In this document: piece after piece, positions 1 to 64,000 of the stretch
Layout: each line of letters opens with the position of its first letter
How positions within the stretch are numbered: the stretch's first letter is position 1
Virus record (IMG/VR): IMGVR_UViG_3300049830_000142
Coordinates: 70,589-134,588 of that record
Direction: 5' to 3' (one strand)
DNA: 64,000 bases
Origin: a virus
Position numbers and translations under genes: made by a program
Notes under the pieces: model-generated
The model's database searches: none
Told to the model about the DNA's origin: nothing
What the model saw: only the letters and a program-made list of their open reading frames with translations

Positions 1-2
1 AC

Positions 3-83
3 ACAGCAACCACTGGTACTGCGTCATTCAAGCCGCAAACCAACGTCGCTGTTCTAGCCATCAAGTTGGCTTCAGGTAACTAA
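3..83 (+). CDS. 3' end of gene upstream of MCP (partial; head-module protein by position)
   Basis: Open frame 3 from window edge (..TATTGTASFKPQTNVAVLAIKLASGN*) ending 17 nt before MCP start; function from synteny only. Confidence 0.45.
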   Translation, partial: TATTGTASFKPQTNVAVLAIKLASGN

Positions 84-100
84 TCTATAAAGGAATAATT

Positions 101-1063
101 ATGTCACTAGAAAAAATCGCAGATATCAAGGTGTTCAATGATACCTTCGTAGATATGTTGGAAGGTGGTAACGAGAAGAAGGCTGCTCAATCAGCTCTAA
201 CTTTTACCCGCAACAAGCTACGTGAAAACTCATTCTCTGAGAAGATCCTAACTCCTATCGACATCGCTAACGATGAACTCGATAAGAGCGAGAATCCTGA
301 GCTCCATGTTAAGTGGTGCGACAGGGAACCAGATCAGCCGCCCGCAGTAACTGTGCCTTTGGGTAACGTTCCTGATGGCTACCAGTTCTCTGGTACGCGC
401 TATCCTGTGTACTTCTCACGTTTAATGAGCCCAGTATTCCAGAAGGACATCGACAAATTGCGTGGTTACGACTACGACATTCGCCAAATCCTCTTGGAGA
501 ACAGCACCAAAGACTTGGCTACCGAAGTCGATAGCAAGTTCTTGGAAAAAGTTAACCAGGTTCTCGGTGTTGCTAACACAGCTAACACCTTCACTGCAAC
601 CGGTCTTCCTAGCTACATCACCCTATCCGGTGGTCTAACTCGTACCAACATGGTAGAAGCTGTTAAGGCTTACCAGCGCCTACGCGTTCCGTTTGGTCCG
701 ATGCAGCCTGATGGTGGTGCAAGCAAGGGTATCATGCTCTTGAACAACGTAACCGCAGCTGACCTACTCAAACTAGAACGTAGCGAAGTCGGTGGTGACG
801 AAGCTCAGAGGGCTTACCTAGAAGGTACTACTCCAGCCACCGTGCTCGGTCTCAAGTCAATCTTGACCATCAAGCGCGAATTGGTACCGGATGGTACTAT
901 CTACTTCTTCTCTTCTGAGGAGTTCCTAGGTAAGTATTTCCGCCTACAGCCTTTGACTGTATTCATGGAAACTAAGGCGTTCTTCCTACAGTTCTTCCAG
1001 TACATGAACATAGGTATGAGCATCGGTAACCCTAAGGGTGCCTTCCGTGTAGACTTCAACTAA
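101..1063 (+). CDS. Major capsid protein (HK97-fold, large-phage type)
   Basis: 320 aa; AAGGA SD; followed by strong terminator; heads neck-sheath-tube synteny; sequence pattern recalled as typical of large-phage MCPs. Confidence 0.85.
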   Translation: MSLEKIADIKVFNDTFVDMLEGGNEKKAAQSALTFTRNKLRENSFSEKILTPIDIANDELDKSENPELHVKWCDREPDQPPAVTVPLGNVPDGYQFSGTRYPVYFSRLMSPVFQKDIDKLRGYDYDIRQILLENSTKDLATEVDSKFLEKVNQVLGVANTANTFTATGLPSYITLSGGLTRTNMVEAVKAYQRLRVPFGPMQPDGGASKGIMLLNNVTAADLLKLERSEVGGDEAQRAYLEGTTPATVLGLKSILTIKRELVPDGTIYFFSSEEFLGKYFRLQPLTVFMETKAFFLQFFQYMNIGMSIGNPKGAFRVDFN

Positions 1064-1081
1064 GCTACTAATCAGATTCAC

Positions 1082-1112
1082 AACCCTCGTAAGGAAACTT
1101 GCGAGGGTTTTT
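1082..1112 (+). terminator. Rho-independent terminator after MCP
   Basis: aaccctcgtaag-GAAA-cttgcgagggtt followed by T run. Confidence 0.85.
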
Positions 1113-1118
1113 AGTTTA

Positions 1119-1127
1119 TGGTAATAT
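1119..1127 (+). promoter_or_regulatory. Extended -10 (TGnTAATAT), 6 nt before ATG; probable leaderless promoter
   Basis: TGgTAATAT-tgatat-ATG(1134). Confidence 0.5.
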
Positions 1128-1133
1128 TGATAT

Positions 1134-1736
1134 ATGGCCAGAGGTGACTACAGGTACGCAGGAATATATATAATTACTAACTTAGTAAACAGCAAAGTTT
1201 ACGTAGGTAGTAGTATAAATATAGCTGATAGAATTCATTGTCATCAGTCTCACTTCCGATCAAAAATTCATCATAACAAGCATTTATTGGCGGCAGTAAT
1301 ACAATACGGTATAGAAAATTTTAGTTTTGAGTTGTGGGAAAAATGTGATGTTAAGATATTACAAACCCGAGAAGCTTACTGGATTTCCGCATTTAACGCA
1401 TCTGATAAAGAATTTGGATATAACAATAGTACTGATACTAATTGTCCAGCCAGAGGAAGAAAACAGCCTAAGGAGGAAATACAAAGACGATTGGACAACG
1501 GTATACTGAAAACAAGAAAATTTGTTGATTCCATAGGCAAAATATTTGAAACTAATAATACTAAGAATTTTGCAGCAAAACAAAACTTAAAGTATGAGTC
1601 ATTAACATCTGTAGCCAATGGTAATAGATACTCATACTTAGGTTGGAGAGTAGCAACTAATAATACTATAGGAATACCCTATAAGGATATAAGAATCGGT
1701 AAACCTAAATTTGGTCGTAAAATACCTACATTATAA
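1134..1736 (+). CDS. GIY-YIG homing endonuclease
   Basis: GIYIITN..VYVGSS..R motif, E..WI, NGYN-like segment; AT/Lys-rich. Confidence 0.9.
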   Translation: MARGDYRYAGIYIITNLVNSKVYVGSSINIADRIHCHQSHFRSKIHHNKHLLAAVIQYGIENFSFELWEKCDVKILQTREAYWISAFNASDKEFGYNNSTDTNCPARGRKQPKEEIQRRLDNGILKTRKFVDSIGKIFETNNTKNFAAKQNLKYESLTSVANGNRYSYLGWRVATNNTIGIPYKDIRIGKPKFGRKIPTL

Positions 1737-1739
1737 ATT

Positions 1740-2180
1740 ATGGCAGCCACAAAGCTTGATGAAACTTCGATAAGATTATTCCTCATGGACCGCAAGGAAC
1801 TTAATCCATTACTAAGAGGTGTACGCTGGGATTCGCCTGATATAGATGGTGCTATAGCTCGTTGCTGTGACTACTTTAACGAGACACCGCCATTCGTTGT
1901 CTCATACAATCCAATCAATTTTCCTTACAGATACACTCTATTGTTAGGAGTAGCAGGCCATCTATTGAAGAGCGCAAGTATTAATGAAGCCAGCAATCAA
2001 CTAGACTATGCTGCGGATGGCATCACTATTCAAGACAAGAACAAGGCTGAGATCTTCGCTAAACTAGGAGGCCTTATGTGGGACGAATTCAAAGAAAAGG
2101 TTCAAGCTATCAAAATCGCTGCAAATGTTGGTATGGCTTTTGGTACTGAGTTTAGTGAACTAATCTATGTCGCACACTAA
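1740..2180 (+). CDS. Putative head-tail adaptor (neck) protein
   Basis: 146 aa helical protein in canonical position after MCP. Confidence 0.55.
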   Translation: MAATKLDETSIRLFLMDRKELNPLLRGVRWDSPDIDGAIARCCDYFNETPPFVVSYNPINFPYRYTLLLGVAGHLLKSASINEASNQLDYAADGITIQDKNKAEIFAKLGGLMWDEFKEKVQAIKIAANVGMAFGTEFSELIYVAH

Positions 2181-2424
2181 TGCCAAAGATATTCTTAATG
2201 AACGCTTTGCACTTAACCTAAAGAAATGGGTTAACCAGCGAAAGATTAAGAGTGAATTGGCAGGTCTAGATTTGTTTAATAAAGACAAAGCTGTAAACGT
2301 TATTCTCCAAGTCGTAAAGGAAAACCCTAGATGGTTCTATCACGAAAAGTCTGACAACAAATCTAATTGGGAGATAGCATACGAGTATTTCAAAAGGTTA
2401 GGATCATATGTCCACAAACGTTAA
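2167..2424 (+). CDS. Hypothetical protein
   Basis: 85 aa ORF overlapping both neighbours. Confidence 0.5.
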   Translation: MSHTNAKDILNERFALNLKKWVNQRKIKSELAGLDLFNKDKAVNVILQVVKENPRWFYHEKSDNKSNWEIAYEYFKRLGSYVHKR

Positions 2425-3214
2425 TCCATTTAAGAACATCCAGATTTCATTGACTCGTAAAGAAGTCATTGTTCAGTATTCTATTGATCCAGCTTTTCCA
2501 GGTAGAGCTCCTTTCAAATATGAGTTACTAGCCTTTGAAGATGAAACGTTCGACAAGATCATCTATACCATTCCTAGCTCCACGTTCTATGTAGTTGACG
2601 ATACGAACCAGAGGCAGAACGCAGAGCCTAGCTACTTCTACAAACTTAGATTGACTGACAAAAACAACGTTCAGTATCTTAGTAATTTCTTTGGCTGGCA
2701 TCCTTCTGACAGCATTACTCAGCATCACTATTTGATCGCATCTGAGATTAGTAGAAGAGAGCGAATTAGGTTTAACTATGCCGGACTATTCGCCTACATC
2801 TTAAAACGCAAAGACTATTCTGCAGCTCAAGCTTGTGAAGTGGATGACATTACTGGTGAACCTATAACAGATGGCACCGATACGTATGGCGTCGGAACTT
2901 TAGGAGGTTACTACGCACCAGTCTTAACTAGGCTAAGTATTGAGAATAGAGATTCTAAGCAAGACTATGACGAGAATGGTAGAGGTACGCAGAATACGGA
3001 AGTCGTCACTGCTCGAAGTGCTGGGTTCCCTTTCATAGACCAGCACGATCTCATAGTTACACCTGATGGCAAGCGATTCACTGTCACCAACCCTAACAGC
3101 AAATACTTCCCAGGCACTACACTAATCATTTTACAGATGGCGGAGTTTAGGTTAATACCGGTAACCGACACGACCTATAACATCCCGGTTCCACCATTCC
3201 CTATCAATGAGTAA
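2408..3214 (+). CDS. Putative head-closure/neck protein
   Basis: Position between adaptor and tail terminator; C-terminal beta-rich D.I.....KRF.V segment. Confidence 0.5.
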   Translation: MSTNVNPFKNIQISLTRKEVIVQYSIDPAFPGRAPFKYELLAFEDETFDKIIYTIPSSTFYVVDDTNQRQNAEPSYFYKLRLTDKNNVQYLSNFFGWHPSDSITQHHYLIASEISRRERIRFNYAGLFAYILKRKDYSAAQACEVDDITGEPITDGTDTYGVGTLGGYYAPVLTRLSIENRDSKQDYDENGRGTQNTEVVTARSAGFPFIDQHDLIVTPDGKRFTVTNPNSKYFPGTTLIILQMAEFRLIPVTDTTYNIPVPPFPINE

Positions 3215-3857
3215 CATAATCGAAAAGTGTGATGAAGATGACTGCAAGATTGTTCTAAGCAATTATACGGTGCCTAGGATAGTTTACCAGATCCTCAAAC
3301 TTTACATGATGAATAACAAGCCTGAGGATGTAGGTGTGATCCTAAAACAAAAGTTCGATCCCGACCAAACTAAATCAGACATCTTGCTAGACATCGGCTT
3401 TAACTGGAAGAGTCAGGTTATGGGTAAGGTTCCTGCAATCTTCGTACAAAGGGAAGACGCTACTTACAAGACTCCTACATTTGGTGAAGGTGTAGCAACT
3501 GATCAACAGACTGGTCGAGATACTAGGGTAGCAATTGTATCGTTGCCCGTCATAATAACTTGTGTAGCCGCTGAACCTGTAGCTGTCGTAGAACAGTTAG
3601 CGGAGTACATGAAGCAACCTTTGCTTTACTTTAGGAGAGAAATTCAGGTAGACTATGGTATAAGATCTTTCATTCTAGAGAAGGTGACAGCTCCTAAACT
3701 GTTGCCTGAAGGAAAGAACAACTTTTACGTGAATTTACAAGTGAACGTCGACTATAACGATGGCTGGACTATAAGCAGAAACAGCCTGAAGTTAAAAAGA
3801 ATCGACTTAACTTTGTTCGATCAACTAAACACCTTCCTTCAAGAGGTTAGAGTGTAA
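3207..3857 (+). CDS. Putative tail terminator/completion protein
   Basis: Immediately upstream of sheath; size typical of the role. Confidence 0.5.
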   Translation: MSNIIEKCDEDDCKIVLSNYTVPRIVYQILKLYMMNNKPEDVGVILKQKFDPDQTKSDILLDIGFNWKSQVMGKVPAIFVQREDATYKTPTFGEGVATDQQTGRDTRVAIVSLPVIITCVAAEPVAVVEQLAEYMKQPLLYFRREIQVDYGIRSFILEKVTAPKLLPEGKNNFYVNLQVNVDYNDGWTISRNSLKLKRIDLTLFDQLNTFLQEVRV

Positions 3858-3875
3858 ACTATGATAAAAAAACAG

Positions 3876-3904
3876 TTGCCTAAGAACAAATAACACAGTA
3901 ATAT
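3876..3904 (+). promoter_or_regulatory. Sigma70-like promoter for sheath operon
   Basis: TTGCCT-17-TAATAT in AT-rich gap; AGGAG SD at 3936-3940. Confidence 0.45.
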
Positions 3905-3952
3905 AATAATAACGACAGCGAATAACACATTCAACTAGGAGACAAATAATTT

Positions 3953-5362
3953 ATGGCATACTACGTACCATCACTGCTAATCAACCAGGAATTCACACAA
4001 ATTCCTACGTTTACGCAGAGCCCGCTTTCAGCTTTGATCATTGGTCCCATTTTTACAATTAATGGTGTCAATACGATTACTGTAGGCGCAGGCGGAACAG
4101 GTTACACTTCAGCACCTACTGTAGTCATCACTGACACAACTGGTCATGGTGCTACCGCAACAGCTTCTGTTACTTCAGGCGCTGTAACAACGATCACAGT
4201 CAACAACAAAGGTTTCAACTATACTAACCCTACGATTACTTTTGTAGGTGCAGGTACTGGTGCAACTGCAACTGCTGCACTATCAACTACTCGCTCTTCA
4301 ACGGTATTTACTGAAAATTCAATTACCACAGCAATCGGTGCAGTAAATAGTCATGCAGATATTTTGACACAGCTCGGTGATATCGCTCCAGGAAATCCAT
4401 TGGCATACGCATGCTATATGGCACTCCTCAATTCTAACAACACTACCGTATACTACGGTGCTGTTGGTACTAACGACTTGTCCGGTTACACGACTGTACT
4501 AAGCAATCTCGCAACTAAGAGCAACAACTACTACGGTATCGTTCCTCTCAGCACTGACTCAACAATCACAGCAGCGGTCATTGGTCACGTAAATGCAATG
4601 AGCGCAGCTTCAGCAGCTAAATGGAGAACTTGCTGGTTGACTGCCTCACTATCTGGTTCAGGTAGTATTCAATCTCAGGTAGATGCTCTAGCAGCTTCTA
4701 TCACAACTGTAAACAGTGCACAGACTGTAATCAGCAGCGCAAATGGGAACACTGGCCCTCGTCGTATCCATTACGTATTCCCTGACACATTCTATGTCGA
4801 TCCAACTACTTCAGTAGCTGGTTATTTCCTATCTGCTGCACTAGCCGGTCTTCGTAGCGGATCTGTTCCTCATCAGAGCTTGACTAACACTCAAGTCATT
4901 GGACCTTATTATCTAGACAAATGTGTAACTACTTTGACATCCACTCAGTTGGATACGCTAGCTGCCGCTGGTACATGGATCGTTACCCAGAATGCAAAGG
5001 GTGGCGTCGCTTATACTCGTCAACAGCTAACCGCTGACAACTCTGGCAACCTTAACTTCGCTGAAGACAGCGTCGTAGCTAACGTAGACAGCATTAGCTA
5101 TGGTTTGCAAGCCGCTCTCGCACCTTTCGTAGGTGTATACAACATTACTCCAGCCTCTGTTCTCAAGATCAAGGCTGCTGTCGATGCTGAACTAAATTAT
5201 CGTCTAACTAGCACTTACACTGAACGTGCAGGTAACCAGTTGAATGGTTACACTATCGTAAAAGTTGTGCAGAATGCGACGATTCTGGACCAGGTTGACG
5301 TTGTAGTTCAACTACAAGTCCCATATCCAGCTAACTTTATCACAATTACGTTGAGCATCTAA
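3953..5362 (+). CDS. Contractile tail sheath protein with Ig-like insertion
   Basis: 469 aa; sheath C-terminal signature (..VDVVVQLQVPYPANFITITL); followed by tube; GGTGYTSAPTV insertion near N-terminus. Confidence 0.85.
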   Translation: MAYYVPSLLINQEFTQIPTFTQSPLSALIIGPIFTINGVNTITVGAGGTGYTSAPTVVITDTTGHGATATASVTSGAVTTITVNNKGFNYTNPTITFVGAGTGATATAALSTTRSSTVFTENSITTAIGAVNSHADILTQLGDIAPGNPLAYACYMALLNSNNTTVYYGAVGTNDLSGYTTVLSNLATKSNNYYGIVPLSTDSTITAAVIGHVNAMSAASAAKWRTCWLTASLSGSGSIQSQVDALAASITTVNSAQTVISSANGNTGPRRIHYVFPDTFYVDPTTSVAGYFLSAALAGLRSGSVPHQSLTNTQVIGPYYLDKCVTTLTSTQLDTLAAAGTWIVTQNAKGGVAYTRQQLTADNSGNLNFAEDSVVANVDSISYGLQAALAPFVGVYNITPASVLKIKAAVDAELNYRLTSTYTERAGNQLNGYTIVKVVQNATILDQVDVVVQLQVPYPANFITITLSI

Positions 5363-5562
5363 TGCGAATTATAGTAGCGGGAGGATTGAAAAAGCCAATC
5401 CTCCTAGATACAACTGAGGCTACAGCATTACTAATTTCAGATGAGGAAGGAAGACCAAACGTGATCTTCAAACTCCTCGAAAATGGAACAGGCTGGATTC
5501 GTTATACTAAGGGTGAAGACGCAAACTTCGCCGAAGTAGCGAGAGACTTAGGACTTATTTAA
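5362..5562 (+). CDS. Hypothetical protein between sheath and tube
   Basis: 66 aa, TAATG overlap with sheath. Confidence 0.6.
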   Translation: MRIIVAGGLKKPILLDTTEATALLISDEEGRPNVIFKLLENGTGWIRYTKGEDANFAEVARDLGLI

Positions 5563-5576
5563 CAACAATATAACAT

Positions 5577-6050
5577 ATGGCAAATCAAGATATTTTCGGT
5601 AAACCGAATTTTAAGCAAGTATACCCTGTAACAGCAGATCAAGTTCAAATTATTTGGGCTGGTGTCTCAGTTATGCAGGCTACTAACGTGCAGATTCAGT
5701 ACCAACAGAACGTCACCCGCAGGTACACACTATCTAGCCCTCAGAACCAAGCAGCAATCATCCCAGGACGTCCTATTGGTACGCTCACTATGGGACGCTT
5801 GTTTGTTACTGCGGAACAAGATCTATTCAAACTACCTGGTTGGAACGTCTGTCAACCGCCTGCTACACTTTGGATTAAGTGCGCGGCAGCTAACACCGGA
5901 AGTTGCACTACAGTATCACCTGTAGAGTACACTCTCTATGGTGCTTATGCGACAGGCTATTCATTCTCAGCTAATGCAGATGACTTGCAGGTTATCGACA
6001 ACATCACTGTAGAGTTCCTACAGATGAATGCTTCCGGTTTCACGTCCTAA
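5577..6050 (+). CDS. Tail tube protein
   Basis: 157 aa beta-rich protein after sheath, followed by terminator. Confidence 0.75.
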   Translation: MANQDIFGKPNFKQVYPVTADQVQIIWAGVSVMQATNVQIQYQQNVTRRYTLSSPQNQAAIIPGRPIGTLTMGRLFVTAEQDLFKLPGWNVCQPPATLWIKCAAANTGSCTTVSPVEYTLYGAYATGYSFSANADDLQVIDNITVEFLQMNASGFTS

Positions 6051-6079
6051 GTTATAAAGTCCTAGCTCTAAGTTTGCGC

Positions 6080-6118
6080 TTAGCCCTGTCTAAAAACGAT
6101 TAGACAGGGCTAATTTTT
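6080..6118 (+). terminator. Rho-independent terminator after tube
   Basis: ttagccctgtctaa-aaacga-ttagacagggctaa + TTTTT. Confidence 0.9.
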
Positions 6119-6119
6119 C

Positions 6120-6128
6120 TGATATACT
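6120..6128 (+). promoter_or_regulatory. Extended -10 (TGnTATACT), 6 nt before ATG; probable leaderless promoter
   Basis: TGaTATACT-aactcc-ATG(6135). Confidence 0.55.
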
Positions 6129-6134
6129 AACTCC

Positions 6135-8471
6135 ATGCCACAAGGACAACAAGAAGCAGGTAAGAACTACGCGCCCTATGTTAACAGTGACTTGTTCATA
6201 GGCACTGTAACTAGCTGTGACCCGGCAACGCATTGTGTAGTTGTATCTCCTGACGGTGAATCTGGACTACTCCATTATCAAGCCCACTGTTTAGCCAGCA
6301 CTTATTCTAGTGCTTTAGGTTTCGTAGAATCAATTTTGCCTGGCGTAGGTACTAGAGTACTATGCTTTGGTAGAGGTGACAGCACGGCAGTAATCGGTGC
6401 ATTTCCTAACCATGAAGCGCATGGAACGTTATCTGCCGCAGCGTTAGCGAACAAAACAGTATTAGCTTCATCAGAACCTATTAACGACTCTGTACATAGT
6501 TTTGGTTATGCCTCACACATCACTAAAGCGGCTGTACATAACAACAATCTTCCAACCGACACTATACAGGGTGAAAAAGTTATAGCCAACGAATTTGGTG
6601 TAATGATGGGGTTGTTCAAACTCTTTGCTACACTAAGAGCATCTGAACTCTCTCAAGTACAATGTCATTTTTTAGATGACTTAGTACGTATCATTAGTCA
6701 TAACTTCCAGCACTATACAGCATTAGGGGAACTGAAAGTATTTCACGATGGCAAAGGCATACATTTGGAAGTCGGGGCAACACATAGCCCTGATGAAAGT
6801 ATGGGTAATGCACAAGATCCAAGCATTATTCAAATCGGTAAAGAAACTGATACGGACTATCAAAGGTTCTATAAGTTAAACGATTCTCAAGCAAACATGC
6901 TTGAGCGTATGAAACTCTTCGTAGGTAAACTCGGAGATTTTATTAACCTGCTCATAGTCAAGCCAGCTAACGTATCACATGCGTTTAATGGTAACGTACC
7001 TACACAACCTGACACTGGTCTTCTACAAGTCAAAGCTAGCTTAGACGGTACATTAGTTATACGAAGTGCTAACGGTATCTATTTGGAAAAGACTGACTGG
7101 ATCAGAGTACCGACTAGGATTAGGACAGCCGAAGATCCAAACGGTGATGATGGTGCTACACTAGGCTATACTGAGAAGACTGACTACACTTTTGACGAGA
7201 CTTACGTAACGGCTGATGCAGCTTATAACGATACTGCATTTCTCTATTACTTGCAGCTTAGGGATTACTTAGCCTACATAAACGAAGAGATCGGTTACAG
7301 TAATTTCAAGAAGCATGAAAAGGATTTCTACGTAAACGATGACATAGCTAAGGAAGCTGACTTAGCTAACATGACTTTTGTTGATCCTTTGACTGGTAGT
7401 ACATTTAAGAAAAACAAAAGTTGGATAGCATTGATGAAGAACGGTGGTGTTAGTTTAGCTGATGCTTGGGGAAGTTCTATCAATATGGAGGGTGGTAACA
7501 TTTACATCCAACCAGCCAAAGATCTCATAGTTCAGCCTAATCGTAACCTCATAGCTAAGGTAGGCAAGAACGTTAGTATTGCAGCACAGAACGAACTAGA
7601 CTTGAGCAGCACATCTGGAGGTCTAAGAGTCAAAACTAATCTAAGCCAGTATTTCTACAGTGATAAGAGCGGTATCGTATTGCATGCTAATGGTCCAGAC
7701 CTTTCAGAAAATACTTATCCTTATCCTGACAGTGATGCAATAGCTGGTGTAGCAGGTGTAGTGTTTAACGCACCTAAATCATCTGTTAGTGCCTATGGTC
7801 AGCAAGTTAATCTGCAAGCCAAGTTTCAATTAGTAGAACAAGCCGCTGAGATCATTAGTCATAGTACATCCAGGACTCGTATACTAAGCGATCAACAGGC
7901 ACTAGTTTCCGCTCCTTTTGCGGGGGTCTTCGCTAAGCAAGAGCTGACTATCTTTAGTGATGGCGGTTGCATAGCCATGGGTCTAGGCAGCACTACCGTA
8001 GGCTTAGAAGGACAAGTTACAGGTATTGTGAACTTTATGGGAGGACAGATTCCTGTAAACGGATACATCAAGTCCTCAGACCAATTTATTACCGACATTA
8101 AGAAAACAGAAAAAGATGTCAACGATTTCAAGCCTGCTGAAGTTCTGCAAGTATTTCAGAGCAAGGACGATTTCAATTTACTTCAATTTAAGTTCCTTCC
8201 TACTTCATTATACAACCTCGAAGACTCGGACGTTATCCCACAAACCCTATCACAACAGAACGACACAAAGATGAACGGATTGTTGCAGAAATGGGTTGAA
8301 ACTCCGATCAATGATTCATATCCTTATCCAGGCAGTGACAAAGCAGAGTCTTATGTTACCGCAGAGAGCAAGAACGTTTCTGACATGACCTTGGCTAACA
8401 AAGCCGTGGATCTGTTGAATAACTCAACACTAGCTGTCAAAAACGTGTTCTCGGATTACAAGTCATACTAA
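6135..8471 (+). CDS. Putative baseplate hub/central spike (gp5/VgrG-like)
   Basis: N-terminal OB-fold-like GTV..D...V.V..LPGVGTRV segment then beta-repeat region; position in tail module. Confidence 0.55.
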   Translation: MPQGQQEAGKNYAPYVNSDLFIGTVTSCDPATHCVVVSPDGESGLLHYQAHCLASTYSSALGFVESILPGVGTRVLCFGRGDSTAVIGAFPNHEAHGTLSAAALANKTVLASSEPINDSVHSFGYASHITKAAVHNNNLPTDTIQGEKVIANEFGVMMGLFKLFATLRASELSQVQCHFLDDLVRIISHNFQHYTALGELKVFHDGKGIHLEVGATHSPDESMGNAQDPSIIQIGKETDTDYQRFYKLNDSQANMLERMKLFVGKLGDFINLLIVKPANVSHAFNGNVPTQPDTGLLQVKASLDGTLVIRSANGIYLEKTDWIRVPTRIRTAEDPNGDDGATLGYTEKTDYTFDETYVTADAAYNDTAFLYYLQLRDYLAYINEEIGYSNFKKHEKDFYVNDDIAKEADLANMTFVDPLTGSTFKKNKSWIALMKNGGVSLADAWGSSINMEGGNIYIQPAKDLIVQPNRNLIAKVGKNVSIAAQNELDLSSTSGGLRVKTNLSQYFYSDKSGIVLHANGPDLSENTYPYPDSDAIAGVAGVVFNAPKSSVSAYGQQVNLQAKFQLVEQAAEIISHSTSRTRILSDQQALVSAPFAGVFAKQELTIFSDGGCIAMGLGSTTVGLEGQVTGIVNFMGGQIPVNGYIKSSDQFITDIKKTEKDVNDFKPAEVLQVFQSKDDFNLLQFKFLPTSLYNLEDSDVIPQTLSQQNDTKMNGLLQKWVETPINDSYPYPGSDKAESYVTAESKNVSDMTLANKAVDLLNNSTLAVKNVFSDYKSY

Positions 8472-8472
8472 T

Positions 8473-8973
8473 ATGGAAGAAACTAAAGTAGAACAGACAG
8501 TCGTTGATCCTCTTAAAGAGGTCAAGGCTAAGTTAACGGACGCGGAGAAGGAATCCTTCTTCAAAGCATTTTTAGCAGATGCACCTTATGAAGCTGAGGA
8601 ATCTCTCTTCAACGGTAAGCTCATCGTCAAGTTTAAGACGCTAAGCGTAGGTGAAAATAACTTGGTGATGCAGCAGTTACAGTTTGATAGAGACAACGGT
8701 ACAGCTAAGAATAGTGATGCCTATCTTATTCAAGTCATCCAATATAGGATAGCGGCTAGCATGACACATTTCGACAAGCAACCGTTCGCTATTGAGATCA
8801 ACGAAGAAACAAGTCCTACCGACGTAAAGGCTGGACAGACTTATCTTATCAAGAGATTGGAAGTAATGAAGGAATGGCCTACATTTAAGGTCAGCTCTTT
8901 GACAGATGCTTTCAACAGGTTTGAGAAGAAGGTCAGGGCTTTGACAGAGGAGAGCTTCAAAGAAAATTTTTAA
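8473..8973 (+). CDS. Tail assembly chaperone (gpG-like)
   Basis: Upstream of tape measure; ends in slippery A AAT TTT TAA. Confidence 0.75.
   Translation: MEETKVEQTVVDPLKEVKAKLTDAEKESFFKAFLADAPYEAEESLFNGKLIVKFKTLSVGENNLVMQQLQFDRDNGTAKNSDAYLIQVIQYRIAASMTHFDKQPFAIEINEETSPTDVKAGQTYLIKRLEVMKEWPTFKVSSLTDAFNRFEKKVRALTEESFKENF
8964..8970 (+). promoter_or_regulatory. Programmed -1 ribosomal frameshift site A AAT TTT
   Basis: X XXY YYZ heptamer; -1 frame open (KFLTGRRVNALTRGY) into ATG 9009. Confidence 0.8.
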
Positions 8974-9008
8974 CGGGCCGCCGTGTTAACGCCCTTACTA
9001 GAGGGTAC

Positions 9009-9335
9009 ATGAGCGGCAAGTTGACCTTCCAATACCCTAGGCCACTAAGTAAGCTTAGGGAAGAATTCCTAGTCACTTACCTAGACAACCAAGTGGTGGC
9101 AGACCTCAGGAAAACTGAGGCATTGCTAACCGCTCATCTCATTCCTTTGCCTATTAAAGGCAAGAACATAGGTAAAGAGGTATATGAGATATTCAAGACT
9201 TATACCGAAATACTTTTGCCAATTGCCAAAAAACAAGCTAAAATTGATAATATAAGCAAAGATGACTTGAAGGCTATTAGCGCAAACCTCCGTCAACTCA
9301 CAAAAAGTCTTAAAAAGAAGAAGCCCACTAAATAA
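9009..9335 (+). CDS. Tail assembly chaperone C-terminal part (gpT-like), fused by -1 frameshift
   Basis: In -1 frame of 8473-8973; directly precedes tape measure. Confidence 0.7.
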   Translation: MSGKLTFQYPRPLSKLREEFLVTYLDNQVVADLRKTEALLTAHLIPLPIKGKNIGKEVYEIFKTYTEILLPIAKKQAKIDNISKDDLKAISANLRQLTKSLKKKKPTK

Positions 9336-9337
9336 CC

Positions 9338-12300
9338 ATGGACGACCACTTTATAAATTTGCCGGGTGAGATGCCTAATACGCTAGACCCTTACGCAGGT
9401 CAGCACCAGTATTCTCCTAACCCATTCATGGGTGGTGGTAGGATGCCGTTCGGTATTGGTAGCATCTTGATGTCGGCCTTCGGCAATAAGATGTGGCCTA
9501 TCCCAATGCCGGGCACATCACAAGGTGTTTACGATGCGGTATGGCAGCGTGAGCATGATATGCAGATGATGCATGTCGCTCGTCAAACGGTGTCTAGTTG
9601 GTATCCATTTCAAAACATGGGTGGCATGAACCAAAACAGCATGCTCACTCAAGCAGTATCTTCTTTGATGAGTCAGCCTGATGGTTTGGCTGCTACTATT
9701 ATGAGCCCAGTGCTGGGAGGTAATCCTGTGCAAGCTCAGATGGCCGCCTATGCTAATCTACAAGGTATTGGTGCCGCTGGTCTAGGAACTGTCGCTGGTG
9801 TGACAGGAACTCAGATTAGAGGTGGTGCCGACGCATTTGAATCCCAATTCTATAACCAGGACATCAAGAAGATCAATAAAGATTTGGGTGACAAAAAGAA
9901 AGCCGCAATATTGGCCAACATTAAACGAGCTAATATCTTAGGTTTGTCAGATCAACAAGGCACTGACCTATTCAATGAAAGCCGTAACAATGAGATTGTT
10001 CCCGGCACTACAGCCTATAGTAGGATTAACAGAGCTGGTATTACACTAGACGGTCTACAAAGCAAGATCTCTAGTATGGAAAGTACTGGCGATATCCAGA
10101 AGTATTTAGAAGGTGCTGACTTAGGTGACATGACTAGCAGGTTCAAGGAGCAGTTCGGCTCTGCTGTATCAGGTAGTGCAGAAGACCGTGCTAAAGCTTT
10201 TGCTGAAGGAATATCTGGTGTAGGTGAAAGTTTGAAAGGTAAGACGTCAGATGTTCAGGCTGTTGTAGACGCTCTCAAACAACTGCAGACCGAAGGCAAG
10301 TCTAAGGAGCAAGTCATGAAAGACGTAGATGCTCTTAAAGATAAATTTAAGTTAGATGACTCTGCAGCTGACATAGTTAGAAAAGGTGTAGAGGAAGGTA
10401 TGCAGAAGGGTAGTCAGATACTTTCTAAAGCTGTGGGAGAGAAACTACAGCAGAAGCCTATTAGCGAAGCTGCAAAAGATATTCAGTCTGTGGCTAACTC
10501 AATGCTGATGCAGAAGATCACTAGAGGTGTCAACTATGCTAATACATTAGGATTCAACTACGAAGATTTAGTAGGTGCTAGAGATGAAGCTATTAGACAA
10601 AGGTTTGTTGGTGGCCCTGGTACTGACTTAAATAAACTAAGCGCTCAATTTGGTGGTGGCCAGATGGTTAAGACAATGGACGCTATGAGAAGCGCTTTTG
10701 GTAATGACCTCACCGGTAAACAGCTTATACAAAAAGCAAATGAGTTCGTAGGTTATAGCAATTATGATCTTAACAAGACCGAAGATCAGAAGGACTTGGA
10801 AGATAATTTAAGAACATTGAAAGCTACAGCTAGAGTTACTGGTATTGACTTTGACACTATCATGAATGTTGAAGGTCAGGCTCAGAATGCTGCAGCTATG
10901 AACCCTTTGACCGCTCACTTAGGCGGTCGTGAGCTAGGTCCGATGGTTAGCCAAGCTGCACAACAGGTATTAGCTATGTCATCTCAGATGTCTAGTGAAG
11001 ACGTCAGATACTTGGGTGGGCCTGCCAACATGTTTAGAAGTGCTGTCGAAGGGCAGATCTTAAGCTCTCAACAGCCTATCGCTACACAACTAGCTGCGAT
11101 GGATACTTACTTTGTAGGAAATGACAAAGCTCAAGAAGCTGTCAGAAGCTATGCTAAGAACGGCGATATGACGGCCGGCGGTTGGGCTAGATTCCAGGAA
11201 GACTTGGCTAATCAAACTGGTGTTAACGGCGTAGACTTACAACGCTACTCACAGTATAATCCGTCAGCTACTAGAAAAGGATTCCAGGGAGAAGGTGGAG
11301 CGGCATTTAGAAAAGCTGGTGGGCAAGCTACGGTACAGGGAATTCTACAAGGCTTAGACTTTTATTACGGTGGTGGTGAAGCTGGTGCCTCGATGAAGGA
11401 TGAAGCTCAGAAGCTTATCCAAACAGGTCAATTCGGAAAGCTATTGACTGACAAGCGCTTTAATATGGCTGAGTTTGCTCCAGCTTGGGAAGATGCTTTG
11501 AAGAAGAACTACCTCTACGATTACGCTGTCGGAAACAACAGCAAATTCAAAGCTGCTGATGACCAGGTTCAGGAGAGAGTCAAATCTTCTGTAGAGCTAG
11601 AGAAGATAGTATCCTACAAAATGGGTAAGCTAAACGCTCCAACTATACAACGTGTCGTTCAGGCTATTGCTAGTGGTGACATGAGCCGAGATGGTCTTAA
11701 ACCCTTAGCTTCAGCACTAGGCATTGGTGATGAATTTTTACAGAACGCAGATCTAGTCAAGAACACAGACTATATCCAGAAGATGACAGCAGCTGGTAGT
11801 GTTGAAGACTTGTTAAATATATCTCAGGATGTCTTACATAAGTCCGGTGTATCTACCCAGACTACTAGAGAGTTAGGTGCATTCAGTGAGTTAGCTAAGA
11901 AGTACAATATCAATAGTGATGACGTAACGAAGATTAGAGCTAGTGGTGGTACTCTGAATGAGCTAAAAAAGATCATTGGTAATAAGTCTGCCATGACTAC
12001 TGAAGATCAAGCCAGAGAATTTTATAGGTTAGCCGGTACAGCTGATCAGCAAATGGCTTCAGGTGGTTTGCTTGATAAGTACTCAGGAGATTTCTCCAAA
12101 GATAGTTTGACGGCAGCTATGAAGAAGCCACTAGTTGACCAGGTTGTTGACTATGTCGGTGGTACTGATGAACGCGCTAAAGCCTTCAATGATTGGATGC
12201 AGAAGACTGGTGAACAGCTAAGCAGCGGTCAAGTGATGGAAGGAGATGCAGGCAGTGCTAACCGAGTAAAACTAGGTAAGGCTATCCAAGCATTGGGTGG

Positions 12301-12688
12301 TAAGAAAGGTGAAACTGAAGGCAAAGTATTTGATGTTTTGGCTGGTGTCGCTGGTCAAGGTGACTCTGGATTCCAGAACATAGATGGTACTTATAAACTT
12401 ACTGGTGCATTAGGCCAGTTTGGTCAGGCAGTCTATGGTAAGGAAGAGACATTCACTTCTGAGGATGATGCAAAGAAAGCTGTTAGTTCTCTAAGAGCTA
12501 TCGCTGATTCAGACTCAACAGTAACTGGCATCGTGTCTGAAAAGGGTGCGGCTGACGAGACTGTGAAGCAAATGAAGGAGCAATCTGAGGCAGCAATCAC
12601 TACAGCTTCAGGCGTAACAAAGATCTTAGGTAGCATCACTGAAATGACAGCTGCACTAAACCGTATCAACGGAACACTAAGCAAATAA
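9338..12688 (+). CDS. Tape measure protein
   Basis: 1116 aa Ala/Gly/Gln-rich helical protein after chaperone pair. Confidence 0.85.
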   Translation: MDDHFINLPGEMPNTLDPYAGQHQYSPNPFMGGGRMPFGIGSILMSAFGNKMWPIPMPGTSQGVYDAVWQREHDMQMMHVARQTVSSWYPFQNMGGMNQNSMLTQAVSSLMSQPDGLAATIMSPVLGGNPVQAQMAAYANLQGIGAAGLGTVAGVTGTQIRGGADAFESQFYNQDIKKINKDLGDKKKAAILANIKRANILGLSDQQGTDLFNESRNNEIVPGTTAYSRINRAGITLDGLQSKISSMESTGDIQKYLEGADLGDMTSRFKEQFGSAVSGSAEDRAKAFAEGISGVGESLKGKTSDVQAVVDALKQLQTEGKSKEQVMKDVDALKDKFKLDDSAADIVRKGVEEGMQKGSQILSKAVGEKLQQKPISEAAKDIQSVANSMLMQKITRGVNYANTLGFNYEDLVGARDEAIRQRFVGGPGTDLNKLSAQFGGGQMVKTMDAMRSAFGNDLTGKQLIQKANEFVGYSNYDLNKTEDQKDLEDNLRTLKATARVTGIDFDTIMNVEGQAQNAAAMNPLTAHLGGRELGPMVSQAAQQVLAMSSQMSSEDVRYLGGPANMFRSAVEGQILSSQQPIATQLAAMDTYFVGNDKAQEAVRSYAKNGDMTAGGWARFQEDLANQTGVNGVDLQRYSQYNPSATRKGFQGEGGAAFRKAGGQATVQGILQGLDFYYGGGEAGASMKDEAQKLIQTGQFGKLLTDKRFNMAEFAPAWEDALKKNYLYDYAVGNNSKFKAADDQVQERVKSSVELEKIVSYKMGKLNAPTIQRVVQAIASGDMSRDGLKPLASALGIGDEFLQNADLVKNTDYIQKMTAAGSVEDLLNISQDVLHKSGVSTQTTRELGAFSELAKKYNINSDDVTKIRASGGTLNELKKIIGNKSAMTTEDQAREFYRLAGTADQQMASGGLLDKYSGDFSKDSLTAAMKKPLVDQVVDYVGGTDERAKAFNDWMQKTGEQLSSGQVMEGDAGSANRVKLGKAIQALGGKKGETEGKVFDVLAGVAGQGDSGFQNIDGTYKLTGALGQFGQAVYGKEETFTSEDDAKKAVSSLRAIADSDSTVTGIVSEKGAADETVKQMKEQSEAAITTASGVTKILGSITEMTAALNRINGTLSK

Positions 12689-12689
12689 T

Positions 12690-13181
12690 ATGGCTGCATA
12701 CTACTACACTCTCTCAAGTTCTAACAGTGACGTGTTCCATGGTAACCAAGTGGTTCACCACGGTATCAATATTCCTTTCTTGGAGAACCTTATCAATGCT
12801 AACTCCATGGTTATCGTGAATGAGGTGACTATCCAGAACAGGGATACCGTTCAATACTTTTTGACTTTCAATGATGTAGTCTCATGGTTCTACTTTGGTA
12901 AAGGTCTAGGCTCTCTTTCAGTGAGCGGTGTGGTCTTGGCTGGTTGTCATAGCGCCGCCAATGATTTTCCAGGTGTGCAGGACCTATACAACGCTATAGG
13001 TAAGATCAGAGGTAAGGCACAGACTATTTTATTTGGTGGGTTCTCATTCAAGTGTGTTCTATCAAACTATACTTTCAGGGCTAATGCAGATGAAGCTTCG
13101 GTCAATATGATCGACTTCAATCTACAGATGGAAATCGTCGACCATCAGATCCCTGGTCCTTCCTATAACCCTAGCTGCTAA
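12690..13181 (+). CDS. Putative tail tube initiator
   Basis: Tube-like beta protein directly after tape measure. Confidence 0.5.
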   Translation: MAAYYYTLSSSNSDVFHGNQVVHHGINIPFLENLINANSMVIVNEVTIQNRDTVQYFLTFNDVVSWFYFGKGLGSLSVSGVVLAGCHSAANDFPGVQDLYNAIGKIRGKAQTILFGGFSFKCVLSNYTFRANADEASVNMIDFNLQMEIVDHQIPGPSYNPSC

Positions 13182-14893
13182 TGAATTCAAATATCAGCAT
13201 TGAGCTAACCACAACAGACGCTGGTTTGGCTACACTAATCAAAAACGTACGTATTACCGGTGCTACGTTATCCTATGGCATCAATAAGCTGCCTATAGCT
13301 CACGTACATATTGATACAACAGTTAGCGATGATTTGACTAGCTCACTACAGATCCTTTGTGACTTCGATAAGTTTAGAAGAAAAACACTGTCGTTGACTG
13401 TCAAGACCGGTGGGCTAGTATATGACGCAGGTTGTCTAGAGTTTGACGGTATACTAGACGGTATTAGCATCTCACAACAACCTGGAGGTTTGAGCGCTTC
13501 ATTAGTCATCAAACACCAATTTGTATTACTGAATGAGGTCTACCCTAGATTGCTTGGTCTAAGCGCTGGTAGTTCCAATATGTTCTCAGTAATGAGACCT
13601 ATACTCTATGATCCGAACCAGTTTGGTCCTGGCTCAGAAAATAACCATTTCCTCATACCTGACATGCAGTTGTATGGATTGATCACTGGTAAAGACCCGA
13701 ACAACAAAGTTAACACTGGTCTACCTCTGATACCGTTCATCATCGAAGTATTCAAGGCTGTAGTAAAAAATCAATCACTCTACAACATCGGTCCTAACAC
13801 GCCAGCATTCCAAAGTATCAGTAACGCTTTGCGAGATGTGATCAAAGAGCAACAGATCAACGCAGATAAGACTGGTGAGCTATTTAAGCTAGTAATGAAA
13901 CTACTTGGACAGGTCAACACAGAGTATAGCAGTCTGTTATCACTGTCAGGTAATGACCATTTGCTTAGCGCAGCTAGCCCAACGATCGCAGCTAAAGTAA
14001 TAGGTGACATAGCTCAGTTAGACGACACTATCTACAATTCAATGGTTCGTTACGTAGGTCAATATGGTTGCTGTTTTGTAGTGTCTAACGACACTGCTTA
14101 TGTAGTGCCTGATGCATCTTTTCTTAGAGTTGAAGTAGACCCATCATTGATTAAAAACAGTAGGTCTTTACAAACTAATATAGCTTACCCAGCAGACTAC
14201 GAAACTTTCTCCTTCAACGATACTGGTGAGAACACTATCAAAGGTGTATATGTTGTTCCTGAACCACTAGGTATGAACGGTACCTGGGCTGTGGGTGGTA
14301 TCAATGTCATGAGTGGTAGATACGTTGATCCTAATCCAGGTGTAAAGGGAAACATTGTTGTAAAGACTTTGCCTCAAATAGCTTGTTCTTATATTAGCAG
14401 GATAGCTTCACAAGGTAGTATGGGTGTACAGAAGATAGTCCATACTGGTAACAGCTTGATTGATGGAGCAATTGATACTGTAGAAGCTTATGCTAGTATG
14501 CAGCTTCACAAAATACAAACTGCTTTAGAGTATGGACAGATGCAGGCGTTCATCAATGCCTGGGCTCAGTCTGAGTATTGCAGGATCAAGTACGAAGATA
14601 GAACTGGTTATCTATCAATGCCATTTAACAACAACTGGGTGCCTGGAGCTCCTGGTGCTGCGCTAGCCAAACATCCTGGTACTTGGGTCCAGTTCTACGT
14701 CACTGACGTAACACATACTTTCAACCTAATGCCTAACAACTCCGGCACAGCTACTACCAACGTATCATTCAAAGGTGGTAGACCAGGACTTGTAGCAGGA
14801 TATACTGGACTAACGACTGTCCCTCTGTATAATTACAGTTACGCGCTTAGTCAGAACTTTGCAGACCAGTTCTTGGCTGACATAACACCATGA
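13181..14893 (+). CDS. Putative baseplate hub protein
   Basis: 570 aa; N-terminal hub-like pattern; synteny. Confidence 0.55.
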   Translation: MNSNISIELTTTDAGLATLIKNVRITGATLSYGINKLPIAHVHIDTTVSDDLTSSLQILCDFDKFRRKTLSLTVKTGGLVYDAGCLEFDGILDGISISQQPGGLSASLVIKHQFVLLNEVYPRLLGLSAGSSNMFSVMRPILYDPNQFGPGSENNHFLIPDMQLYGLITGKDPNNKVNTGLPLIPFIIEVFKAVVKNQSLYNIGPNTPAFQSISNALRDVIKEQQINADKTGELFKLVMKLLGQVNTEYSSLLSLSGNDHLLSAASPTIAAKVIGDIAQLDDTIYNSMVRYVGQYGCCFVVSNDTAYVVPDASFLRVEVDPSLIKNSRSLQTNIAYPADYETFSFNDTGENTIKGVYVVPEPLGMNGTWAVGGINVMSGRYVDPNPGVKGNIVVKTLPQIACSYISRIASQGSMGVQKIVHTGNSLIDGAIDTVEAYASMQLHKIQTALEYGQMQAFINAWAQSEYCRIKYEDRTGYLSMPFNNNWVPGAPGAALAKHPGTWVQFYVTDVTHTFNLMPNNSGTATTNVSFKGGRPGLVAGYTGLTTVPLYNYSYALSQNFADQFLADITP

Positions 14894-15528
14894 AACACGA
14901 CAAACTAATAGAAGACCACAAAAAGCTCATAGCCTATGAGGCTGGCAAATACAGTAAATTCGTGCCCTATGACGTTGTGTTAGCTGAGGCCTATAAACTG
15001 GCTTGGAAAGCTGCTGAAGGGTTTGATCCTAAAAAGGATACTAAGTTTAGCACTCACCTCACTAACCAGCTTAAGAAGCTGAGCCGTATTTCAACGATGT
15101 ATGGCAGTACTGTAAGATTGCCGGAAAACAAGCAATTTAAGCTACAGCATATCAATAATGCTGAAAAGGAGTTGGAGGATCAGCTAGGTAGGCCACCGTC
15201 AGCATTGGAGACTAGTGAGTATACTCACATACCACTAGTACACTTAAACAAGATTAAGCAGGGTAGAGCTCACGAAGTCAATATAAGCTCTCTACAACAT
15301 ACTCCAGTATTCGTTAATAATACGAATGACGACTGGCTACATTTCGTGTATCACGATCTAACTGATATAGATCGTATTATTTTTGAGCACAAGACTGGGT
15401 TCAATGGTAAAGAAGTGTTAAACAACGAAGCAATCGCTAAACTACTCAACATATCACCTAGTGCAGTTGGAAACAGAGCTAAGATGATAACAGACAAAGT
15501 TCAGAAGGGTTGGGAAGGTGATGACTAA
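14890..15528 (+). CDS. Phage sigma-70-family RNA polymerase sigma factor
   Basis: Region 2 (LWKAAEGFDP..TKFSTH-like), TVRLP, LGRPPS region 3, region 4 HTH. Confidence 0.85.
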   Translation: MKHDKLIEDHKKLIAYEAGKYSKFVPYDVVLAEAYKLAWKAAEGFDPKKDTKFSTHLTNQLKKLSRISTMYGSTVRLPENKQFKLQHINNAEKELEDQLGRPPSALETSEYTHIPLVHLNKIKQGRAHEVNISSLQHTPVFVNNTNDDWLHFVYHDLTDIDRIIFEHKTGFNGKEVLNNEAIAKLLNISPSAVGNRAKMITDKVQKGWEGDD

Positions 15529-16036
15529 GGAAGAGCGCCAGAACTATAATAGGGCTTACAGAAATAAGCATAAAGAAGAATTAGATCGAAAATCTAAGGC
15601 TTATAGGTTAATCTATAATAAAGAACATAGAGAAGAGATACGTAGTCGAAATAGGCTATGGAAAGAAAAGAATAAAGATAAATGTAGAATATCAAATACA
15701 GCGTATGTAAAGGCTAGGATAAAAATTGATCCAACATTCAAGCTACTACGATATGCACGTACTCGAATCTATATTGCTTTGAAGAGACAATTAGCTGGTA
15801 AAGAGTTATCAACGTTAAATTTAACTGGTTGTTCAACTGAAGATCTAAAGTCACATATTGAGAAACAATTTAAGGAAAACATGGCTTGGACAAACTATGG
15901 TACTTGGCATGTTGATCATATCAAACCTTGTTGTAAATTTGATTTGTCAAATCGATTAGAGCAACAAAAGTGTTTTCACTATTCTAATTTACAACCACTG
16001 TGGGCAAAAGATAACTTAGAAAAACGAGGAAAATAA
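15518..16036 (+). CDS. HNH homing endonuclease
   Basis: M.W.NYG.WHVDHIKPC..FDL....Q..CFHYSNLQPLW..DNL. Confidence 0.9.
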   Translation: MMTKEERQNYNRAYRNKHKEELDRKSKAYRLIYNKEHREEIRSRNRLWKEKNKDKCRISNTAYVKARIKIDPTFKLLRYARTRIYIALKRQLAGKELSTLNLTGCSTEDLKSHIEKQFKENMAWTNYGTWHVDHIKPCCKFDLSNRLEQQKCFHYSNLQPLWAKDNLEKRGK

Positions 16037-16440
16037 TGGCTGACAAGACATACAAAGATCATGCTGAAGGTGTCAGAGGTTGGATGAGTGAGACGGCTGA
16101 CGCTGAACTTACTGACCCAGGTTCAAGGAAGTGGTGTATCTTAGAGTTGACAAGTTTAACTCCTAGTGAAGTGGGCACTTACTTTAGTAGTGCAAAACCG
16201 AACCAAGATTTCAAAGATGAAGTAGACAAGGATCAGGTAACTGGTATCCCGGTCGCACAACATCAGATTGAGTCAGACCAGTTGTATTCTTTGGCTAAGT
16301 GTATGGCTTACCGCCATCAACCTAGACTAAGGCATTACAGGGATGACATAGAGAACAAAGATATCAGGACTAGGACGTCTATCGCCTTTGCTTTGGCGAA
16401 GATGAACCTGTTAACTGATTCAATGAAGAATAGCACATAA
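16036..16440 (+). CDS. Hypothetical protein (baseplate operon)
   Basis: 134 aa ORF coupled to neighbours. Confidence 0.55.
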   Translation: MADKTYKDHAEGVRGWMSETADAELTDPGSRKWCILELTSLTPSEVGTYFSSAKPNQDFKDEVDKDQVTGIPVAQHQIESDQLYSLAKCMAYRHQPRLRHYRDDIENKDIRTRTSIAFALAKMNLLTDSMKNST

Positions 16441-16883
16441 TGGCTATACAAGGAACATCAACGGATTACACTGGCAGGCTCAGGGATATTTACATCTCTG
16501 GCACTCTAAACCCATTGTCAACCGCTACGCAAACAGTGCACTATAGTTTTGGCAAGCCTAGCAAGTTTGTCGCTGGTGTGCAGAAGTTGATTCAGAGATA
16601 TTTAATTTCTTTGGTCAACTCAGGATTCGTTGAACAGCTGCAATCAATTAGCGGTAGCAACGTCTATACTGCTAAGAAGCTGTTCGGACTATACAACGCT
16701 GAGGTAGTAGACTCTTTTAGGAATTATCAGAACAGCAATCCTTCAACTTTTTTGGACGAACAACTTGATACTGTACAGTTGACTAATTTGACTAGTACAG
16801 GAGCTAGTGTAAACATTTCATTGCAGTTGAATACTAAAGCAGGCAGTAGCGTAACTTTCTTGTTACCGTTACCATTAAATTAA
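16440..16883 (+). CDS. Putative gp25-like baseplate wedge/sheath initiator
   Basis: 147 aa directly before baseplate J; GVQKLIQRY segment. Confidence 0.6.
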   Translation: MAIQGTSTDYTGRLRDIYISGTLNPLSTATQTVHYSFGKPSKFVAGVQKLIQRYLISLVNSGFVEQLQSISGSNVYTAKKLFGLYNAEVVDSFRNYQNSNPSTFLDEQLDTVQLTNLTSTGASVNISLQLNTKAGSSVTFLLPLPLN

Positions 16884-16884
16884 T

Positions 16885-18474
16885 ATGAGCGAGACCGCAT
16901 CACAAACGTTGGCAAGACTAACCGCCTTTATTCAGGCGAACGCACCTACCATAGATCTATCTCCTGGCAGTGTACTGAACGAATTGATACTTGGCCTAGA
17001 AACACAAATACAGAACCAAGTGTATAATGACATTAACGCCATTTCACAAGGTAACGCCATCAGTTTTGCTTTGGCTAGTTTAGCTGACACTTACTCACCC
17101 ATCATCGACAACATTGCTAGCAACTACAATGTTACTCGAACTGCCGGTGCTTACTCTGTCGGAAACATCAAGGCGTATGTAACGTCAAACTCTGCAACCT
17201 ATACACTACCTTCCGGAACGTCATTCAATCAACCTGCATTAGGTTACACTTACCAGACTACGGCTCCCATCTCAATCACAAGCTTGTCATATAGCTCAGA
17301 AGTGAGTGGCTATTCAATCATTGTACCAGTCACATCTACTGACATTGGTCTGCATACTATTTTGACTAACGGTGCTCCATTTGAACTGGGTACTGGTTCA
17401 GCTATTCCAGGTTTTGTACAAGCCTCAGCCTACGGTTCATTCTCAGCTGGTGTAAACGTCGAGACTGATAGAAAACTCATCACAAGATTTAGATCAGGCT
17501 TGGCTACGTCTAACCTATTGACAGCAGCAAGCATCAACAATTATTTGACTAACAAGTATCCTAGCTTTAGTGGTGCGTATATCGCTGATGCTACTTCACC
17601 TGTCAACAACCGTTGTCAGAATAACTTGCTTAACCTTAAGATTCCTGGTGCTGTAGATGTATATGTAAAAACAAACGTAAACATCCCACAAGTCCCTGTA
17701 TCTTTGCCAGGTACATATCTAGGTTCTACCGATTTTTCAGCTAACACTTGGCAAGTCACTTTAGACAACAACGTTTCTGGTGGTTCTTATCTAGGCTTCT
17801 ATCGCGTCGTTAGTGTGCAAGACGCTACCAGTGCTAACCTAGTCAACTTACCTTTCAATGTCACCTACAGCTATGACAGCCTAGCTTCCAACGTAATCAC
17901 TGACGCAGCACAAGCTAGATACTCACCCTATCAAACAGCAACGATCAATATAGGTTATACTGGTGTGACCTCACCTAGCGGTAGACAGTTTTTGGTAACT
18001 GTATTGGCTCCATACCAGTTACGTGCAATCCAAGAGACTTTCTTAGATAACAACAATCGAATCCCGGCAGCAGACTATCTGGTAAAAGGTGTAGTGCCTT
18101 GCATGGTTACTATGTCTCTATCGTTAGTTGCGAACAAGACCGGACCTTTGGTTGATACAGTTGCGTTACAACGTGACTTATTCAACTATGTCAACAGCTT
18201 AGGTATTGGCGAGTCTATCGTCGTAAGTCAGATCGTAAACCTTTGTCACAAATATAACGTGGCTAGAGTAGATTTGCCTATCGTATTAAATGGTAGGATC
18301 TTGGCCCCATATAACACTACGGGCGCTGCTGATCAAGATATCTTCATTGAGGGTAACGACTTTCTGCAAATACCAGATTATGAGCAGTATGGTGTGACTC
18401 AAGACAACACCGCGTTTTTCCTTAACTATTTCACAGATAACGGCAAGCCTAACATCAACCTGTCTGTCAAGTAA
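16885..18474 (+). CDS. Baseplate J-like wedge protein
   Basis: DLSPGSVLNELI N-terminus; G...ETD....RFR motif. Confidence 0.8.
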   Translation: MSETASQTLARLTAFIQANAPTIDLSPGSVLNELILGLETQIQNQVYNDINAISQGNAISFALASLADTYSPIIDNIASNYNVTRTAGAYSVGNIKAYVTSNSATYTLPSGTSFNQPALGYTYQTTAPISITSLSYSSEVSGYSIIVPVTSTDIGLHTILTNGAPFELGTGSAIPGFVQASAYGSFSAGVNVETDRKLITRFRSGLATSNLLTAASINNYLTNKYPSFSGAYIADATSPVNNRCQNNLLNLKIPGAVDVYVKTNVNIPQVPVSLPGTYLGSTDFSANTWQVTLDNNVSGGSYLGFYRVVSVQDATSANLVNLPFNVTYSYDSLASNVITDAAQARYSPYQTATINIGYTGVTSPSGRQFLVTVLAPYQLRAIQETFLDNNNRIPAADYLVKGVVPCMVTMSLSLVANKTGPLVDTVALQRDLFNYVNSLGIGESIVVSQIVNLCHKYNVARVDLPIVLNGRILAPYNTTGAADQDIFIEGNDFLQIPDYEQYGVTQDNTAFFLNYFTDNGKPNINLSVK

Positions 18475-20141
18475 TGAGCTTTCTTAGTTACGATCCTAAT
18501 AGCAATCCAGGCAACCAAGCCACGGATAGCGTTTATCTATTCAATACCCTAGGCTACTTTTGGAGAAGAGCATTCAAAGACGTCAATGTAATCTCAGGCT
18601 TGATACAGGGACAAGTTGAAGCAGCGAAACAAGCGTACACCCAAATGTTTCAATTGATCGATAGTTACAGCACTACCGACATCCCTGTATTTGAAAGACG
18701 TAACTGGTATCCTTTGACTATCAAGCTATCTGATCTAGACAACAACACTTTGCTATTTGGTGAAGGTGTCAAGTTTGGTGATACAGTTTCTTCCCAGAGC
18801 TATAAGTTTGGTACGACTATACCGGCCGCCCCTAACACATACAGCGTAGTCATTGGTGATACTGTTAAACAAGCCACTTTTATCGTAGATCAGGTGGTCT
18901 CTCCCAACATGACCTGGATGCCTGGTGTAGACTATGATATCATCAACGGTCGTGTTTTCTTCTACGCCAATCCATTTACCAGACCTAATGTAACTTCAGC
19001 GACCATCTACAACTCTGATGGTACCGCAACTTCAGACAAGGTGATGATTCTATGGATCTACAATGCGGATCTAAACAGTGATAACTTAAAGAACAACATT
19101 GGCTTCATGTTTGGTGTAGATGTTCCTCACAATAGCCAAGGCAAATCAATTTTAGGCAGAGCTGTTAAACTCTATACTAACGGGCCTACAATCAATGACA
19201 TCAAAGCCGTGGCTTTAGCTAGCCTAGGATTGCCCATCATAGATGAAGTATCTACCATTGCTAGTATCGCTATAGTAGGCAGCAATCGAGTCTTCACTAC
19301 AGATACGGGTGTTTACAGCTATCCTACGAGCTACCAGCTAAAAAGTGGTATCACAACCGGTACGGTCCTACAGATAGGCGACGTACCGGTTAAAGCAGTT
19401 GAATTGTTTGACCAAGTCAATAAAGCTAATTGGTGGCAAACTGAGCTAGGAGTCGATATAAGCACACCAAACGCCAGAACAGTGATTGACCCGACTGGAG
19501 CTTCATCTTCGCTTACAGTGCAATCTGGACGCGCTCTAGTACCTTTGGAGCTACCACCGTCAATGCTACTCATTTCCTCTGACTACGCGCTCAGGTTTAT
19601 GAACACAGCTGAGCCAGTCTCATTAGATGGTGATCATCAGCTAGTGTTTCCTGTCCATGGCTCGTACTATGATGTCAAAAGGTTTCAGAATTCCTTGAAA
19701 AACAACGGAATGCTGGCTTTGGTGAACAGTCAAATTAGTCCAATACTATCACCAAGCAATCCAGTCAACGTAATTAACCCAGTTGACTTCATATTCAAAG
19801 CTTTCTTGAAGAGTGCTTCTGCGCTTCTTCGTGTTAAATTCTTAGATATCAATCAGTTAGGTATTTTTGAGGAGTTCTTTGGTGTTATCTACGACATGCT
19901 TCCACCCAACGTATTGTTAATAGTCTTGTGTGATGTGGTCGTACCTGGAGATACATACCAAATGAACACAAATACTCTCGACAACAGTATGAGTACTTAT
20001 TATCCTCTGCAAAAGACTAATGATGTAGTATCATTTAATTCAGGTTCAGGGTTAGTCATTAAGGACATGGCGACGAGCAGAGTCATCGTAGCCGACCCTA
20101 TCACAGAAATACGCCAAATCAGCCTTGTAGTTCCATCTTAA
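18474..20141 (+). CDS. Putative baseplate wedge protein (gpI/gp7-like)
   Basis: Follows baseplate J; LG.FW and GPT...I....G.P motifs. Confidence 0.55.
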   Translation: MSFLSYDPNSNPGNQATDSVYLFNTLGYFWRRAFKDVNVISGLIQGQVEAAKQAYTQMFQLIDSYSTTDIPVFERRNWYPLTIKLSDLDNNTLLFGEGVKFGDTVSSQSYKFGTTIPAAPNTYSVVIGDTVKQATFIVDQVVSPNMTWMPGVDYDIINGRVFFYANPFTRPNVTSATIYNSDGTATSDKVMILWIYNADLNSDNLKNNIGFMFGVDVPHNSQGKSILGRAVKLYTNGPTINDIKAVALASLGLPIIDEVSTIASIAIVGSNRVFTTDTGVYSYPTSYQLKSGITTGTVLQIGDVPVKAVELFDQVNKANWWQTELGVDISTPNARTVIDPTGASSSLTVQSGRALVPLELPPSMLLISSDYALRFMNTAEPVSLDGDHQLVFPVHGSYYDVKRFQNSLKNNGMLALVNSQISPILSPSNPVNVINPVDFIFKAFLKSASALLRVKFLDINQLGIFEEFFGVIYDMLPPNVLLIVLCDVVVPGDTYQMNTNTLDNSMSTYYPLQKTNDVVSFNSGSGLVIKDMATSRVIVADPITEIRQISLVVPS

Positions 20142-20144
20142 TCA

Positions 20145-20173
20145 TTGAGATAGACTAACAAAGGTGATATTAT
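20145..20173 (+). promoter_or_regulatory. Sigma70-type promoter, leaderless
   Basis: TTGAGA-17-TATTAT with TGn; ATG 7 nt downstream. Confidence 0.7.
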
Positions 20174-20180
20174 CAATTAT

Positions 20181-20732
20181 ATGGATCATCTCGACAAACC
20201 TTATGTTGTCAACCATGACGCTTTCGGCCACGTAAAGATCTGGAAGCACAACGTCAAGGATGGCAGCACGCAACTAGTAGTAGAAAAACCGAACATGATA
20301 GTTTATGGTGGCGCGGATGTCGCGGCCAAGGCTCTAAGCGGTCAGCCTAACACAGGTATTACGCATATGTATGTGGGCATTAGCTCATCCAACACTGCAG
20401 CTACCGCCGCTCAGTTAACGGACAGCATTACTACATTTGGTACAATCAACACCAACTTCGTAAAGCTACCTATCGCTTTCTCACCCAGTTTCTCAAACGA
20501 GGCGAACTACACCTCGAACCTAGTTTACTTCAGTGTATACATCACAGGTTCAACAGTGACCAATGGCTATTACATCAATTCTCTAGGGCTGGTCAACGCC
20601 AGCATTCCTACCACCAATCCTAACACAACGGTTGGTGATAAACTATTCTCACGTATCACGTTCACACCTATCGCCTACGACAGCTCACATGGTCTCGCAA
20701 TTTGTTGGGGGGTTACTTTTAGAGCATCATAA
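20181..20732 (+). CDS. Putative baseplate/tail-fibre connector
   Basis: 183 aa; NMIV..G...A and terminal WGVTF pattern typical of baseplate structural proteins. Confidence 0.55.
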   Translation: MDHLDKPYVVNHDAFGHVKIWKHNVKDGSTQLVVEKPNMIVYGGADVAAKALSGQPNTGITHMYVGISSSNTAATAAQLTDSITTFGTINTNFVKLPIAFSPSFSNEANYTSNLVYFSVYITGSTVTNGYYINSLGLVNASIPTTNPNTTVGDKLFSRITFTPIAYDSSHGLAICWGVTFRAS

Positions 20733-20733
20733 T

Positions 20734-21312
20734 ATGACTAAAAAAGAGCAAGACCACAGATATTACTTAAAAAATAAAGAAAAGATAATAAAACAAGTAA
20801 AAGAGTATAGAATTAACAACTCGGCAGTAGTTAAGGAGTATCAAAAGAAAAAGTATAGATTGAACAAAGAAACATATTTGGCTAAGAATAAAATTTATCG
20901 AGTGAAGAACCATAAAAAAATTCTAGAAGGTAAAAAAAGATATAGGTTAGCAAATAAAAATAAAATTCTAGCGTATCAATCAAAGTACGAAGAACTACAA
21001 AGAAAGATTAATCCAAAATTTAGAATAAAGGCAGCATTAAGAACTAGGATTCATAACGCAGTGAGAAAAGGATATAAAAGTGCTTCGACTGTACAACTGT
21101 TGGGCTGCACCGTTAAAGATCTAAAGAATCACCTAGAATTACAATTTCAACCAAACATGTCTTGGAGTAACTATGGAGAGTGGCATATTGATCATCGTAA
21201 ACCCTGTGCCTCATTTGATTTAACTAAAGAATCTGAACAAAGAAAGTGTTTTAATTACACTAATCTCCAGCCGCTTTGGGCAGAAGATAATTTAAGAAAA
21301 GGAGCAAGCTAA
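20734..21312 (+). CDS. HNH homing endonuclease (paralogue of 15518-16036)
   Basis: MSWSNYGEWHIDHRKPC..FDL..LQPLW; likely start ATG 20734, not 20632. Confidence 0.9.
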   Translation: MTKKEQDHRYYLKNKEKIIKQVKEYRINNSAVVKEYQKKKYRLNKETYLAKNKIYRVKNHKKILEGKKRYRLANKNKILAYQSKYEELQRKINPKFRIKAALRTRIHNAVRKGYKSASTVQLLGCTVKDLKNHLELQFQPNMSWSNYGEWHIDHRKPCASFDLTKESEQRKCFNYTNLQPLWAEDNLRKGAS

Positions 21313-21313
21313 T

Positions 21314-23164
21314 ATGTCAACGTGGAATCCTAGTGTATCTCAATTCACAGACGGTACGAGTCAAGTAAATGCCTCTACCGTAAATAACGTGGTCAACCAA
21401 TTGGCTGCGAGGGATGAGTATCTATTCGAGATGCTGAACAACCAGTCTGACAAGACTGTGATGATTAGCTTTAACCAGCCTATCGTAGAAGGTCTTATCC
21501 CAGGCACTCCTGTATTCTTTGACAACAGCGCAGGTCAGGCTGTGCTAAAGTCTGCAAAGGCTGGATATGACTCTGGCATTGGAGGTCACCTTATTCCTAA
21601 GACTTCAGCCTTCGTATTTGGTATCATAGGAAATGTTTACAGCAACCAAAGCAATCCAGTTGTTTATGGTGACATCTATTTGCGTGGTCTGATCGATGGT
21701 AACGATGCTTCAAGACCTATCAATTTTAACGATTTGCTAGATGCTCAAAGCAGTCTACAAGGTATTGCTCCTGGTCCGCTGTACTTGTCTAGCACTGAAG
21801 CTGGCAAGTTATCTATCTATGCTACCGGTGCTTCAATCTTTATTGGATACTACATCGGTTCAAACAAAGTTGTACTAGCTCCGAATATTGATTCTCTTAA
21901 CCAGCTTTATTTTAACTACAAGGTATTCTTAAAATCCACACCTTGTGGAACTGCAACAAATACTTCTGGCACACTTTGGTCAATCACACATAACGTATCA
22001 GCTGCAGCAGATATGACGTCTACTGTAGGTTGGGTAAACGCTAGTGACGCAGCTACAGTATTATCTTTGACACCGCCTTCTGGTGCAGCGTTCTACTACA
22101 ATCTTCCTTCTGATGCAGCAATCAATGCATCAGGTTCAGGTTTGACTACGGAGCAGCAACAACATGCGCTACAACTAAAGAACGCATTGCCAGCTAATCC
22201 TGCCGCTTACACGATGTTGTTTGTGAACGGTATTTTGCAGACTCAATATGATACTGACCACACAGATGGTAGCTATATCATCAACGAGAATGGTATTTGG
22301 TGGATGGTCAATCAAACCAACTATGTTCCTTGGGCTGGTAGTCCAGGTAATGTAGAAATACAGCTACTGATTACTAAGCTCAACCCAGATTTTGCAGACA
22401 GTGTTGTCACTAGCTTAGAAAGCTCAAACTCAGCTTTAGTAGTGACTGGTAGTGATGGTCAGGCTGCAGCTCATGGTAACTTGACTATTGAGTTGGCTCT
22501 ACCCATCGTCAACGTTAATACTACTGGCAATGGTTACACTGTACAGCAACTTAGCTATAACAGCTCTTCAGGTATAACCACAGCTGAGGTAGCTCCAGTC
22601 GTCAATACACTTTCTACAGGCCCAGGACTAAGTCTTACATCAACTTCTCCAGGTCAGTACTCACTTTCACTAAACAATTTTTCATTGAGCGGTGAAGTGG
22701 CTGACATTGAACCAGAAGAAGCTGATTACGTCTATAAAGGTTTGCATGCTTACCTAAGGATGAAGAATCCTCAGCCTAACCAAAAGTTAGGGTTCATAGG
22801 AAAACTTAGAATTCCGGCTAGCGTACCTTCAGGAGCTAAACTAAACATCCAGCTAGTCTGCTTCTGTGACGCTGCAACAACTCAGCCAGGTTCTACAGCC
22901 AATTTTAGTTTTGAGTATAGCGTTAGCAACAACGGAACTGCTATCTCTAGCTCCACTACCTCCGCTACAGTTGGTGTAGCTGGAACCGTTCTAGCACCAG
23001 CACTTACTCAAGTGACGCTGTATAAGAATGGCAGCACACCTTACTTTAGCATTCCAAGTTCAGCATTCAGTGCCAACTCATACGTCAATTTTCGTATCTC
23101 TCGTGTAAACTCGACTTACACTAATCCGATATCTGTAATAGGTGTGCTATGGGCAATAGAATAA
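21314..23164 (+). CDS. Putative tail fibre/baseplate-anchored protein
   Basis: N-terminal NQLAARDEYL fibre-anchor-like motif; beta-rich body. Confidence 0.6.
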   Translation: MSTWNPSVSQFTDGTSQVNASTVNNVVNQLAARDEYLFEMLNNQSDKTVMISFNQPIVEGLIPGTPVFFDNSAGQAVLKSAKAGYDSGIGGHLIPKTSAFVFGIIGNVYSNQSNPVVYGDIYLRGLIDGNDASRPINFNDLLDAQSSLQGIAPGPLYLSSTEAGKLSIYATGASIFIGYYIGSNKVVLAPNIDSLNQLYFNYKVFLKSTPCGTATNTSGTLWSITHNVSAAADMTSTVGWVNASDAATVLSLTPPSGAAFYYNLPSDAAINASGSGLTTEQQQHALQLKNALPANPAAYTMLFVNGILQTQYDTDHTDGSYIINENGIWWMVNQTNYVPWAGSPGNVEIQLLITKLNPDFADSVVTSLESSNSALVVTGSDGQAAAHGNLTIELALPIVNVNTTGNGYTVQQLSYNSSSGITTAEVAPVVNTLSTGPGLSLTSTSPGQYSLSLNNFSLSGEVADIEPEEADYVYKGLHAYLRMKNPQPNQKLGFIGKLRIPASVPSGAKLNIQLVCFCDAATTQPGSTANFSFEYSVSNNGTAISSSTTSATVGVAGTVLAPALTQVTLYKNGSTPYFSIPSSAFSANSYVNFRISRVNSTYTNPISVIGVLWAIE

Positions 23165-23535
23165 AAAAAGGAAGAGATAAAAAGAAAATACAAAAAAGAA
23201 TGCAGCAATATTATCTTGATAATAAAGATAAGATAACAAAGTACAAGCAGCAATGGAGATCAGAAAATAAAGAAAAAGTTAAATGGTATCATATTAAGCA
23301 AACTTATGGTTTGACAGAAAAAGAATATAAACAATTACTAGACGACCAAGGTAGCAGTTGTAAACTTTGTAAAAAATTGTTCGATATAACTAATATAATT
23401 TGTGTAGACCACTGTCATAAAACTGGAAAAATCAGAGGGTTACTTCATAAGAAATGTAATTCCATTATTGGCTTAGCAGATGATAGTATAGAACTGTTAG
23501 AGCTAAGTATTGGTTACCTCAAGAACACAAAATAA
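23149..23535 (+). CDS. Endonuclease VII-family homing endonuclease
   Basis: YGLT..EY..LL..Q..C.LC..VDHCH.TGKIRGLL...CN..IG. Confidence 0.9.
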   Translation: MGNRIKKGRDKKKIQKRMQQYYLDNKDKITKYKQQWRSENKEKVKWYHIKQTYGLTEKEYKQLLDDQGSSCKLCKKLFDITNIICVDHCHKTGKIRGLLHKKCNSIIGLADDSIELLELSIGYLKNTK

Positions 23536-23536
23536 T

Positions 23537-24406
23537 ATGAATACTCTAGACTTTTTGAACCAAAATTCGTTGAGAAACTACCCCATAAAAGATGATTTAG
23601 GTAGAGTCAGTGACGACGGAATTTTCACGATTCCGAATACCCTCATTGTCGACATCGCGTTGTGTGCACCAGGTCACGATACACTTAGCCTATACATCTC
23701 AAAAGTAAATGTTAGTTCTAAGAGTTTGTCTATCGAGTTAAGCGCAAATGGTGTTGGTATCTTTGGTGTGTTTCAAACTAATCTACCACTAAGCGGATAC
23801 AACAACGATATTACACTGACACCTGGAGTTCTATTTCCTCTAGCAGCTGGAGCAATCACCATAGGTTCTACAGATGACTTGATTGACTTACCATCTGGCA
23901 ACTTTGCATTTAGTTACAGCAGCACAGCACTCTTGATGCGTACTTATGGTCCTAGCAGCCCTGGTCTATCATGGCTATCCTTTACAGACACAAAAGGTAA
24001 CACATCTACTCTCACAGGCTATGTACAGGTAAACGGTCACAGCAATATTCAATTTAGGAATGGTAGCAACGTAGTATACGTAGATGCTGGTGAAAACTTA
24101 GGTCTAAATAAGGTTTGTATCAGCACCAAGACTCCGATAACTTCTATTAATGGAGTACCGCCGGACGCTACCGGTAATTTCACTTTAATACCTGAACAAT
24201 GTGTTTCACTGACACCAGCACAGAACGGTTTGTTTGTAGGCGACAACTGCGGACAGCCTTGTATGGGTTGCACTGAGATGGCTACATTAACTACACAAGT
24301 AAATAGCTTGGAGACCAGCATTATTGATATACGCAACTTTACCAATAATCTACAAGCCGCCATCACTCAAGCCACAACTCTACTTAATTATCAATGCCAG
24401 TGCTAA
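23537..24406 (+). CDS. Virion structural protein, N..R.YP paralogue 1
   Basis: FLNQNSLRNYP N-terminus; SINGVPPDATGN; Cys-rich; start trimmed to ATG 23537. Confidence 0.65.
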   Translation: MNTLDFLNQNSLRNYPIKDDLGRVSDDGIFTIPNTLIVDIALCAPGHDTLSLYISKVNVSSKSLSIELSANGVGIFGVFQTNLPLSGYNNDITLTPGVLFPLAAGAITIGSTDDLIDLPSGNFAFSYSSTALLMRTYGPSSPGLSWLSFTDTKGNTSTLTGYVQVNGHSNIQFRNGSNVVYVDAGENLGLNKVCISTKTPITSINGVPPDATGNFTLIPEQCVSLTPAQNGLFVGDNCGQPCMGCTEMATLTTQVNSLETSIIDIRNFTNNLQAAITQATTLLNYQCQC

Positions 24407-26059
24407 ATGAACACAATCGACTACCAGCAGCAATGTGGGTTAACCCGTTATCCTTTTCGTGATAATGCTACGTTAGTATGGACCTCAGGTTCTACTCACG
24501 GGGAACTCCCTAATTCCATTTTTAGAGATGCGAAGCTAACAGTGTTTAGTGGAAGCATTTCTGCTCCTCAGTTAACTGCGATCTCATTCGACGGTGCAAA
24601 TGCTATTGTGTCTTTAGGTGGATATACTTTAGTAGTTCCGGCTACTATCGGTATCAACACCTATACAGCCAAAAACTCAACTGCACTTCTTTGTGTAGAC
24701 ATCGACAATGATGAGCTGACCAACTACTTCACTACAATTGGAGCGGGAGCTTATACATTTGATGCTTCATGCACATTATGCTTGTCATGCATAAAGGTTC
24801 TTCCTCCTAACATCACCAGGTTTAAGCTGATCAATACTTTGCCCGCTTCAACAGCGACTATCTACGATAACAGTGTTGTTGGTAGTGGTGTACCGTTAGT
24901 AGAGGGAACAAATGTAGGATTTACTGTTACTGATAATTTGTGTAACGTAGACGTGAACCGTGGTTTGGGGGCAGGTCAATACGATGGCTGTGGTAATGAC
25001 TCTTCAAATCTTCTTACCATCAACACGCTAAGTCCAGACGCAAAAGGAAATTACTTAATTGGTAACGACTTCTGCTATTCAACTTATAGGACACCTGAAG
25101 GCTTACACTTAAAGAACACCTGCAAACCTCAGTGCACTTCTGATGACATACTTAACACAGCCGACTACTATAATAGAGTAGGTGATTTGACTAACCAGCT
25201 GTCCACATATGTAGGTGCAACTAACAACGGATACAATAGCTGGCTATCTACGATCGAGACTTTGGAATCTAACAAAAACACATATGCGCTTGGCTATGTA
25301 TTGGCCAATGCATCTACATCTGCTAATCGAGCAAAGCAATATCATAACATAGGCATTGGACTATATTATCCGCATTTCAAGTCACCAAGCAGTGTTCTTA
25401 AAGCTTCTTACAACACATCAGAGTTTCAACTAGTACCTGGAACGTATTACAATAACGAAGAGAATACTAAACGTGTGTTGCCTGATTTCACACCTAACAC
25501 AAACATAGCCTCAGAACTAGTCAATTGCCAATCAACAAAGTTTTATGGTTTTGTGCTACAGCAGAACATTGCCTCAGGTCTATTACATAATAACCTAGGT
25601 TCTAGCTTATACGATTTGCATCTAAACTTAAGATCAACGAACGTAGGCAACAGTGGATTTGTATTACCGATCAATCCTAAGTCCTTTAACTTTACGGTCA
25701 AATACAGTATACAGAATATACACCAGAACCCAAGCAATCTGTCATCAGCAGTATTGTCTAGGTTAGTCAAGTTTGACTTGATGTTTATAGATCCAACAGG
25801 TGCAACTAGTAACGTGACATTGAACACTAATGTAAGTAGCCTCGGTAGTATACTGACTAACCAGACAAAGTGTAATAACGTCGTTGCCAGCTATATCAGC
25901 CCTGGGTTTGTTAATGTCAGTATGAATGGTTTGAAAGATAACCACTATTACCTGACGTTAAGCTGCCCTGTTACAGTGTATAGTGCTCAAACCATCAATT
26001 TTTCAGCTTCCGGAATTTCAGGTTCAGCAAACAAGTCAATCATAGTCCACTTTTTATAA
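24407..26059 (+). CDS. Virion structural protein, paralogue 2
   Basis: YQQQCGLTRYP; TINTLSPDAKGN. Confidence 0.65.
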   Translation: MNTIDYQQQCGLTRYPFRDNATLVWTSGSTHGELPNSIFRDAKLTVFSGSISAPQLTAISFDGANAIVSLGGYTLVVPATIGINTYTAKNSTALLCVDIDNDELTNYFTTIGAGAYTFDASCTLCLSCIKVLPPNITRFKLINTLPASTATIYDNSVVGSGVPLVEGTNVGFTVTDNLCNVDVNRGLGAGQYDGCGNDSSNLLTINTLSPDAKGNYLIGNDFCYSTYRTPEGLHLKNTCKPQCTSDDILNTADYYNRVGDLTNQLSTYVGATNNGYNSWLSTIETLESNKNTYALGYVLANASTSANRAKQYHNIGIGLYYPHFKSPSSVLKASYNTSEFQLVPGTYYNNEENTKRVLPDFTPNTNIASELVNCQSTKFYGFVLQQNIASGLLHNNLGSSLYDLHLNLRSTNVGNSGFVLPINPKSFNFTVKYSIQNIHQNPSNLSSAVLSRLVKFDLMFIDPTGATSNVTLNTNVSSLGSILTNQTKCNNVVASYISPGFVNVSMNGLKDNHYYLTLSCPVTVYSAQTINFSASGISGSANKSIIVHFL

Positions 26060-26868
26060 TGCAACTGAATTTCATACAAAGCAACTGGCATAGACTGTAC
26101 CCGTTTAGAGCTGGCCATGGTAGTGTAGACCTATACAACAACGACATGCCCACAGATATAATAGTGGCATTGCGTGTTACCTGTGCTTCTACTGAACTAG
26201 AGCTCTATGTCAGCAAAGTCATAACCAATAATGGCGTGGTCAGCATTACTGTAAATGGTGCGAGTGGGCCTATTGGATTTGCAAATGGTACTATCGTCAT
26301 GCCTAATCAGTCGCTACTCATCTATAACCAAAGCAAAGGTGTGATTGGTACCGTCACGATAGGCAACGTTGATGCTGTATCAAGTAAACAGACCTTTGTC
26401 TTTGATAACACAAATGGTTTGGTTGAACCTAGTGTAGTAACAGTTTTAAGTGCTCCTAGTGTAACCAGTTTGAATGTAAAAGGAGTAAAGCTTGTAGGTG
26501 CAATAAAGCTGACGAGTAATACTGCTGGTATCACGGCAGGTGGTACAATAGGTCTGAACGTTACTAGGCCTGACGACATACAATCACGTAACGATATTTC
26601 AGCAAACAGGCTTACATGTGGTAACAATGTAATAGGTGGCATCAATACAGTTACTCCTGATGAGAACGGTAACATTGACATTTACGCCGTAATACCAGTT
26701 CAAGTATCTATTGTAAGTGGTAACATTAAGCTAGACTCGCCTGGAACGCCGTTAACTAAGATTTGTAAAACATTGAACCTGCCTCCTACAGATAGTACGC
26801 AGACTTCACATCAAAGTATTTCAGTAATCACAACACCTGAGTGGAGTGGCTGGCCGCAATATCAATAA
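26059..26868 (+). CDS. Virion structural protein, paralogue 3
   Basis: FIQSNWHRLYP; GINTVTPDENGN. Confidence 0.65.
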   Translation: MQLNFIQSNWHRLYPFRAGHGSVDLYNNDMPTDIIVALRVTCASTELELYVSKVITNNGVVSITVNGASGPIGFANGTIVMPNQSLLIYNQSKGVIGTVTIGNVDAVSSKQTFVFDNTNGLVEPSVVTVLSAPSVTSLNVKGVKLVGAIKLTSNTAGITAGGTIGLNVTRPDDIQSRNDISANRLTCGNNVIGGINTVTPDENGNIDIYAVIPVQVSIVSGNIKLDSPGTPLTKICKTLNLPPTDSTQTSHQSISVITTPEWSGWPQYQ

Positions 26869-26870
26869 CT

Positions 26871-28295
26871 ATGAATGGAATAGGAATAACAGAGTGGCAA
26901 AACAACGAAACAGGGTATCCGTTAGTCAGTGCTGGACAACTAAGCGGATTATTTTGTGATGCCTCATTTGTTAGTTACGACAGCTTCATACCTGTCTTGA
27001 CTAATGTTGCGGTATCTACAACTCAGCTTATATTAACTATCCAGATGGATGATGGACTACACCAGTTCTCATTTCCGATAACCAGCATAGTACAAGGTTA
27101 TGGAACTAGACTACGCACAGCTACTAGGAGTTATGGTAGTGTTGTCTTTGGTAGATTATCTGAAGACTTGGTTTCTGGTACACTTGGGAATAACATCACA
27201 GCTAACTGCAGGTTTGATTCTTCTACAGTCAGAACTATCGACTCTACTAATGGTGTCTATAGTGTTGCAGGTTTGAGCGGTACCGTGTCTGTTTTGCTAG
27301 ATGGTAACTTCATGTACAATGCTAGCTCATTGTTTGGTTACCCTACACTGTCAGCTGTAAGTTTGCCTAACAGTCTTGAAGTATTACAAACAGATTCAAA
27401 CAACAGTTATGCCTTAAACTCTAATCGTGTTTTACAAAGAGTAGATAACTCAGGCTTGGTTGATTTGACTGTGCTAGACAAAACTTACTATCAAGTCATT
27501 TCACATGGAGCTTATTTGATTGGTGCAAATATACAAAGCAGCATCACTAGCTTATATGACTTGGCTACACAACCTTCAACTAAGAAGCTCTCAGGCATAC
27601 CAGGCAGGATTACGGCGTTGACTGTAAATGGTAGTGGAGATCTAGTAGCTTTGATAGGAGACAAGCTATTTAACTTAGGAGGCTATCCTTATACATACAA
27701 TCCATCAAACGGCATACCAACTGGTGTAGTTAATGGTGTAGGCATGGTATTCTACAATGGTGTCTATCTAATCTATACTAACGGTATGAGAGATTACTCA
27801 GCATCAGGCACCGTGTATCTTAGTAACTTTGTCTACGCTGTTACTGTATCCGGTTCATCCGCTACAAGTGATTTTCTAGGTCTGCTAGTCGATCCTACAA
27901 TAGATAATTCAAGCAATTTCACAGATAACCAACATGTGCCTTGGTTGAACGGTATGTTTATCTCAGGCAGTCAAATTTATGGCTGGTCAGCTATAGATGG
28001 CAACTATCTATTGTTTAGCATCGATCCAAATAGCTTGAACGTGACTACCGTACACTCATGTCAGTATAGTCCTGCCGTATATCAAAACGCTACATTTGTA
28101 GGTGGATCAAGCATCATACTTAATTCAGTGACACCATTGAAGACCATCAACAATCTTAGCCCAACTGACAATCAAATCAACTTCATGGGTTCAGATACAG
28201 TCTCGATTAACCCAAGCGCATCAGATACCATTAAAGTGAACTTAGCGGTAAATGATGCACAACTGAATGTGTTTAGATCCACTACTTACGAATAA
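26871..28295 (+). CDS. Virion structural protein, paralogue 4 (with inserted beta-rich domain)
   Basis: EWQNNETGYP; TINNLSP; start trimmed to ATG 26871. Confidence 0.65.
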   Translation: MNGIGITEWQNNETGYPLVSAGQLSGLFCDASFVSYDSFIPVLTNVAVSTTQLILTIQMDDGLHQFSFPITSIVQGYGTRLRTATRSYGSVVFGRLSEDLVSGTLGNNITANCRFDSSTVRTIDSTNGVYSVAGLSGTVSVLLDGNFMYNASSLFGYPTLSAVSLPNSLEVLQTDSNNSYALNSNRVLQRVDNSGLVDLTVLDKTYYQVISHGAYLIGANIQSSITSLYDLATQPSTKKLSGIPGRITALTVNGSGDLVALIGDKLFNLGGYPYTYNPSNGIPTGVVNGVGMVFYNGVYLIYTNGMRDYSASGTVYLSNFVYAVTVSGSSATSDFLGLLVDPTIDNSSNFTDNQHVPWLNGMFISGSQIYGWSAIDGNYLLFSIDPNSLNVTTVHSCQYSPAVYQNATFVGGSSIILNSVTPLKTINNLSPTDNQINFMGSDTVSINPSASDTIKVNLAVNDAQLNVFRSTTYE

Positions 28296-28297
28296 TT

Positions 28298-29083
28298 ATG
28301 AGCTTTAGCACTGTAGTTGAATGGTTGAATGAAAATTCTTTGAGAAGTTATCCTTTGGTAGAGGGTAGCCCTAGAACTATCATGAGTGGACAAGTTAGTC
28401 TAGATCTGCATAGTCTAATCCTTGATGCGTCGCTATTCTATGATATAGCACCGGATGAAGTAAAACTCGTGTCAGTGCAGACTAGTGGATCAACGTTGAC
28501 TATACAAGTAACTGGACAAGCTAACTTCGTTCTAGCCAACTATAACACAACCAGTTATCCGCAGTATGTCCGTAACACTAACCACAGTTTGTTAGTGCTA
28601 GGAGATGCGACTGGTATACCTACTAACCTGACCTTTCAAGCTAACGCACTATTTGAACTTAGCGCTACTACTGAAGTATATCCCAATACCAAAGGACTCT
28701 CCAGTTTAACAATTGACGGTACGACTTTAACTGGTAACATCTCATTGAGTGATGGTTATCAGTGTAGCTTAATTCCTAGCGGTAACACTTTACAGATCGA
28801 GGTAGGTAAAGGAGAAGGTCAGCCATTACCTTGTGTATCTATCAAAGGTGTGACCAATGATTGTGATGACGTCGTTAGCTCTTTGAACGGTGTCACTCCT
28901 ACATCAACTGGTGGTATACTAAAGATTGTAGCCGGCAATCATGTAAAGGTGATTGATGACCCAGACAACAACCGAATATTCATAGGCTTTGACTTTGTTG
29001 ACGGACAATTTGAAGCTGCTATCAGTGGTTCAAACGTCTCAAGTTACGTAGACTATTACTCACAACGATATGGTTCCAGCTAA
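28298..29083 (+). CDS. Virion structural protein, paralogue 5
   Basis: EWLNENSLRSYP; SLNGVTP. Confidence 0.65.
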   Translation: MSFSTVVEWLNENSLRSYPLVEGSPRTIMSGQVSLDLHSLILDASLFYDIAPDEVKLVSVQTSGSTLTIQVTGQANFVLANYNTTSYPQYVRNTNHSLLVLGDATGIPTNLTFQANALFELSATTEVYPNTKGLSSLTIDGTTLTGNISLSDGYQCSLIPSGNTLQIEVGKGEGQPLPCVSIKGVTNDCDDVVSSLNGVTPTSTGGILKIVAGNHVKVIDDPDNNRIFIGFDFVDGQFEAAISGSNVSSYVDYYSQRYGSS

Positions 29084-29894
29084 TACTGCAAAGTCACTTT
29101 ATACACCAGGGCAAGCCACTACTAGAAATCCGGATTTCTGGTTGAAGGACGTTGACTTTACTTGCTGCGCCGCGAACTTGATATCTTACAACAGTACGCT
29201 AATCAGTCCTAGACATTTGATTTGGTCAGCTCATGCAGGCACAGCTAGAACTGCTGTATCCTTTGTTACAAATGATAACCAAGTCATAACTAGAAATGTG
29301 GTCAATGAAATCTACCATCCATATTTTCAACCCTACTTCCCAGATATAGGTGTTTCGATATTAGACGCAGACGTACCAGATACTATCAAGTTTGCAAAGG
29401 TTCTACCAAAAAACTGGCCTACCTATTTTCCAATTACAGTAGGAGACTATGGATTAAATACAGTAGGCAGAGTTGGAGCTATAGGTTTTACACAAGATAG
29501 GTATGCTACAGCTCGTGATTGGAGATATGTGGTTCGTAATAATATAACCATACCGAATGTACCAAACCCTTATTCACTGTCATTCTCAGCACCAATTGGA
29601 GCTTTGAAAAATTCACTATACCAAGATGTCCGTGGTGGTGACTCAAGTAGTCCAGCGTTCATCATAATCAATAACGAACCGGTGCTTCTTACTACCTGGA
29701 CTTACGGTGGTGGTGGCGCTGGAACTTCCATAGCTGAACAAGCTGATTACATCAACGCAATGATGACTACGCTAGGTGGTGGATATCAGTTGACTACTGT
29801 AGATTTGACCATTAAGATGACACTTAAGTCTCAAGTTTATCAAAACAGCCAAGTGCTGTCTCAAAAGTTACCTAGGCCTAGTCGAAGTGTATGA
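29070..29894 (+). CDS. Trypsin-like serine protease
   Basis: Triad motifs TLISPRHLIWSAH, PDIGVSIL, GGDSSSP. Confidence 0.8.
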   Translation: MVPANTAKSLYTPGQATTRNPDFWLKDVDFTCCAANLISYNSTLISPRHLIWSAHAGTARTAVSFVTNDNQVITRNVVNEIYHPYFQPYFPDIGVSILDADVPDTIKFAKVLPKNWPTYFPITVGDYGLNTVGRVGAIGFTQDRYATARDWRYVVRNNITIPNVPNPYSLSFSAPIGALKNSLYQDVRGGDSSSPAFIIINNEPVLLTTWTYGGGGAGTSIAEQADYINAMMTTLGGGYQLTTVDLTIKMTLKSQVYQNSQVLSQKLPRPSRSV

Positions 29895-30199
29895 AGCAGT
29901 ATACGATATCTGGAATAGACCATGTGATCAGGATACTAAATCAGTATCCTCAGCTAATGTCCTTATCAAGCTTAACTCCTATTCGTGAGATAGGTAGACA
30001 AGCTCAAGAGGCTGTGGCTAAAAGTGGCTGTGGTTGTAGCGCTGGGCCTATCTATAATCAAAATAAGGCTGTGTTTGAAAGGGCTTTAGACATGATGGGT
30101 TGTGGTGATCATCTTATGGTCAAGAACGTCTTGAAAGTGGACAAGCTTTGCTATTACGCTAAGGATAATACTGGTCAGAATAAGCTGAAGTGTGTATAA
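29891..30199 (+). CDS. Hypothetical protein
   Basis: 102 aa, ATGA-coupled. Confidence 0.6.
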   Translation: MKQYTISGIDHVIRILNQYPQLMSLSSLTPIREIGRQAQEAVAKSGCGCSAGPIYNQNKAVFERALDMMGCGDHLMVKNVLKVDKLCYYAKDNTGQNKLKCV

Positions 30200-30659
30200 T
30201 ACGAATATGGACTTGCCTGATTATTTGCCTGGAAACCCGCCTATGTATGGCGTTAAGCAAGCCAGCACATCATTCTACCAAGGAGACTGTATTGAGATTG
30301 CCATCCCAATTACAGTAGATCCACGCTGCACTTTAGTGGCCTATGTCAAGGATGACTTAGCCTCTTCCACTTTCCTTTGGGTAGGTAAACAAGGCAATGG
30401 TGTTGATGTGAATTTGGGACGTGTTACTGTGAAGATCAAAAGTAGCGTAGCTCAAGGATTTCCATCCGGCATCTATTATTTGACAGTAGCAGGTCAATGG
30501 CCTTCGGATATTAACGCTTACCAAGTGCTCTATAATATTTCATTTTCGATCAATGCCGCAGCTAGTAGCCCTTATCCAGTAGTGCAGCCAACGATTGTCA
30601 TTGTTAGCTCTGCTCCACCTCCAGGTGTAGCTTACATCCCAATTTCTTATTTCGGCTAA
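30192..30659 (+). CDS. BppU-N-like beta-sandwich virion protein
   Basis: FYQGD..EIAI..., G.V.V.I......G.YY..V pattern. Confidence 0.45.
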   Translation: MYNTNMDLPDYLPGNPPMYGVKQASTSFYQGDCIEIAIPITVDPRCTLVAYVKDDLASSTFLWVGKQGNGVDVNLGRVTVKIKSSVAQGFPSGIYYLTVAGQWPSDINAYQVLYNISFSINAAASSPYPVVQPTIVIVSSAPPPGVAYIPISYFG

Positions 30660-31036
30660 TGAACAAGACAGCATTACATGCACATGACAGAGGTGCAGAA
30701 AGATTAAACCTCAGTCCGCAAACCATTGATGAGATCCAGAAGTCTGTCGATCGTATGTGGTATGGTGGAGGTCATAAGAAGCTGACTGGTTCACACTATT
30801 ATAGTGATATCCGCGATCCTAAGCGTAATCTATTGGGATATGCAGCCTACAAGCGTATTGGCAACCTAAAACAAAAGCCAAGACTTATCCTAGCTTCAAT
30901 CTTGAATAAAGAGATGAAGCCTAAAGGTAACAACATTTCAAATTTCTTCCATACCTCAGTCAAAGACAACGGTGTAAAAATTCATATTCCTAAGGTGCAC
31001 GACAAGTTCGACGATGTGCCTAATAATAACAATTGA
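30659..31036 (+). CDS. Hypothetical protein
   Basis: 125 aa ORF. Confidence 0.55.
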   Translation: MNKTALHAHDRGAERLNLSPQTIDEIQKSVDRMWYGGGHKKLTGSHYYSDIRDPKRNLLGYAAYKRIGNLKQKPRLILASILNKEMKPKGNNISNFFHTSVKDNGVKIHIPKVHDKFDDVPNNNN

Positions 31037-31060
31037 CTCCTGACTTAGCTCAGGCATAAT
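31033..31060 (+). promoter_or_regulatory. Sigma70-type promoter, leaderless, palindromic spacer
   Basis: TTGACT-16-CATAAT, ATG 6 nt later; spacer cctga-cttagc-tcagg. Confidence 0.65.
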
Positions 31061-31066
31061 TGCTAC

Positions 31067-31306
31067 ATGGAAAAATATTTGACTACCGTACCAGATAGTA
31101 CTCAGATGACCCCTGAGATCTTCATTAACTTAATGAGGAAGTTCAAGCATCACAGAAATGTCAGCTATGGCTTTAGCAAGAAACATACTGCTGATATCCA
31201 GGAGTATAGAAGGAAGCAAGGACTCTCAAAGAATGAGAGTTCTATACCTGGCAATCTCTACAATTTGCCTGTAGTTTGGAACACTGACGTAACTTATGTT
31301 AAGTAA
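31067..31306 (+). CDS. Hypothetical protein
   Basis: 79 aa with own promoter; last + strand gene before strand switch. Confidence 0.55.
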   Translation: MEKYLTTVPDSTQMTPEIFINLMRKFKHHRNVSYGFSKKHTADIQEYRRKQGLSKNESSIPGNLYNLPVVWNTDVTYVK

Positions 31307-31563
31307 TAGTTCTGTCTTCTACGAATCGCCGCAAGCCCCTTGAAATTAACAATGGTGGTATGCGGCGGTTTATTTGCGCTTTGAATTCGGCTGTAACAGT
31401 TCACGGACTTCACAGAATGCCTTTGAGCGGAGTTAGGGCTTTTCCACAGCGGTTGACCAGCCAGACATAGTCCAGTGTAACCTGGTAGAACATTAGTCGT
31501 AGAAGGACTAATAGAATCTGGCGCTCCTAGTTCAACTTGTCCGAAGGGTTGGTTACCAAACAT
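31294..31563 (-). CDS. Hypothetical protein
   Basis: MFGNQPFG start resembling phage fibre-associated N-termini. Confidence 0.4.
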   Translation of the reverse strand: MFGNQPFGQVELGAPDSISPSTTNVLPGYTGLCLAGQPLWKSPNSAQRHSVKSVNCYSRIQSANKPPHTTIVNFKGLAAIRRRQNYYLT

Positions 31564-31608
31564 AGATTAAGGTGATTATCCCTCATGACACGTAGTCGAA
31601 AGGATTTG

Positions 31609-32028
31609 TTATTTTGAATATTCGGGTTTGGTTTTATTTACGAAAATGTCCTCGAAGTCTTTGGAACTGATATCTTTAAGGTATTCACCTTGATAGCCCG
31701 AACAAGTGCTAATCATAGCTACACCAGCATTGCGTAATTTATCCTCTGGATGCCAAACCGCTGCCATGTCCAAATAAACACCAAGGAAGTTTGTTCCGCT
31801 ACGTCTGGCGAGTGCGCTGACCCAGTTTGTGTCAACTCTGTTATCACAGTCCTTGTAAATAATTATAGGCGTTGGGGCGACTACTGATTTCGTTAAGCAT
31901 TCTTCCACCTCAACATTCTGGTGCTGACGCCATACCACCGCGAGCGGATGTCCTATTAGCGATTTGAACGCCGAGCATCCGGTCAACGAAGAAACCAATA
32001 AGGCCAGTGTGATAATTTTAGTTTTCAT
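31609..32028 (-). CDS. Putative lipoprotein
   Basis: MKTK + hydrophobic stretch + LTGC lipobox. Confidence 0.6.
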   Translation of the reverse strand: MKTKIITLALLVSSLTGCSAFKSLIGHPLAVVWRQHQNVEVEECLTKSVVAPTPIIIYKDCDNRVDTNWVSALARRSGTNFLGVYLDMAAVWHPEDKLRNAGVAMISTCSGYQGEYLKDISSKDFEDIFVNKTKPEYSK

Positions 32029-32062
32029 ATTTGTTATGTGTCGTCATAGGTGCCAAGTTTTA

Positions 32063-34489
32063 TTAAGCTGGTATAAACTGAACAAATCCTTCACTTGCTG
32101 TGATTTGATTTGATGCGCCACCAGCTCCTCCTGCTTGACCAGTAATCTTTAAGATTTGGGCGTTAGTTAATGTAAGACTTGTAATTTTTGTATACTTAGA
32201 CGATGCCATTAAAGTAGCAAAGCTAGTCGTAAGTACAGCGCTACAACGAACGATAGTACTACTTTCACGAATACAAGTTACGTCAATGTTCCAGTAAGTA
32301 GTACCAGTACCTACTCCAAGTGCACCTGAACTAAATATATTTGTGCCACCAAAATATGCTTTTAGAGTTTGGTTAGAAGTAGCTCCACCAGCAAATGTTC
32401 CACCATACTGTGCAACTAGCTTATCACCATTGTTTAATAATTGATTAGCTGCAACACTATCACTATAAAGATCTGTTTCAGTAGTGGAAGTATTATTTAC
32501 ATCTGCATAGTGGTTGAACAACGTTTTAGTTATATTCGCTGTTAAAACATTCGCAGTAGTAAGAATAGTGCCTGTTGACCCATCCTGTGTTAATGCGATG
32601 TTAGTTCCATTAGATCTAAAATGACCATTAGTAGAAGCACCAGAATAAGTTTCAGAACTTTCTAACCAAAGTTGAGGAGCATCAGCAGTAGCAGGGCGAA
32701 TCTGACACCAAGCTGGTAGTTTGATATCAATAGTATGCTCAGATTCAGGGTTATTACCAATACCAACGTGACCATAACCGTCTAGTACTAAGTTATGATT
32801 AAAATTTCCAGACGCATTTGAATAACTACTTGCACGCTTAGTTAAAAGCTCAAACTTAGAACCATATACACCGCCTGCGCCGAATACTGTACAGACGCCA
32901 ACTGCATATCTATTATCGCCGCCTATTGATGATGAGCATAGATTCCAAGCGTAGGAGTATAAGCCAGCGCCACCTGTGTTATCTGATGTAGTTGGAACAT
33001 AGGCGTTGGTTGGTTCAGCAAAATGTCTAGGAGGGCTAAAGTCTTGTGTGCTTGTATGAGTATATTCTTGAGACCACAGCGTATTTGTACCATTTGTATT
33101 TTTAAGATACACTGAGCTAGAGTTTGGGTTAGCTGGGTTTATAATCAAACCAGTCAACGATAGTGGTGATGTCACTCCACCACCTGTAGTGTATAACGTA
33201 GCGATTTGAGTTGGACTTAGCGCAAAATCCCAAATAGTTAATTCATCGAAGTTACCAGTGTAAGCTCCAGTATTGTCAGCGCGCGTACCTACAAATAGTG
33301 TAGAACTTGCTGTGCTTAATGATACTGTAGTACTGGCGACGGCAACCCCATCAATATACAAAATGAGAGTAGTGCCATCATAAGTACCAGTAACCATGTG
33401 TAAGTTCCCATCGACTGGATTAAACCCATTACCAGTATCCCATATTACTTGAGTACCCAATACGTGTAACCAGATTGAATGTACACTGTCATCGTTGAGT
33501 AAAAACTCAAAAACATTGCCAGGACTACTATAATCGCCATAACTTAAAAGGCCAATACCGTCTAAACCAATAGCCGCAGAACTAAACCAAAAATTAATAG
33601 TTCTTGCTGTAGCCTCTAATGGAATATCTGATACAGTTGCAGTAAGTTGTCCTGAAGTATTTACCTCTATGAAACCACTATCTCCAGCTCCGTTGCTACT
33701 TGAATAGCTTGGGCTATTTGCTGAGCTAAAGTTGGCGGTGCCAATGCTGTCATCAAGGCTATTGTCAAAATGATAAGCATGTATAGCATCTCTTGATACT
33801 TTGGTGCCGGAGCTGCCAGATAATGATACGGCAACACCATTATGCTTTAATGAACCAGTAAAATTAAGATCCCCGTTTACATCTAACAAATACTTAGGGC
33901 TACTTTGACCTACGCCTACTTTACCGTTAGATTCACTTAGCACACTAAATACAGTACCGAAGTTAACAGGTGAGCCGTTGTTGTTTAATGTACCTGTATA
34001 ATTGATATCGCCTGCTACGTCTAATGTATAATCTGGTGAGGTATTATTAATACCAACTTTCTGATCAGCAATAGTATCTGAAATATCTGGTGTTATACCA
34101 GTTGAATTACTAGTAACAACTGCGGATAATGTAAATGAGTTAGCACAAATGTCATTAGTTAACCAACAATATAAATACTGACCTGATAAAGACAGGTTTA
34201 TAGGTGGCAGCGAAACACTAAAGGTATTTGTCGCATTAGCATTACCATGTACATTGAATACAAAAATACCACTTGCTTCCAATCCTACGGTAGTAGGTGT
34301 TGATCCTAAATCAGTATTACTTACTAGATAATGTAACGTAAGCTCAGCACCTTGAGTTGGAGGTCTAGAACCATTTACTAGAGTAAAGTCTATGGTAAAA
34401 TTACTCCAATTACCAGTCACTTGAACAGCTGTTGAATCTGTTGCATAAGAAGGACCTACAGTTTTATTACTAAAAATTGTTTGACTCAT
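32063..34489 (-). CDS. Tail fibre/adhesin with LamG (concanavalin-A-like) domain
   Basis: VGI....P.Y.LDV.GD repeats; YHFD..L.D..G, W..VTGTYDG....LYIDG, DELTIWD.ALS LamG motifs. Confidence 0.8.
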   Translation of the reverse strand: MSQTIFSNKTVGPSYATDSTAVQVTGNWSNFTIDFTLVNGSRPPTQGAELTLHYLVSNTDLGSTPTTVGLEASGIFVFNVHGNANATNTFSVSLPPINLSLSGQYLYCWLTNDICANSFTLSAVVTSNSTGITPDISDTIADQKVGINNTSPDYTLDVAGDINYTGTLNNNGSPVNFGTVFSVLSESNGKVGVGQSSPKYLLDVNGDLNFTGSLKHNGVAVSLSGSSGTKVSRDAIHAYHFDNSLDDSIGTANFSSANSPSYSSSNGAGDSGFIEVNTSGQLTATVSDIPLEATARTINFWFSSAAIGLDGIGLLSYGDYSSPGNVFEFLLNDDSVHSIWLHVLGTQVIWDTGNGFNPVDGNLHMVTGTYDGTTLILYIDGVAVASTTVSLSTASSTLFVGTRADNTGAYTGNFDELTIWDFALSPTQIATLYTTGGGVTSPLSLTGLIINPANPNSSSVYLKNTNGTNTLWSQEYTHTSTQDFSPPRHFAEPTNAYVPTTSDNTGGAGLYSYAWNLCSSSIGGDNRYAVGVCTVFGAGGVYGSKFELLTKRASSYSNASGNFNHNLVLDGYGHVGIGNNPESEHTIDIKLPAWCQIRPATADAPQLWLESSETYSGASTNGHFRSNGTNIALTQDGSTGTILTTANVLTANITKTLFNHYADVNNTSTTETDLYSDSVAANQLLNNGDKLVAQYGGTFAGGATSNQTLKAYFGGTNIFSSGALGVGTGTTYWNIDVTCIRESSTIVRCSAVLTTSFATLMASSKYTKITSLTLTNAQILKITGQAGGAGGASNQITASEGFVQFIPA

Positions 34490-34513
34490 ATTATTAATTA
34501 TTACACTTTCTTA

Positions 34514-36295
34514 TTAAATTCTGATGTAACCACCTGAAGTATTAAACGCTTGATAAGAGATCGTTTGTCCTGCAGTCATGGAGGTTACTGATGAATCAGC
34601 AAATGAACCACCAGTAACAGAAAGAGTGGTTACTATTGATTTTGAATGAATCCTGAGTATCTGTCCCATCACAGTTGTTGTAGGTAATGCAATGGTTACA
34701 GAAGAAATTGTTGAGCTGCTAGACAAGTAAATTGTCTCGGTCAAATAAGCTGTAGAAGCTGTAACAGTACCACTCGTAGCTGTTGATACAGTTAAATGCG
34801 GCTGTAGTACTAGACCATTTACTTTGAAGCTAGTTGACGTGTTGATGTCACCTACAACATCTAGTACATAAGCTGGTGTTGATGTAAGTATACCGAACTT
34901 AGTACTACCTATTCCGTTTACGTAGACAACATCATTAAATGGATCAACAACTAGTACAGTATCATCGTTATTGTTGTTATAATCTCCTAATGTAACTTTA
35001 CCATCCAATATTGATTCACCAATTGCATGCAGAGTTGCTAGGGGATACACATTTATACCTACATTACCATTTAACAATTGAATAGTGCCTGCAGCAACAG
35101 CACCATTTTCAGCACCAGCAGAAATGATTACATTACCTGAAGTAAATGTACTGTTAGGTCCGGCGGCGCTAGCTGTACCGGCCGTAATGTTAATGCTACC
35201 GCCAGTGTAGTTATGTTGATGACCTGATACACTTCCAGCACCACCGTTAGCTGCTACGATACTGATATCTCTACCTGTGTACGGTGCGGTAGTAGGCGTA
35301 CTTGAGTTTATGATGACATCACCAGTGCTATTTCCGATGATACCATTTACATCAAGAGTATAAGCTGGAGTTGTTGTGTATACACCAATCCTATGGTTAG
35401 TGTTGTCATCGGTGATGTCAGGAAAAGTAGGAACAGCTGTACCACTCTTTCTTAGAGTACCAGTAAAGTTTAAGTCACCAGCAACATCTAATGTATAGGC
35501 AGGTGTTGACGTAAGAATACCAATTCTATGGTTAGTCGCGTCATCAGTGATATCACTGTAAGTTGGTGGAGTAGCTGTAGATACTGCGGTAACCAATCCC
35601 TTAGCGTTGACCGTGACAACAGGAATGTGAGTAGTGTCACCAAATGAACCTACGTTAGAATTGACTGTAGCAAGTGTTGTAGCACCTGATCCTGCGCTAG
35701 CTGTAACGTCGCCAGTCAAAGCTCCGATAGATACGCTAGAGGCAGCAGTAACCAAACCCTTAGCATTTACTGTAACTGCTGCGACATGCCTAGAGTCGCC
35801 AAATGAACCTACGTTAGAATTGACCGTAGCTAATGTAACGTTGTTTGATCCTGCAGAAGATGAAACGTCACCACCTAAAGCTGGTAAGTGAGTGCTACCA
35901 AGAATACCTGTAGTAATGACTGCAGCATCTAAGTTAGCTATGCTAGACTGTACCGTGTTAACTGCGTCTTCAATGTCTTTCAAACACTTGGCAGTAATGA
36001 CTAAACTTACATTGTCGCCTACAATGATAGACCTGACAGTGCTGTTTTCAGCCCCACGAACAATAGTCATGGTATCCGTAGACAACGCAGTAACCGTCAC
36101 GACTTCAGAATTAAGCTGGTTCGGGAACGTATTGTTAGGGTACACGATTACGCTATAGTTATGCGTTGACGGTGATGGAAATGATGCTCCAGAACCAGAG
36201 GCCAGCACTAATGTCGTGCCGGAGGTTGCTGGTGATGGTGCTGTCAAAACAGTTGATGTCACCAAGTTCTTGTGTGGGGCAAATAAAATAGGCAT
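34514..36295 (-). CDS. Tail fibre protein with internal repeats
   Basis: E.V.V......TIVRG N-terminus; 53-aa repeat; IG..T.TPAYTLDV repeats. Confidence 0.8.
   Translation of the reverse strand: MPILFAPHKNLVTSTVLTAPSPATSGTTLVLASGSGASFPSPSTHNYSVIVYPNNTFPNQLNSEVVTVTALSTDTMTIVRGAENSTVRSIIVGDNVSLVITAKCLKDIEDAVNTVQSSIANLDAAVITTGILGSTHLPALGGDVSSSAGSNNVTLATVNSNVGSFGDSRHVAAVTVNAKGLVTAASSVSIGALTGDVTASAGSGATTLATVNSNVGSFGDTTHIPVVTVNAKGLVTAVSTATPPTYSDITDDATNHRIGILTSTPAYTLDVAGDLNFTGTLRKSGTAVPTFPDITDDNTNHRIGVYTTTPAYTLDVNGIIGNSTGDVIINSSTPTTAPYTGRDISIVAANGGAGSVSGHQHNYTGGSINITAGTASAAGPNSTFTSGNVIISAGAENGAVAAGTIQLLNGNVGINVYPLATLHAIGESILDGKVTLGDYNNNNDDTVLVVDPFNDVVYVNGIGSTKFGILTSTPAYVLDVVGDINTSTSFKVNGLVLQPHLTVSTATSGTVTASTAYLTETIYLSSSSTISSVTIALPTTTVMGQILRIHSKSIVTTLSVTGGSFADSSVTSMTAGQTISYQAFNTSGGYIRI
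35591..35830. repeat. 159-bp-period direct repeat within fibre gene
   Basis: ccaaatgaacctacgttagaattgac at 35640-35665 and 35799-35824 (ATVNSNVGSFGD..H...VTVNAKGLVTA twice). Confidence 0.9.
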
Positions 36296-36296
36296 A

Positions 36297-36683
36297 TTAC
36301 TTAATTACGATTGAATGAGATACATCCGCACCTTGTGAAGTCTTTGCAGTGTAACCCAAAATATATTTAACGGTCGTTGCTCTGTTGTCTTCTTCGATAT
36401 TGATTACTACTCTACGATAATGTAGTAGTTTTACATCCTTCAAATCTTCTGTTGTCAAATAGAAAGTTGGGCCACCATTGACTGAGAACCCACCGTCTGA
36501 CATATCAAGCATCCATGAATTAATTCCATCACTAAGGAGGAAGTAGTTGACATCATTGACTTTAACATCAGAATAGCAACTTTTGTCGTTATTTACCACT
36601 GATATATCATCAGGGTTTTGATCATAGTGCGTACCGTCTTTGTAAATAACTCGATACAAATACTTTAGCTTATATTTCGTCAT
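36297..36683 (-). CDS. Hypothetical protein
   Basis: Probable start ATG 36683 (MTKYKLKY) overlapping end of upstream gene. Confidence 0.6.
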   Translation of the reverse strand: MTKYKLKYLYRVIYKDGTHYDQNPDDISVVNNDKSCYSDVKVNDVNYFLLSDGINSWMLDMSDGGFSVNGGPTFYLTTEDLKDVKLLHYRRVVINIEEDNRATTVKYILGYTAKTSQGADVSHSIVIK

Positions 36684-37221
36684 AGGAAATTTGAAGTGAT
36701 ACGTTCGACAAATCACCTGTTTGTGCATTTGCAGCTACTTGTAATTGTGTGACTAAATATGAACTGTAAATTGGTTGGCCAGTATTTGAAGCTGATGTGC
36801 CCTTACCATCGTAACCTGCCCCATCTTGACCGGAGGGTGCGTTACCAACCATTAGCTGGACGGAGGCCCCGAGTGAAGTCAAATCAGTTGTAGCAACGCC
36901 TGACGTCGTTCTAACTGGTTTGGTATAAACTACGCGCTGAGAGCTATCGGCTATAGTTGGGCTAGCATAAAGTTTGATACCTTGACCAAAAGTACCACCA
37001 CTATGAGTTACATTCACATTTGCTATAGTTGTGAATGAACCTGAAAACTTTAAGTAGTTGTAGACTGTGTAGCTGTTTGTGCCTAAGCCCAAGACAGCAC
37101 GATACAAGTCATAAGGAGTAAGTACATCATCTACTGCTTTCCAAGCAATAGCTGGTACATTCTCCATGACATTACCAGGAACATTCCCGGTTCGCTGACA
37201 AAGTGTTACAGTGGCTGGCAT
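36670..37221 (-). CDS. Putative virion beta-sandwich protein
   Basis: 183 aa; NSY..Y..LKF; ends S.YL.TQLQV....GD......SYDEI. Confidence 0.5.
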   Translation of the reverse strand: MPATVTLCQRTGNVPGNVMENVPAIAWKAVDDVLTPYDLYRAVLGLGTNSYTVYNYLKFSGSFTTIANVNVTHSGGTFGQGIKLYASPTIADSSQRVVYTKPVRTTSGVATTDLTSLGASVQLMVGNAPSGQDGAGYDGKGTSASNTGQPIYSSYLVTQLQVAANAQTGDLSNVSLQISYDEI

Positions 37222-37227
37222 ATAACT

Positions 37228-37256
37228 ATACTAACGAGAACGCTATGTAAACTCAA
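37228..37256 (-). promoter_or_regulatory. Sigma70-type promoter, leaderless
   Basis: TTGAGT-17-TAGTAT, ATG 6 nt later. Confidence 0.65.
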
Positions 37257-37270
37257 GATAATTGATAGCT

Positions 37271-37302
37271 AAAAAAAGGAATTGGAGGAGCTTTCGCCCC
37301 TC
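37271..37302 (-). terminator. Rho-independent terminator
   Basis: GAGGGGC-GAAA-GCTCCTC then T7 on minus strand. Confidence 0.8.
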
Positions 37303-37309
37303 TAAACCT

Positions 37310-37654
37310 TTAATCCTTAGGATCATAGCACCGACAAGTCAACAAGTCTGCTTTGTTCTTCATGACCTTCACTTCTTTGTGGCAATGAGGGCACATAAAA
37401 GGCTTCTCATTTTTAGTAGGTAATGATTTGCAGCACTTCTTGTATTTCTTGCCACTCTTACAGTAGCAAGGTTCATTCGGTCCTATTTCCTTAACTCGCC
37501 TAATTGAACCATTCTTCATAATCAGAGTCGTACCACGTGAATCAAGATTCATAGACTTGATGTCCTTATGAACTCCACGTGCCACTTCTAAGAGTAGAGC
37601 GGCTAGTACTGGGTCTGTTTCTTCCAATGGCTTAGGGTTAGGCTCCCAGCTCAC
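37310..37654 (-). CDS. SEC-C motif protein
   Basis: IGPNEPCYCKSGKKYKKCC. Confidence 0.85.
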   Translation of the reverse strand: MSWEPNPKPLEETDPVLAALLLEVARGVHKDIKSMNLDSRGTTLIMKNGSIRRVKEIGPNEPCYCKSGKKYKKCCKSLPTKNEKPFMCPHCHKEVKVMKNKADLLTCRCYDPKD

Positions 37655-37833
37655 AGTTCGTTGCCTTTCATATCAACCCTTTTATAACGGAGGTTACTGC
37701 GGTTGAGTGCGTAAGCATAGTTTAGCTGTGTCGCGTCTACAACAGACATAATTGAAGGTTTGCCTGTCTTCTTGTTGGTTACGGTGTCTGTCAGGACATA
37801 GCGTACTTCACGTTTTGGTTCTGCTGCGTTCAT
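37651..37833 (-). CDS. Hypothetical protein
   Basis: 60 aa, ATGA-coupled. Confidence 0.5.
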   Translation of the reverse strand: MNAAEPKREVRYVLTDTVTNKKTGKPSIMSVVDATQLNYAYALNRSNLRYKRVDMKGNEL

Positions 37834-38200
37834 ATGATTCGATATAACTTTTCATGTTTTGAGCACCTACTGGATTCATAGTATGGAGGTAGTACTCAGG
37901 AAAAGCAGCGTCGTGAGTAATACAATACTCAACTAGCCACTTAACGCAATCCATACCAGTTTTGTCTTCAAAGGAATCGTAGTCTATTTCCTTACCGTCT
38001 ATCAAGCTTTGCTTGATGGCTTGATCGTAATGTTCTGCTGCCAAGTCGTGGTCAAAGGCTATTCTGATCGGCAGGCCTTGGGCAGTTATCATCGCTACAA
38101 ATTGGTCGTAGTTTCTCGCTATCTTCCACTCGACTAACGGCAGTACGACCCAAGTTATCTTGCTCGGGATTCGTACGTCGTCTAAAAAAAGGTTGTACAT
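37808..38200 (-). CDS. Cyclic-phosphate-processing receiver-domain protein
   Basis: LFLDDVR.P, I.FDHDL, G.D...W, H..NP.G..NM; start trimmed to MYNLFLDD. Confidence 0.75.
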   Translation of the reverse strand: MYNLFLDDVRIPSKITWVVLPLVEWKIARNYDQFVAMITAQGLPIRIAFDHDLAAEHYDQAIKQSLIDGKEIDYDSFEDKTGMDCVKWLVEYCITHDAAFPEYYLHTMNPVGAQNMKSYIESYERSRTKT

Positions 38201-38291
38201 AAGGACAATTAAGGCAGCCATTGTTACAACAGCTGCCTCGTTTAAGTAGGAATTCCCTTGTAAGCGGTTTACTTTGGCTGGCGTTTTGCAC
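38052..38291 (-). CDS. DUF5522-like Cys-rich protein
   Basis: LTREFLLKRGSCCNNGCLNCPY; GTG start; overlaps neighbours. Confidence 0.5.
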   Translation of the reverse strand: MQNASQSKPLTREFLLKRGSCCNNGCLNCPYVQPFFRRRTNPEQDNLGRTAVSRVEDSEKLRPICSDDNCPRPADQNSL

Positions 38292-39255
38292 GTTTAAGGG
38301 TTGGATTTGGTACAGGGCTATGAACTAACATAGCGCGGTAACGAAGATCAATGATCTTATCTAGGATAGGTTTTCCTGGTCCTGTGATATAAGCATGCCA
38401 TATTTGAGTCATGGCATCTTGTGTTTTCTTTGAAGCATCATCAATGGCAAACCCTTGCCCTAAGTCAGCTTCAAGTCTGAGATACTTGTCTCCTAAATTA
38501 CGACTAGCTAAATAAGTGCTGTTCGTTTCACCACCAGCAAATACGATAGTGATAGTTCGAATAGCAGCCATTAGTACGCATGGATTAAGCATACCGGTAG
38601 GACTAATAGTCCACTTAGTATTGCCTGAACCGATGCTTAGCATATAGGCCAGGGCTTTTTCTTCCAAAGTCAACTCAGAGTATAGCAAGATATCTGGAGC
38701 ATTATCGCCTATATTGCCTCCATCAATCAAAACCATACCCTTGTATTGATAACCTGGGAAATAGGTTTGAGCAGCGGAACTAGCTCTACAAACCTGCCAT
38801 AACTTAATTGGGTCGTCGTAGCCTATAGTCACGGTGCCATCACCTGATACACTAGACTTCTCATAACTTTTGAACAGGACATTTCGCCCAGTAACAGTAT
38901 CGAATGCAGTCGATAAAAATTTGGTTTTGCAATCTGCCAACGTCTTGTCCCCTAACATTTTTTGTAGAGAGAGTTCAAGATTAGTAGTGCTATACTTAGA
39001 GCCCCACAATTGACTGATCGTATTCAAGATACTGCCTGAGAAAATATTCCCGGCGTCTTGAGTAAAGAAATTGAGCACTTCGCTAGCTGGAACACCAGTA
39101 GCCAAGCCTGCACCAATAATACTACCAACGGATGTGCCTGCGATATAGGTAAAGAGATCGCCACTTTTAGTTTTGATACGACGTTCTAGCTCGGCCAGAG
39201 CAACTGTCTGGCCGAGCCCTAGCATACCTCCGCCTTGGAGCGCTAGTGTAATCAT
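38269..39255 (-). CDS. Patatin-like phospholipase
   Basis: GGGMLG, GTSVG, IDGG motifs; RASSAA.TYF. Confidence 0.92.
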   Translation of the reverse strand: MITLALQGGGMLGLGQTVALAELERRIKTKSGDLFTYIAGTSVGSIIGAGLATGVPASEVLNFFTQDAGNIFSGSILNTISQLWGSKYSTTNLELSLQKMLGDKTLADCKTKFLSTAFDTVTGRNVLFKSYEKSSVSGDGTVTIGYDDPIKLWQVCRASSAAQTYFPGYQYKGMVLIDGGNIGDNAPDILLYSELTLEEKALAYMLSIGSGNTKWTISPTGMLNPCVLMAAIRTITIVFAGGETNSTYLASRNLGDKYLRLEADLGQGFAIDDASKKTQDAMTQIWHAYITGPGKPILDKIIDLRYRAMLVHSPVPNPTLKRAKRQPK

Positions 39256-39256
39256 A

Positions 39257-39745
39257 TTATTTGTTAAGCTTCAAGAACTTAACAGAGCGAACTTGATTAG
39301 TGGACGCTTTAGCTGCTGGTGTTGTTGCAGCCAAACCTGCTTGAATACCGCTATCCAACGCTACGACATATGGTCGAATGTTAGTAAGGTTGGTATTCTG
39401 CTCAGTGTAACTCTGGATAATGGTCAATGAGTCAGCCAATCCTAGTGCGATTAGTGCTGCATATTGATCGTTAGCTTCGATTGCATTGATAGCTTGAGAC
39501 ACTTCAGCAAAGCTCACAGTGTTACTCGTGACCAATGCTTGCAGAGTTTTGTCCGTCAATACAAAGTAAGGACGTGTCTCAGGATACGTAGAAATCGCAT
39601 ACTGAGTACCGATAGCTGAGGCTGTTTCTACAACAGCAGTGGCTACGGCAGGATTTACAGGATTATTACCACCAGTAGTGGCGCAGCCTGTTGCAATTAA
39701 GCTAATAAGGCCTGCTAAGCAGAACCATTTGATTGATTTATTCAT
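39257..39745 (-). CDS. Lipoprotein
   Basis: Signal + ATGC lipobox; Ala-rich helical body. Confidence 0.7.
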   Translation of the reverse strand: MNKSIKWFCLAGLISLIATGCATTGGNNPVNPAVATAVVETASAIGTQYAISTYPETRPYFVLTDKTLQALVTSNTVSFAEVSQAINAIEANDQYAALIALGLADSLTIIQSYTEQNTNLTNIRPYVVALDSGIQAGLAATTPAAKASTNQVRSVKFLKLNK

Positions 39746-39758
39746 GTGTGTTATGTGG

Positions 39759-40358
39759 TTAATAGGTGAAGCCTGTCTCTACATATAGTGCTGGGTCATT
39801 ATTGAAAGGCCCTTTAGAATACCAGGGCAATGACAAACCAGTCGAAACAAATGTATTTTGAGTAAGCTTCTTCTTTAGGAAAATACACGGCTCAACCACG
39901 AAGGAATCTTGATTCCAATCCCAACCGGATCTAACCTGTATTTCTAGTTTAGTGTCGTAGAACACAACCGCGCCAACCCCGAGGCTAGCTTCAAGTGCAT
40001 TTAGGGGTGACCCTACACCTGAAAATTGTGCTGCTCCGCCTAAACTAAATCTTGGTGTGATGTTGTACTGTCCATCTAGTGTCATTGAACTACCTACAGT
40101 CGTTACTTTCTTGTAACCAGTGGCCAGTTCAAACTTAGTGAGCGACCAATTGTAGTTAGTGTTGACCGCCGTAAAATACGACTTAGCACTGTCAAAGAAC
40201 ATTACCTTGTCTTTGTGTGGTGCTACTGCCTTAAGTTTGCCATGTTCAACAGTCAATGGCTGTGGCGCTGGGGGCTGCACAGACCATATACTGTTGGTTT
40301 GTGCAAAACTGGAGAGCATTAAGAGGCTGACGGCTAATGTAGTCAAAAACTTCTTCAT
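39759..40358 (-). CDS. Putative outer-membrane beta-barrel protein
   Basis: Sec signal (..SSFA/QTN), alternating beta strands, terminal YVETGFTY. Confidence 0.65.
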   Translation of the reverse strand: MKKFLTTLAVSLLMLSSFAQTNSIWSVQPPAPQPLTVEHGKLKAVAPHKDKVMFFDSAKSYFTAVNTNYNWSLTKFELATGYKKVTTVGSSMTLDGQYNITPRFSLGGAAQFSGVGSPLNALEASLGVGAVVFYDTKLEIQVRSGWDWNQDSFVVEPCIFLKKKLTQNTFVSTGLSLPWYSKGPFNNDPALYVETGFTY

Positions 40359-40364
40359 GCCCTT

Positions 40365-40393
40365 ATTATAGCTTACTTGTGGATTTAGTAGAA
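40365..40393 (-). promoter_or_regulatory. Sigma70-type promoter, leaderless
   Basis: TTCTAC-17-TATAAT, ATG 6 nt later. Confidence 0.6.
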
Positions 40394-40452
40394 GCCTTTT
40401 TCTTCCTAAGTTTATCCAGCCTTTTTTTGCCTAATGGTGACAACGGTATCAT

Positions 40453-40505
40453 ACTAGCCAGCTGCTCCAAAGCCTCTAATTCAGAGGCAGGAGCAGCTGG
40501 CTAGT
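40453..40505. repeat. Long inverted repeat (16-bp + 6-bp stems)
   Basis: actagccagctgctcc-aaa-gcctct-aattc-agaggc-a-ggagcagctggctagt. Confidence 0.9.
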
Positions 40506-40526
40506 CTACCTGCTAATGTTGGCTAC

Positions 40527-40769
40527 TTAGAGTTTGTGCTGCTCATACTGTGCTAACAACTGCTCAAGCTCAGCTCTACGTTGCTTACCTTCCTCAATCA
40601 TTTCAGGAGGGAATTGAAAGCCATGAGAGAACAATAGACCTATGACTCGTGACTCAGCATTGCCAAGGAACGTGATGTAATCTTGGTATGCTTTGATGAG
40701 TGTGTCTGGAGTAAAGCACTGGACCGTTATGGTTTGGCCTTGTCCTGTACTGGTGGTTGTGGTTGACAT
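40527..40769 (-). CDS. Hypothetical protein
   Basis: 80 aa ORF. Confidence 0.5.
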   Translation of the reverse strand: MSTTTTSTGQGQTITVQCFTPDTLIKAYQDYITFLGNAESRVIGLLFSHGFQFPPEMIEEGKQRRAELEQLLAQYEQHKL

Positions 40770-41167
40770 TCTTTGATTGTAACTTCAACTCGCTTCAGTT
40801 GGCAATGAGTAAATTTACGGTCTCTTGCCCTCTCCATCTCCCCTATCTCAACTTGGTTAGAGGCTAAGTAAGGTATGTTGGAGTCGGTGTGCATATAGTC
40901 ACCTTCAGTAATGACTCGGCAATCAGTTGGGTCATATAGACACGATAGTTTGAATGTGTGCATGAATGGTTCTGTTCTTGGTATTTTATTCTCGTTCCAA
41001 TACTTGATGGCTCCTTTAGTTCCATAACAATTAGGAGTAGTCCGATCACACCTAGGACAATGAACGTCTGCATCGCAGTCATCACCCATTACCTTAGGAT
41101 GTTGAAATCCACAGATGCAAGGATTGATATGTAGCTTATGGTCATTGTGTTCTTGGTCTTCGTTCAT
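40727..41167 (-). CDS. Hypothetical Zn-ribbon protein (Lar-like CxC..CxxC)
   Basis: PCICG..V.CPRC..T......A...WN. Confidence 0.55.
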   Translation of the reverse strand: MNEDQEHNDHKLHINPCICGFQHPKVMGDDCDADVHCPRCDRTTPNCYGTKGAIKYWNENKIPRTEPFMHTFKLSCLYDPTDCRVITEGDYMHTDSNIPYLASNQVEIGEMERARDRKFTHCQLKRVEVTIKECQPQPPVQDKAKP

Positions 41168-41427
41168 AGCGCGATTAGGTTGTATCTGTTGGTGACCTTA
41201 GATACATGCTTCTCATCTACTCTACCCATTGAATCGATATGGTTTATCTCGATCGTGTATTTGTAGGTGGTTGTAGAACTGTAAGAGAATGACTCACGTT
41301 TCTTTCTAAGAATACGCTTCACCACGCCCTTTGCTACTTGTCCAGAATAGTTGTAGGCTACTAGCGTGCCTATGCCGACCACTTTACCATAATTATCTGT
41401 GAAATGTTCAACTACTTCTTGTGCCAT
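41164..41427 (-). CDS. Hypothetical SH3-like protein
   Basis: D.YG..V.IGTLVAY pattern. Confidence 0.5.
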   Translation of the reverse strand: MAQEVVEHFTDNYGKVVGIGTLVAYNYSGQVAKGVVKRILRKKRESFSYSSTTTYKYTIEINHIDSMGRVDEKHVSKVTNRYNLIAL

Positions 41428-41428
41428 A

Positions 41429-41623
41429 TTAGCTTAGTCCGCAAGTTATTCTTGGAAAACATGGGCAGCGTGAGTTACCACAGCAATAGCCCATCACTCG
41501 TTTCATTTCGAGTCCGCATTCACCACACACCGCTACGGTCGGGTTAGGATCGTAGTTAGGTGTGGGGTCCGGTAATTTAGGGATAACCGGTATTCCCCTT
41601 TCTCTCGCTTCTTCTGGTGTCAT
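41429..41623 (-). CDS. Small Zn-finger protein
   Basis: CGECG..YCCGNSRCP. Confidence 0.55.
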   Translation of the reverse strand: MTPEEARERGIPVIPKLPDPTPNYDPNPTVAVCGECGLEMKRVMGYCCGNSRCPCFPRITCGLS

Positions 41624-41973
41624 AGATCTGTGTCTAGCCTACGTTCTTCAGTAGGCTTTGGTGGTTTAGGTGGTACAGCCATTTTAGTTGTCACCATGTA
41701 CCAGGCTGTGATGAGTTGTTCATACGCTAAATCTGCCGCAGCCTGGCATCTGCTATGATACTGTTCCTTTTCCTCCATACTAGGATTGCCAAAGTAAGCA
41801 GGCATATTATCAGGTAACTCACAAAGTGACTGACCATCACCGTCAATGGTGATTGCAATATTCATGACCCACATCCCATCGCCAGTATTGACATAAGGTT
41901 TAGATATGTACTTTACCTTAGTCAAATCAATAACACCATCTTTCAATGGGTATAACGGTAATCCTATATTCAT
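41620..41973 (-). CDS. Hypothetical protein with C-terminal tag ERRLDTDL
   Basis: Tag at C-terminus; paralogue of 42956-43216. Confidence 0.75.
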   Translation of the reverse strand: MNIGLPLYPLKDGVIDLTKVKYISKPYVNTGDGMWVMNIAITIDGDGQSLCELPDNMPAYFGNPSMEEKEQYHSRCQAAADLAYEQLITAWYMVTTKMAVPPKPPKPTEERRLDTDL

Positions 41974-42470
41974 GGTACTACTAAGTGACCGGCTCTATTC
42001 TCGTATTTCGCGAAGAACAGACTTCCGAGCACGTATTTGTTTGGATGACTAACAGCCCAGAATGCTTCCTTCAGCGCATAGCCATGAGCTATGTGAAGAT
42101 AGAGGCAGATTGCTGAACTACGACTGATACCAGCTGCACAGTGAATAATGAAGTCTTTGCCTTCATACTTCTTTATGAATTCAAGGACTCTATAGGTGTC
42201 CTCGATCAAGATTGGATGATGCCATTGACCTTTATGCTCTAGCCTAGCTGTAATGTCAGTGAACTTTAGAGTTAGGATCTTATCAGAAGCACGGTCAAGC
42301 TTAAGTGGATACAAAGGCTCGTGTTCTTCATTGATAGAGATCATGACTGCGTTGTCAGGTAAAGACTCAATCTCTCCTGCCATTTGTGCGTTGATGTTGA
42401 CAGCTTTAGGGGTTTTAGGGGTTTTACCTTTAGGCTTCAAATCTCTTAGTGCTATTTCTTGTAATGTCAT
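41970..42470 (-). CDS. Protein-tyrosine/dual-specificity phosphatase
   Basis: IIHCAAGISRS (CX5R) loop; F.DI and PN motifs. Confidence 0.9.
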   Translation of the reverse strand: MTLQEIALRDLKPKGKTPKTPKAVNINAQMAGEIESLPDNAVMISINEEHEPLYPLKLDRASDKILTLKFTDITARLEHKGQWHHPILIEDTYRVLEFIKKYEGKDFIIHCAAGISRSSAICLYLHIAHGYALKEAFWAVSHPNKYVLGSLFFAKYENRAGHLVVP

Positions 42471-42660
42471 GATATTTTCTTATTAACTGGTCGGTCTTCC
42501 ATTGTTCTTTTGCCCATTGACTGGCTGGCCTCGAACCAAATTTAAGGTTACCTTTTATTGCTTTTTTAATAAGCTTTAATCTACCCTCATCAATATAAAA
42601 TAATCGATGAATAAGTAACGGCAGATTATCAGTGAAAACTACATTAGGTGTTAAACTCAT
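42430..42660 (-). CDS. Hypothetical protein
   Basis: 76 aa ORF. Confidence 0.5.
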   Translation of the reverse strand: MSLTPNVVFTDNLPLLIHRLFYIDEGRLKLIKKAIKGNLKFGSRPASQWAKEQWKTDQLIRKYHDITRNSTKRFEA

Positions 42661-42720
42661 GGTAGTGATCCAACTGGAATTAGTAACCCAGCTTTGATGT
42701 TCTTCTTGGTAGGTTTGACG

Positions 42721-42927
42721 TTACGAACCGTAATATACTTGGTTTCTACTACGTTCTTGTCTGTCAGAATCTTCTTGTTTCTTCGCTTCATTTGGGTTCC
42801 ATGCGTTTATTGGTTGAGGGATGTGTCGAGGCTGCATACCGATGTGTTGCCAATACTGTCCGGTAAACAACAGCTCTCGTCCACAGTCTTTGCATGTGGA
42901 TCTGTTGCCGAATATTTCTTCATTCAT
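42721..42927 (-). CDS. Small Zn-binding hypothetical protein
   Basis: Start trimmed to MNEEIFG (ATGA overlap with cryptic tag); CKDCG..W.H..H. Confidence 0.55.
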   Translation of the reverse strand: MNEEIFGNRSTCKDCGRELLFTGQYWQHIGMQPRHIPQPINAWNPNEAKKQEDSDRQERSRNQVYYGS

Positions 42928-42950
42928 AGTTGTGGGTCTAATCTTCGTTC
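42924..42950 (-). other. Cryptic C-terminal tag ERRLDPQL* in -1 frame of 42956-43216
   Basis: GAA CGA AGA TTA GAC CCA CAA CTA TGA. Confidence 0.85.
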
Positions 42951-42955
42951 TTCTG

Positions 42956-43216
42956 TTACACCTGATCTGCTTTGTGGTCTGACAATACAGTAGACCAAGC
43001 ATCTATCAAGTCATTTCGTATTTTTTCTGCTACCTTGCTCATGTCATATCGTTCAGTGCTGCTAACATAGTCTGTCAAACTAATGTCTTTGCCATCTACC
43101 TCTACCGTAAACTTTCTAATAGATGGATTATAACAAGCCGGACCAACGTTCTTAAGTTGCTGTAGGTTAAGTGTGTAACCTACGAAGTTGTAGAGTGGTA
43201 GTTTTAATTCACTCAT
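42956..43216 (-). CDS. Hypothetical protein, apparently frameshifted before its tag
   Basis: LPLY..LIDAW shared with 41620-41973; tag lies in -1 frame just past stop. Confidence 0.65.
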   Translation of the reverse strand: MSELKLPLYNFVGYTLNLQQLKNVGPACYNPSIRKFTVEVDGKDISLTDYVSSTERYDMSKVAEKIRNDLIDAWSTVLSDHKADQV

Positions 43217-43482
43217 AAGTCTGTGTCTAGTCTACGTTCATTGGTGTGCTTACTCGGCTTGTAACCGCCTACTAACGCATACTTGTAGACTTGGAAGTTG
43301 TAGTTAGGGTATTGCAGCTGCGCCTTAGTCCGGCATTCCTCAGCACCTTCAAAGCTGTAGAATAACCGAGCTTTATGCAGCATAGTTAATGTATGAGTTG
43401 GGCTAGCGTTTTGGTCAAACTTAACAAAGTGACCGTCTGCCCAATCAGTGTCGACCGCACCGACTAAATAAAGTTCATTCAT
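43213..43482 (-). CDS. Hypothetical protein, tag ERRLDTDL (tandem family)
   Basis: Tag; LY-V strand, A..F...A helix. Confidence 0.75.
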   Translation of the reverse strand: MNELYLVGAVDTDWADGHFVKFDQNASPTHTLTMLHKARLFYSFEGAEECRTKAQLQYPNYNFQVYKYALVGGYKPSKHTNERRLDTDL

Positions 43483-43772
43483 AGGTCTGGTTCAATGTTT
43501 CGTTCGTTGTCTTCCTCCCTAGGTATAATACGTTGGGTAGGCTGTTCATGAAATACTACTATCTCATAAGTATTCTCTGGTCTCTTTTCCTGCATGTAAT
43601 CTCTCAAAGCTTCAGCAGAAGATACAGTCGCCATGAATTTACATCTAGGAAATGTACCATGTGAAGGAATAGCCATTATGTTAGTTCCATCAGAATTTCG
43701 TCTCCATTGTAATGTTGCAAACTTGTCTTTGTTAGAACCGGCTGCAACTTTAACACAGTAGAGTACTCTCAT
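43479..43772 (-). CDS. Hypothetical protein, tag ERNIEPDL (tandem family)
   Basis: Tag variant; similar layout to neighbours. Confidence 0.75.
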   Translation of the reverse strand: MRVLYCVKVAAGSNKDKFATLQWRRNSDGTNIMAIPSHGTFPRCKFMATVSSAEALRDYMQEKRPENTYEIVVFHEQPTQRIIPREEDNERNIEPDL

Positions 43773-44119
43773 AAGTGTGTGTCTAATCTACGTTCAGGCA
43801 AGTCGGCTCTAGCTTGTGATTTACTAGTCCTAGGTTTCCGTCTACGATTAAGAACTATCTTAGTAACAAACTTAACAGTCTTAAACTCTCGTAAAGGAAA
43901 TAGCTTACCTAGATAGTATACTACATGTCTAGCCTGGCTTTCTGACAGGAAGTGAGTTGCAAAGTTTACACTAGTTACTCCGACGTCCTCGTTCTTCAGT
44001 TCTGAAGCAGTGGGAACAGGTCTAACATTTACCCACCTATCCATGTAAACTCTAGGCGATAGCTCGTAACCGTCTGTTGTCCCAGCATCGTGGACAACCC
44101 ATATTTTGTAGTGATTCAT
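43769..44119 (-). CDS. Hypothetical protein, tag ERRLDTHL (tandem family)
   Basis: Tag; ATHF.S..QA helix. Confidence 0.75.
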   Translation of the reverse strand: MNHYKIWVVHDAGTTDGYELSPRVYMDRWVNVRPVPTASELKNEDVGVTSVNFATHFLSESQARHVVYYLGKLFPLREFKTVKFVTKIVLNRRRKPRTSKSQARADLPERRLDTHL

Positions 44120-44415
44120 AGTTGTGTGTCTAACCTCCGTTCATCCAAGTCATGTCGTGTTTCACCTGGTGTATGAACTTCTAGATTAACTTCGATGACC
44201 TCAGTTTCCAATGTTTCGTTGACCTGTGTTGATTGTTGTATCTTCACTACCTCATCTCGCGAAGTAGTGAAGAATGCTTTCGCTAGTTCATTACCACTGT
44301 AACACCAGCCTTTGTAAGGCTGTTCAGTGTTGAAGAACTCGACAAACATACCAGCACGGTCTCCAACAATGTGCTCTATTTTATCCTTTGTTATTTTTAG
44401 GCAATACAGTCTCAT
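44116..44415 (-). CDS. Hypothetical protein, tag ERRLDTQL (tandem family)
   Basis: Tag; MRLYCL strand. Confidence 0.75.
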   Translation of the reverse strand: MRLYCLKITKDKIEHIVGDRAGMFVEFFNTEQPYKGWCYSGNELAKAFFTTSRDEVVKIQQSTQVNETLETEVIEVNLEVHTPGETRHDLDERRLDTQL

Positions 44416-44626
44416 TGCGATTCCAGTTCCATAGTCCGTATATGTTCACTGCAAGAAATACAGTGTTAGTGATGATCATTGGCCAGTTGTGCATTTTCAA
44501 CGATGCTATTGTCCAGAGTATGCTACCAACCATAAACCAAGGCCAGCACCACTTATGCTTTCTTGCAGCTAGAATGGCACCGATGACGGAAGCACCGGTG
44601 CCAAGCCAGCTTAATAACATGATCAT
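44381..44626 (-). CDS. PnuC-like small membrane protein
   Basis: W.G....G..L.A.K..W.W......W....N.YG.W.W, three TM helices. Confidence 0.6.
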   Translation of the reverse strand: MIMLLSWLGTGASVIGAILAARKHKWCWPWFMVGSILWTIASLKMHNWPMIITNTVFLAVNIYGLWNWNRNETVLPKNNKG

Positions 44627-44976
44627 CGATCAAACAACACTGTCATGATGAAGGCAACAATAGCAGAGCCAACTAACATCACTAATAGATGCCAGGCTGG
44701 GATACCACGCCTACACAGTTTTCTTTTGATCTCAGCTACTATAGCGTTTGTTCCAATCCTACCATTGGGCGGATCTTGCAACCCAGAGATCTTCAACAAG
44801 TCATCACACAACTTATTGCTGACTTCCATATGAGCGTCTAACAGTGCTGGCCAACTAGGATAGCAGCGCTGACATTCATAGTGACCGTCATCTCGATGAG
44901 CACTGCAGATTCCACTAGCTTTAAGGTCTGGATAGTTTCTCTTAGCCAGCACCTCGTAATCGTTTGCTGTAGGCAT
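44623..44976 (-). CDS. Hypothetical protein with C-terminal TM
   Basis: 117 aa. Confidence 0.55.
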   Translation of the reverse strand: MPTANDYEVLAKRNYPDLKASGICSAHRDDGHYECQRCYPSWPALLDAHMEVSNKLCDDLLKISGLQDPPNGRIGTNAIVAEIKRKLCRRGIPAWHLLVMLVGSAIVAFIMTVLFDR

Positions 44977-44977
44977 A

Positions 44978-45463
44978 TTAGTGTGTGAGTATGTATTCAG
45001 ACAAAGCGTATTTGTCTTTGAGCGATCCAGGAGGTAACGTAGCTGAGTTATGCTTAAGATCCGACAACTTAGCTAATGTTGTCCAGTTCTTGAGATGATA
45101 GATGTTGATGATGTAAGTGTCATAGGAAGTAAAGTTTTTCCTATTCAACGCTTGCAAACCATCAATCAGCATATCAACTACAAACCTAGGGAACTCTTCT
45201 AAGTCTTTTCTTAACTGTGCTTCAGTCACCCTATCATCTTCCATAGCGTCGTGGAGATTGCAGCCAGCCTCGATAATGGGTAGCTCTTGTCCTAAGGGTA
45301 ACCCCGTTCCGTAGTTCTTGGTAGGATCATACATCGTGACAGCAATCTTACGGACTGCTCTAGGATGCGTGATGTATTCCTGTCCATCTTTTCTCATCTG
45401 ACCTTTATGGTAGCGTTCAGCTAGCATATCGGTGTAGTCCGGTAGTTCTTGTATTGTTCTCAT
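44978..45463 (-). CDS. RelA/SpoT-type HD hydrolase (small alarmone hydrolase-like)
   Basis: H.GQ.RKDG..YITHP..V, LHD..ED, KL.D..HN. Confidence 0.85.
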   Translation of the reverse strand: MRTIQELPDYTDMLAERYHKGQMRKDGQEYITHPRAVRKIAVTMYDPTKNYGTGLPLGQELPIIEAGCNLHDAMEDDRVTEAQLRKDLEEFPRFVVDMLIDGLQALNRKNFTSYDTYIINIYHLKNWTTLAKLSDLKHNSATLPPGSLKDKYALSEYILTH

Positions 45464-45765
45464 TTCATGTATTCGTCGAATGCCTGTTTCAGCATCGCTC
45501 GTTTTAGTAACTGCCTACCACGCTTTTGAATAGCACGGTTAGCGTTACGAATTGTTTCTTTGGATAGTGGTCGTGAGTGAGCACCAGCCGTCTTATCCAC
45601 GCCTACACTACCATCGCTTCTCGTAAATGGTTTGGGAGTAGGAGTGGCCATCCAGTCTTTGCTGAATGTATGGTTGCGATAGAAGGCTGCAGTCTTAGCG
45701 TTGTTCTTTTGAGTGCTTAACTTGCGTTCTGACGGCTTACCAGCTTCTTGGTTCAATGTCTTCAT
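45460..45765 (-). CDS. Hypothetical basic protein
   Basis: 101 aa. Confidence 0.55.
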   Translation of the reverse strand: MKTLNQEAGKPSERKLSTQKNNAKTAAFYRNHTFSKDWMATPTPKPFTRSDGSVGVDKTAGAHSRPLSKETIRNANRAIQKRGRQLLKRAMLKQAFDEYMK

Positions 45766-45886
45766 CGCATCAGTATTAGGGTTGCGACACCCAATGTCAA
45801 CATGATCAACGCTACATTAAGGTAACGTCGAGCTATTGATTGACGAGTACCCAGCATTTCTGCCTTAGCCTCGTAGTATTGTTTGT

Positions 45887-46300
45887 TCATGGTTTGTATT
45901 CTAACAGTGTTGTAGGAGCTCCGATAGCAGTCCTAAGATAAGGTGTAGGATCAATGAGTATGTCGAACTTGTCTGGATTAGATCCCTGCTCCTCCATAGC
46001 TGCGTCTAAGGCTGCTTGAGTAATGTTGAACTTCTGGAACAGTGTTTGGTATAGTAATGCTTTCCAAGATTCATGCTCTTCAGTCATGAATAGATCTGCT
46101 GGTGTAGTCAACGCCCAAGTGATAAAGCAGTCTATTACTCGTTCAGTAGTCGAGTCTAACCAACCAGCACAAGCAGTTTCAGCTGAGTAAGAGCGATACA
46201 GTGATGCAATCGCCCTATCATCGTATTGGTTTAGCCTAGTATTGCGAGCTCTGATTTGTGCTATCGTTTTGATCTGATAGTCTTCGAATTTGTCATCCAT
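45887..46300 (-). CDS. Hypothetical protein
   Basis: 137 aa. Confidence 0.55.
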   Translation of the reverse strand: MDDKFEDYQIKTIAQIRARNTRLNQYDDRAIASLYRSYSAETACAGWLDSTTERVIDCFITWALTTPADLFMTEEHESWKALLYQTLFQKFNITQAALDAAMEEQGSNPDKFDILIDPTPYLRTAIGAPTTLLEYKP

Positions 46301-46704
46301 TATATTGTCTTTCCACAGTCGTCACAGGTATAAACCAAATAGTCTAAACCAGTAATGCCATGTGTTTGGTTGCGATGTTGACAGGTTTTAGGCCAGTCTT
46401 TGATCGTTGCTTTCATTCCGTCAGTCACCTTCATCAGTTTAGACATGAGGTGTGTTAATTCCTCAGCTCTGATAACTAAACCATCTTGCCAACTCGAACT
46501 CCAAATAGGACCAAATTGATTAAATCCTTTAAGGTGTCGAGGGTATTCTTGTCTACTGATGACAAAGCCTAATTCCGGTGGCTGAGCTGTAGTACTAGCA
46601 GCTCCTTCCAATTCCGTAATCTTGCCATATCGCCAGTCGTTATACTCTTGAGTTGTTTTGAAGAGGGGTTCTCCCTCAGGTAATCTGTCGGTGTGAGTGC
46701 TCAT
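46300..46704 (-). CDS. Hypothetical protein, C-terminal C-x-H..CxxC
   Basis: 134 aa. Confidence 0.55.
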   Translation of the reverse strand: MSTHTDRLPEGEPLFKTTQEYNDWRYGKITELEGAASTTAQPPELGFVISRQEYPRHLKGFNQFGPIWSSSWQDGLVIRAEELTHLMSKLMKVTDGMKATIKDWPKTCQHRNQTHGITGLDYLVYTCDDCGKTI

Positions 46705-46851
46705 TGTGTTTTGTTTGCGTTAAATGCTACTGACGTGAAGCAGAAAACTGCTCCAGCTAAACAGAACTGCCAGTTATGCTTAGCTAAACCAACAGCTACG
46801 CACATAATACCGGCTAAGCCCCAGAACAGGGCCAATTGATTTCTTGTCATA

Positions 46852-47052
46852 TTACCACCTAATTCCTTTGTTGCGGTTTTCTTGTATCCACTCCACTACT
46901 AGTATAATCACTAGAATAGGTCCAATGATAATGGATAATATCAAAGCTAGAATGTCTTCTAAAACTAATTTACGGCGCTGGTATGTTCTTTGTAAAAATA
47001 CCAGCATTCCTAGAACTAGCCAAGTCAACGCTATGTATTTGAATATTGTCAT
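46852..47052 (-). CDS. Two-TM membrane protein (untagged relative of 51850-52179)
   Basis: LTW.V.G..., LED...I..GPI...V.EW. Confidence 0.55.
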   Translation of the reverse strand: MTIFKYIALTWLVLGMLVFLQRTYQRRKLVLEDILALILSIIIGPILVIILVVEWIQENRNKGIRW

Positions 47053-47303
47053 AAGTTGTCTGCGAGTCTAGCTAACACATCTCCATGACAAGCTTGAGGA
47101 CTACACCAGCAGCCTAAGATCTTGTCCTTTAATAGAGGTAGTTGAGCTAGTAACTCAGGTTTTGTCTTGATCCATTCTTCGTATTTCTGGATCACTTCTT
47201 CCCTAGTACCGTCCTTACCTATCTCGAACGGATTTCCCCATTGTGTTCTTCGATCTATCAAAACATCGAATTTACTTCGCTTGCAATGTACCACTTTTGT
47301 CAT
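47049..47303 (-). CDS. DUF4326 protein
   Basis: V.IDR.TQWGNPF..Y..W..L.GK.LGCWC.P..CHGDVL. Confidence 0.9.
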   Translation of the reverse strand: MTKVVHCKRSKFDVLIDRRTQWGNPFEIGKDGTREEVIQKYEEWIKTKPELLAQLPLLKDKILGCWCSPQACHGDVLARLADNL

Positions 47304-47760
47304 TTGGTTTATCCTTCAAATATGTGTAAGCTTTCAAAACTAAATTATAATCATCCATCAACATACCTATCCCGCTATTACAGTTAGAGCATAAAGTGCC
47401 TCTAAACTTACCAGTTTGATGCGAATGATCCCAACATAATTTTTCTTTGCTTCCGCATATCTCACAACTGTCATTCAGCTGTTCTTTCTTTGCTTGTCGG
47501 TAAGCTTGTTTATAAACCTTTGATCGATTTCTGGTTTCAATACTACAACGCCACTGTGTTTTAGTATCGTTTCTGGGATATACTTTAACTGGACCACAAG
47601 TGTTACATACAGCTGTTTGAGTTGTACTATTTATGTTAGTCAATCGATGTAACCATTTTGAGGTGACAGATCTAGAAATGACTGTACCGTGTCTAAGTTG
47701 CTTATAATAACAAGCTGCACAAAATCCACGTGCTGTAACTGGTTTAGGGCTGCAATTTCT
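47272..47760 (-). pseudogene. Endonuclease VII-family homing endonuclease whose N-terminal part lacks an in-frame ATG
   Basis: CEICG..WDHSH.TGKFRG.LC..CN.GIG; frame stays open upstream (RNCSPKPVTARGFCAACYY) to a TGA; nearest ATG is in another frame. Confidence 0.6.
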
Positions 47761-47911
47761 TCAGTTGTCATTGGTCTTAGTGTATTTGACTACGATTGGG
47801 TCGAAGAGGTGGAATGGGAACGTTAGCTGTTGAATGTTCTTATCCGTGAATGCAGCATTGTTGTGCCACATTAGTGAGCGATCGAAATGTAGTTTATAAG
47901 CTACGTATTTC

Positions 47912-48397
47912 TTAGCTGCCGTTATCAGGGAGCGCATATAGGTTGATGTTGATTGGTAATTTGTTGAATACATGCTTGATCATCTCAAGCACGATAGGCC
48001 AGTGTCCACCTGCCCTATCACTAGCTATCTTGTAAGGCATGGAAATGGAAGTTAGTTTAAGTTCCAATACCTGCTTTCTTAGTTCTTCCAGAGATTGGTA
48101 GAACGCTTCATAGTTCATGTATCTTGCGCCTTCGTAGCCATAGTTAGGCTGGCCGTATAGGTTAGACACATATTTGATTGGGCTAGTCTTGTCACTTACT
48201 TCAACGATGATGCTCTTACCCAACAACTCTTTGCCGTGAGTAATGTAAGCTCGGGTATCCTCTCCATAAACTTCCGGATATTGCATCCTCAAAGCTTTGG
48301 CTACACCTGAGTTCATCGTGTTTCTTGTATTGCAGCAATGGGCTACTAACTCATCCTTTGAGTCTAGTATGTTGCCCGTTATGTTTGTTATTGTCAT
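47912..48397 (-). CDS. Macro domain protein (ADP-ribosylhydrolase-like)
   Basis: I.GNI....VAHCCN....MNSGVAKAL...YP; IAMP-like SMPY.I...GG.W. Confidence 0.85.
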   Translation of the reverse strand: MTITNITGNILDSKDELVAHCCNTRNTMNSGVAKALRMQYPEVYGEDTRAYITHGKELLGKSIIVEVSDKTSPIKYVSNLYGQPNYGYEGARYMNYEAFYQSLEELRKQVLELKLTSISMPYKIASDRAGGHWPIVLEMIKHVFNKLPININLYALPDNGS

Positions 48398-48687
48398 AAA
48401 TCAGTGTCTAATCTTCTGGTAGGTAATGGTAAATCTACTTCAGGAGCTAGCGAGCCTTCCAAGTCATCACCTTCCCTGCATAGCATCCATTCAGTTGAGA
48501 ATGTAGCTGCTTTCTTTGCCGGTGTTCCAATTAAGCTGTCGTGTACTATTCGCATAATACTGTTACAAGCAAATGGTCCTACGTTAGCCATAGCATATCG
48601 CTTTGGAACTCTGTCGTCCGTTCTTTTCACCCACACATCATTTGACATGACTCTTTCGTCTAACCTTAGTTTTCTAAATTTTTTCAT
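48394..48687 (-). CDS. Hypothetical protein, tag TRRLDTDL
   Basis: Tag; ATGA-coupled to macro gene. Confidence 0.75.
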   Translation of the reverse strand: MKKFRKLRLDERVMSNDVWVKRTDDRVPKRYAMANVGPFACNSIMRIVHDSLIGTPAKKAATFSTEWMLCREGDDLEGSLAPEVDLPLPTRRLDTDL

Positions 48688-48920
48688 GTTGATCCTGATA
48701 TCTTATCCCACATGTCAGTGAATGTAGGATCTGGTTTTGCCTCAGTTACTACTCGCCTAAGCAAAGTCTCAGCTACCCAGTAACCTTCTTTGTTGTTCAG
48801 CTCATAGGAGTTCATACTCCAGTCCTTGTCATATTGTCTATTAGTGACAACACGTTCTACCTCACCGTTATTCCAGGTAGTATAAAGCACCTTGTCTCCG
48901 ACTTTGTATAGAAAGCTCAT
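48684..48920 (-). CDS. Hypothetical SH3-like protein
   Basis: YKVGDKV..., W..E..L. Confidence 0.55.
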   Translation of the reverse strand: MSFLYKVGDKVLYTTWNNGEVERVVTNRQYDKDWSMNSYELNNKEGYWVAETLLRRVVTEAKPDPTFTDMWDKISGST

Positions 48921-49810
48921 TTAGCCTCCAATAGTTTTGCGAACTCCCAGAACTTAGGCCAGCTCTTGGTTACGCAGTTTGGATTAGTGCAAGTGTACTT
49001 CATGTTGTTTAGGATCGCAAAGATCACCAATGCCTGGACTATCCTGTGATCATTCGAATCGATCACTCCAGTAGCCTGGAATTGTGCCTTAGCTCTATCC
49101 GTCTCAACCAGTCTATTCGACTCATGATTGGCTAAACTAGGGAATCTAGCTGCTCCATCCTCAACTGTAATCCTGTCAAACACCCTAGCTAAACAATACT
49201 CCTCAGAATGATAAACGTAGACATACATCATACGAGTACCTTTGCAGGCCTTATAGTTTACAGCCGCCATCGCTTGGTTCAGGATAGTACGATCGAGGGG
49301 AGCGACCCATCTATTGTATTTCCAGAGCTCAATACGGTAATCATCAACAGCTGTTTTAGTAACTCTAAGCTTGTGAGGTGATACTCTAGGCAATCTAGCT
49401 GAATCCGCTCTAAACAGATAAGCTGCGCTAGCCCATTGAGATGTTCCACCATCAAGAGTCAGTAACTTCGTCAAGCTGTTAGTCAATATCTTGGCCTTGT
49501 CATTGCTGATAGCTCTATCCTGTAGCGTACCATGAATTTCAAATTCCTTGCCAGCGTCAGTCTGCCAGTTATAGTAGGTTAGGAAACGCAGCAATGTTCC
49601 GCTCTCCCCTACATTGATTGTAGTAGACTTATCCCAAGATAGCCTAGCATTTAGTGCAGCAGTAACGTCATCACCTAGATTTTCACCCATGTTCTCTTTG
49701 ATGAAGCTATTCGTTCCATGCCAGTTACCATTCTTAAGGTCTAGCATTAGGTAACGAATAACAATACTCTTGTCGAATGGGATTGTGTTTCTTATTGCGT
49801 CGTTCTTCAT
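48917..49810 (-). CDS. aroA: Shortened EPSP synthase (AroA)-like enolpyruvyl transferase
   Basis: DKS...R, DDV...LNA, VGESGTLLRF, DGGTSQW, HESNRL, NDHRI, CVTKSWPKFW match AroA motifs in order; only 297 aa. Confidence 0.85.
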   Translation of the reverse strand: MKNDAIRNTIPFDKSIVIRYLMLDLKNGNWHGTNSFIKENMGENLGDDVTAALNARLSWDKSTTINVGESGTLLRFLTYYNWQTDAGKEFEIHGTLQDRAISNDKAKILTNSLTKLLTLDGGTSQWASAAYLFRADSARLPRVSPHKLRVTKTAVDDYRIELWKYNRWVAPLDRTILNQAMAAVNYKACKGTRMMYVYVYHSEEYCLARVFDRITVEDGAARFPSLANHESNRLVETDRAKAQFQATGVIDSNDHRIVQALVIFAILNNMKYTCTNPNCVTKSWPKFWEFAKLLEAK

Positions 49811-50031
49811 AGTTCTCCTAAGTTCTTATCGTAATCCATCTCCTTGTCATAGGCTTGTAATGCCTCGATTAGGACCTCTTTGATTTCAAGTATCTTTGTT
49901 ATTAGCTGCGGTTTGCACCCTTTGCAGCAATAGATTATGCCTACAGGTCTTTTCTCTCCTCTAATCGGAAGCTTCAGACTCATCAAGTCAGGTTCCGGGG
50001 AGTCGCAAACCACACATTTGAATTCACTCAT
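49807..50031 (-). CDS. Small Zn-finger protein
   Basis: CVVC..YCCKGC. Confidence 0.55.
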   Translation of the reverse strand: MSEFKCVVCDSPEPDLMSLKLPIRGEKRPVGIIYCCKGCKPQLITKILEIKEVLIEALQAYDKEMDYDKNLGEL

Positions 50032-50444
50032 TTAATGTCATTTGGATATAGCGTAACGATCTTGCACGGGATCCAGGCTTCCTCATCATAATGGTAGAGG
50101 GCACAGGTCCTATGGTAACCGTCAGCTATGATTACTTTGTTAGTCCGGATATCCCGAATCAACAGGATAGGTGATATAACTTTGGCAGCTTTGGTAGTTG
50201 TATTGATCTCGATTTGGACTGTCTTCATATCCTTGAGATACAACTGCAGTGTTTCCATGATCTCGTCAAACACCCTGCCTTCAAGTATTTCCATCTCTAC
50301 CAAAGATAAGCCAGGCGTATCTTTAGTAAACTGCTGTGCCTTAGACCTGGCCAGGCGCTCTATCTGTTGTTGAGTTTTGCTGGTCGTTACGTTGATTGCT
50401 AGTATCATTTTGTATTGTTTCGATTGGTGTCTCAGTACTCTCAA
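50028..50444 (-). CDS. ParB/Sulfiredoxin-like domain protein
   Basis: SPILL..VIIADGYHRTCA. Confidence 0.75.
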   Translation of the reverse strand: MRVLRHQSKQYKMILAINVTTSKTQQQIERLARSKAQQFTKDTPGLSLVEMEILEGRVFDEIMETLQLYLKDMKTVQIEINTTTKAAKVISPILLIRDIRTNKVIIADGYHRTCALYHYDEEAWIPCKIVTLYPNDIK

Positions 50445-50913
50445 TAGGCGTGAACGGTTGTGGACACAGCATATCGAGAATAGAGACTAGTTGTTTGTGT
50501 ATCTCACCATCTTTAGGAAACCCGTATCTTTTAGGCATGTGATTGTTGATAAAGTCACGAGAAGAAGTAGCCATTTCGCTGCCTCTAGCTGTGATATCCG
50601 CAATCATCTCGTACCTATAGATCAACGGCATCTCTTTGATAGTTCCCCAATACTCTGGGTGGTGAGGGTTAGTGCGCTGGTGATGCTCGATAGCATACTT
50701 GAGTCCAGCTCTATTAGTTGTGTTTGGATCGGTCAAGAACTGCCATTCAATTCCAGAGAACTTGCTGTTGTCATGCAGAAAGCTGTTTTTCAACAACCCT
50801 CTAGCCAACTCAACTTCTCCTTTATCAGCTAATTTCTCAGCCAATATTGAACAATGCTCCCTTACTAAGTTTATGTGTCTTAGTAATCCATCCATTCTCT
50901 CATGCTCTGTCAT
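50341..50913 (-). CDS. DUF5662-type HD-domain protein
   Basis: RH...V, HD.SK...E, HH...N.HHPEYW, EM.AD. Confidence 0.8.
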   Translation of the reverse strand: MTEHERMDGLLRHINLVREHCSILAEKLADKGEVELARGLLKNSFLHDNSKFSGIEWQFLTDPNTTNRAGLKYAIEHHQRTNPHHPEYWGTIKEMPLIYRYEMIADITARGSEMATSSRDFINNHMPKRYGFPKDGEIHKQLVSILDMLCPQPFTPIESTETPIETIQNDTSNQRNDQQNSTTDRAPGQV

Positions 50914-51092
50914 AGGTCACTTTCTCGGTACACTCATATCACGATCTAGTTGCATATGAATAGCAACCATAGTGTGATGCGAGTATTTGGTCACTGGGTC
51001 AATCCATAGGAAGTTTTCATCGCCAACCCAGCCTGCAGCTTCAAGGTATTTGGCCATGACTTCACAATGTTGATCTGCTAATTCTCGTCTAC

Positions 51093-51311
51093 TCATGGCG
51101 TTACTTGTAATCTCATTAGTTGTTCAGCCTTAACTTCGCACATCCAACCGCTCAATGCGTATTTCCAGCAATTGTCAGCCTTATGCCAGACCACATATTC
51201 TATGGTCACAATAGCATGCTTATACTTGCTGCCTTTGGATAGCTTCATTACAACTTGCTGTCCAGGCCAAAACTCAGGTTTGTCTTTGGCCTTTATCTTA
51301 AATATTTTCAT
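51093..51311 (-). CDS. Hypothetical SH3-like protein
   Basis: P.F.PGQ.V..W.Y. Confidence 0.5.
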   Translation of the reverse strand: MKIFKIKAKDKPEFWPGQQVVMKLSKGSKYKHAIVTIEYVVWHKADNCWKYALSGWMCEVKAEQLMRLQVTP

Positions 51312-51580
51312 AGGTCTGGGTCTAACTGTCGTGCTGAATGCTCTAGTCTAATAGGAGCCTTCAAGTTTCCGGCTGGTTCAGTTAACTTACCTTCCCAGCT
51401 ACATTTGCACTTATACTGGTAAGTGCCTTTGATCCTGGTTATGCCTGTCTGTCTACAACTAGGGCATACTGGACCATACATCTGCACACCGTCAATGTAG
51501 CCGCAGAACCTATTTTGACAGACATCGCCTAAGCTAGTCCTCATTAAGGGTGCGCCACATCCTGGACATTCGTTTTCCAT
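51308..51580 (-). CDS. Double Zn-ribbon protein, tag ARQLDPDL
   Basis: CPGC..CxxxxC, CPSC..CxC; tag. Confidence 0.75.
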   Translation of the reverse strand: MENECPGCGAPLMRTSLGDVCQNRFCGYIDGVQMYGPVCPSCRQTGITRIKGTYQYKCKCSWEGKLTEPAGNLKAPIRLEHSARQLDPDL

Positions 51581-51849
51581 ATTAGCCTGCTTTCAATAGT
51601 TTTAGTACGAGCTTAGCTTTCTTTAGCTTAGCCTCGGTTTTGTTGAATTCTTCTTTAGAGACGTTTGCCTTGAAATTAGAGCTATTCACCCTTTTAGTCA
51701 AGAACTCTATGTACGTCTCTTCGTGTTTGATCCGTTTAGTTTGTTCTGCGTTCATTCGTCATCCCTTAAACTGATGATCATAGCAATCACGTCTATCAAT
51801 ACGATGATTACTAAAACAGTTATCCAAGCGATTTTCAGCACATTATGTA

Positions 51850-52179
51850 TCATAGGTTTGGATCCAGTCTCCTATCCTCGTCCTTAGCATCCGGTGTTAT
51901 TGTAACCGGTTTAGTATTCCGAGGATGTGCCCCACTCTTTAACCTAAATAGAGTCATATCCTTATGCTCGCTCAGCCATACAACTGCCATTACTGAGGTA
52001 GCTATTGGAGCAAAGAAGATAATGACCGGTATCCAGTATAAGTGTTCTAGCTTTACATACCCATCAGTGTAGGCTTGATCGCATATACCAATGATGCAAC
52101 CGATAACACCATACAATACCCAGAGTGTGAGAATATAGTGTGTTGTGCAAAAGTCGTAAATTGATGCTAGCATATTCAT
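51850..52179 (-). CDS. Membrane protein, tag DRRLDPNL
   Basis: Two TM helices then polar linker and tag. Confidence 0.75.
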   Translation of the reverse strand: MNMLASIYDFCTTHYILTLWVLYGVIGCIIGICDQAYTDGYVKLEHLYWIPVIIFFAPIATSVMAVVWLSEHKDMTLFRLKSGAHPRNTKPVTITPDAKDEDRRLDPNL

Positions 52180-52356
52180 TTCTTTTTGAGTTTGTTTGGG
52201 TCTATGGCTTCGATGTCAAATGTCCTGCCACTAGGTAGCTTGAAGTGAACTGTTACTTTAGCATCCTGTTCAACATTACGTTTCTTCCACCAACCTTTGA
52301 TTTTGTTTAATATGTTCATAAATGGATGCCCGTTTTTAATTTTATCGGGCTTTGAT

Positions 52357-53025
52357 TTACTTCTTTGGTAGCGCCTTTAGATAAGCGTCTACCTTAGGCC
52401 ACCTATTTTTTAGGTATCTGTTGTAGATCTTCTCCTCTTGCTTAGTAAAGTTGACTGCTTTCTTAGACTTAACTATGAGGTCAATGCGTTTATCGAGTTG
52501 TTCAATCAACCACTCTAATGGGCTAGAACTAAGATACCAAGCTATTGAGTTGGCATGTCGCTTTTCCCTTCTCTGACTAAAGTGCTTTAATACATCAACT
52601 TTGTTCAATGGTTTTCCAGAGTTTTCTCCACTCACTAATTCGTTAGTATGAAGAATGTTTAATGCAGTATCCAAGCCACTGCCGTAGTAATTACCATGGT
52701 AGCATACAGCCTCTCCCAAAGCATAGGTTGAGCACTGGTCCATGTTAATAGTACAATACTGCCAGCCATCACTAAGAGTCATTCGCATAGTTAATGGATA
52801 ACCTTTGTAACTGACTAATCCAGCAGGTGTGTGAGAATAACGATTACCAAATACAGGCCAGTGAGTATTGGCATTCTCATTCCAAGCGTTTAACCTAGAT
52901 ACCATTTCATCATCTATTTGGAATCCTTCTACAGTACGTAGCTCATTGATAAGTGCATTCCAGATTATAGATATGGACTCTAAATAAGCTCGATTGATGG
53001 TTAGACTAATTTGTGGTTTGTTCAT
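52357..53025 (-). CDS. Hypothetical protein
   Basis: 222 aa; weak similarity to 53022-53729. Confidence 0.6.
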   Translation of the reverse strand: MNKPQISLTINRAYLESISIIWNALINELRTVEGFQIDDEMVSRLNAWNENANTHWPVFGNRYSHTPAGLVSYKGYPLTMRMTLSDGWQYCTINMDQCSTYALGEAVCYHGNYYGSGLDTALNILHTNELVSGENSGKPLNKVDVLKHFSQRREKRHANSIAWYLSSSPLEWLIEQLDKRIDLIVKSKKAVNFTKQEEKIYNRYLKNRWPKVDAYLKALPKK

Positions 53026-53729
53026 AGCTTGATTGCTTCAGGAACGGGCTTTTGGGTTATCCTCCACCTATCATAGGCCGGGATTCCCCTTAGCTTAGCA
53101 TATTGTGCGACCACTAGTTCCTTAGTTCTTTCTTTACTACCATTGACTCTCTTAGTCGAAGACATGTATTTCTTGTAAGCATCCTCAATCTTATCAAGCA
53201 AATCAGAACTGTCTAGGCTAACTGTGCAACTGTTATAGAACGTTTTGCGGTTATCCTTTACAGTACCACACATAGACTGGATCTCTTCGAAGGTAGGTAG
53301 TCTGTGTAGCATGAACGCTTTTAACTCAACACTATCAGGCTGCTCAGGTGTATGATATTGAGGACGGTCGATCTGTCTCTTCCATTGCCTTTTCTCCCTA
53401 GAATAGATCTCAAACACCTCTAGTTCTACAGTAGGGAACTTGAGATAGATGTCTCCATGCCTTGATATCGTTATATTGAGGTCTGAACCCTTATACTTCA
53501 GCAACCCTTTGACAGTGCTAATATCATCCAAGTTATCGTTTAATCTAGTAGGCCATCCAGACTTAGTAGCGGCGTCAAGTGCTAGTATTGCCTCTTGTTT
53601 GACTTCGATGTGAGGAGATAAGGCTGCTAAGAAATGGAGTGTCTCGATGTAAACATTTCGACACATCCTTTCTTGGGCAACCTTGAACTTACTCATGATC
53701 TCACCAAAAGCAGTTTCTCTTAATCTCAT
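53022..53729 (-). CDS. Hypothetical protein
   Basis: 235 aa. Confidence 0.6.
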   Translation of the reverse strand: MRLRETAFGEIMSKFKVAQERMCRNVYIETLHFLAALSPHIEVKQEAILALDAATKSGWPTRLNDNLDDISTVKGLLKYKGSDLNITISRHGDIYLKFPTVELEVFEIYSREKRQWKRQIDRPQYHTPEQPDSVELKAFMLHRLPTFEEIQSMCGTVKDNRKTFYNSCTVSLDSSDLLDKIEDAYKKYMSSTKRVNGSKERTKELVVAQYAKLRGIPAYDRWRITQKPVPEAIKL

Positions 53730-54268
53730 AGATCATCTCGAAGTGTAGTTTCCATGGTAGCGGCTTCAGTGCTACGACTAGTGCCATCTCCGGTCACTGG
53801 CCTTTCTTCTTCTTTAGGAGCCTGGATCTTTAGGATTGCTCGGATCTGCTCTAACTCATCAGAGAAAGCAGGTCTATCCAAAGACATGTGTGCGTTATAG
53901 ACTAAGCTACCGCCGAAGCCTACTCTCGAACCAGTAGTTTCGTCAATAGATTCTAGTCTAGCTAAGATAGCCCAAAGAACTGCGTCTTTAGGGTCATCAA
54001 CTCGTGGTGGTATTGGTGTTGTGGCCATTTGTTTGATTGTATTTTGCTGCTTGTTGTTCTGCCAACTCTTTAGACTTAGCTTCTCTCCTTTTTCCTTGTT
54101 TATAGGAACGGAGCAATGACTTGAACATTTTTGAAATCTGATAGTCCATGTCGATATAGCTAGGTGTGTCCTGTAACGAATTACAGTGAAAGGTATAATC
54201 CCTACCCTTCTTATGATTGTCGTAACTTGCAACTTCGTATTTGACTCCAGGTCTAGGATTGTAAACAC
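53726..54268 (-). CDS. Hypothetical protein (real start probably MATTPIPP near 54029)
   Basis: N-terminal part of the call overlaps 53997-54551 and looks like a shadow. Confidence 0.5.
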   Translation of the reverse strand: MFTILDLESNTKLQVTTIIRRVGIIPFTVIRYRTHLAISTWTIRFQKCSSHCSVPINKEKGEKLSLKSWQNNKQQNTIKQMATTPIPPRVDDPKDAVLWAILARLESIDETTGSRVGFGGSLVYNAHMSLDRPAFSDELEQIRAILKIQAPKEEERPVTGDGTSRSTEAATMETTLRDDL

Positions 54269-54551
54269 TGTTAAATCCGTTCTGTTCTCTCACCCAATAT
54301 GACTTGATGACGTATTTACCTGTATCCAAACTCATCCAACCATCATAGAACATCAAGTATAGGTTTAGCTCAGGATTGTCATTGTACTGAGCTATTTTGA
54401 TTCCTTTAGTATGGGTTAGCTCAGGAATGCCATAGTCTAATAAAGGATCGTGACTGACAGCTGACAGAGATTGCACTAATTGATGAGCGAATATCATCCT
54501 AGCATCTTGTTCAGCTTTCCTTAGCTGTATTGTAGCGTCGAATAAGTTCAT
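53997..54551 (-). CDS. Hypothetical protein
   Basis: 184 aa. Confidence 0.6.
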   Translation of the reverse strand: MNLFDATIQLRKAEQDARMIFAHQLVQSLSAVSHDPLLDYGIPELTHTKGIKIAQYNDNPELNLYLMFYDGWMSLDTGKYVIKSYWVREQNGFNSVYNPRPGVKYEVASYDNHKKGRDYTFHCNSLQDTPSYIDMDYQISKMFKSLLRSYKQGKRREAKSKELAEQQAAKYNQTNGHNTNTTTS

Positions 54552-55171
54552 TTCTTTTTAGCCTTGGGTTTTTGCAACTCTTTTAACTCAGCTTGTAACT
54601 TAACTAGCTTAGCTTTGTGCTTATCACCAAATGCTTTCCAATCAGGTATCCTAGACATATAGTCTTCGGCAAACTCACTGATTGAAACATAATTGAGGTT
54701 GAACCCATCACCTGCAAATCCACCAACAGATAGCCCTGGAGTATTACCATAACCAGACCTGCCATTCGGATTTTCTATCCATCTATAAGCATCCTCAATC
54801 TTAGGTGGTTTAGTACCTTTGTAAGTCACTTCCAAGATAACCATTTCGTGGCGTTCAGTTAAGTCTGGAATAGTGCTAGGCAAGGTTAGGTGTGCTGATT
54901 GAATACAGTTAGTACCTAATCCTTTGATAGGCGCGATCAAGTCAGTGAAATAAACGTGGTCAGCATCGTCACAATGATAGCTGTCTGGATCAATGTCCTG
55001 TGTCATTGACTTGAATTTATCTTTGGAGATGGTGAAACCAGCAGCATGTAAGTCTTCTGCCAAAGTTTTCACTACATTGACATAAGCCTGTTGTTTAGCT
55101 TTTCTAAGAGTCAGACCTAATGTATGGTATGAATTTAGTTGAAACGGTCCAGTTGATAGCTCAATTGACAT
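54548..55171 (-). CDS. Hypothetical protein
   Basis: 207 aa. Confidence 0.6.
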   Translation of the reverse strand: MSIELSTGPFQLNSYHTLGLTLRKAKQQAYVNVVKTLAEDLHAAGFTISKDKFKSMTQDIDPDSYHCDDADHVYFTDLIAPIKGLGTNCIQSAHLTLPSTIPDLTERHEMVILEVTYKGTKPPKIEDAYRWIENPNGRSGYGNTPGLSVGGFAGDGFNLNYVSISEFAEDYMSRIPDWKAFGDKHKAKLVKLQAELKELQKPKAKKK

Positions 55172-55495
55172 AGACTACATTAGGATCGACTTTAAGGTTT
55201 AGTTCTTTCATCTCATCAAACACTTCGATAACGTGCTTAAAACGTTCGGCATTGAATGAGCGATAGCCACCCTCAACACTCTCGACGCTTAGTCTTACAG
55301 TATCCTCGGGTTTGATGTTTAGATCTTTGATAGCTTTCTTGTTAGTTACAGCTAAAAAGTCATTGGTTCGTTGATTAGGTTAGGAGTAGTGCTTCCTAAG
55401 TTTTGGTGATTGGAGACAGAGACAGATATTAGTTGAGAAATGCTGCTTCGAGCAAGTGTTCTGTCAGGTGTAGTTATGCAGATGTAATAGATCAT
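55161..55495 (-). pseudogene. Frameshifted small gene
   Basis: ORF 55495-55352 ends ATG ACT TTT TAG; start-less 73-codon -1 frame (FLAVTNKKAIKDL..VVYVN*) continues to 55161. Confidence 0.45.
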
Positions 55496-55728
55496 GATTT
55501 GAAGACTAGCTTAAGATTGCTATCCGGCATTAAGTTAATCTTAGCGGTGAATTTGCTGACTAACTCAGGGCTCACATTATTATGAGCATATACTGTTTCG
55601 TTAGCAAAGAATCTCACCTCATCAAGGTAATCCGGTTCAGTTATGATTGCGCAGTCATCTTCTTTCATTCCACACGCATTCATAACCGTCTCACCTTGGG
55701 ACATATTGTTGGCGAGTATTATTGTCAT
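55492..55728 (-). CDS. Hypothetical protein
   Basis: 78 aa. Confidence 0.5.
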   Translation of the reverse strand: MTIILANNMSQGETVMNACGMKEDDCAIITEPDYLDEVRFFANETVYAHNNVSPELVSKFTAKINLMPDSNLKLVFKS

Positions 55729-55768
55729 AAAGAGGGAATGGTTGAGCCATTCCCCTTGTTCCTTTTTC

Positions 55769-55972
55769 TTAGCCCCTAGCTACTACGTAAGCTAAGTTAT
55801 TTGCTTCGCTGATAGAAAGGATTACCCAGTTATTTGTTTCGTTTTTACCAAAGTTCACTGGTGTCCCCTGTTCCGCCATGATCTTAGCTCTAGTAACTAA
55901 TTCAGCTGGCGCGTTGTTCAAACCCTCTAGCCAAGGGAGTGTCGTTATCGTTTCTGTGATCTTATATGTCAT
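55769..55972 (-). CDS. Hypothetical protein
   Basis: 67 aa. Confidence 0.5.
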   Translation of the reverse strand: MTYKITETITTLPWLEGLNNAPAELVTRAKIMAEQGTPVNFGKNETNNWVILSISEANNLAYVVARG

Positions 55973-56858
55973 TCTTGATCTCCTTTGATTCTGCGCGAGC
56001 TAGCAAGTCAGCAAGATCATCCTGTTCACTGATATTGAACTTTACTGAACCGACTACGTCATGAAGCCCACCAATACTAGACGTGGTTGTAGTAGGCATG
56101 GTTGATGTAGATCCAGCGCTGATAGACCTAGCATCATCAGTGATAGAGCAAGCAAACATCATATTGGTGTCGGCTACGCTACGTTTCCTTAGAACGTTGT
56201 TTGACAATGACCTGAAAGCAACTTCATAACCTGCATTCGTAGCATTGTAAGTCATTGCCTGTCCTTTAGAGACTTTGTATTTGCTGCTCTCTTTGATAGC
56301 GTCTTGATTTGCGCCTAAGTAGATCACCTGTCTGTTCTTAGCCTGCACTTCTTCGATTAGCTTCGCCAAGTCTTCATTAGAGTTGTTGCGGCTCGTGTTC
56401 TCCTCACCATCCGTAAGGCTAACATAAATCACTCTACCAGGCTTTTCAGCTTCATTGAGTGTATTGATGAATGCTTCTGCTTCACGAATAGCTTTGCAGA
56501 ATGCGTCTAACAATGGAGTCCCACCATTAGGAGTGTAGTCAGCTGCTGTTAATTCAGCCACCTCATTCAGGTCCTTATGATCAATGAACTTGTGATAGCC
56601 GAACCAGTCTCCAGGCTCACCAGTCCTTGGAGCGCTGTACTGCCCATCTGAAGCGAAGAATACGAGGTTAAGCGTGCACTTCAAATTAGGAGTAGACTCG
56701 CTGAAGTCTGCATCTACGCTAAGTTGACGGTCTTGGTTAGGCAAAGCTTTCTGTTCACGAATGAACCTGTTGATACCGTCTATTGTAGCCTGTTTAGTCG
56801 GCTCCATGCTTCCGCTAGCGTCAACTAACAGAACTATGTGTGTGTAATTTGGATTCAT
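55962..56858 (-). CDS. von Willebrand factor A (vWA) domain protein
   Basis: MIDAS DASGS, GGTPLLDA, TDGEEN. Confidence 0.92.
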   Translation of the reverse strand: MNPNYTHIVLLVDASGSMEPTKQATIDGINRFIREQKALPNQDRQLSVDADFSESTPNLKCTLNLVFFASDGQYSAPRTGEPGDWFGYHKFIDHKDLNEVAELTAADYTPNGGTPLLDAFCKAIREAEAFINTLNEAEKPGRVIYVSLTDGEENTSRNNSNEDLAKLIEEVQAKNRQVIYLGANQDAIKESSKYKVSKGQAMTYNATNAGYEVAFRSLSNNVLRKRSVADTNMMFACSITDDARSISAGSTSTMPTTTTSSIGGLHDVVGSVKFNISEQDDLADLLARAESKEIKNDI

Positions 56859-57109
56859 AAATGGGGGTCTAATTGTCTTTCGTTTGTTGTGTCGTCCAGT
56901 CTACCTGGATTAGGATTGGTGTTAAGAGTGACGGTTATGTATTCCATTGGTTGTTGCATCTGGATATTGACGTCAGCTCTAATTGTGTTGTTTTCTCTGT
57001 CTATAGTAACGTTGTTTGTTTGAACACTAGCACCAACGTAAGGAGTCATGTTCTCTCTTATCATTTGTTCTATTCTACTTACTTGTAGCTGTGTTTCAGG
57101 AGCAGGCAT
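56855..57109 (-). CDS. Hypothetical protein, tag ERQLDPHL; sheath-C/gp25-like segment; upstream in-frame MCP-like segment
   Basis: Tag; IRADVNIQMQQPMEYITVTL; frame open 29 codons upstream of ATG. Confidence 0.7.
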   Translation of the reverse strand: MPAPETQLQVSRIEQMIRENMTPYVGASVQTNNVTIDRENNTIRADVNIQMQQPMEYITVTLNTNPNPGRLDDTTNERQLDPHL

Positions 57110-57436
57110 TATACGTTCAGCAAAACTGCTTTCACGCAGTCTAGCTCTTAAATAATCCTGTGCTGCTGATATAGCGTCGCGTGGAGCTTCTATAGACTAT
57201 GCCCTCTTGTTCAGTCCTCCTATTTACTGCGGCCAATCTTTCAACATGTAATCTAAGCTCACGTAACTCTCTTTGTAAGTTAACGATGTCTATGCTCTTT
57301 TGATCATTTGCTTGTTGAAGGTATGCGACTCTTTCTTCTAAAGTAGGATTGTGTTCTAAATGTCTGCTAGTACATCAGCATCATCAGCTTCAACCCTACC
57401 AGATCCCATTCCAAATAATCCGTCTAAGATACTCAT
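57110..57436 (-). pseudogene. Interrupted 5' region of 56855-57109 (three joined frames)
   Basis: 26-aa ORF from ATG 57436, start-less coiled-coil frame (-1), then return to first frame. Confidence 0.45.
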
Positions 57437-58311
57437 ATTGTTTGGTCTAGGTTACGATCACCAGTCTCATGTCTAACATTAGGGGCTGGTTCTCTTGTTA
57501 CGGTTGGATGTCTTTCTGTTACACTACCTACATGAAAGTCACTAGCTATAAATTCGCTACCACGATTAGTATTAGCCCTGATCCTAACTTCAGTCTCACC
57601 ATAAGCGTTGATGGCTTCACCAAGTGTCGAAATTGGAGTAGCTTGGCGTACCCTAGACGTATCATTAGCGGCTTCAATCATCGCTCTAACTCGGTCAAGT
57701 TGTCTCTCGTTTTCACTTTCAGAAGCTGATCTAGCTATTTGAGTAGCAGTAACAGCCTCTTGAACTGCTTGCGCCATAGGACTCATTCCAGGAACAGTTT
57801 GTGGACCGTGTCTAGAACTTAGTGCACCTAGAGTCATTGCTTCGCTATCCCTAACTGCATCAGCACTAGTTCTAACTACGCGAGCTCTATCTCTTACCTG
57901 TTGTAGAACTTCACGGCGCTGTGTGTCATTATTAACTTCAGCTCTAAGCCTATTAATTTCATCACGCATCTCACTCAAATGCCTGGCTGTGTTGGCATCC
58001 ATTTGTGAGAATATGTTGCTGACAGTTTGGCTTAAGTCAGTTATACGCCTGCTCAAACTCTCAGTAATAGGTGTTAGTATTGGCTGTGGAGGTAATGCTG
58101 GTGCTGGCATTTGTAGAGCTGCACCAGATGATCCTTCTACTATTTCTTCAATCGGTCTAGGATCAGACTCGATTGATTGCATCATCTCATTTATCTCATC
58201 TATCCCTGCCTCTGGATAGGGGACACCCGGAGTTGAACGACATGAGTTCAACAGCTTGAGGCCCCATCCTATCAAGATGTGGCCTATTTTTAATCTGAGG
58301 CTTCTAAACAT
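57433..58311 (-). CDS. Low-complexity/coiled-coil protein, tag variant DRNLDQTI
   Basis: 292 aa; N-terminal amphipathic segment; tag variant. Confidence 0.7.
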   Translation of the reverse strand: MFRSLRLKIGHILIGWGLKLLNSCRSTPGVPYPEAGIDEINEMMQSIESDPRPIEEIVEGSSGAALQMPAPALPPQPILTPITESLSRRITDLSQTVSNIFSQMDANTARHLSEMRDEINRLRAEVNNDTQRREVLQQVRDRARVVRTSADAVRDSEAMTLGALSSRHGPQTVPGMSPMAQAVQEAVTATQIARSASESENERQLDRVRAMIEAANDTSRVRQATPISTLGEAINAYGETEVRIRANTNRGSEFIASDFHVGSVTERHPTVTREPAPNVRHETGDRNLDQTI

Positions 58312-58324
58312 AATTTATTTGTTG

Positions 58325-59779
58325 TTAATTGAAATAAAACGAGATTGTCTCTTTGATACCATCCTTGGATAGTACTAAGCAGTTCTGTCTCGCTCTACTA
58401 TGCAAACCTAGGTTGTCAGCATAGCGGTCTCCTGATACACAGCTACCAAAGATAACGTGCTCGAAACCTCTCATCTCCTCTTGTAAGAAGCGATGACGGT
58501 CTCCAGTTAGCATTAGTTTACTCTTAGCTCCCTGTAATATCTCTGGGTGCTCCATGAATAGGGCTTGAACATATGCTTCTTTAGGAGCTCCACTAGTAGG
58601 CATGATCGATTTTGCGAAATCTGATGCGCCGTGGTCCATAAGTATAGCAGTCGTTCCTACTCTAAAGCATCCTTGTCTAGACTTGAATAGGTTGAACTTG
58701 ATTCTAGGTTCATTCCTAAAGTAAGTCTGTATAGTCTTGAATAGTATCCAGTCTCCTACACCAGCATGGTTTCCCTTTACTGCATAGACTGTTACTTTCT
58801 TGAACATAGTAAGCAGGTTAAAGAAGAAATCATTCAAGCTATTCAATGCTAGCTCAAACTGTTCCTCTCTAAGCAAATCAGATTCCAATGGAGTGCCTTT
58901 GACAGTAAAGCCAGACAATCCATGTAGAATATCCCCTAAACTGCATACCACAACTTCATTGAATGGTAGTTTACGATTGTTTACTTCGTCATAGATCTGA
59001 CAAAAGTAACTATCCATAATGTCTTTAATTTTCTCACTATTGAAATCACTTCCAGAATAGAGCTCTTCTGAATTAGCTCTGCCTCCGAAATGTAAATCGC
59101 TCAAACCAATCAACAAAGTCTCATCCTTAGTTTTAGGACTACCTTTATAGATGATTGGTTTGAATGGTCTAGGCGTGTACTTCTCAATAACGCGCATAAA
59201 TGGATCTAGCTTAGCAGCTTCAAACAATCTCCAGCTTTCTGCATCTGCTTGAGTGCTTTTCCAATCTGCATGCTCTAATTCCTGTTGTAGCTCAGTGCGT
59301 CTAGTCTGCAATACTCTGTCAATTGCTTCCTTATCCTTTTTCTGGATAATCTCTTCAGTAGTAATCGGTACTGTGTCATGAGTCCAACCCATGATACGAA
59401 AGTACTCCACTACCCATTCTCTGCGCATCTTGTATAGTCTAGCTATCTGCGCTATGCTTTTCTCTCCACCCTGCCAATTAGAGTAAGCCGCTAACATCGC
59501 TCTGTGTTGATCACCGGGGCATACATAATCCCTACCATAGCTCTTTAATGGAACGATGTATTTATCGTTGAGCTCATTGTAGGTGTAGCCGTTTTGCTGA
59601 ACTACCTTGTCATTAGCTATGGATGGCAATGGTAAATTATTGGCCATCTTGTTGTATATTGCTTTAGCCTGTGCTTTATCACAGCTAAATTGTGCTTGTA
59701 GATAAGTGATGAAACCCTTCTTTGCACGTTTAAGCTTGATTGCGTTTGCTCTGATCGATTGGTATTGTTCGTTGGTCAT
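58325..59779 (-). CDS. Calcineurin-like metallophosphoesterase with N-terminal extension
   Basis: SDLHFG, LGDILHG, GNH, HG, GDRH motifs. Confidence 0.85.
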   Translation of the reverse strand: MTNEQYQSIRANAIKLKRAKKGFITYLQAQFSCDKAQAKAIYNKMANNLPLPSIANDKVVQQNGYTYNELNDKYIVPLKSYGRDYVCPGDQHRAMLAAYSNWQGGEKSIAQIARLYKMRREWVVEYFRIMGWTHDTVPITTEEIIQKKDKEAIDRVLQTRRTELQQELEHADWKSTQADAESWRLFEAAKLDPFMRVIEKYTPRPFKPIIYKGSPKTKDETLLIGLSDLHFGGRANSEELYSGSDFNSEKIKDIMDSYFCQIYDEVNNRKLPFNEVVVCSLGDILHGLSGFTVKGTPLESDLLREEQFELALNSLNDFFFNLLTMFKKVTVYAVKGNHAGVGDWILFKTIQTYFRNEPRIKFNLFKSRQGCFRVGTTAILMDHGASDFAKSIMPTSGAPKEAYVQALFMEHPEILQGAKSKLMLTGDRHRFLQEEMRGFEHVIFGSCVSGDRYADNLGLHSRARQNCLVLSKDGIKETISFYFN

Positions 59780-59885
59780 TGTATAATATGAAGGTTGTTC
59801 CTGAAGAAAAAGCCAGGGGGTGTCGGTTTCCTGATTTTCAATGTCTCAAACTTAGACAAATCATCGTTAAGTTGTTGATAATCAA

Positions 59886-60260
59886 TCATTTGCTAGTATT
59901 TTTATACTTTTTAGCTATTTTAGCTAAATGCTTGATATTCACTAACTTATGGATTTTTGATTGTCTGCTATGCAGATAATGTGGTACGAGCTCTAAAACC
60001 CTTGGTCGGGCTTCTAAGTAGCCTAAAACCTTATTGCACTGGTTATGCACAATACCTCTTACGACACCGGTTTTATGACAGTGGTCAACCACTTGGTCAT
60101 CACCTAACGGTTCATCACAAATAGGACAAGTATAACCTTGGAGTAATAGAGCTTCGCCATAAGCTTCTTTACAAAGGCCATACTTAGATTTTATCTGACT
60201 CCATTGTCGGTCAGGTAGAGGATACTTATCACGAGCGGCTGAATAGTTGTAGTCAGGCAT
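59886..60260 (-). CDS. Endonuclease VII-family homing endonuclease
   Basis: KYGL..Q...CPIC..VDHCH.TG.VRG..CN..LG; start trimmed to ATG 60260. Confidence 0.9.
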   Translation of the reverse strand: MPDYNYSAARDKYPLPDRQWSQIKSKYGLCKEAYGEALLLQGYTCPICDEPLGDDQVVDHCHKTGVVRGIVHNQCNKVLGYLEARPRVLELVPHYLHSRQSKIHKLVNIKHLAKIAKKYKNTSK

Positions 60261-60266
60261 TCCAGG

Positions 60267-60294
60267 AATATAACACACTTCGACAGTGTGTCAA
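60267..60294 (-). promoter_or_regulatory. Sigma70-type promoter, leaderless, palindromic spacer
   Basis: TTGACA-16-TATATT, ATG 6 nt later; acacact-tcgac-agtgtgt. Confidence 0.7.
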
Positions 60295-60300
60295 CTGGGA

Positions 60301-60732
60301 TTACGAATATGTTATGGAAGAATCTGTAACAGTAATCGTTTCCGCAGTAGATAAAACATCCAGGTCCTCAGATTGTTGAATCGTGAGTTGGACGTCAGCT
60401 AAGATGTTGTTTGCAGTTGTTTGAAGAAGAGTAGGATCAGATGAGATTAGTGAAAAAGTATTGTCGCGATAAAAGAATTCTCCTGGAGCTGGAGATTGCT
60501 GCTGTATGTCTTCGATCTGAGCTGGTGAAGCTACAGTCACAAAAGTGTCGTCGTATGTACCATCAGCTAATAAAATGCGTTGCTTGACAAACAAGAATGT
60601 GGTAATGTTAGTACCACTAGTTATTGTGTAGTCGACTCTGTAGTTGCCCGGTCTAGTTGATTTGGACTCTCTACGAGTAATTGTGACAGATTTCATATAG
60701 CTATTTATACCATATGAGCGACAAGCCATCAA
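60301..60732 (-). CDS. Hypothetical protein (start probably MKSVTIT, 60696)
   Basis: Beta-rich Thr-rich protein. Confidence 0.55.
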   Translation of the reverse strand: MMACRSYGINSYMKSVTITRRESKSTRPGNYRVDYTITSGTNITTFLFVKQRILLADGTYDDTFVTVASPAQIEDIQQQSPAPGEFFYRDNTFSLISSDPTLLQTTANNILADVQLTIQQSEDLDVLSTAETITVTDSSITYS

Positions 60733-61148
60733 GACGAAACGATAAAGCGTATCAACAAGCTTATTATTTGAGGAACAAAGATAAGCTCAAAAAACAAAAG
60801 AAACAGCAATATGCCAAAGTTCAAGATGAATACTGTAAACGTAGTACAACGTATTACTATCGAAATAAACCATACGTCTTAAAACAAATGCGAATTAGAC
60901 ATCTAAAAATTAGCTATGACATGACCACCGAAGATTACGATAAAATGCTCCTAACTCAAAACAATAGTTGTGCAATTTGTAAAGTAAATACAGACCTCCT
61001 AACTAAAATGTTATGTGTTGACCATGATCACAAAACTGGTAAAGTTAGAGGGTTGCTTTGCGACAGTTGTAATCGAGGATTAGGTTATTTCAAAGACAAT
61101 CCCGAGACAACAAAAAAAGCAACAGAGTATCTAACCAAACATCAATAA
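60714..61148 (+). CDS. Endonuclease VII-family homing endonuclease
   Basis: Y.MT.EDY..ML..Q...CAIC..VDHDH.TGKVRGLLC..CN.GLG.FKDN. Confidence 0.92.
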   Translation: MSDKPSRRNDKAYQQAYYLRNKDKLKKQKKQQYAKVQDEYCKRSTTYYYRNKPYVLKQMRIRHLKISYDMTTEDYDKMLLTQNNSCAICKVNTDLLTKMLCVDHDHKTGKVRGLLCDSCNRGLGYFKDNPETTKKATEYLTKHQ

Positions 61149-61150
61149 TT

Positions 61151-61888
61151 ATGGCTAAATCATCAAGTCAAATCAGTGGGGTCAGATCTGACCCAGGTCG
61201 AGAAATCAGACCAATCAGCAGCAGCGCAGTCGATGTCCAAAGCTTTGTCGTAGGTAAATACGATGAGTATGGGCATAGAAGGGCGAGTGGAGAAACAGCA
61301 GGTGGTACAGTAGAGGGTGAGAGACTTAAGAAACTAATGCAGAATAGTATGCAGACTAGAGGTGGCAATCTAATGCCAGGCTTTGTCATGACTACTATCG
61401 GACCTATGCGTGAACTCGATTATCGCAGGCTCACTGGTCAAATCGTACAACCAGAACCAGTAGCTCAGTTGCAGCCAACCAAAGCTTTGCGTAAAAAAAC
61501 TAAGACTGCAGAGGCTCCTACTATAGCTTTACCTACAGCTCAGCCTGTGTTACCAGTGCCTACGCTACATCAAATGCTTGACATACCTAAGTCAGCACCA
61601 CAAGCTTTGCCACAACCTACTTCAGCAAAAAATAAGAAAGTAGTTGAAATCATAGTAGATTTTGGTAAAATTAAATTAACGATTGATGAAATAACACTCG
61701 ATGACAGAATGACTATCTTAGTGTTTAGTCATGAAGATGATATTGCATTTGAACCTCAGTTGGGTGGAAAATTAATTATTTCATATAACGGAGCTAAAAT
61801 CAATACTATGTATGCAGGTAAATTTAACTGGTATAACACTAATCAACCAGTGCTAATATTTTTTAATGACCAATCTAAAAATTCATAA
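61151..61888 (+). CDS. Hypothetical protein with Pro/Ala linker
   Basis: 245 aa. Confidence 0.6.
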   Translation: MAKSSSQISGVRSDPGREIRPISSSAVDVQSFVVGKYDEYGHRRASGETAGGTVEGERLKKLMQNSMQTRGGNLMPGFVMTTIGPMRELDYRRLTGQIVQPEPVAQLQPTKALRKKTKTAEAPTIALPTAQPVLPVPTLHQMLDIPKSAPQALPQPTSAKNKKVVEIIVDFGKIKLTIDEITLDDRMTILVFSHEDDIAFEPQLGGKLIISYNGAKINTMYAGKFNWYNTNQPVLIFFNDQSKNS

Positions 61889-62627
61889 ATTAACAGGTAA
61901 ACCTAAGTCTGTAAGTCATAAATTAGCTATTGCTTTGGCCAACAAAGGAGTTAGTCGTGGAAAGAGTGTGCCAAAATCCCCAGAGCATCGAAGAAAAATT
62001 GCAGAGGCAAGAAAAAGTCAGGTTATGAGAAAAGGGTATAAACTTCCAAAAAGCCATGGTGAAAAAGTTAGCAAAGCATTAACCGGCAGAACTCTTACAA
62101 AGGAGCATAGACAAAACATTAGAGCAGGCTTACATAAAGCTAAAGACAAAATGGTTGCTGTAATGCTTGGAAGGTTTGCTGGTAATAAACATTGGAATTG
62201 GAAAGGTGGTATAAGCCCTGAAAATAATAAAATAAGACAATCAGGTAAGTATAAAGCCTGGATCCGAAGTGTGTTTACAAGAAACAATTATACCTGTAAA
62301 CTATGTAATAAGCGTGGTAGTAATCTCGAAGCCCATCACATTAAGGCTTTTGCTGCATATCCGCATTTAAGATTTGATATTAACAATGGCATTACACTAT
62401 GTTGTAATTGCCATAAAAAAGTGCATAATAACATGATTACAATTGAAGAAATCCTTAAGGTTGCAATAGAACCTGTACAAACTGATGCTAATGAAGAGCA
62501 TACCACTCCAGTACGCAAAGCTTATGATGCTGTTGTAAATGGTGCACAGACTGCCGGTGGTGCTCTAGTAGCTGGTGTAGCTGGACTAAATTCATTAGAT
62601 CAACATGCGCCAATGAAAACAATATGA
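61866..62627 (+). CDS. HNH endonuclease with NUMOD3-like repeats, fused to unrelated C-terminal segment
   Basis: H.NWKGGI, W...VF.R..Y.C..C, LEAHHIK, NGITLC..CH; then MITIEEILKVA.. tail. Confidence 0.85.
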   Translation: MTNLKIHKLTGKPKSVSHKLAIALANKGVSRGKSVPKSPEHRRKIAEARKSQVMRKGYKLPKSHGEKVSKALTGRTLTKEHRQNIRAGLHKAKDKMVAVMLGRFAGNKHWNWKGGISPENNKIRQSGKYKAWIRSVFTRNNYTCKLCNKRGSNLEAHHIKAFAAYPHLRFDINNGITLCCNCHKKVHNNMITIEEILKVAIEPVQTDANEEHTTPVRKAYDAVVNGAQTAGGALVAGVAGLNSLDQHAPMKTI

Positions 62628-62806
62628 GCTTTGAAAAGAACGGCATGGTTACTGAAAATAGCCAGAGCGATTTTGATCTTACCAAGAAAGCCAAGTACTA
62701 CGACGAGATGGGTACTGGTATAGCTGACGAGAACAACAAAGACAAGTTAACCAAGCCAGCAGCTATCATTGACTTCGAAGCAGTTAAGCATAAAAGTCCT
62801 AAATAA
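62624..62806 (+). CDS. Hypothetical protein
   Basis: 60 aa, ATGA-coupled. Confidence 0.55.
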   Translation: MSFEKNGMVTENSQSDFDLTKKAKYYDEMGTGIADENNKDKLTKPAAIIDFEAVKHKSPK

Positions 62807-62809
62807 AAT

Positions 62810-62837
62810 TTGACAATTAGTAAATCTGGATTACATT
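62810..62837 (+). promoter_or_regulatory. Sigma70-type promoter, leaderless
   Basis: TTGACA-16-TACATT, ATG 6 nt later. Confidence 0.7.
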
Positions 62838-62843
62838 ACCACC

Positions 62844-63119
62844 ATGCCTACTATTACAACTGGCGGAGGAACTTTTGAATCACTATCAGAAGCAGGCAAC
62901 CCACCTATGTCAGGTTGGGTTGTAGGTCACTACAATACATCTGGCCGAAAGCTTAGGGATGGCAGATCTACTGCTGCTACCTTAAACTTAGCCCCTAGAC
63001 CTGCTGTAGATATGGATGAACTAAGAAGGATAGTCAAGGAAGAGATCCTCCATGAACAGCAAGCACAAGCTAAAGTTAGAGTAGAGGTGGAAGAACGCAG
63101 GATGGACACAGATTTATAA
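62844..63119 (+). CDS. Hypothetical protein, tag ERRMDTDL
   Basis: Only + strand tagged gene; ends TAA, 1 nt before portal-like gene. Confidence 0.75.
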   Translation: MPTITTGGGTFESLSEAGNPPMSGWVVGHYNTSGRKLRDGRSTAATLNLAPRPAVDMDELRRIVKEEILHEQQAQAKVRVEVEERRMDTDL

Positions 63120-63120
63120 T

Positions 63121-64000
63121 ATGGCAAACGAGATCAACAATGGCGAGATACCCGGCTTCTTTACTGGAGGCTCTGGTGGTGCTGGTCAATTAAGATACAG
63201 CAATCCTTTCTATGGAGTGCCATATCAATTTTTACCACAGAACATTGACATGCAGTTGTGGTGGGCGAATCATTTCTTGTTTCGTTTCCCATTCTACTTC
63301 ACTGTCATCAAACGTGTAAGCAATTACTTTATCACTAGTCTTAAGATCGAGTGTGATGATGCCGAAGCTCAGAAGCGTTACCAAGAGATCTTTGAAGAGA
63401 TGCGTTGGAAAGAAGTATTGAGCATGGGTGGTATCAATCTATTAGCGCATGGTAATATGATGGCTACAATCGCCCAAGGTTTTGACAGGTTTATGCAATG
63501 TCAGACACCTGGATGTGGCCGTATTACTAATATCGAGAAGACTGATGACTATGAGTTTGGTAAGGAAGGTCATTACACCAAAGTTTGCAAGAGCTGCAAG
63601 ACTAAGGGACAGCACGAGATCATTGATAAGCCTAGCAAGAACTTAGAAAGGCTGCAGGTTATCTTTTGGGATCCTAAGGAGATCGTAGTTAGGTTCGATA
63701 GAGCTACTAATGCGTCACAGTACTTTTGGGATATTCCTCAAGAGTATAGCTCAAAGGTTACACAACCTAACAACAAATTTTTTAGTAAGAAGACACCGAA
63801 GCCTATTTATGATGCTATCTATAGCAAGAAGCTCATGGCTTTTAATGAAAAGAATTTCATTCATATCAAGGTACCAACACCAGCCGGTATGCCTCAAACT
63901 GGTAAGGCTGTTCCGTTCTGTATCTATATGTTCGATGACTTCTTCATGTTAAAGGTATTGGAGCGTTATAACCAATCCTTGATGTTCGAAGATATCATAC
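63121..64000 (+). CDS. Probable portal protein (partial; missing from ORF track because it runs off the window)
   Basis: Open from ATG 63121 to window end (293 codons); portal-like W.E.L...G..L..HGN segment; CxxxxC..CxxC insert. Confidence 0.65.
   Translation, partial: MANEINNGEIPGFFTGGSGGAGQLRYSNPFYGVPYQFLPQNIDMQLWWANHFLFRFPFYFTVIKRVSNYFITSLKIECDDAEAQKRYQEIFEEMRWKEVLSMGGINLLAHGNMMATIAQGFDRFMQCQTPGCGRITNIEKTDDYEFGKEGHYTKVCKSCKTKGQHEIIDKPSKNLERLQVIFWDPKEIVVRFDRATNASQYFWDIPQEYSSKVTQPNNKFFSKKTPKPIYDAIYSKKLMAFNEKNFIHIKVPTPAGMPQTGKAVPFCIYMFDDFFMLKVLERYNQSLMFEDII

Follow-up and report, generated by a model that had tools for sequence, protein, structure and literature searches.

A C-terminal octapeptide on unrelated phage accessory proteins matches the tail of the phage's own Cdc48-like AAA+ module

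Introduction

Docking tails held in common are the cell's way of wiring many proteins to a single hub, as is the case for the sliding clamp, the proteasome and p97. Proteasomal and Cdc48-type AAA+ machines use several such peptides, including the HbYX tail of PAN, Rpt and archaeal Cdc48 and the GQYL tail of Mpa and Bpa, and the C-terminal ..DDLYG tail of p97 is bound by PUB/PUL cofactors. The XB tail of SspB (..LRVVK) docks on the N-domain of ClpX. Clamp docking relies on the beta-clamp-binding motifs QL[SD]LF and QLxLxL and on the gp45-binding tails of T4. T4 also has a capsid targeting sequence, which is N-terminal and cleaved.

Here we analyze a window of 64,000 nucleotides from an uncultured phage (positions 70,589 to 134,588 of the IMG/VR virus record IMGVR_UViG_3300049830_000142), for which an earlier note had proposed a C-terminal octapeptide acting as a phage protein-targeting signal. 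Judged by sequence, this tag copies the C-terminal tail of two further proteins of the phage, a Cdc48-like AAA+ ATPase and its DUF3150 partner. What is new is the spread of that tail onto at least a dozen proteins outside the AAA+ module; we found no publication on this tail-sharing in the literature.

Tagged reading frames in the window

Twelve reading frames between 41620 and 63119 end in x-R-[RQN]-[LIM]-[DE]-[TPQ]-x-[LI]-stop (Table 1). All 12 C-termini lie where they had been reported, the 11 minus-strand stops beginning at the first coordinate of each row and the plus-strand stop ending at 63119, and the strict pattern has no further match anywhere in the 134.6-kb contig, which contains 8,644 stop-to-stop frames. 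Set against shuffled C-termini, a comparison that the earlier note had proposed, the motif is in large excess: 10 matches were observed in a greedy gene set and 12 in all frames, where the expectation per proteome is 0.001 from shuffled last-40-residue tails and about 0.004 from residue composition. As had been claimed, the tag forms the extreme C-terminus of unrelated proteins; the linkers that precede it are enriched in Glu, Pro and Arg. Without the tag, no pair among the 12 bodies reaches a BLASTP E<0.07, and the 11 called tagged genes have no detectable similarity to one another. None of these 11 has a significant Pfam family; a weak PHROG match was found in one (57433-58311), and gene 41620..41973 has neither a Pfam nor a PHROG family.

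The claim of 12 tagged genes stands for 11 of them. The tag at 42924, whose stop codon shares bases with the ATG of the gene that follows (MNEEIFG..), is displaced from gene 42956-43216 by a frameshift (indel, assembly error or decay); lying in the -1 frame, it is therefore not attached to that gene as assembled. The 51850..52179 protein has two hydrophobic segments (about residues 15-33 and 49-70) followed by a basic 40-residue tail, and the 57433..58311 protein carries a second, internal copy of the motif (..ENERQLDRV..) at residue 203. Two more open pieces in other frames lie upstream of 56855..57109, reaching 57435.

Table 1. Tagged reading frames, in window coordinates.
Coordinates	Strand	Product	C-terminus	Context
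41620..41973	-	117-aa accessory gene	..PKPTEERRLDTDL	stop overlaps ATG of next gene (ATGA)
42924..42950	-	intact tag	..TEERRLDPQL + stop	-1 frame relative to 86-aa gene 42956-43216
43213..43482	-	89-aa gene	..HTNERRLDTDL	
43479..43772	-	97-aa gene	..EDNERNIEPDL	tag furthest from the others
43769..44119	-	116-aa gene	..DLPERRLDTHL	
44116..44415	-	99-aa gene	..DLDERRLDTQL	
48394..48687	-	97-aa gene	..PLPTRRLDTDL	Macro-domain gene 47912-48397 directly downstream
51308..51580	-	90-aa gene, Cys-rich (Zn-ribbon-like)	..HSARQLDPDL	
51850..52179	-	109-aa protein	..DEDRRLDPNL	
56855..57109	-	84-aa gene	..TNERQLDPHL	stop overlaps ATG of vWA/MIDAS gene 55962-56858
57433..58311	-	292-aa helical or coiled-coil protein	..ETGDRNLDQTI	
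62844..63119	+	91-aa gene	..VEERRMDTDL	portal gene (63121 onward) immediately downstream

Conservation at the level of the peptide

Across the 12 window tags, conservation begins abruptly at -24 nt. The second codon position carries 2.0 bits at five of the eight codons and the third only 0.2-1.2 bits, and the Arg at -7 is encoded by CGT, CGA, CGG, CGC, AGA and AGG, which bears out the reported use of all six codons. With second positions invariant, third positions free and six Arg codons in play, the proposal that selection acts on the peptide rather than on a DNA repeat holds. The pattern extends to 32 tags from three genomes, in which Arg -7 again uses six codons, Leu is encoded by TTA, CTA, CTG, TTG or CTC, the stops are TGA and TAA, and the acid at -4 is invariant. 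In one ortholog pair (G002_51851 and L122_14222; 40% identity overall) the linker cannot be aligned, and RRLD-x-x-L is kept with different codons at four of the five conserved residues.

A nucleotide-level element, be it a translational-coupling signal or a recombination junction, would make the peptide a by-product. Such an element might be suspected because 10 of the 12 window tags have a stop that overlaps or abuts the start codon of the following gene, and all 12 have NTA as their final codon. We nonetheless give this account almost no credence, since the variation is three-base periodic and includes CGN/AGR switches, ATGA overlaps are also frequent at untagged genes, and no real gene starts at the stop of tag 51850. 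Moreover, in the genome G002, TAA ends five of seven tags, CTT and CTC occur as final codons, and there are tags with no adjacent start.

The AAA+/DUF3150 module and its tail

The earlier note knew of no described phage tag with this sequence, and it saw no recognizable enzyme in the window that carried it. The latter is correct for the window but fails for the genome. Nor is the tag an orphan sequence: it corresponds to the tail native to the C-termini of the phage's AAA+/DUF3150 module (contig 857-3579), both proteins of which end in RRLDxxxx. The module had gone unseen because its genes lie outside the window. Its AAA ATPase (contig 1915-3579; PF00004, E 1e-31) ends in NRRLDEKFS, and the adjoining DUF3150 protein (PF11348; contig 857-1861) ends in YTRRLDTEGI. 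In this genome (G000) the two tails exceed the tags by one residue, and their last residue is S and I, respectively, not L.

The tail is widespread among relatives of the module. R-[RKNM]-L-D lies close to the C-terminus in 36 of 43 DUF3150 orthologs, exactly as RRLD in 31 of these, and two orthologs (P0129 and P0130) end exactly in RRLDTDL. Among 131 AAA homologs, 38 have R-x-[LIVM]-x-[LIVMF] within their last 12 residues (against 2.3 in shuffles); the AAA of Mycobacterium phage Catdawg ends in KVRVLDL. A 75-aa module protein ends in EEVRVIESRL in two lineages, and the further module members DUF1257 and DUF2997 are without the tail. The module genes are found in this phage family and on a Manganitrophus plasmid; the ATPase and its partners share an Arg-rich R-[RK]-hydrophobic-x tail. 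The corresponding tails of a distant plasmid system are RRLRGG and RKIRIL, with Arg at the acid position.

The domains of both proteins are well modeled by AF2, and pLDDT is <50 at both tails (AAA residues 528-554; DUF3150 residues 324-334), which are predicted to be free, disordered peptides. Foldseek aligns the entire AAA model to p97, Rix7 and Drg1 (E ~1e-21), and the ATPase resembles Ycf46.

Spread across the phage family

The tail is not confined to the module; it recurs on unrelated accessory proteins encoded at scattered sites in the genome, and the window accounts for 12 of these. Such tagging of accessory genes is found in only one sub-lineage of a ~215-kb phage family, where each genome has roughly 20-25 tagged genes. 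Matches to the tag pattern number 12 in G000, 13 in G004, 12 in G011 and 9 in G009, with 0-1 in reversed-pattern controls. Nine of the 13 tagged proteins in the G004 lineage belong to one Cys-rich paralog family, and part of that count is therefore paralogy. In one relative, a tagged gene lies between SbcD and SbcC.

In each of the three lineages compared, the variant on outside proteins tracks that of the DUF3150 tail. Specifically, G000 and G002 pair a DUF3150 tail of RRLD-T with accessory tags of RRLD-[TP]; the G004 lineage pairs RRLDFDEL with R[RK]L[ED]-[LIMP]-[ED]-L; and in the G006 lineage the DUF3150 tail is RRIEV and the other proteins end in RRIEL or RRISL.

A probable docking peptide and its alternatives

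We consider the octapeptide to be, more probably than not, a docking motif through which accessory proteins reach the site that serves the subunits of the AAA+ module itself. Of the readings put forward in the earlier note, docking on a phage hub fits best. The motif is a short linear one, x-R-[RKQN]-[LIM]-[DE]-x-x-[LI]-COOH, kept at the C-terminus by selection on the protein. Its source would be the disordered tail common to the AAA ATPase, the DUF3150 protein and, in relatives, the 75-aa module protein, and in one sub-lineage it has come to sit on ~20-25 otherwise unrelated accessory proteins per genome. There the tail would bring its carriers to the binding site of the module subunits, a common receptor, and tagged proteins would be clients, adaptors or regulators of the AAA+ unfoldase. 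Candidate receptors are the AAA ring, the tail-less DUF1257 or DUF2997, the vWA protein and a host factor, and the candidate outcomes of binding are recruitment, remodeling or degradation. With the motif present in the tail of the AAA itself, the receptor may be not the AAA but a third party. A tail inherited in common or spread by recombination might in principle be retained even if its carriers had no receptor in common, but peptide-level conservation across three lineages argues against this.

The tail could also be a degron, which is a variant of the docking reading with another outcome. It would then have the phage's Cdc48-like AAA+ or a host protease unfold, and possibly degrade, the proteins that carry it, and would thereby set how long accessory proteins last. 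By fold the AAA is an unfoldase of the p97/Cdc48 type, and the tags are borne by small accessory proteins on C-termini that are disordered and exposed. We still consider a degron unlikely, as a destruction signal would be strange on the ATPase and its conserved partners, which bear the same tail; moreover, the module yielded no protease domain, and the tail is unlike ssrA-type LAA tails. Indeed, none of the 32 tags has an ssrA-type (..LAA) or HbYX-type (hydrophobic-Tyr-X) end, as judged by a terminal AA or a penultimate Tyr. In integrin I-domains, LDV/LDT/RGD-type ligands coordinate the MIDAS metal, and the tail might similarly be the ligand of the phage vWA/MIDAS protein (window 55962-56858), with the Asp/Glu at -4 coordinating the metal. 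The DxSxS..T..D site of that protein is complete, counterparts are present in G004 (48% identity) and G006 (26%), and its gene lies among tagged genes, one of which overlaps its start; on a Methylomonas plasmid, DUF3150 is flanked by a MoxR-type AAA and a NorD-like vWA gene. However, every vWA match is below the Pfam gathering cut-offs, and the distant plasmid system, with Arg in place of the acid, has no vWA gene annotated in the 12-kb stretch examined. We judge this ligand role improbable.

It is also quite improbable that the tail addresses a host hub such as the beta sliding clamp as a variant of the clamp-binding motif (QLxLxL). The C-terminus of E. coli Pol IV reads ..RQLVLGL, and hexapeptide-motif spacing is seen in R[RK]LELEL and RRLDLEL of the G004 lineage and in RQLDPDL and RQLDPHL of the window, in each case at the extreme C-terminus with a flexible linker before it. 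No phage-encoded clamp gene was found in these phages, and a host clamp would therefore be needed. Clamp motifs call for Gln at position 1 and hydrophobic residues at positions 4 and 5/6. Against a clamp, just two of the 12 window tags have the Gln, and none has a hydrophobic position 4, which is always Thr, Pro or Gln; the invariant Arg -7 and acid -4 are foreign to clamp motifs, and the phage polymerase is of family A. G000 and G002 have Thr or Pro at position 4, and a hydrophobic residue is seen there only in the G004 lineage; on positions 1 and 4, QL[SD]LF and QLxLxL were rejected as identities for the window tags. The suggestion in the earlier note that the tag packages its carriers into the head, for capsid or ejection targeting, now appears very improbable. 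One tagged gene on the late strand does immediately precede the portal, and the cargo peptides of encapsulins, too, are C-terminal and follow a linker. But the tag is also on a 2-TM membrane protein, on the protein encoded between SbcD and SbcC, on the AAA ATPase and on the DUF3150 protein, and the relative L008, whose portal is 75% identical, has no tagged gene in front of it.

If the tail is a docking peptide, the phage wires its proteins to an unstudied AAA+ module that is also plasmid-borne and is related to the orphan cyanobacterial and plastid ycf46, and the ~20-25 tagged proteins per genome are likely clients of this machine. Newly acquired genes could be enrolled into it by adding ~24 nucleotides. 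The tag could help to recognize such accessory genes in metagenomes, and the eight-residue tail, used as bait, offers a direct experimental handle on the receptor. A bolder and more doubtful possibility is a phage-owned client network, in which about one gene in ten would be addressed by a portable eight-residue tail to a Cdc48-like unfoldase without ubiquitin. If it exists, such a network could remodel, time or destroy the phage's accessory and host-takeover proteins, or the host proteins bound by them, and it would provide the first functional handle on the orphan Ycf46/Ycf35 (DUF1257)/DUF2997/DUF3150 set of phages, plasmids, cyanobacteria and plastids.

Comparison with known systems

The T4 capsid targeting sequence and encapsulin cargo-loading peptides resemble the phage tag in being portable terminal peptides common to unrelated proteins; they differ in that the phage tag is carried by proteins that make implausible cargo for a head, among them a membrane protein, an ATPase and proteins of the replication module. 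The T4-type sequence, an N-terminal leader removed by the prohead protease, was rejected as an identity for this C-terminal tag, whose carriers include the 2-TM protein, the AAA ATPase and the SbcD-SbcC gene product. Clamp-binding tails share with the G004-lineage tags a C-terminal position, L-x-hydrophobic-x-L spacing and, for the phage tags putatively, docking on a hub. In contrast to clamp motifs, the phage tags rarely have Gln, have Thr or Pro at the key hydrophobic position in the window, and add a conserved Arg and acid. The XB tail of SspB is likewise a short C-terminal peptide behind a long, flexible linker, and it tethers its carrier to an AAA+ unfoldase, as the phage tag would. SspB is, however, a single adaptor rather than a proteome-wide tag, and its ATPase is itself without the motif. 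Proteasomal and Cdc48-type tails are, as here, disordered peptides at the extreme C-terminus of a Cdc48-like ATPase (assigned here by fold match), and they allow different proteins to reach one binding site, as we infer for the phage. The sequences are unrelated, the phage tag having no Tyr and no penultimate aromatic residue, and its carriers are far more numerous and diverse.

The Tag and Its Carriers

The contig that ends in the window (G000) measures 134,588 bp; its estimated completeness of 62% puts the whole phage genome at about 215 kb. The window is the final 64 kb of the contig. An earlier note had read a common C-terminal octapeptide on 12 mostly unrelated accessory genes, and this reading holds. 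Twelve frames terminate in x-R-[RQN]-[LIM]-[DE]-[TPQ]-x-[LI]-stop at the positions tabulated below. Elsewhere the contig, with 8,644 stop-to-stop frames in all, has no match to the strict pattern; the number of matches expected per proteome is roughly 0.004 on residue composition and 0.001 on shuffled tails. Stripped of the tag, the bodies show no similarity to one another by BLASTP (best pair E 0.08), and because they are unrelated, paralogy can be rejected as the sole cause of the shared ending. The 11 called tagged genes are without a significant Pfam family, and a single one has a PHROG match, which is weak. Among the carriers are a Zn-ribbon-like protein rich in Cys, a helical protein, and one with two hydrophobic segments whose basic tail probably lies on the cytoplasmic side. 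At 42924 the peptide is intact as had been read, but it stands in the -1 frame behind gene 42956-43216. The open pieces in 56855-57435 may represent a single tagged gene of ~190 aa with two frameshifts (assembly error or decay); the counterpart upstream of the von Willebrand-type (vWA) gene in the related phage contig G004 is one tagged gene of 175 aa, without sequence similarity to these pieces.

Coordinates of features in the window and in related contigs (window positions unless another contig is named)
Feature	Location	Size	Observation
Tag-bearing frames	41620, 42924, 43213, 43479, 43769, 44116, 48394, 51308, 51850, 56855, 57433, 63119		
AAA ATPase (PF00004)	contig start, outside window	554 aa	ends ..NRRLDEKFS
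DUF3150 protein (PF11348)	adjoins AAA gene, outside window	334 aa	ends ..YTRRLDTEGI
Tagged helical protein	57433-58311	292 aa	motif core repeated internally at residue 203 (..ENERQLDRV..)
Open pieces between tagged genes 57433-58311 and 56855-57109	56855-57435	26 aa (MSILDG..); 77 aa; tagged frame	three successive pieces in three frames; tagged frame stays open for 29 codons before its ATG
vWA protein	55962-56858	298 aa	complete MIDAS site (DASGSM .. GGT .. TDGEEN); phrog_7371 match; start codon overlapped by tagged gene
Dual-specificity phosphatase-like gene	41970-42470		63% identity in G004; tagged gene immediately upstream (close upstream in G004)
Macro-domain gene	47912-48397		48% identity in G004; tagged gene immediately upstream (close upstream in G004)
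HNH-type endonuclease-like ORFs	47272-47643, 59886-60278, 60714-61148, 61866-62627		in accessory block and ahead of portal; last joined to a segment that stands alone as a small gene in related contig L008
Lipoprotein-/OMP-like genes (two)	39257-40358		lipoprotein and signal-peptide N-termini (..LIATGC.., ..LSSFAQ); beta-barrel-like C-terminus with terminal aromatics
Cys-rich tagged family	G004 99216-106952, 17060; L122:12630-13076, 14886-15281	~10 members	conserved N-terminus MK.TKR.NRWYDENNNSW.., then long C-x-x-C triplet repeat runs; one member ends ..RDRLLDPYL
Split AAA gene, G004 lineage	L122:7561-9543	306-aa and 256-aa ORFs	~290 nt gap at Walker A region

Selection on the Peptide

Over the 12 copies, information content rises abruptly at -24 nt, codon position 2 carries 2.0 bits at five codons and third positions are low, while the invariant Arg is encoded by both CGN and AGR codons and Leu by CTA, TTA and CTG. 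Arg at -7, counted back from the C-terminus, uses six codons among 32 tags from three genomes, which indicates, in agreement with the earlier note, that the element is selected as a peptide; a DNA repeat is ruled out by this codon pattern. Tag stops in the window overlap the next ATG in nearly all cases, and the last tag codon is thereby fixed as NTA. The overlap is not a general link: genes without a tag also commonly show ATGA overlaps, no gene starts at the stop of tag 51850, and TAA is the stop codon of five of the seven tags in the related contig G002, where the last codon is sometimes CTT or CTC and some tags have no adjacent start. Orthologous tags of two related records (L034 and L100) differ at 0 of 32 tag codons and 5 of 128 upstream codons, a pair too similar for an informative dN/dS. 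Between G002 and L122, the 166-aa protein encoded between SbcD and SbcC is 40% identical overall with an unalignable linker, and its tail is retained with lineage-specific changes, four of five conserved tail residues differing in codon.

Distribution among Related Phages

Hundreds of portal homologs, whose contigs reach 206-237 kb, place the phage by sequence in a large family of uncultured jumbo phages. Portal alignment yielded 70 loci from viral contigs, and whole records, every one a metagenomic fragment, were scanned for the pattern, with 0-1 matches in reversed-pattern controls. Tags are restricted to a closer clade, with 12 in G000, 7 strict tags and 2 near-tags in G002, 13 in G004, 12 in G011 and 9 in G009; in more distant relatives, the 10 kb flanking the portal contain none. 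G006, G007 and G008 (portal identity <=61%) have no tags by a narrower pattern, G007 giving one reversed-pattern control match. A few G006 proteins (IMGVR_UViG_3300020577_013140; 154503, 137567, 40446) end in ..ELRRIEL, ..PRRISL and ..LRRIEIGDPSR, a short variant that matches the DUF3150 tail of that genome, ..YVRRIEV. G002 shows synteny with the G006 replication module and ends where G000 begins, so it corresponds to the left portion of a G000-like genome, which G000 itself lacks. Between G004 and G011 one tag is shared by overlap. The combined G000/G002 and G004/G011 counts give roughly 20-25 tagged genes per genome. No homology was found between the tagged proteins of G000, G002 and G004, and 9 of the 13 in G004 form one Cys-rich repeat family.

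The last 40 residues of gene 43213-43482 retrieved only the query from a collection of 5.8 billion proteins, an 8-residue tag sharing too few words. A back-translated ERRLDTDL-stop pattern matched two loci in viral contigs, one of them real (G002), and seven in metagenome contigs that were set aside as chance-like; the consensus nucleotide pattern had no matches, and viral-contig searches for close relatives with the vWA protein and a 484-aa nuclease-like protein returned nothing.

Of the accessory block, only the phosphatase-like and Macro-domain genes are conserved in G004. The two genes at 39257-40358 may be phage-borne genes for host-like outer-membrane proteins, and their sequences hint at a Gram-negative host, possibly Bacteroidota.

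A Putative Source in the AAA+/DUF3150 Module

The tag appears to be tied to the tails of a phage module, a Ycf46/Cdc48-like AAA+ ATPase and a DUF3150 protein, as its source. R-[RKNM]-L-D lies near the C-terminus in 36 of 43 DUF3150 orthologs and is exactly RRLD in 31 of those; the terminal sequence is exactly RRLDTDL in two, RRLDLEL, RRLDTEL or RRLDVDL in others, and RRIEV in distant orthologs. R-x-[LIVM]-x-[LIVMF] occurs in the final 12 residues of 38 of 131 AAA homologs, versus 2.3 in shuffles. Mycobacterium phage Catdawg has an AAA C-terminus of KVRVLDL, and the tail is on no other gene of its genome. Along its entire length the AAA protein can be aligned with the double-tier unfoldases p97/Cdc48, Rix7 and Drg1, and its N-terminal part is Ycf46-like; AlphaFold2 models it at pLDDT 91, and both its tail and that of DUF3150 are modelled as disordered. 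DUF3150 has no solved relative by sequence and none by fold (best E 0.9).

In the G004 lineage the module comprises an AAA protein (..EDRALDPFN), DUF3150 (..YTRRLDFDEL), DUF1257-like and DUF2997-like proteins and a 75-aa protein whose tail, ..EEVRVIESRL, recurs unchanged in G002; next come tagged genes that flank SbcD, one per side, before SbcC. A Manganitrophus plasmid carries AAA-DUF1257-DUF2997-DUF3150 and an 84-aa gene, with tails RRLRGG.., RKIRIL.. and SRRLEEI... The split of the AAA gene in L122 could reflect an intron, an intein remnant or a frameshift; intein-bearing AAA genes are among the atlas neighbours.

Co-variation was compared across three lineages, and the residue after the acid varies with lineage. 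Where the DUF3150 tail has Thr (G000/G002), accessory tags have Thr or Pro; where it has Phe (G004 lineage), they have Leu, Ile, Met or Pro; and where it reads RRIEV (G006 lineage), they read RRIEL or RRISL. The tail on about 10% of the genes of one phage and its co-variation with the DUF3150 tail are new here; literature searches on the tag peptide strings, and on the mechanism of DUF3150, DUF1257, DUF2997 and Ycf46, found nothing relevant.

Candidate Receptors and Alternative Roles

In the simplest reading, the tail would be a plug that brings the subunits of the module to one site, and a sub-lineage would have placed the same plug on many accessory proteins. Candidate receptors are the AAA ring, those module members that have no tail (DUF1257-like, DUF2997-like and small neighbours), the vWA/MIDAS protein and a host hub. 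Complex prediction with AAA residues 1-525 (80-row alignment) and DUF3150 residues 285-334 (33 rows) returned scores of 0.00 and 0.02 where the mark is 0.32, values that weigh on neither side of the question of binding. The vWA protein is conserved in G004 (48% identity) and G006 (26%), and on plasmids vWA genes lie alongside DUF3150 and MoxR-type ATPases.

Other roles can be weighed against this plug. A degron that marks its carriers for AAA+ processing is possible, though awkward with an ATPase that bears the tail itself. Capsid packaging or ejection, a role proposed in the earlier note, is unlikely because a membrane protein, the ATPase and replication-module proteins are among the carriers and the portal-proximal tagged gene is absent in L008. 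A clamp-binding motif would fit the G004 variants only; the Thr/Pro variants of the window do not conform, and five incomplete contigs yielded no phage clamp gene (dnaN), nor a tubulin/PhuZ gene.

Comparison with Known Docking Tails

As a short C-terminal plug, the phage tail would be alike in principle to HbYX/GQYL, the p97 tail, SspB-XB and clamp motifs; it differs from these in sequence.

Follow-up and report, generated by a model that had tools for sequence, protein, structure and literature searches.

To our knowledge, the anti-adaptor IraD is the one well-studied case in which the handshake fold has been reused outside contractile machines. In this E. coli ClpXP anti-adaptor, a gp25-like fold serves as a regulator (PMC6546054). 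TssE and gp25 are structural homologues of Domain 1 of the contractile sheath, whose strand linkers they accept and with which they exchange strands (PMC5813253). A precedent of another kind is given by Tab (PMC10884400) and Tai (PMC11364771), small mobile-element proteins, encoded by prophages and satellites, that hinder the virion assembly of competing phages; the target of Tab is the tape measure protein.

Here we describe a small tagged gene of a large uncultured phage, with likenesses to two virion proteins of that same phage. The window, by which we mean the whole stretch of DNA analysed, covers the final 64 kb of an IMG/VR virus contig of 134,588 nt, whose completeness is estimated at 62%. 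A structural module occupies the plus strand and a long operon of small genes the minus strand, many of these small genes being chained through ATGA stop-start overlaps (Table 1).

The tagged frame is collinear with the C-terminal domain of the sheath (Phage_sheath_1C, phrog_279), the loop and the terminal strand pair included. The phage's own sheath has 469 residues, against 84-113 for the tagged product, which is without the N-terminal arm, the outer domains and a helix of about 25-30 residues. Unlike that sheath, the frame continues after its last strand into a 20-residue tagged tail and is located in the early operon. In size it is similar to gp25, TssE (HsiF) and IraD (2ia7, 5iw9, 6gj1, 6od1), and a low-confidence predicted model would give it their three helices on an antiparallel sheet. 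The loop between helix 3 and strand 1 is strictly conserved as EPRI in those proteins (PMC6546054), whereas the tagged frame reads TPYV. Nor does the gene share the position of gp25 in a baseplate module beside a gp6/J-like gene, as it lies in the early operon.

[quoted passage not shown] The frame has the arm helix alone, with nothing of the HK97-type capsid fold; the helix lies outside an intact ORF, and its DNA is not a recent copy. For Tab and Tai the comparison is one of activity: we claim no relation of sequence or fold and regard the genes as unrelated in origin, and the tagged gene belongs to a phage that looks lytic, its activity being one that we only infer.

The explanation that we favour, and to which we give an even chance, is that an orphan early gene, some 194 codons long, survives only in its 3′ part, the annotated ORF. 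The encoded tail would join a capsid-arm helix, a miniature of the sheath handshake and the tag, and the product would be a competitive binder.

Table 1. Features of the tagged gene, of its surroundings in the window and of the corresponding slot in related loci
Feature	Position	Strand	Remarks
Major capsid protein (MCP) gene	101..1063	+	N-arm matched by the tagged frame: residues 26-51 (176-253)
Tail sheath gene	3953..5362	+	C-terminal part matched by the tagged frame: ~4950-5356
Baseplate_J gene	16885-18474		Strand opposite to the tagged ORF
vWA gene	55962-56858		Downstream flank of the variable slot
Annotated ORF, 84 codons	56855..57109	-	TGA stop
C-terminal octapeptide ERQLDPHL	56858..56881	-	On a predicted disordered tail
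Second, tag-like motif	56882-56905	-	Just upstream of the octapeptide
Sheath C-terminal (Domain 1 / gp25-type 'handshake')-like core	56921..57091	-	Helix, TPYVG loop, three strands
MCP N-arm-like helix	57104..57181	-	Residues 6-31 of the 113-residue frame; straddles the annotated ATG
TAG closing the ORF frame upstream	57197..57199	-	
Coding-like, coiled-coil-like middle	57200..57358	-	Readable only in the -1 frame (open 57144-57374)
26-codon ORF, probable original 5′ end of the gene	57359..57436	-	Stop TAG 57361-57359
Orphan gene, 292 codons	57433..58311	-	Tag-like end; fills the slot together with the broken gene
Exonuclease gene	58325-59779		Upstream flank of the variable slot
Slot in L007			vWA gene directly after the exonuclease gene
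Slot in L008			Unrelated 137-codon gene, ending ERKLDFEL, between exonuclease and vWA genes
Slot in L006			vWA gene missing
Slot in L015			336-codon gene ending DRNLTPDL, and a 77-codon gene

Anatomy of the tagged gene

An earlier, sequence-only reading had drawn attention to an ORF that ends in a tag and whose frame stays open far upstream of its ATG, and all of these elements are in the sequence. From the annotated ATG the frame remains open for 29 further codons (57110-57196) until it meets the TAG, giving a 113-residue open frame (56858-57196, minus strand; hereafter the frame). At its other end ERQLDPHL is followed directly by the TGA (56857-56855), which overlaps the start of the vWA gene (ATG 56858-56856) in an ATGA arrangement, as in the tagged genes. 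The octapeptide, of the type [DE]-R-x-L-D-x-x-L, stands at the very C-terminal end of 12 early genes, this ORF included, and relatives carry versions of their own. Across the 12 genes its copies use all six arginine codons and several leucine codons, so the motif is conserved as a peptide and not as DNA. A tag kept at the peptide level in turn indicates that the ORF frame is translated to its end, or was at least until recently.

Upstream of the TAG the sequence looks like the remainder of the same gene. On the simplest reading of the sequence, the 84-codon ORF appears to be the 3′ part of a gene of about 194 codons (582 nt) that ran from 57436 to 56855. The ATG of the 26-codon head (57436-57434) and the stop of the tag-like gene before it overlap as ATGA, as at 11 other tags, and head and ORF lie in one frame (57436-57109 = 327 nt). 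The middle piece between them contains no ATG, GTG or TTG before 57236 and has a weak match of SlyX type, a coiled coil. A scan of codon usage follows the coding signal from the head frame (57436-57365) into the -1 frame (57360-57200) and back into the head frame from about 57190. Two single-base frame changes, of -1 within 57359-57374 and of +1 within 57144-57196, would account for this pattern, and the head, the coiled-coil-like middle and the tail of the original gene would now be read in different frames. The two changes would thereby cut the gene and leave the capsid-like helix without a start codon. That the MCP-like part has no ATG had been noticed earlier and is borne out, since most of the helix lies inside the start-less 29-codon extension; what is added here is the interruption of its gene by two frame changes. 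With one indel only, an upstream gene would stop at 57141 and the 84-codon ORF would be a gene of its own; this model agrees less well with both the codon scores and the MCP match.

Recoding or suppression of the TAG was considered and rejected: the contig is without tRNA genes, and the frame shared by head and ORF also has a TAA. TAG is the stop of four of the 190 retained ORFs, two of them on the sense strand. A programmed frameshift or bypass was likewise rejected, there being no X-XXY-YYZ slippery heptamer at either junction and an RNA fold of z -1.05 over 57100-57440; the gap between the two same-frame pieces is itself coding-like, which counts against bypass. The TAA in the head/ORF frame makes recoding and programmed shifts alike unlikely. 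No flanking repeats that would mark an insertion were found at the locus, and a promoter inside the gap is unsupported, as sigma-70-like sites are no commoner there than in shuffled sequence.

Two nearby accessory genes, at 55172-55495 and 42924-43216, also look frameshifted. The long structural ORFs, by contrast, are open throughout and give no hint of a break, which favours genuine mutations or variants within the population over random assembly error. The product may be inactive or truncated in this genome.

The capsid-like helix

The MCP of this phage shares 29-30% identity with two proteins, the annotated MCP of Salmonella phage Arash and one from Vibrio phage D69, and in an alignment of the three the stretch from residue 26 to residue 51 is the most conserved of the protein. 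The tagged frame agrees with this N-arm at seven invariant columns. The match of 8 in 14 positions to MCP residues 37-50, from which the idea of a capsid mimic had started, is present in the sequence. Pairwise BLASTP extends it to 10 identities in 25 (26 bits, E 2e-4 for the pair); when the contig is searched as its 684 six-frame segments, the E-value is 0.04. In an all-against-all BLASTP comparison the match sits among about 10 chance pairs of 25-28 bits. Taken alone, the pairwise BLASTP evidence would therefore be noise, and it is family profiles that lift both the MCP and the sheath match above chance.

For the capsid, HMMs were built from 122 sequences, 120 further relatives having been collected. 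With the full-length model the frame is second only to the MCP itself among the 684 segments (E 1e-4, 17.1 bits; next segment 0.16), the alignment being confined to model positions 24-48. A model of the N-arm (columns 20-56), a window picked after the fact, gives E 4e-8 and 28.4 bits. Shuffled controls reach at most 14.4 bits with the full model (40 genome equivalents) and at most 12.2 bits with the N-arm model (400), and among 1304 real segments of related phages, sequences other than MCPs score at most 6.3 bits against the MCP profile. Comparison of the frame with the MCP family by hhalign returns P 1.9e-4 and a probability of 48%. Reading through all three pieces of the gene adds no length to the match.

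MCP gene and frame share 46% identity over the 78 matched nucleotides, with third positions close to random, and the serine and arginine codons of the match are not interconvertible by one change. A recent DNA duplication of the 5′ end of the MCP gene, considered as a source of the helix, is excluded by this level of identity. The likeness is thus not a recent DNA copy and is likely to have been kept, or reached, at the protein level.

These data bear on whether the locus is still a gene. It could be a decaying relic, a patchwork of captured gene fragments and a functionless pseudogene in which the 84-codon ORF is an accidental open remnant. The two frame changes, the capsid-like part without a start codon, the at least two nearby accessory genes that look frameshifted and the variability of the slot among relatives all agree with such decay. 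Set against them are the intact tag, ATGA coupling and domain core, and an amino-acid likeness that was kept despite randomised synonymous sites, a sign that selection had acted for long before any recent break; the indels themselves could be assembly errors or minority variants. We consider the relic rather unlikely.

A reading in which the helix serves the virion directly is far less probable, to the point that we rank it last. The product would here be head cargo: a head-targeting leader followed by a capsid-like cleavage and arm module, packed in the capsid and clipped like other head proteins. The 26-codon head does start with a hydrophobic-x-x-G-hydrophobic helix, loosely like the leaders of head-region proteins, and the capsid match begins where the MCP has its proposed Lys-x-Ala cut. 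The resemblance to leaders is a pattern of five residues, however, the ORF has Arg-Asp-Ala at the cut position, and Lys-x-Ala occurs nowhere in the three pieces. The gene also lies in the early accessory operon, outside the head module.

The sheath-like core and its predicted fold

In the favoured explanation, the capsid-like helix is followed by a miniature of the end of the phage's own sheath. The sheath gene was identified with a score of 0.96 from ESM language-model features (Phage_sheath_1/1C clusters), and its homologue in the myovirus Arash, gp236, is abundant in the virion (PMC10585845). The sequence-only reading had matched the C-terminus of the sheath to the tagged protein at 7 of 20 positions. 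That match is present, and by BLASTP it is not significant (E 0.3-0.4).

Profiles change the picture in part. In PHROGs the frame matches a single family, the tail sheaths of phrog_279 (library E 0.008; 56909-57022), and there only about 38 C-terminal positions (447-485 of 489). Run against the whole contig, phrog_279 matches only the tagged ORF (E 8.9e-4) and fails to detect the phage's own diverged sheath. With a three-sequence HMM of that sheath's family, the ORF is the best non-self match (E 0.026), and hhalign of the frame against the sheath family gives P 0.004 and a probability of 8%. With E-values attached, then, the two likenesses first noticed in the sequence are borderline in BLASTP and better separated by profiles within the genome (E 1e-4 for the MCP, 8.9e-4 for phrog_279).

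A gapped Smith-Waterman alignment with the sheath scores 77, against 43.7 ± 6.3 for shuffled sequences (z ~5; none of 500 as high). It is collinear, running from frame residues 6-92 to sheath residues 334-468, the last ~135 residues of that protein, with a core at frame residues 36-92. The TPYVG loop is paired with the P-F-x-G loop that is invariant among the sheaths, the terminal strands and hairpin are paired as well, and about 25-30 sheath residues are absent from the frame between loop and hairpin. Whichever of three gap regimes is used, the sheath comes first among the 683 other segments and the MCP second or third; with the 84-residue ORF alone the sheath still ranks first. The best of 1304 real segments of related loci scores 65.4, and the MCPs of D69 and Arash come second and third there. 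The sheath likeness seen earlier takes the form of a collinear miniature of the C-terminal handshake subdomain and not of a 20-residue mimic. The description of the product as a mosaic of virion-protein-like segments with a tag is supported and extended by the family profiles.

A single-sequence AF2 model of the 113 residues, of low to moderate confidence (pLDDT 60.5, pTM 0.52), predicts three helices (residues 5-21, 23-29 and 36-54) and a three-stranded sheet (57-66, 71-79 and 86-93), with residues 94-113 forming a disordered tail. When the 29 upstream residues are left off, pTM drops to 0.33, which weakly suggests that, in the model, the upstream stretch belongs to the domain. When the model was scanned against 48,161 PDB chains, the top three were a gp25-like protein (2ia7, Z 7.8 over 93 residues), TssE (6gj1_D, 6.8) and IraD (6od1_B, 6.4), all within the range below 8 that is common for models with no true match. 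Next came the sheath of phi812 and many gp25 chains from baseplates. The best rows of a Foldseek search of BFVD were baseplate wedge, sheath initiator and sheath proteins (E 0.01-0.1), and T4 gp25 superposes on the model with an rmsd of 2.0 Å. Clusters of GPW_gp25 and Sheath_initiator are among the language-model neighbours, though below the trust threshold. The searches by sequence, language model and fold converge on the sheath/gp25 group, with no single line among them strong.

Within this group, the Pfam profile GPW_gp25 (PF04965) has no match at E <= 10 anywhere in the genome and Sheath_initiator (PF10934) has none to the frame. PF04965 also misses the phage's own baseplate protein, so that this profile is blind in the lineage. 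On the basis of TPYV in place of EPRI and of the missing GPW_gp25 and Sheath_initiator matches, we file the domain as sheath-Domain-1-like and not as a member of the gp25 family.

The same results must be weighed against chance resemblance, in which an ordinary orphan early gene with a widespread helix-plus-sheet layout has amphipathic-helix and beta-hairpin patterns that happen to mimic the capsid arm and the sheath end. BLAST scores no higher than those of the chance pairs are what this reading expects, as are the low hhalign probabilities for MCP and sheath, a low-confidence model whose best Z of 7-8 is typical of unmatched models, and the lack of Pfam matches. It is harder to reconcile with two independent profiles that pick one and the same frame among 684 genome segments, with real-sequence controls that contain nothing comparable, with matches that sit on invariant family columns, and with the convergence on the sheath/gp25 group. 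Chance thus seems an unlikely explanation, on a par with the relic. All of the matches are short or gapped, and this weighs against the explanation that we favour, as do the hhalign probabilities, the low confidence of the model, the missing Pfam matches and the interruption of the gene.

Possible roles and the slot in related phages

If the favoured explanation is right, the tail of the gene would have three parts. The first would be a helix copying the most conserved part of the MCP N-arm, now start-less, and the second a small version of the handshake subdomain at the C-terminus of the sheath that the phage itself encodes, with the fold of gp25, TssE and IraD. The third would be a disordered tail that ends in the octapeptide common to a dozen early genes. 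From these parts, and by analogy, we infer a soluble product, past or present, that binds other proteins and is directed by its tag. It could take up the surfaces of the partners that the sheath/gp25 handshake domain binds, and perhaps of those bound by the capsid N-arm, and so compete for them when virions assemble or when virion proteins are recognised.

For the same features the earlier reading had put forward a decoy for capsid- or tail-sensing host defences, or an interferer with the assembly of competing phages. As an immune decoy, the product would display the conserved arm of the capsid protein and the end of the sheath to sensors of the host, and so blunt abortive-infection responses. 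The gene belongs to an early operon behind a strong host-type promoter (60294-60267), and what it copies from two abundant virion proteins is in each the most conserved part, hence the one most likely to be sensed; CapRel and other defences that sense capsids are treated in a 2026 review (PMC13728456). On the other side, the gene has no match to defence or anti-defence models, the capsid-like part lies outside the intact ORF, and we found no published precedent in the literature for decoys made of virion fragments. We regard the decoy role as very improbable.

Taken alone, the locus is one partly broken orphan gene. It could have a wider meaning if it were a member of a widespread, undescribed class in large phages, of tag-addressed early proteins made from conserved pieces of the phage's own virion. 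These would be competitive binders, either decoys for sensors or caps that poison the assembly of co-infecting relatives or of host contractile systems. We think such a class improbable, somewhat more so than either chance or decay. Were the favoured explanation right, the phage would have recycled a sheath strand-exchange domain and a capsid arm into a small tagged early protein, and this would point to the regulation or sabotage of virion assembly, or to the hiding of virion proteins from host sensors.

The tagged gene is an orphan in every collection searched. A tblastn search of the ORF against 50,697 phage records and a search of IMG/VR returned no homologue, a word-indexed search of 5.8 billion proteins returned only the ORF itself, and a full HMMER search of 1.84 billion representative proteins found no homologue besides the ORF. 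For the upstream 292-codon gene no phage relatives were found. Searches of the frame in Pfam, NCBIfam, PADLOC, PDB sequences and PHROGs gave nothing meaningful, phrog_279 excepted. With no homologue at hand, neither conservation nor selection can be used as evidence. Orthologues that would show the MCP-like segment in frame were not found, and related phages carry different genes or none in the slot.

The exonuclease gene, by comparison, does have relatives, and the slot between it and the vWA gene was compared in the loci around them (Table 1). None of the occupants in L006, L007, L008 or L015 resembles the tagged gene. The content of the slot differs from relative to relative, and the locus is therefore an insertion specific to this lineage, in a hypervariable slot of an early operon whose genes are ATGA-coupled; the absence of a homologue among 1.84 billion proteins agrees with this. 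The nearest relative of the exonuclease gene, at 87% identity, is on a 4.6-kb contig. A likeness of 27 residues connects the tagged protein with the end of an L008 protein, and it covers just the region before the tag.

Terminal tags in related phages

The C-terminal octapeptide tag common to 12 early genes has counterparts in related phages. Two loci fetched around relatives of the exonuclease gene, L008 and L015, carry terminal tags of their own, so the tag system is a property of the phage group and its consensus is lineage-specific.

Features within the window and at the related loci.
Feature	Location	Strand	Details
GIY-YIG endonuclease gene	1134-1736	+	Pfam E 1.2e-12
Apparently broken second accessory gene	55172-55495	-	47-codon ORF and start-less -1-frame stretch
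Degenerate second tag-like motif, G-R-L-D-D-T-T-N	56882-56905	-	Immediately upstream of the tag in the 84-codon ORF
Internal NERQLD	57694-57708	-	Inside the upstream 292-codon gene
Near-consensus sigma-70-type promoter, extended -10	60267-60294	-	TTGACA, 16 nt, TATATT; 11/12
Terminal tag ERKLDFEL	L008:8439-8852		Immediately precedes vWA gene
Several L-x-D-M-x-L-type ends	L008:10217-15213		Beyond the ERKLDFEL gene
Terminal tag DRNLTPDL	L015:678-1688

Tag-like motifs and an apparently interrupted gene

The 292-codon gene possesses, besides its own terminal tag, an internal NERQLD identical to the tag core of the 84-codon ORF. This internal copy may be the fossil junction between two fused tagged genes. 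In L008, a protein of 78 codons terminates where the degenerate motif of the 84-codon ORF has its equivalent position (pairwise E 8e-6). The second accessory gene also looks broken: its 47-codon ORF starts at an ATGA overlap and stops at a TAG inside ACTTTTTAG, and is followed by a 70-codon coding-like stretch in the -1 frame, which lacks a start codon and reaches the next gene.

Sheath and capsid genes

The tail-sheath profile phrog_279 detects the small 84-codon ORF yet misses the phage's own sheath (3953-5362, plus strand), which Pfam likewise does not match. PHROG matches to this sheath fall only on its Ig-like insertion (residues 35-120). The GIY-YIG endonuclease gene lies immediately 3′ of the capsid gene.

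Probable early promoter and contig-wide gene features

The minus-strand early operon likely begins at the predicted promoter, which points away from the plus-strand genes starting at 60714. Across the whole contig, no tRNA genes were found, and most genes lack a Shine-Dalgarno sequence, with A/T-rich start contexts. The 190 retained ORFs predominantly end in TAA (137), followed by TGA (48) and TAG (4), while one runs past the contig end.
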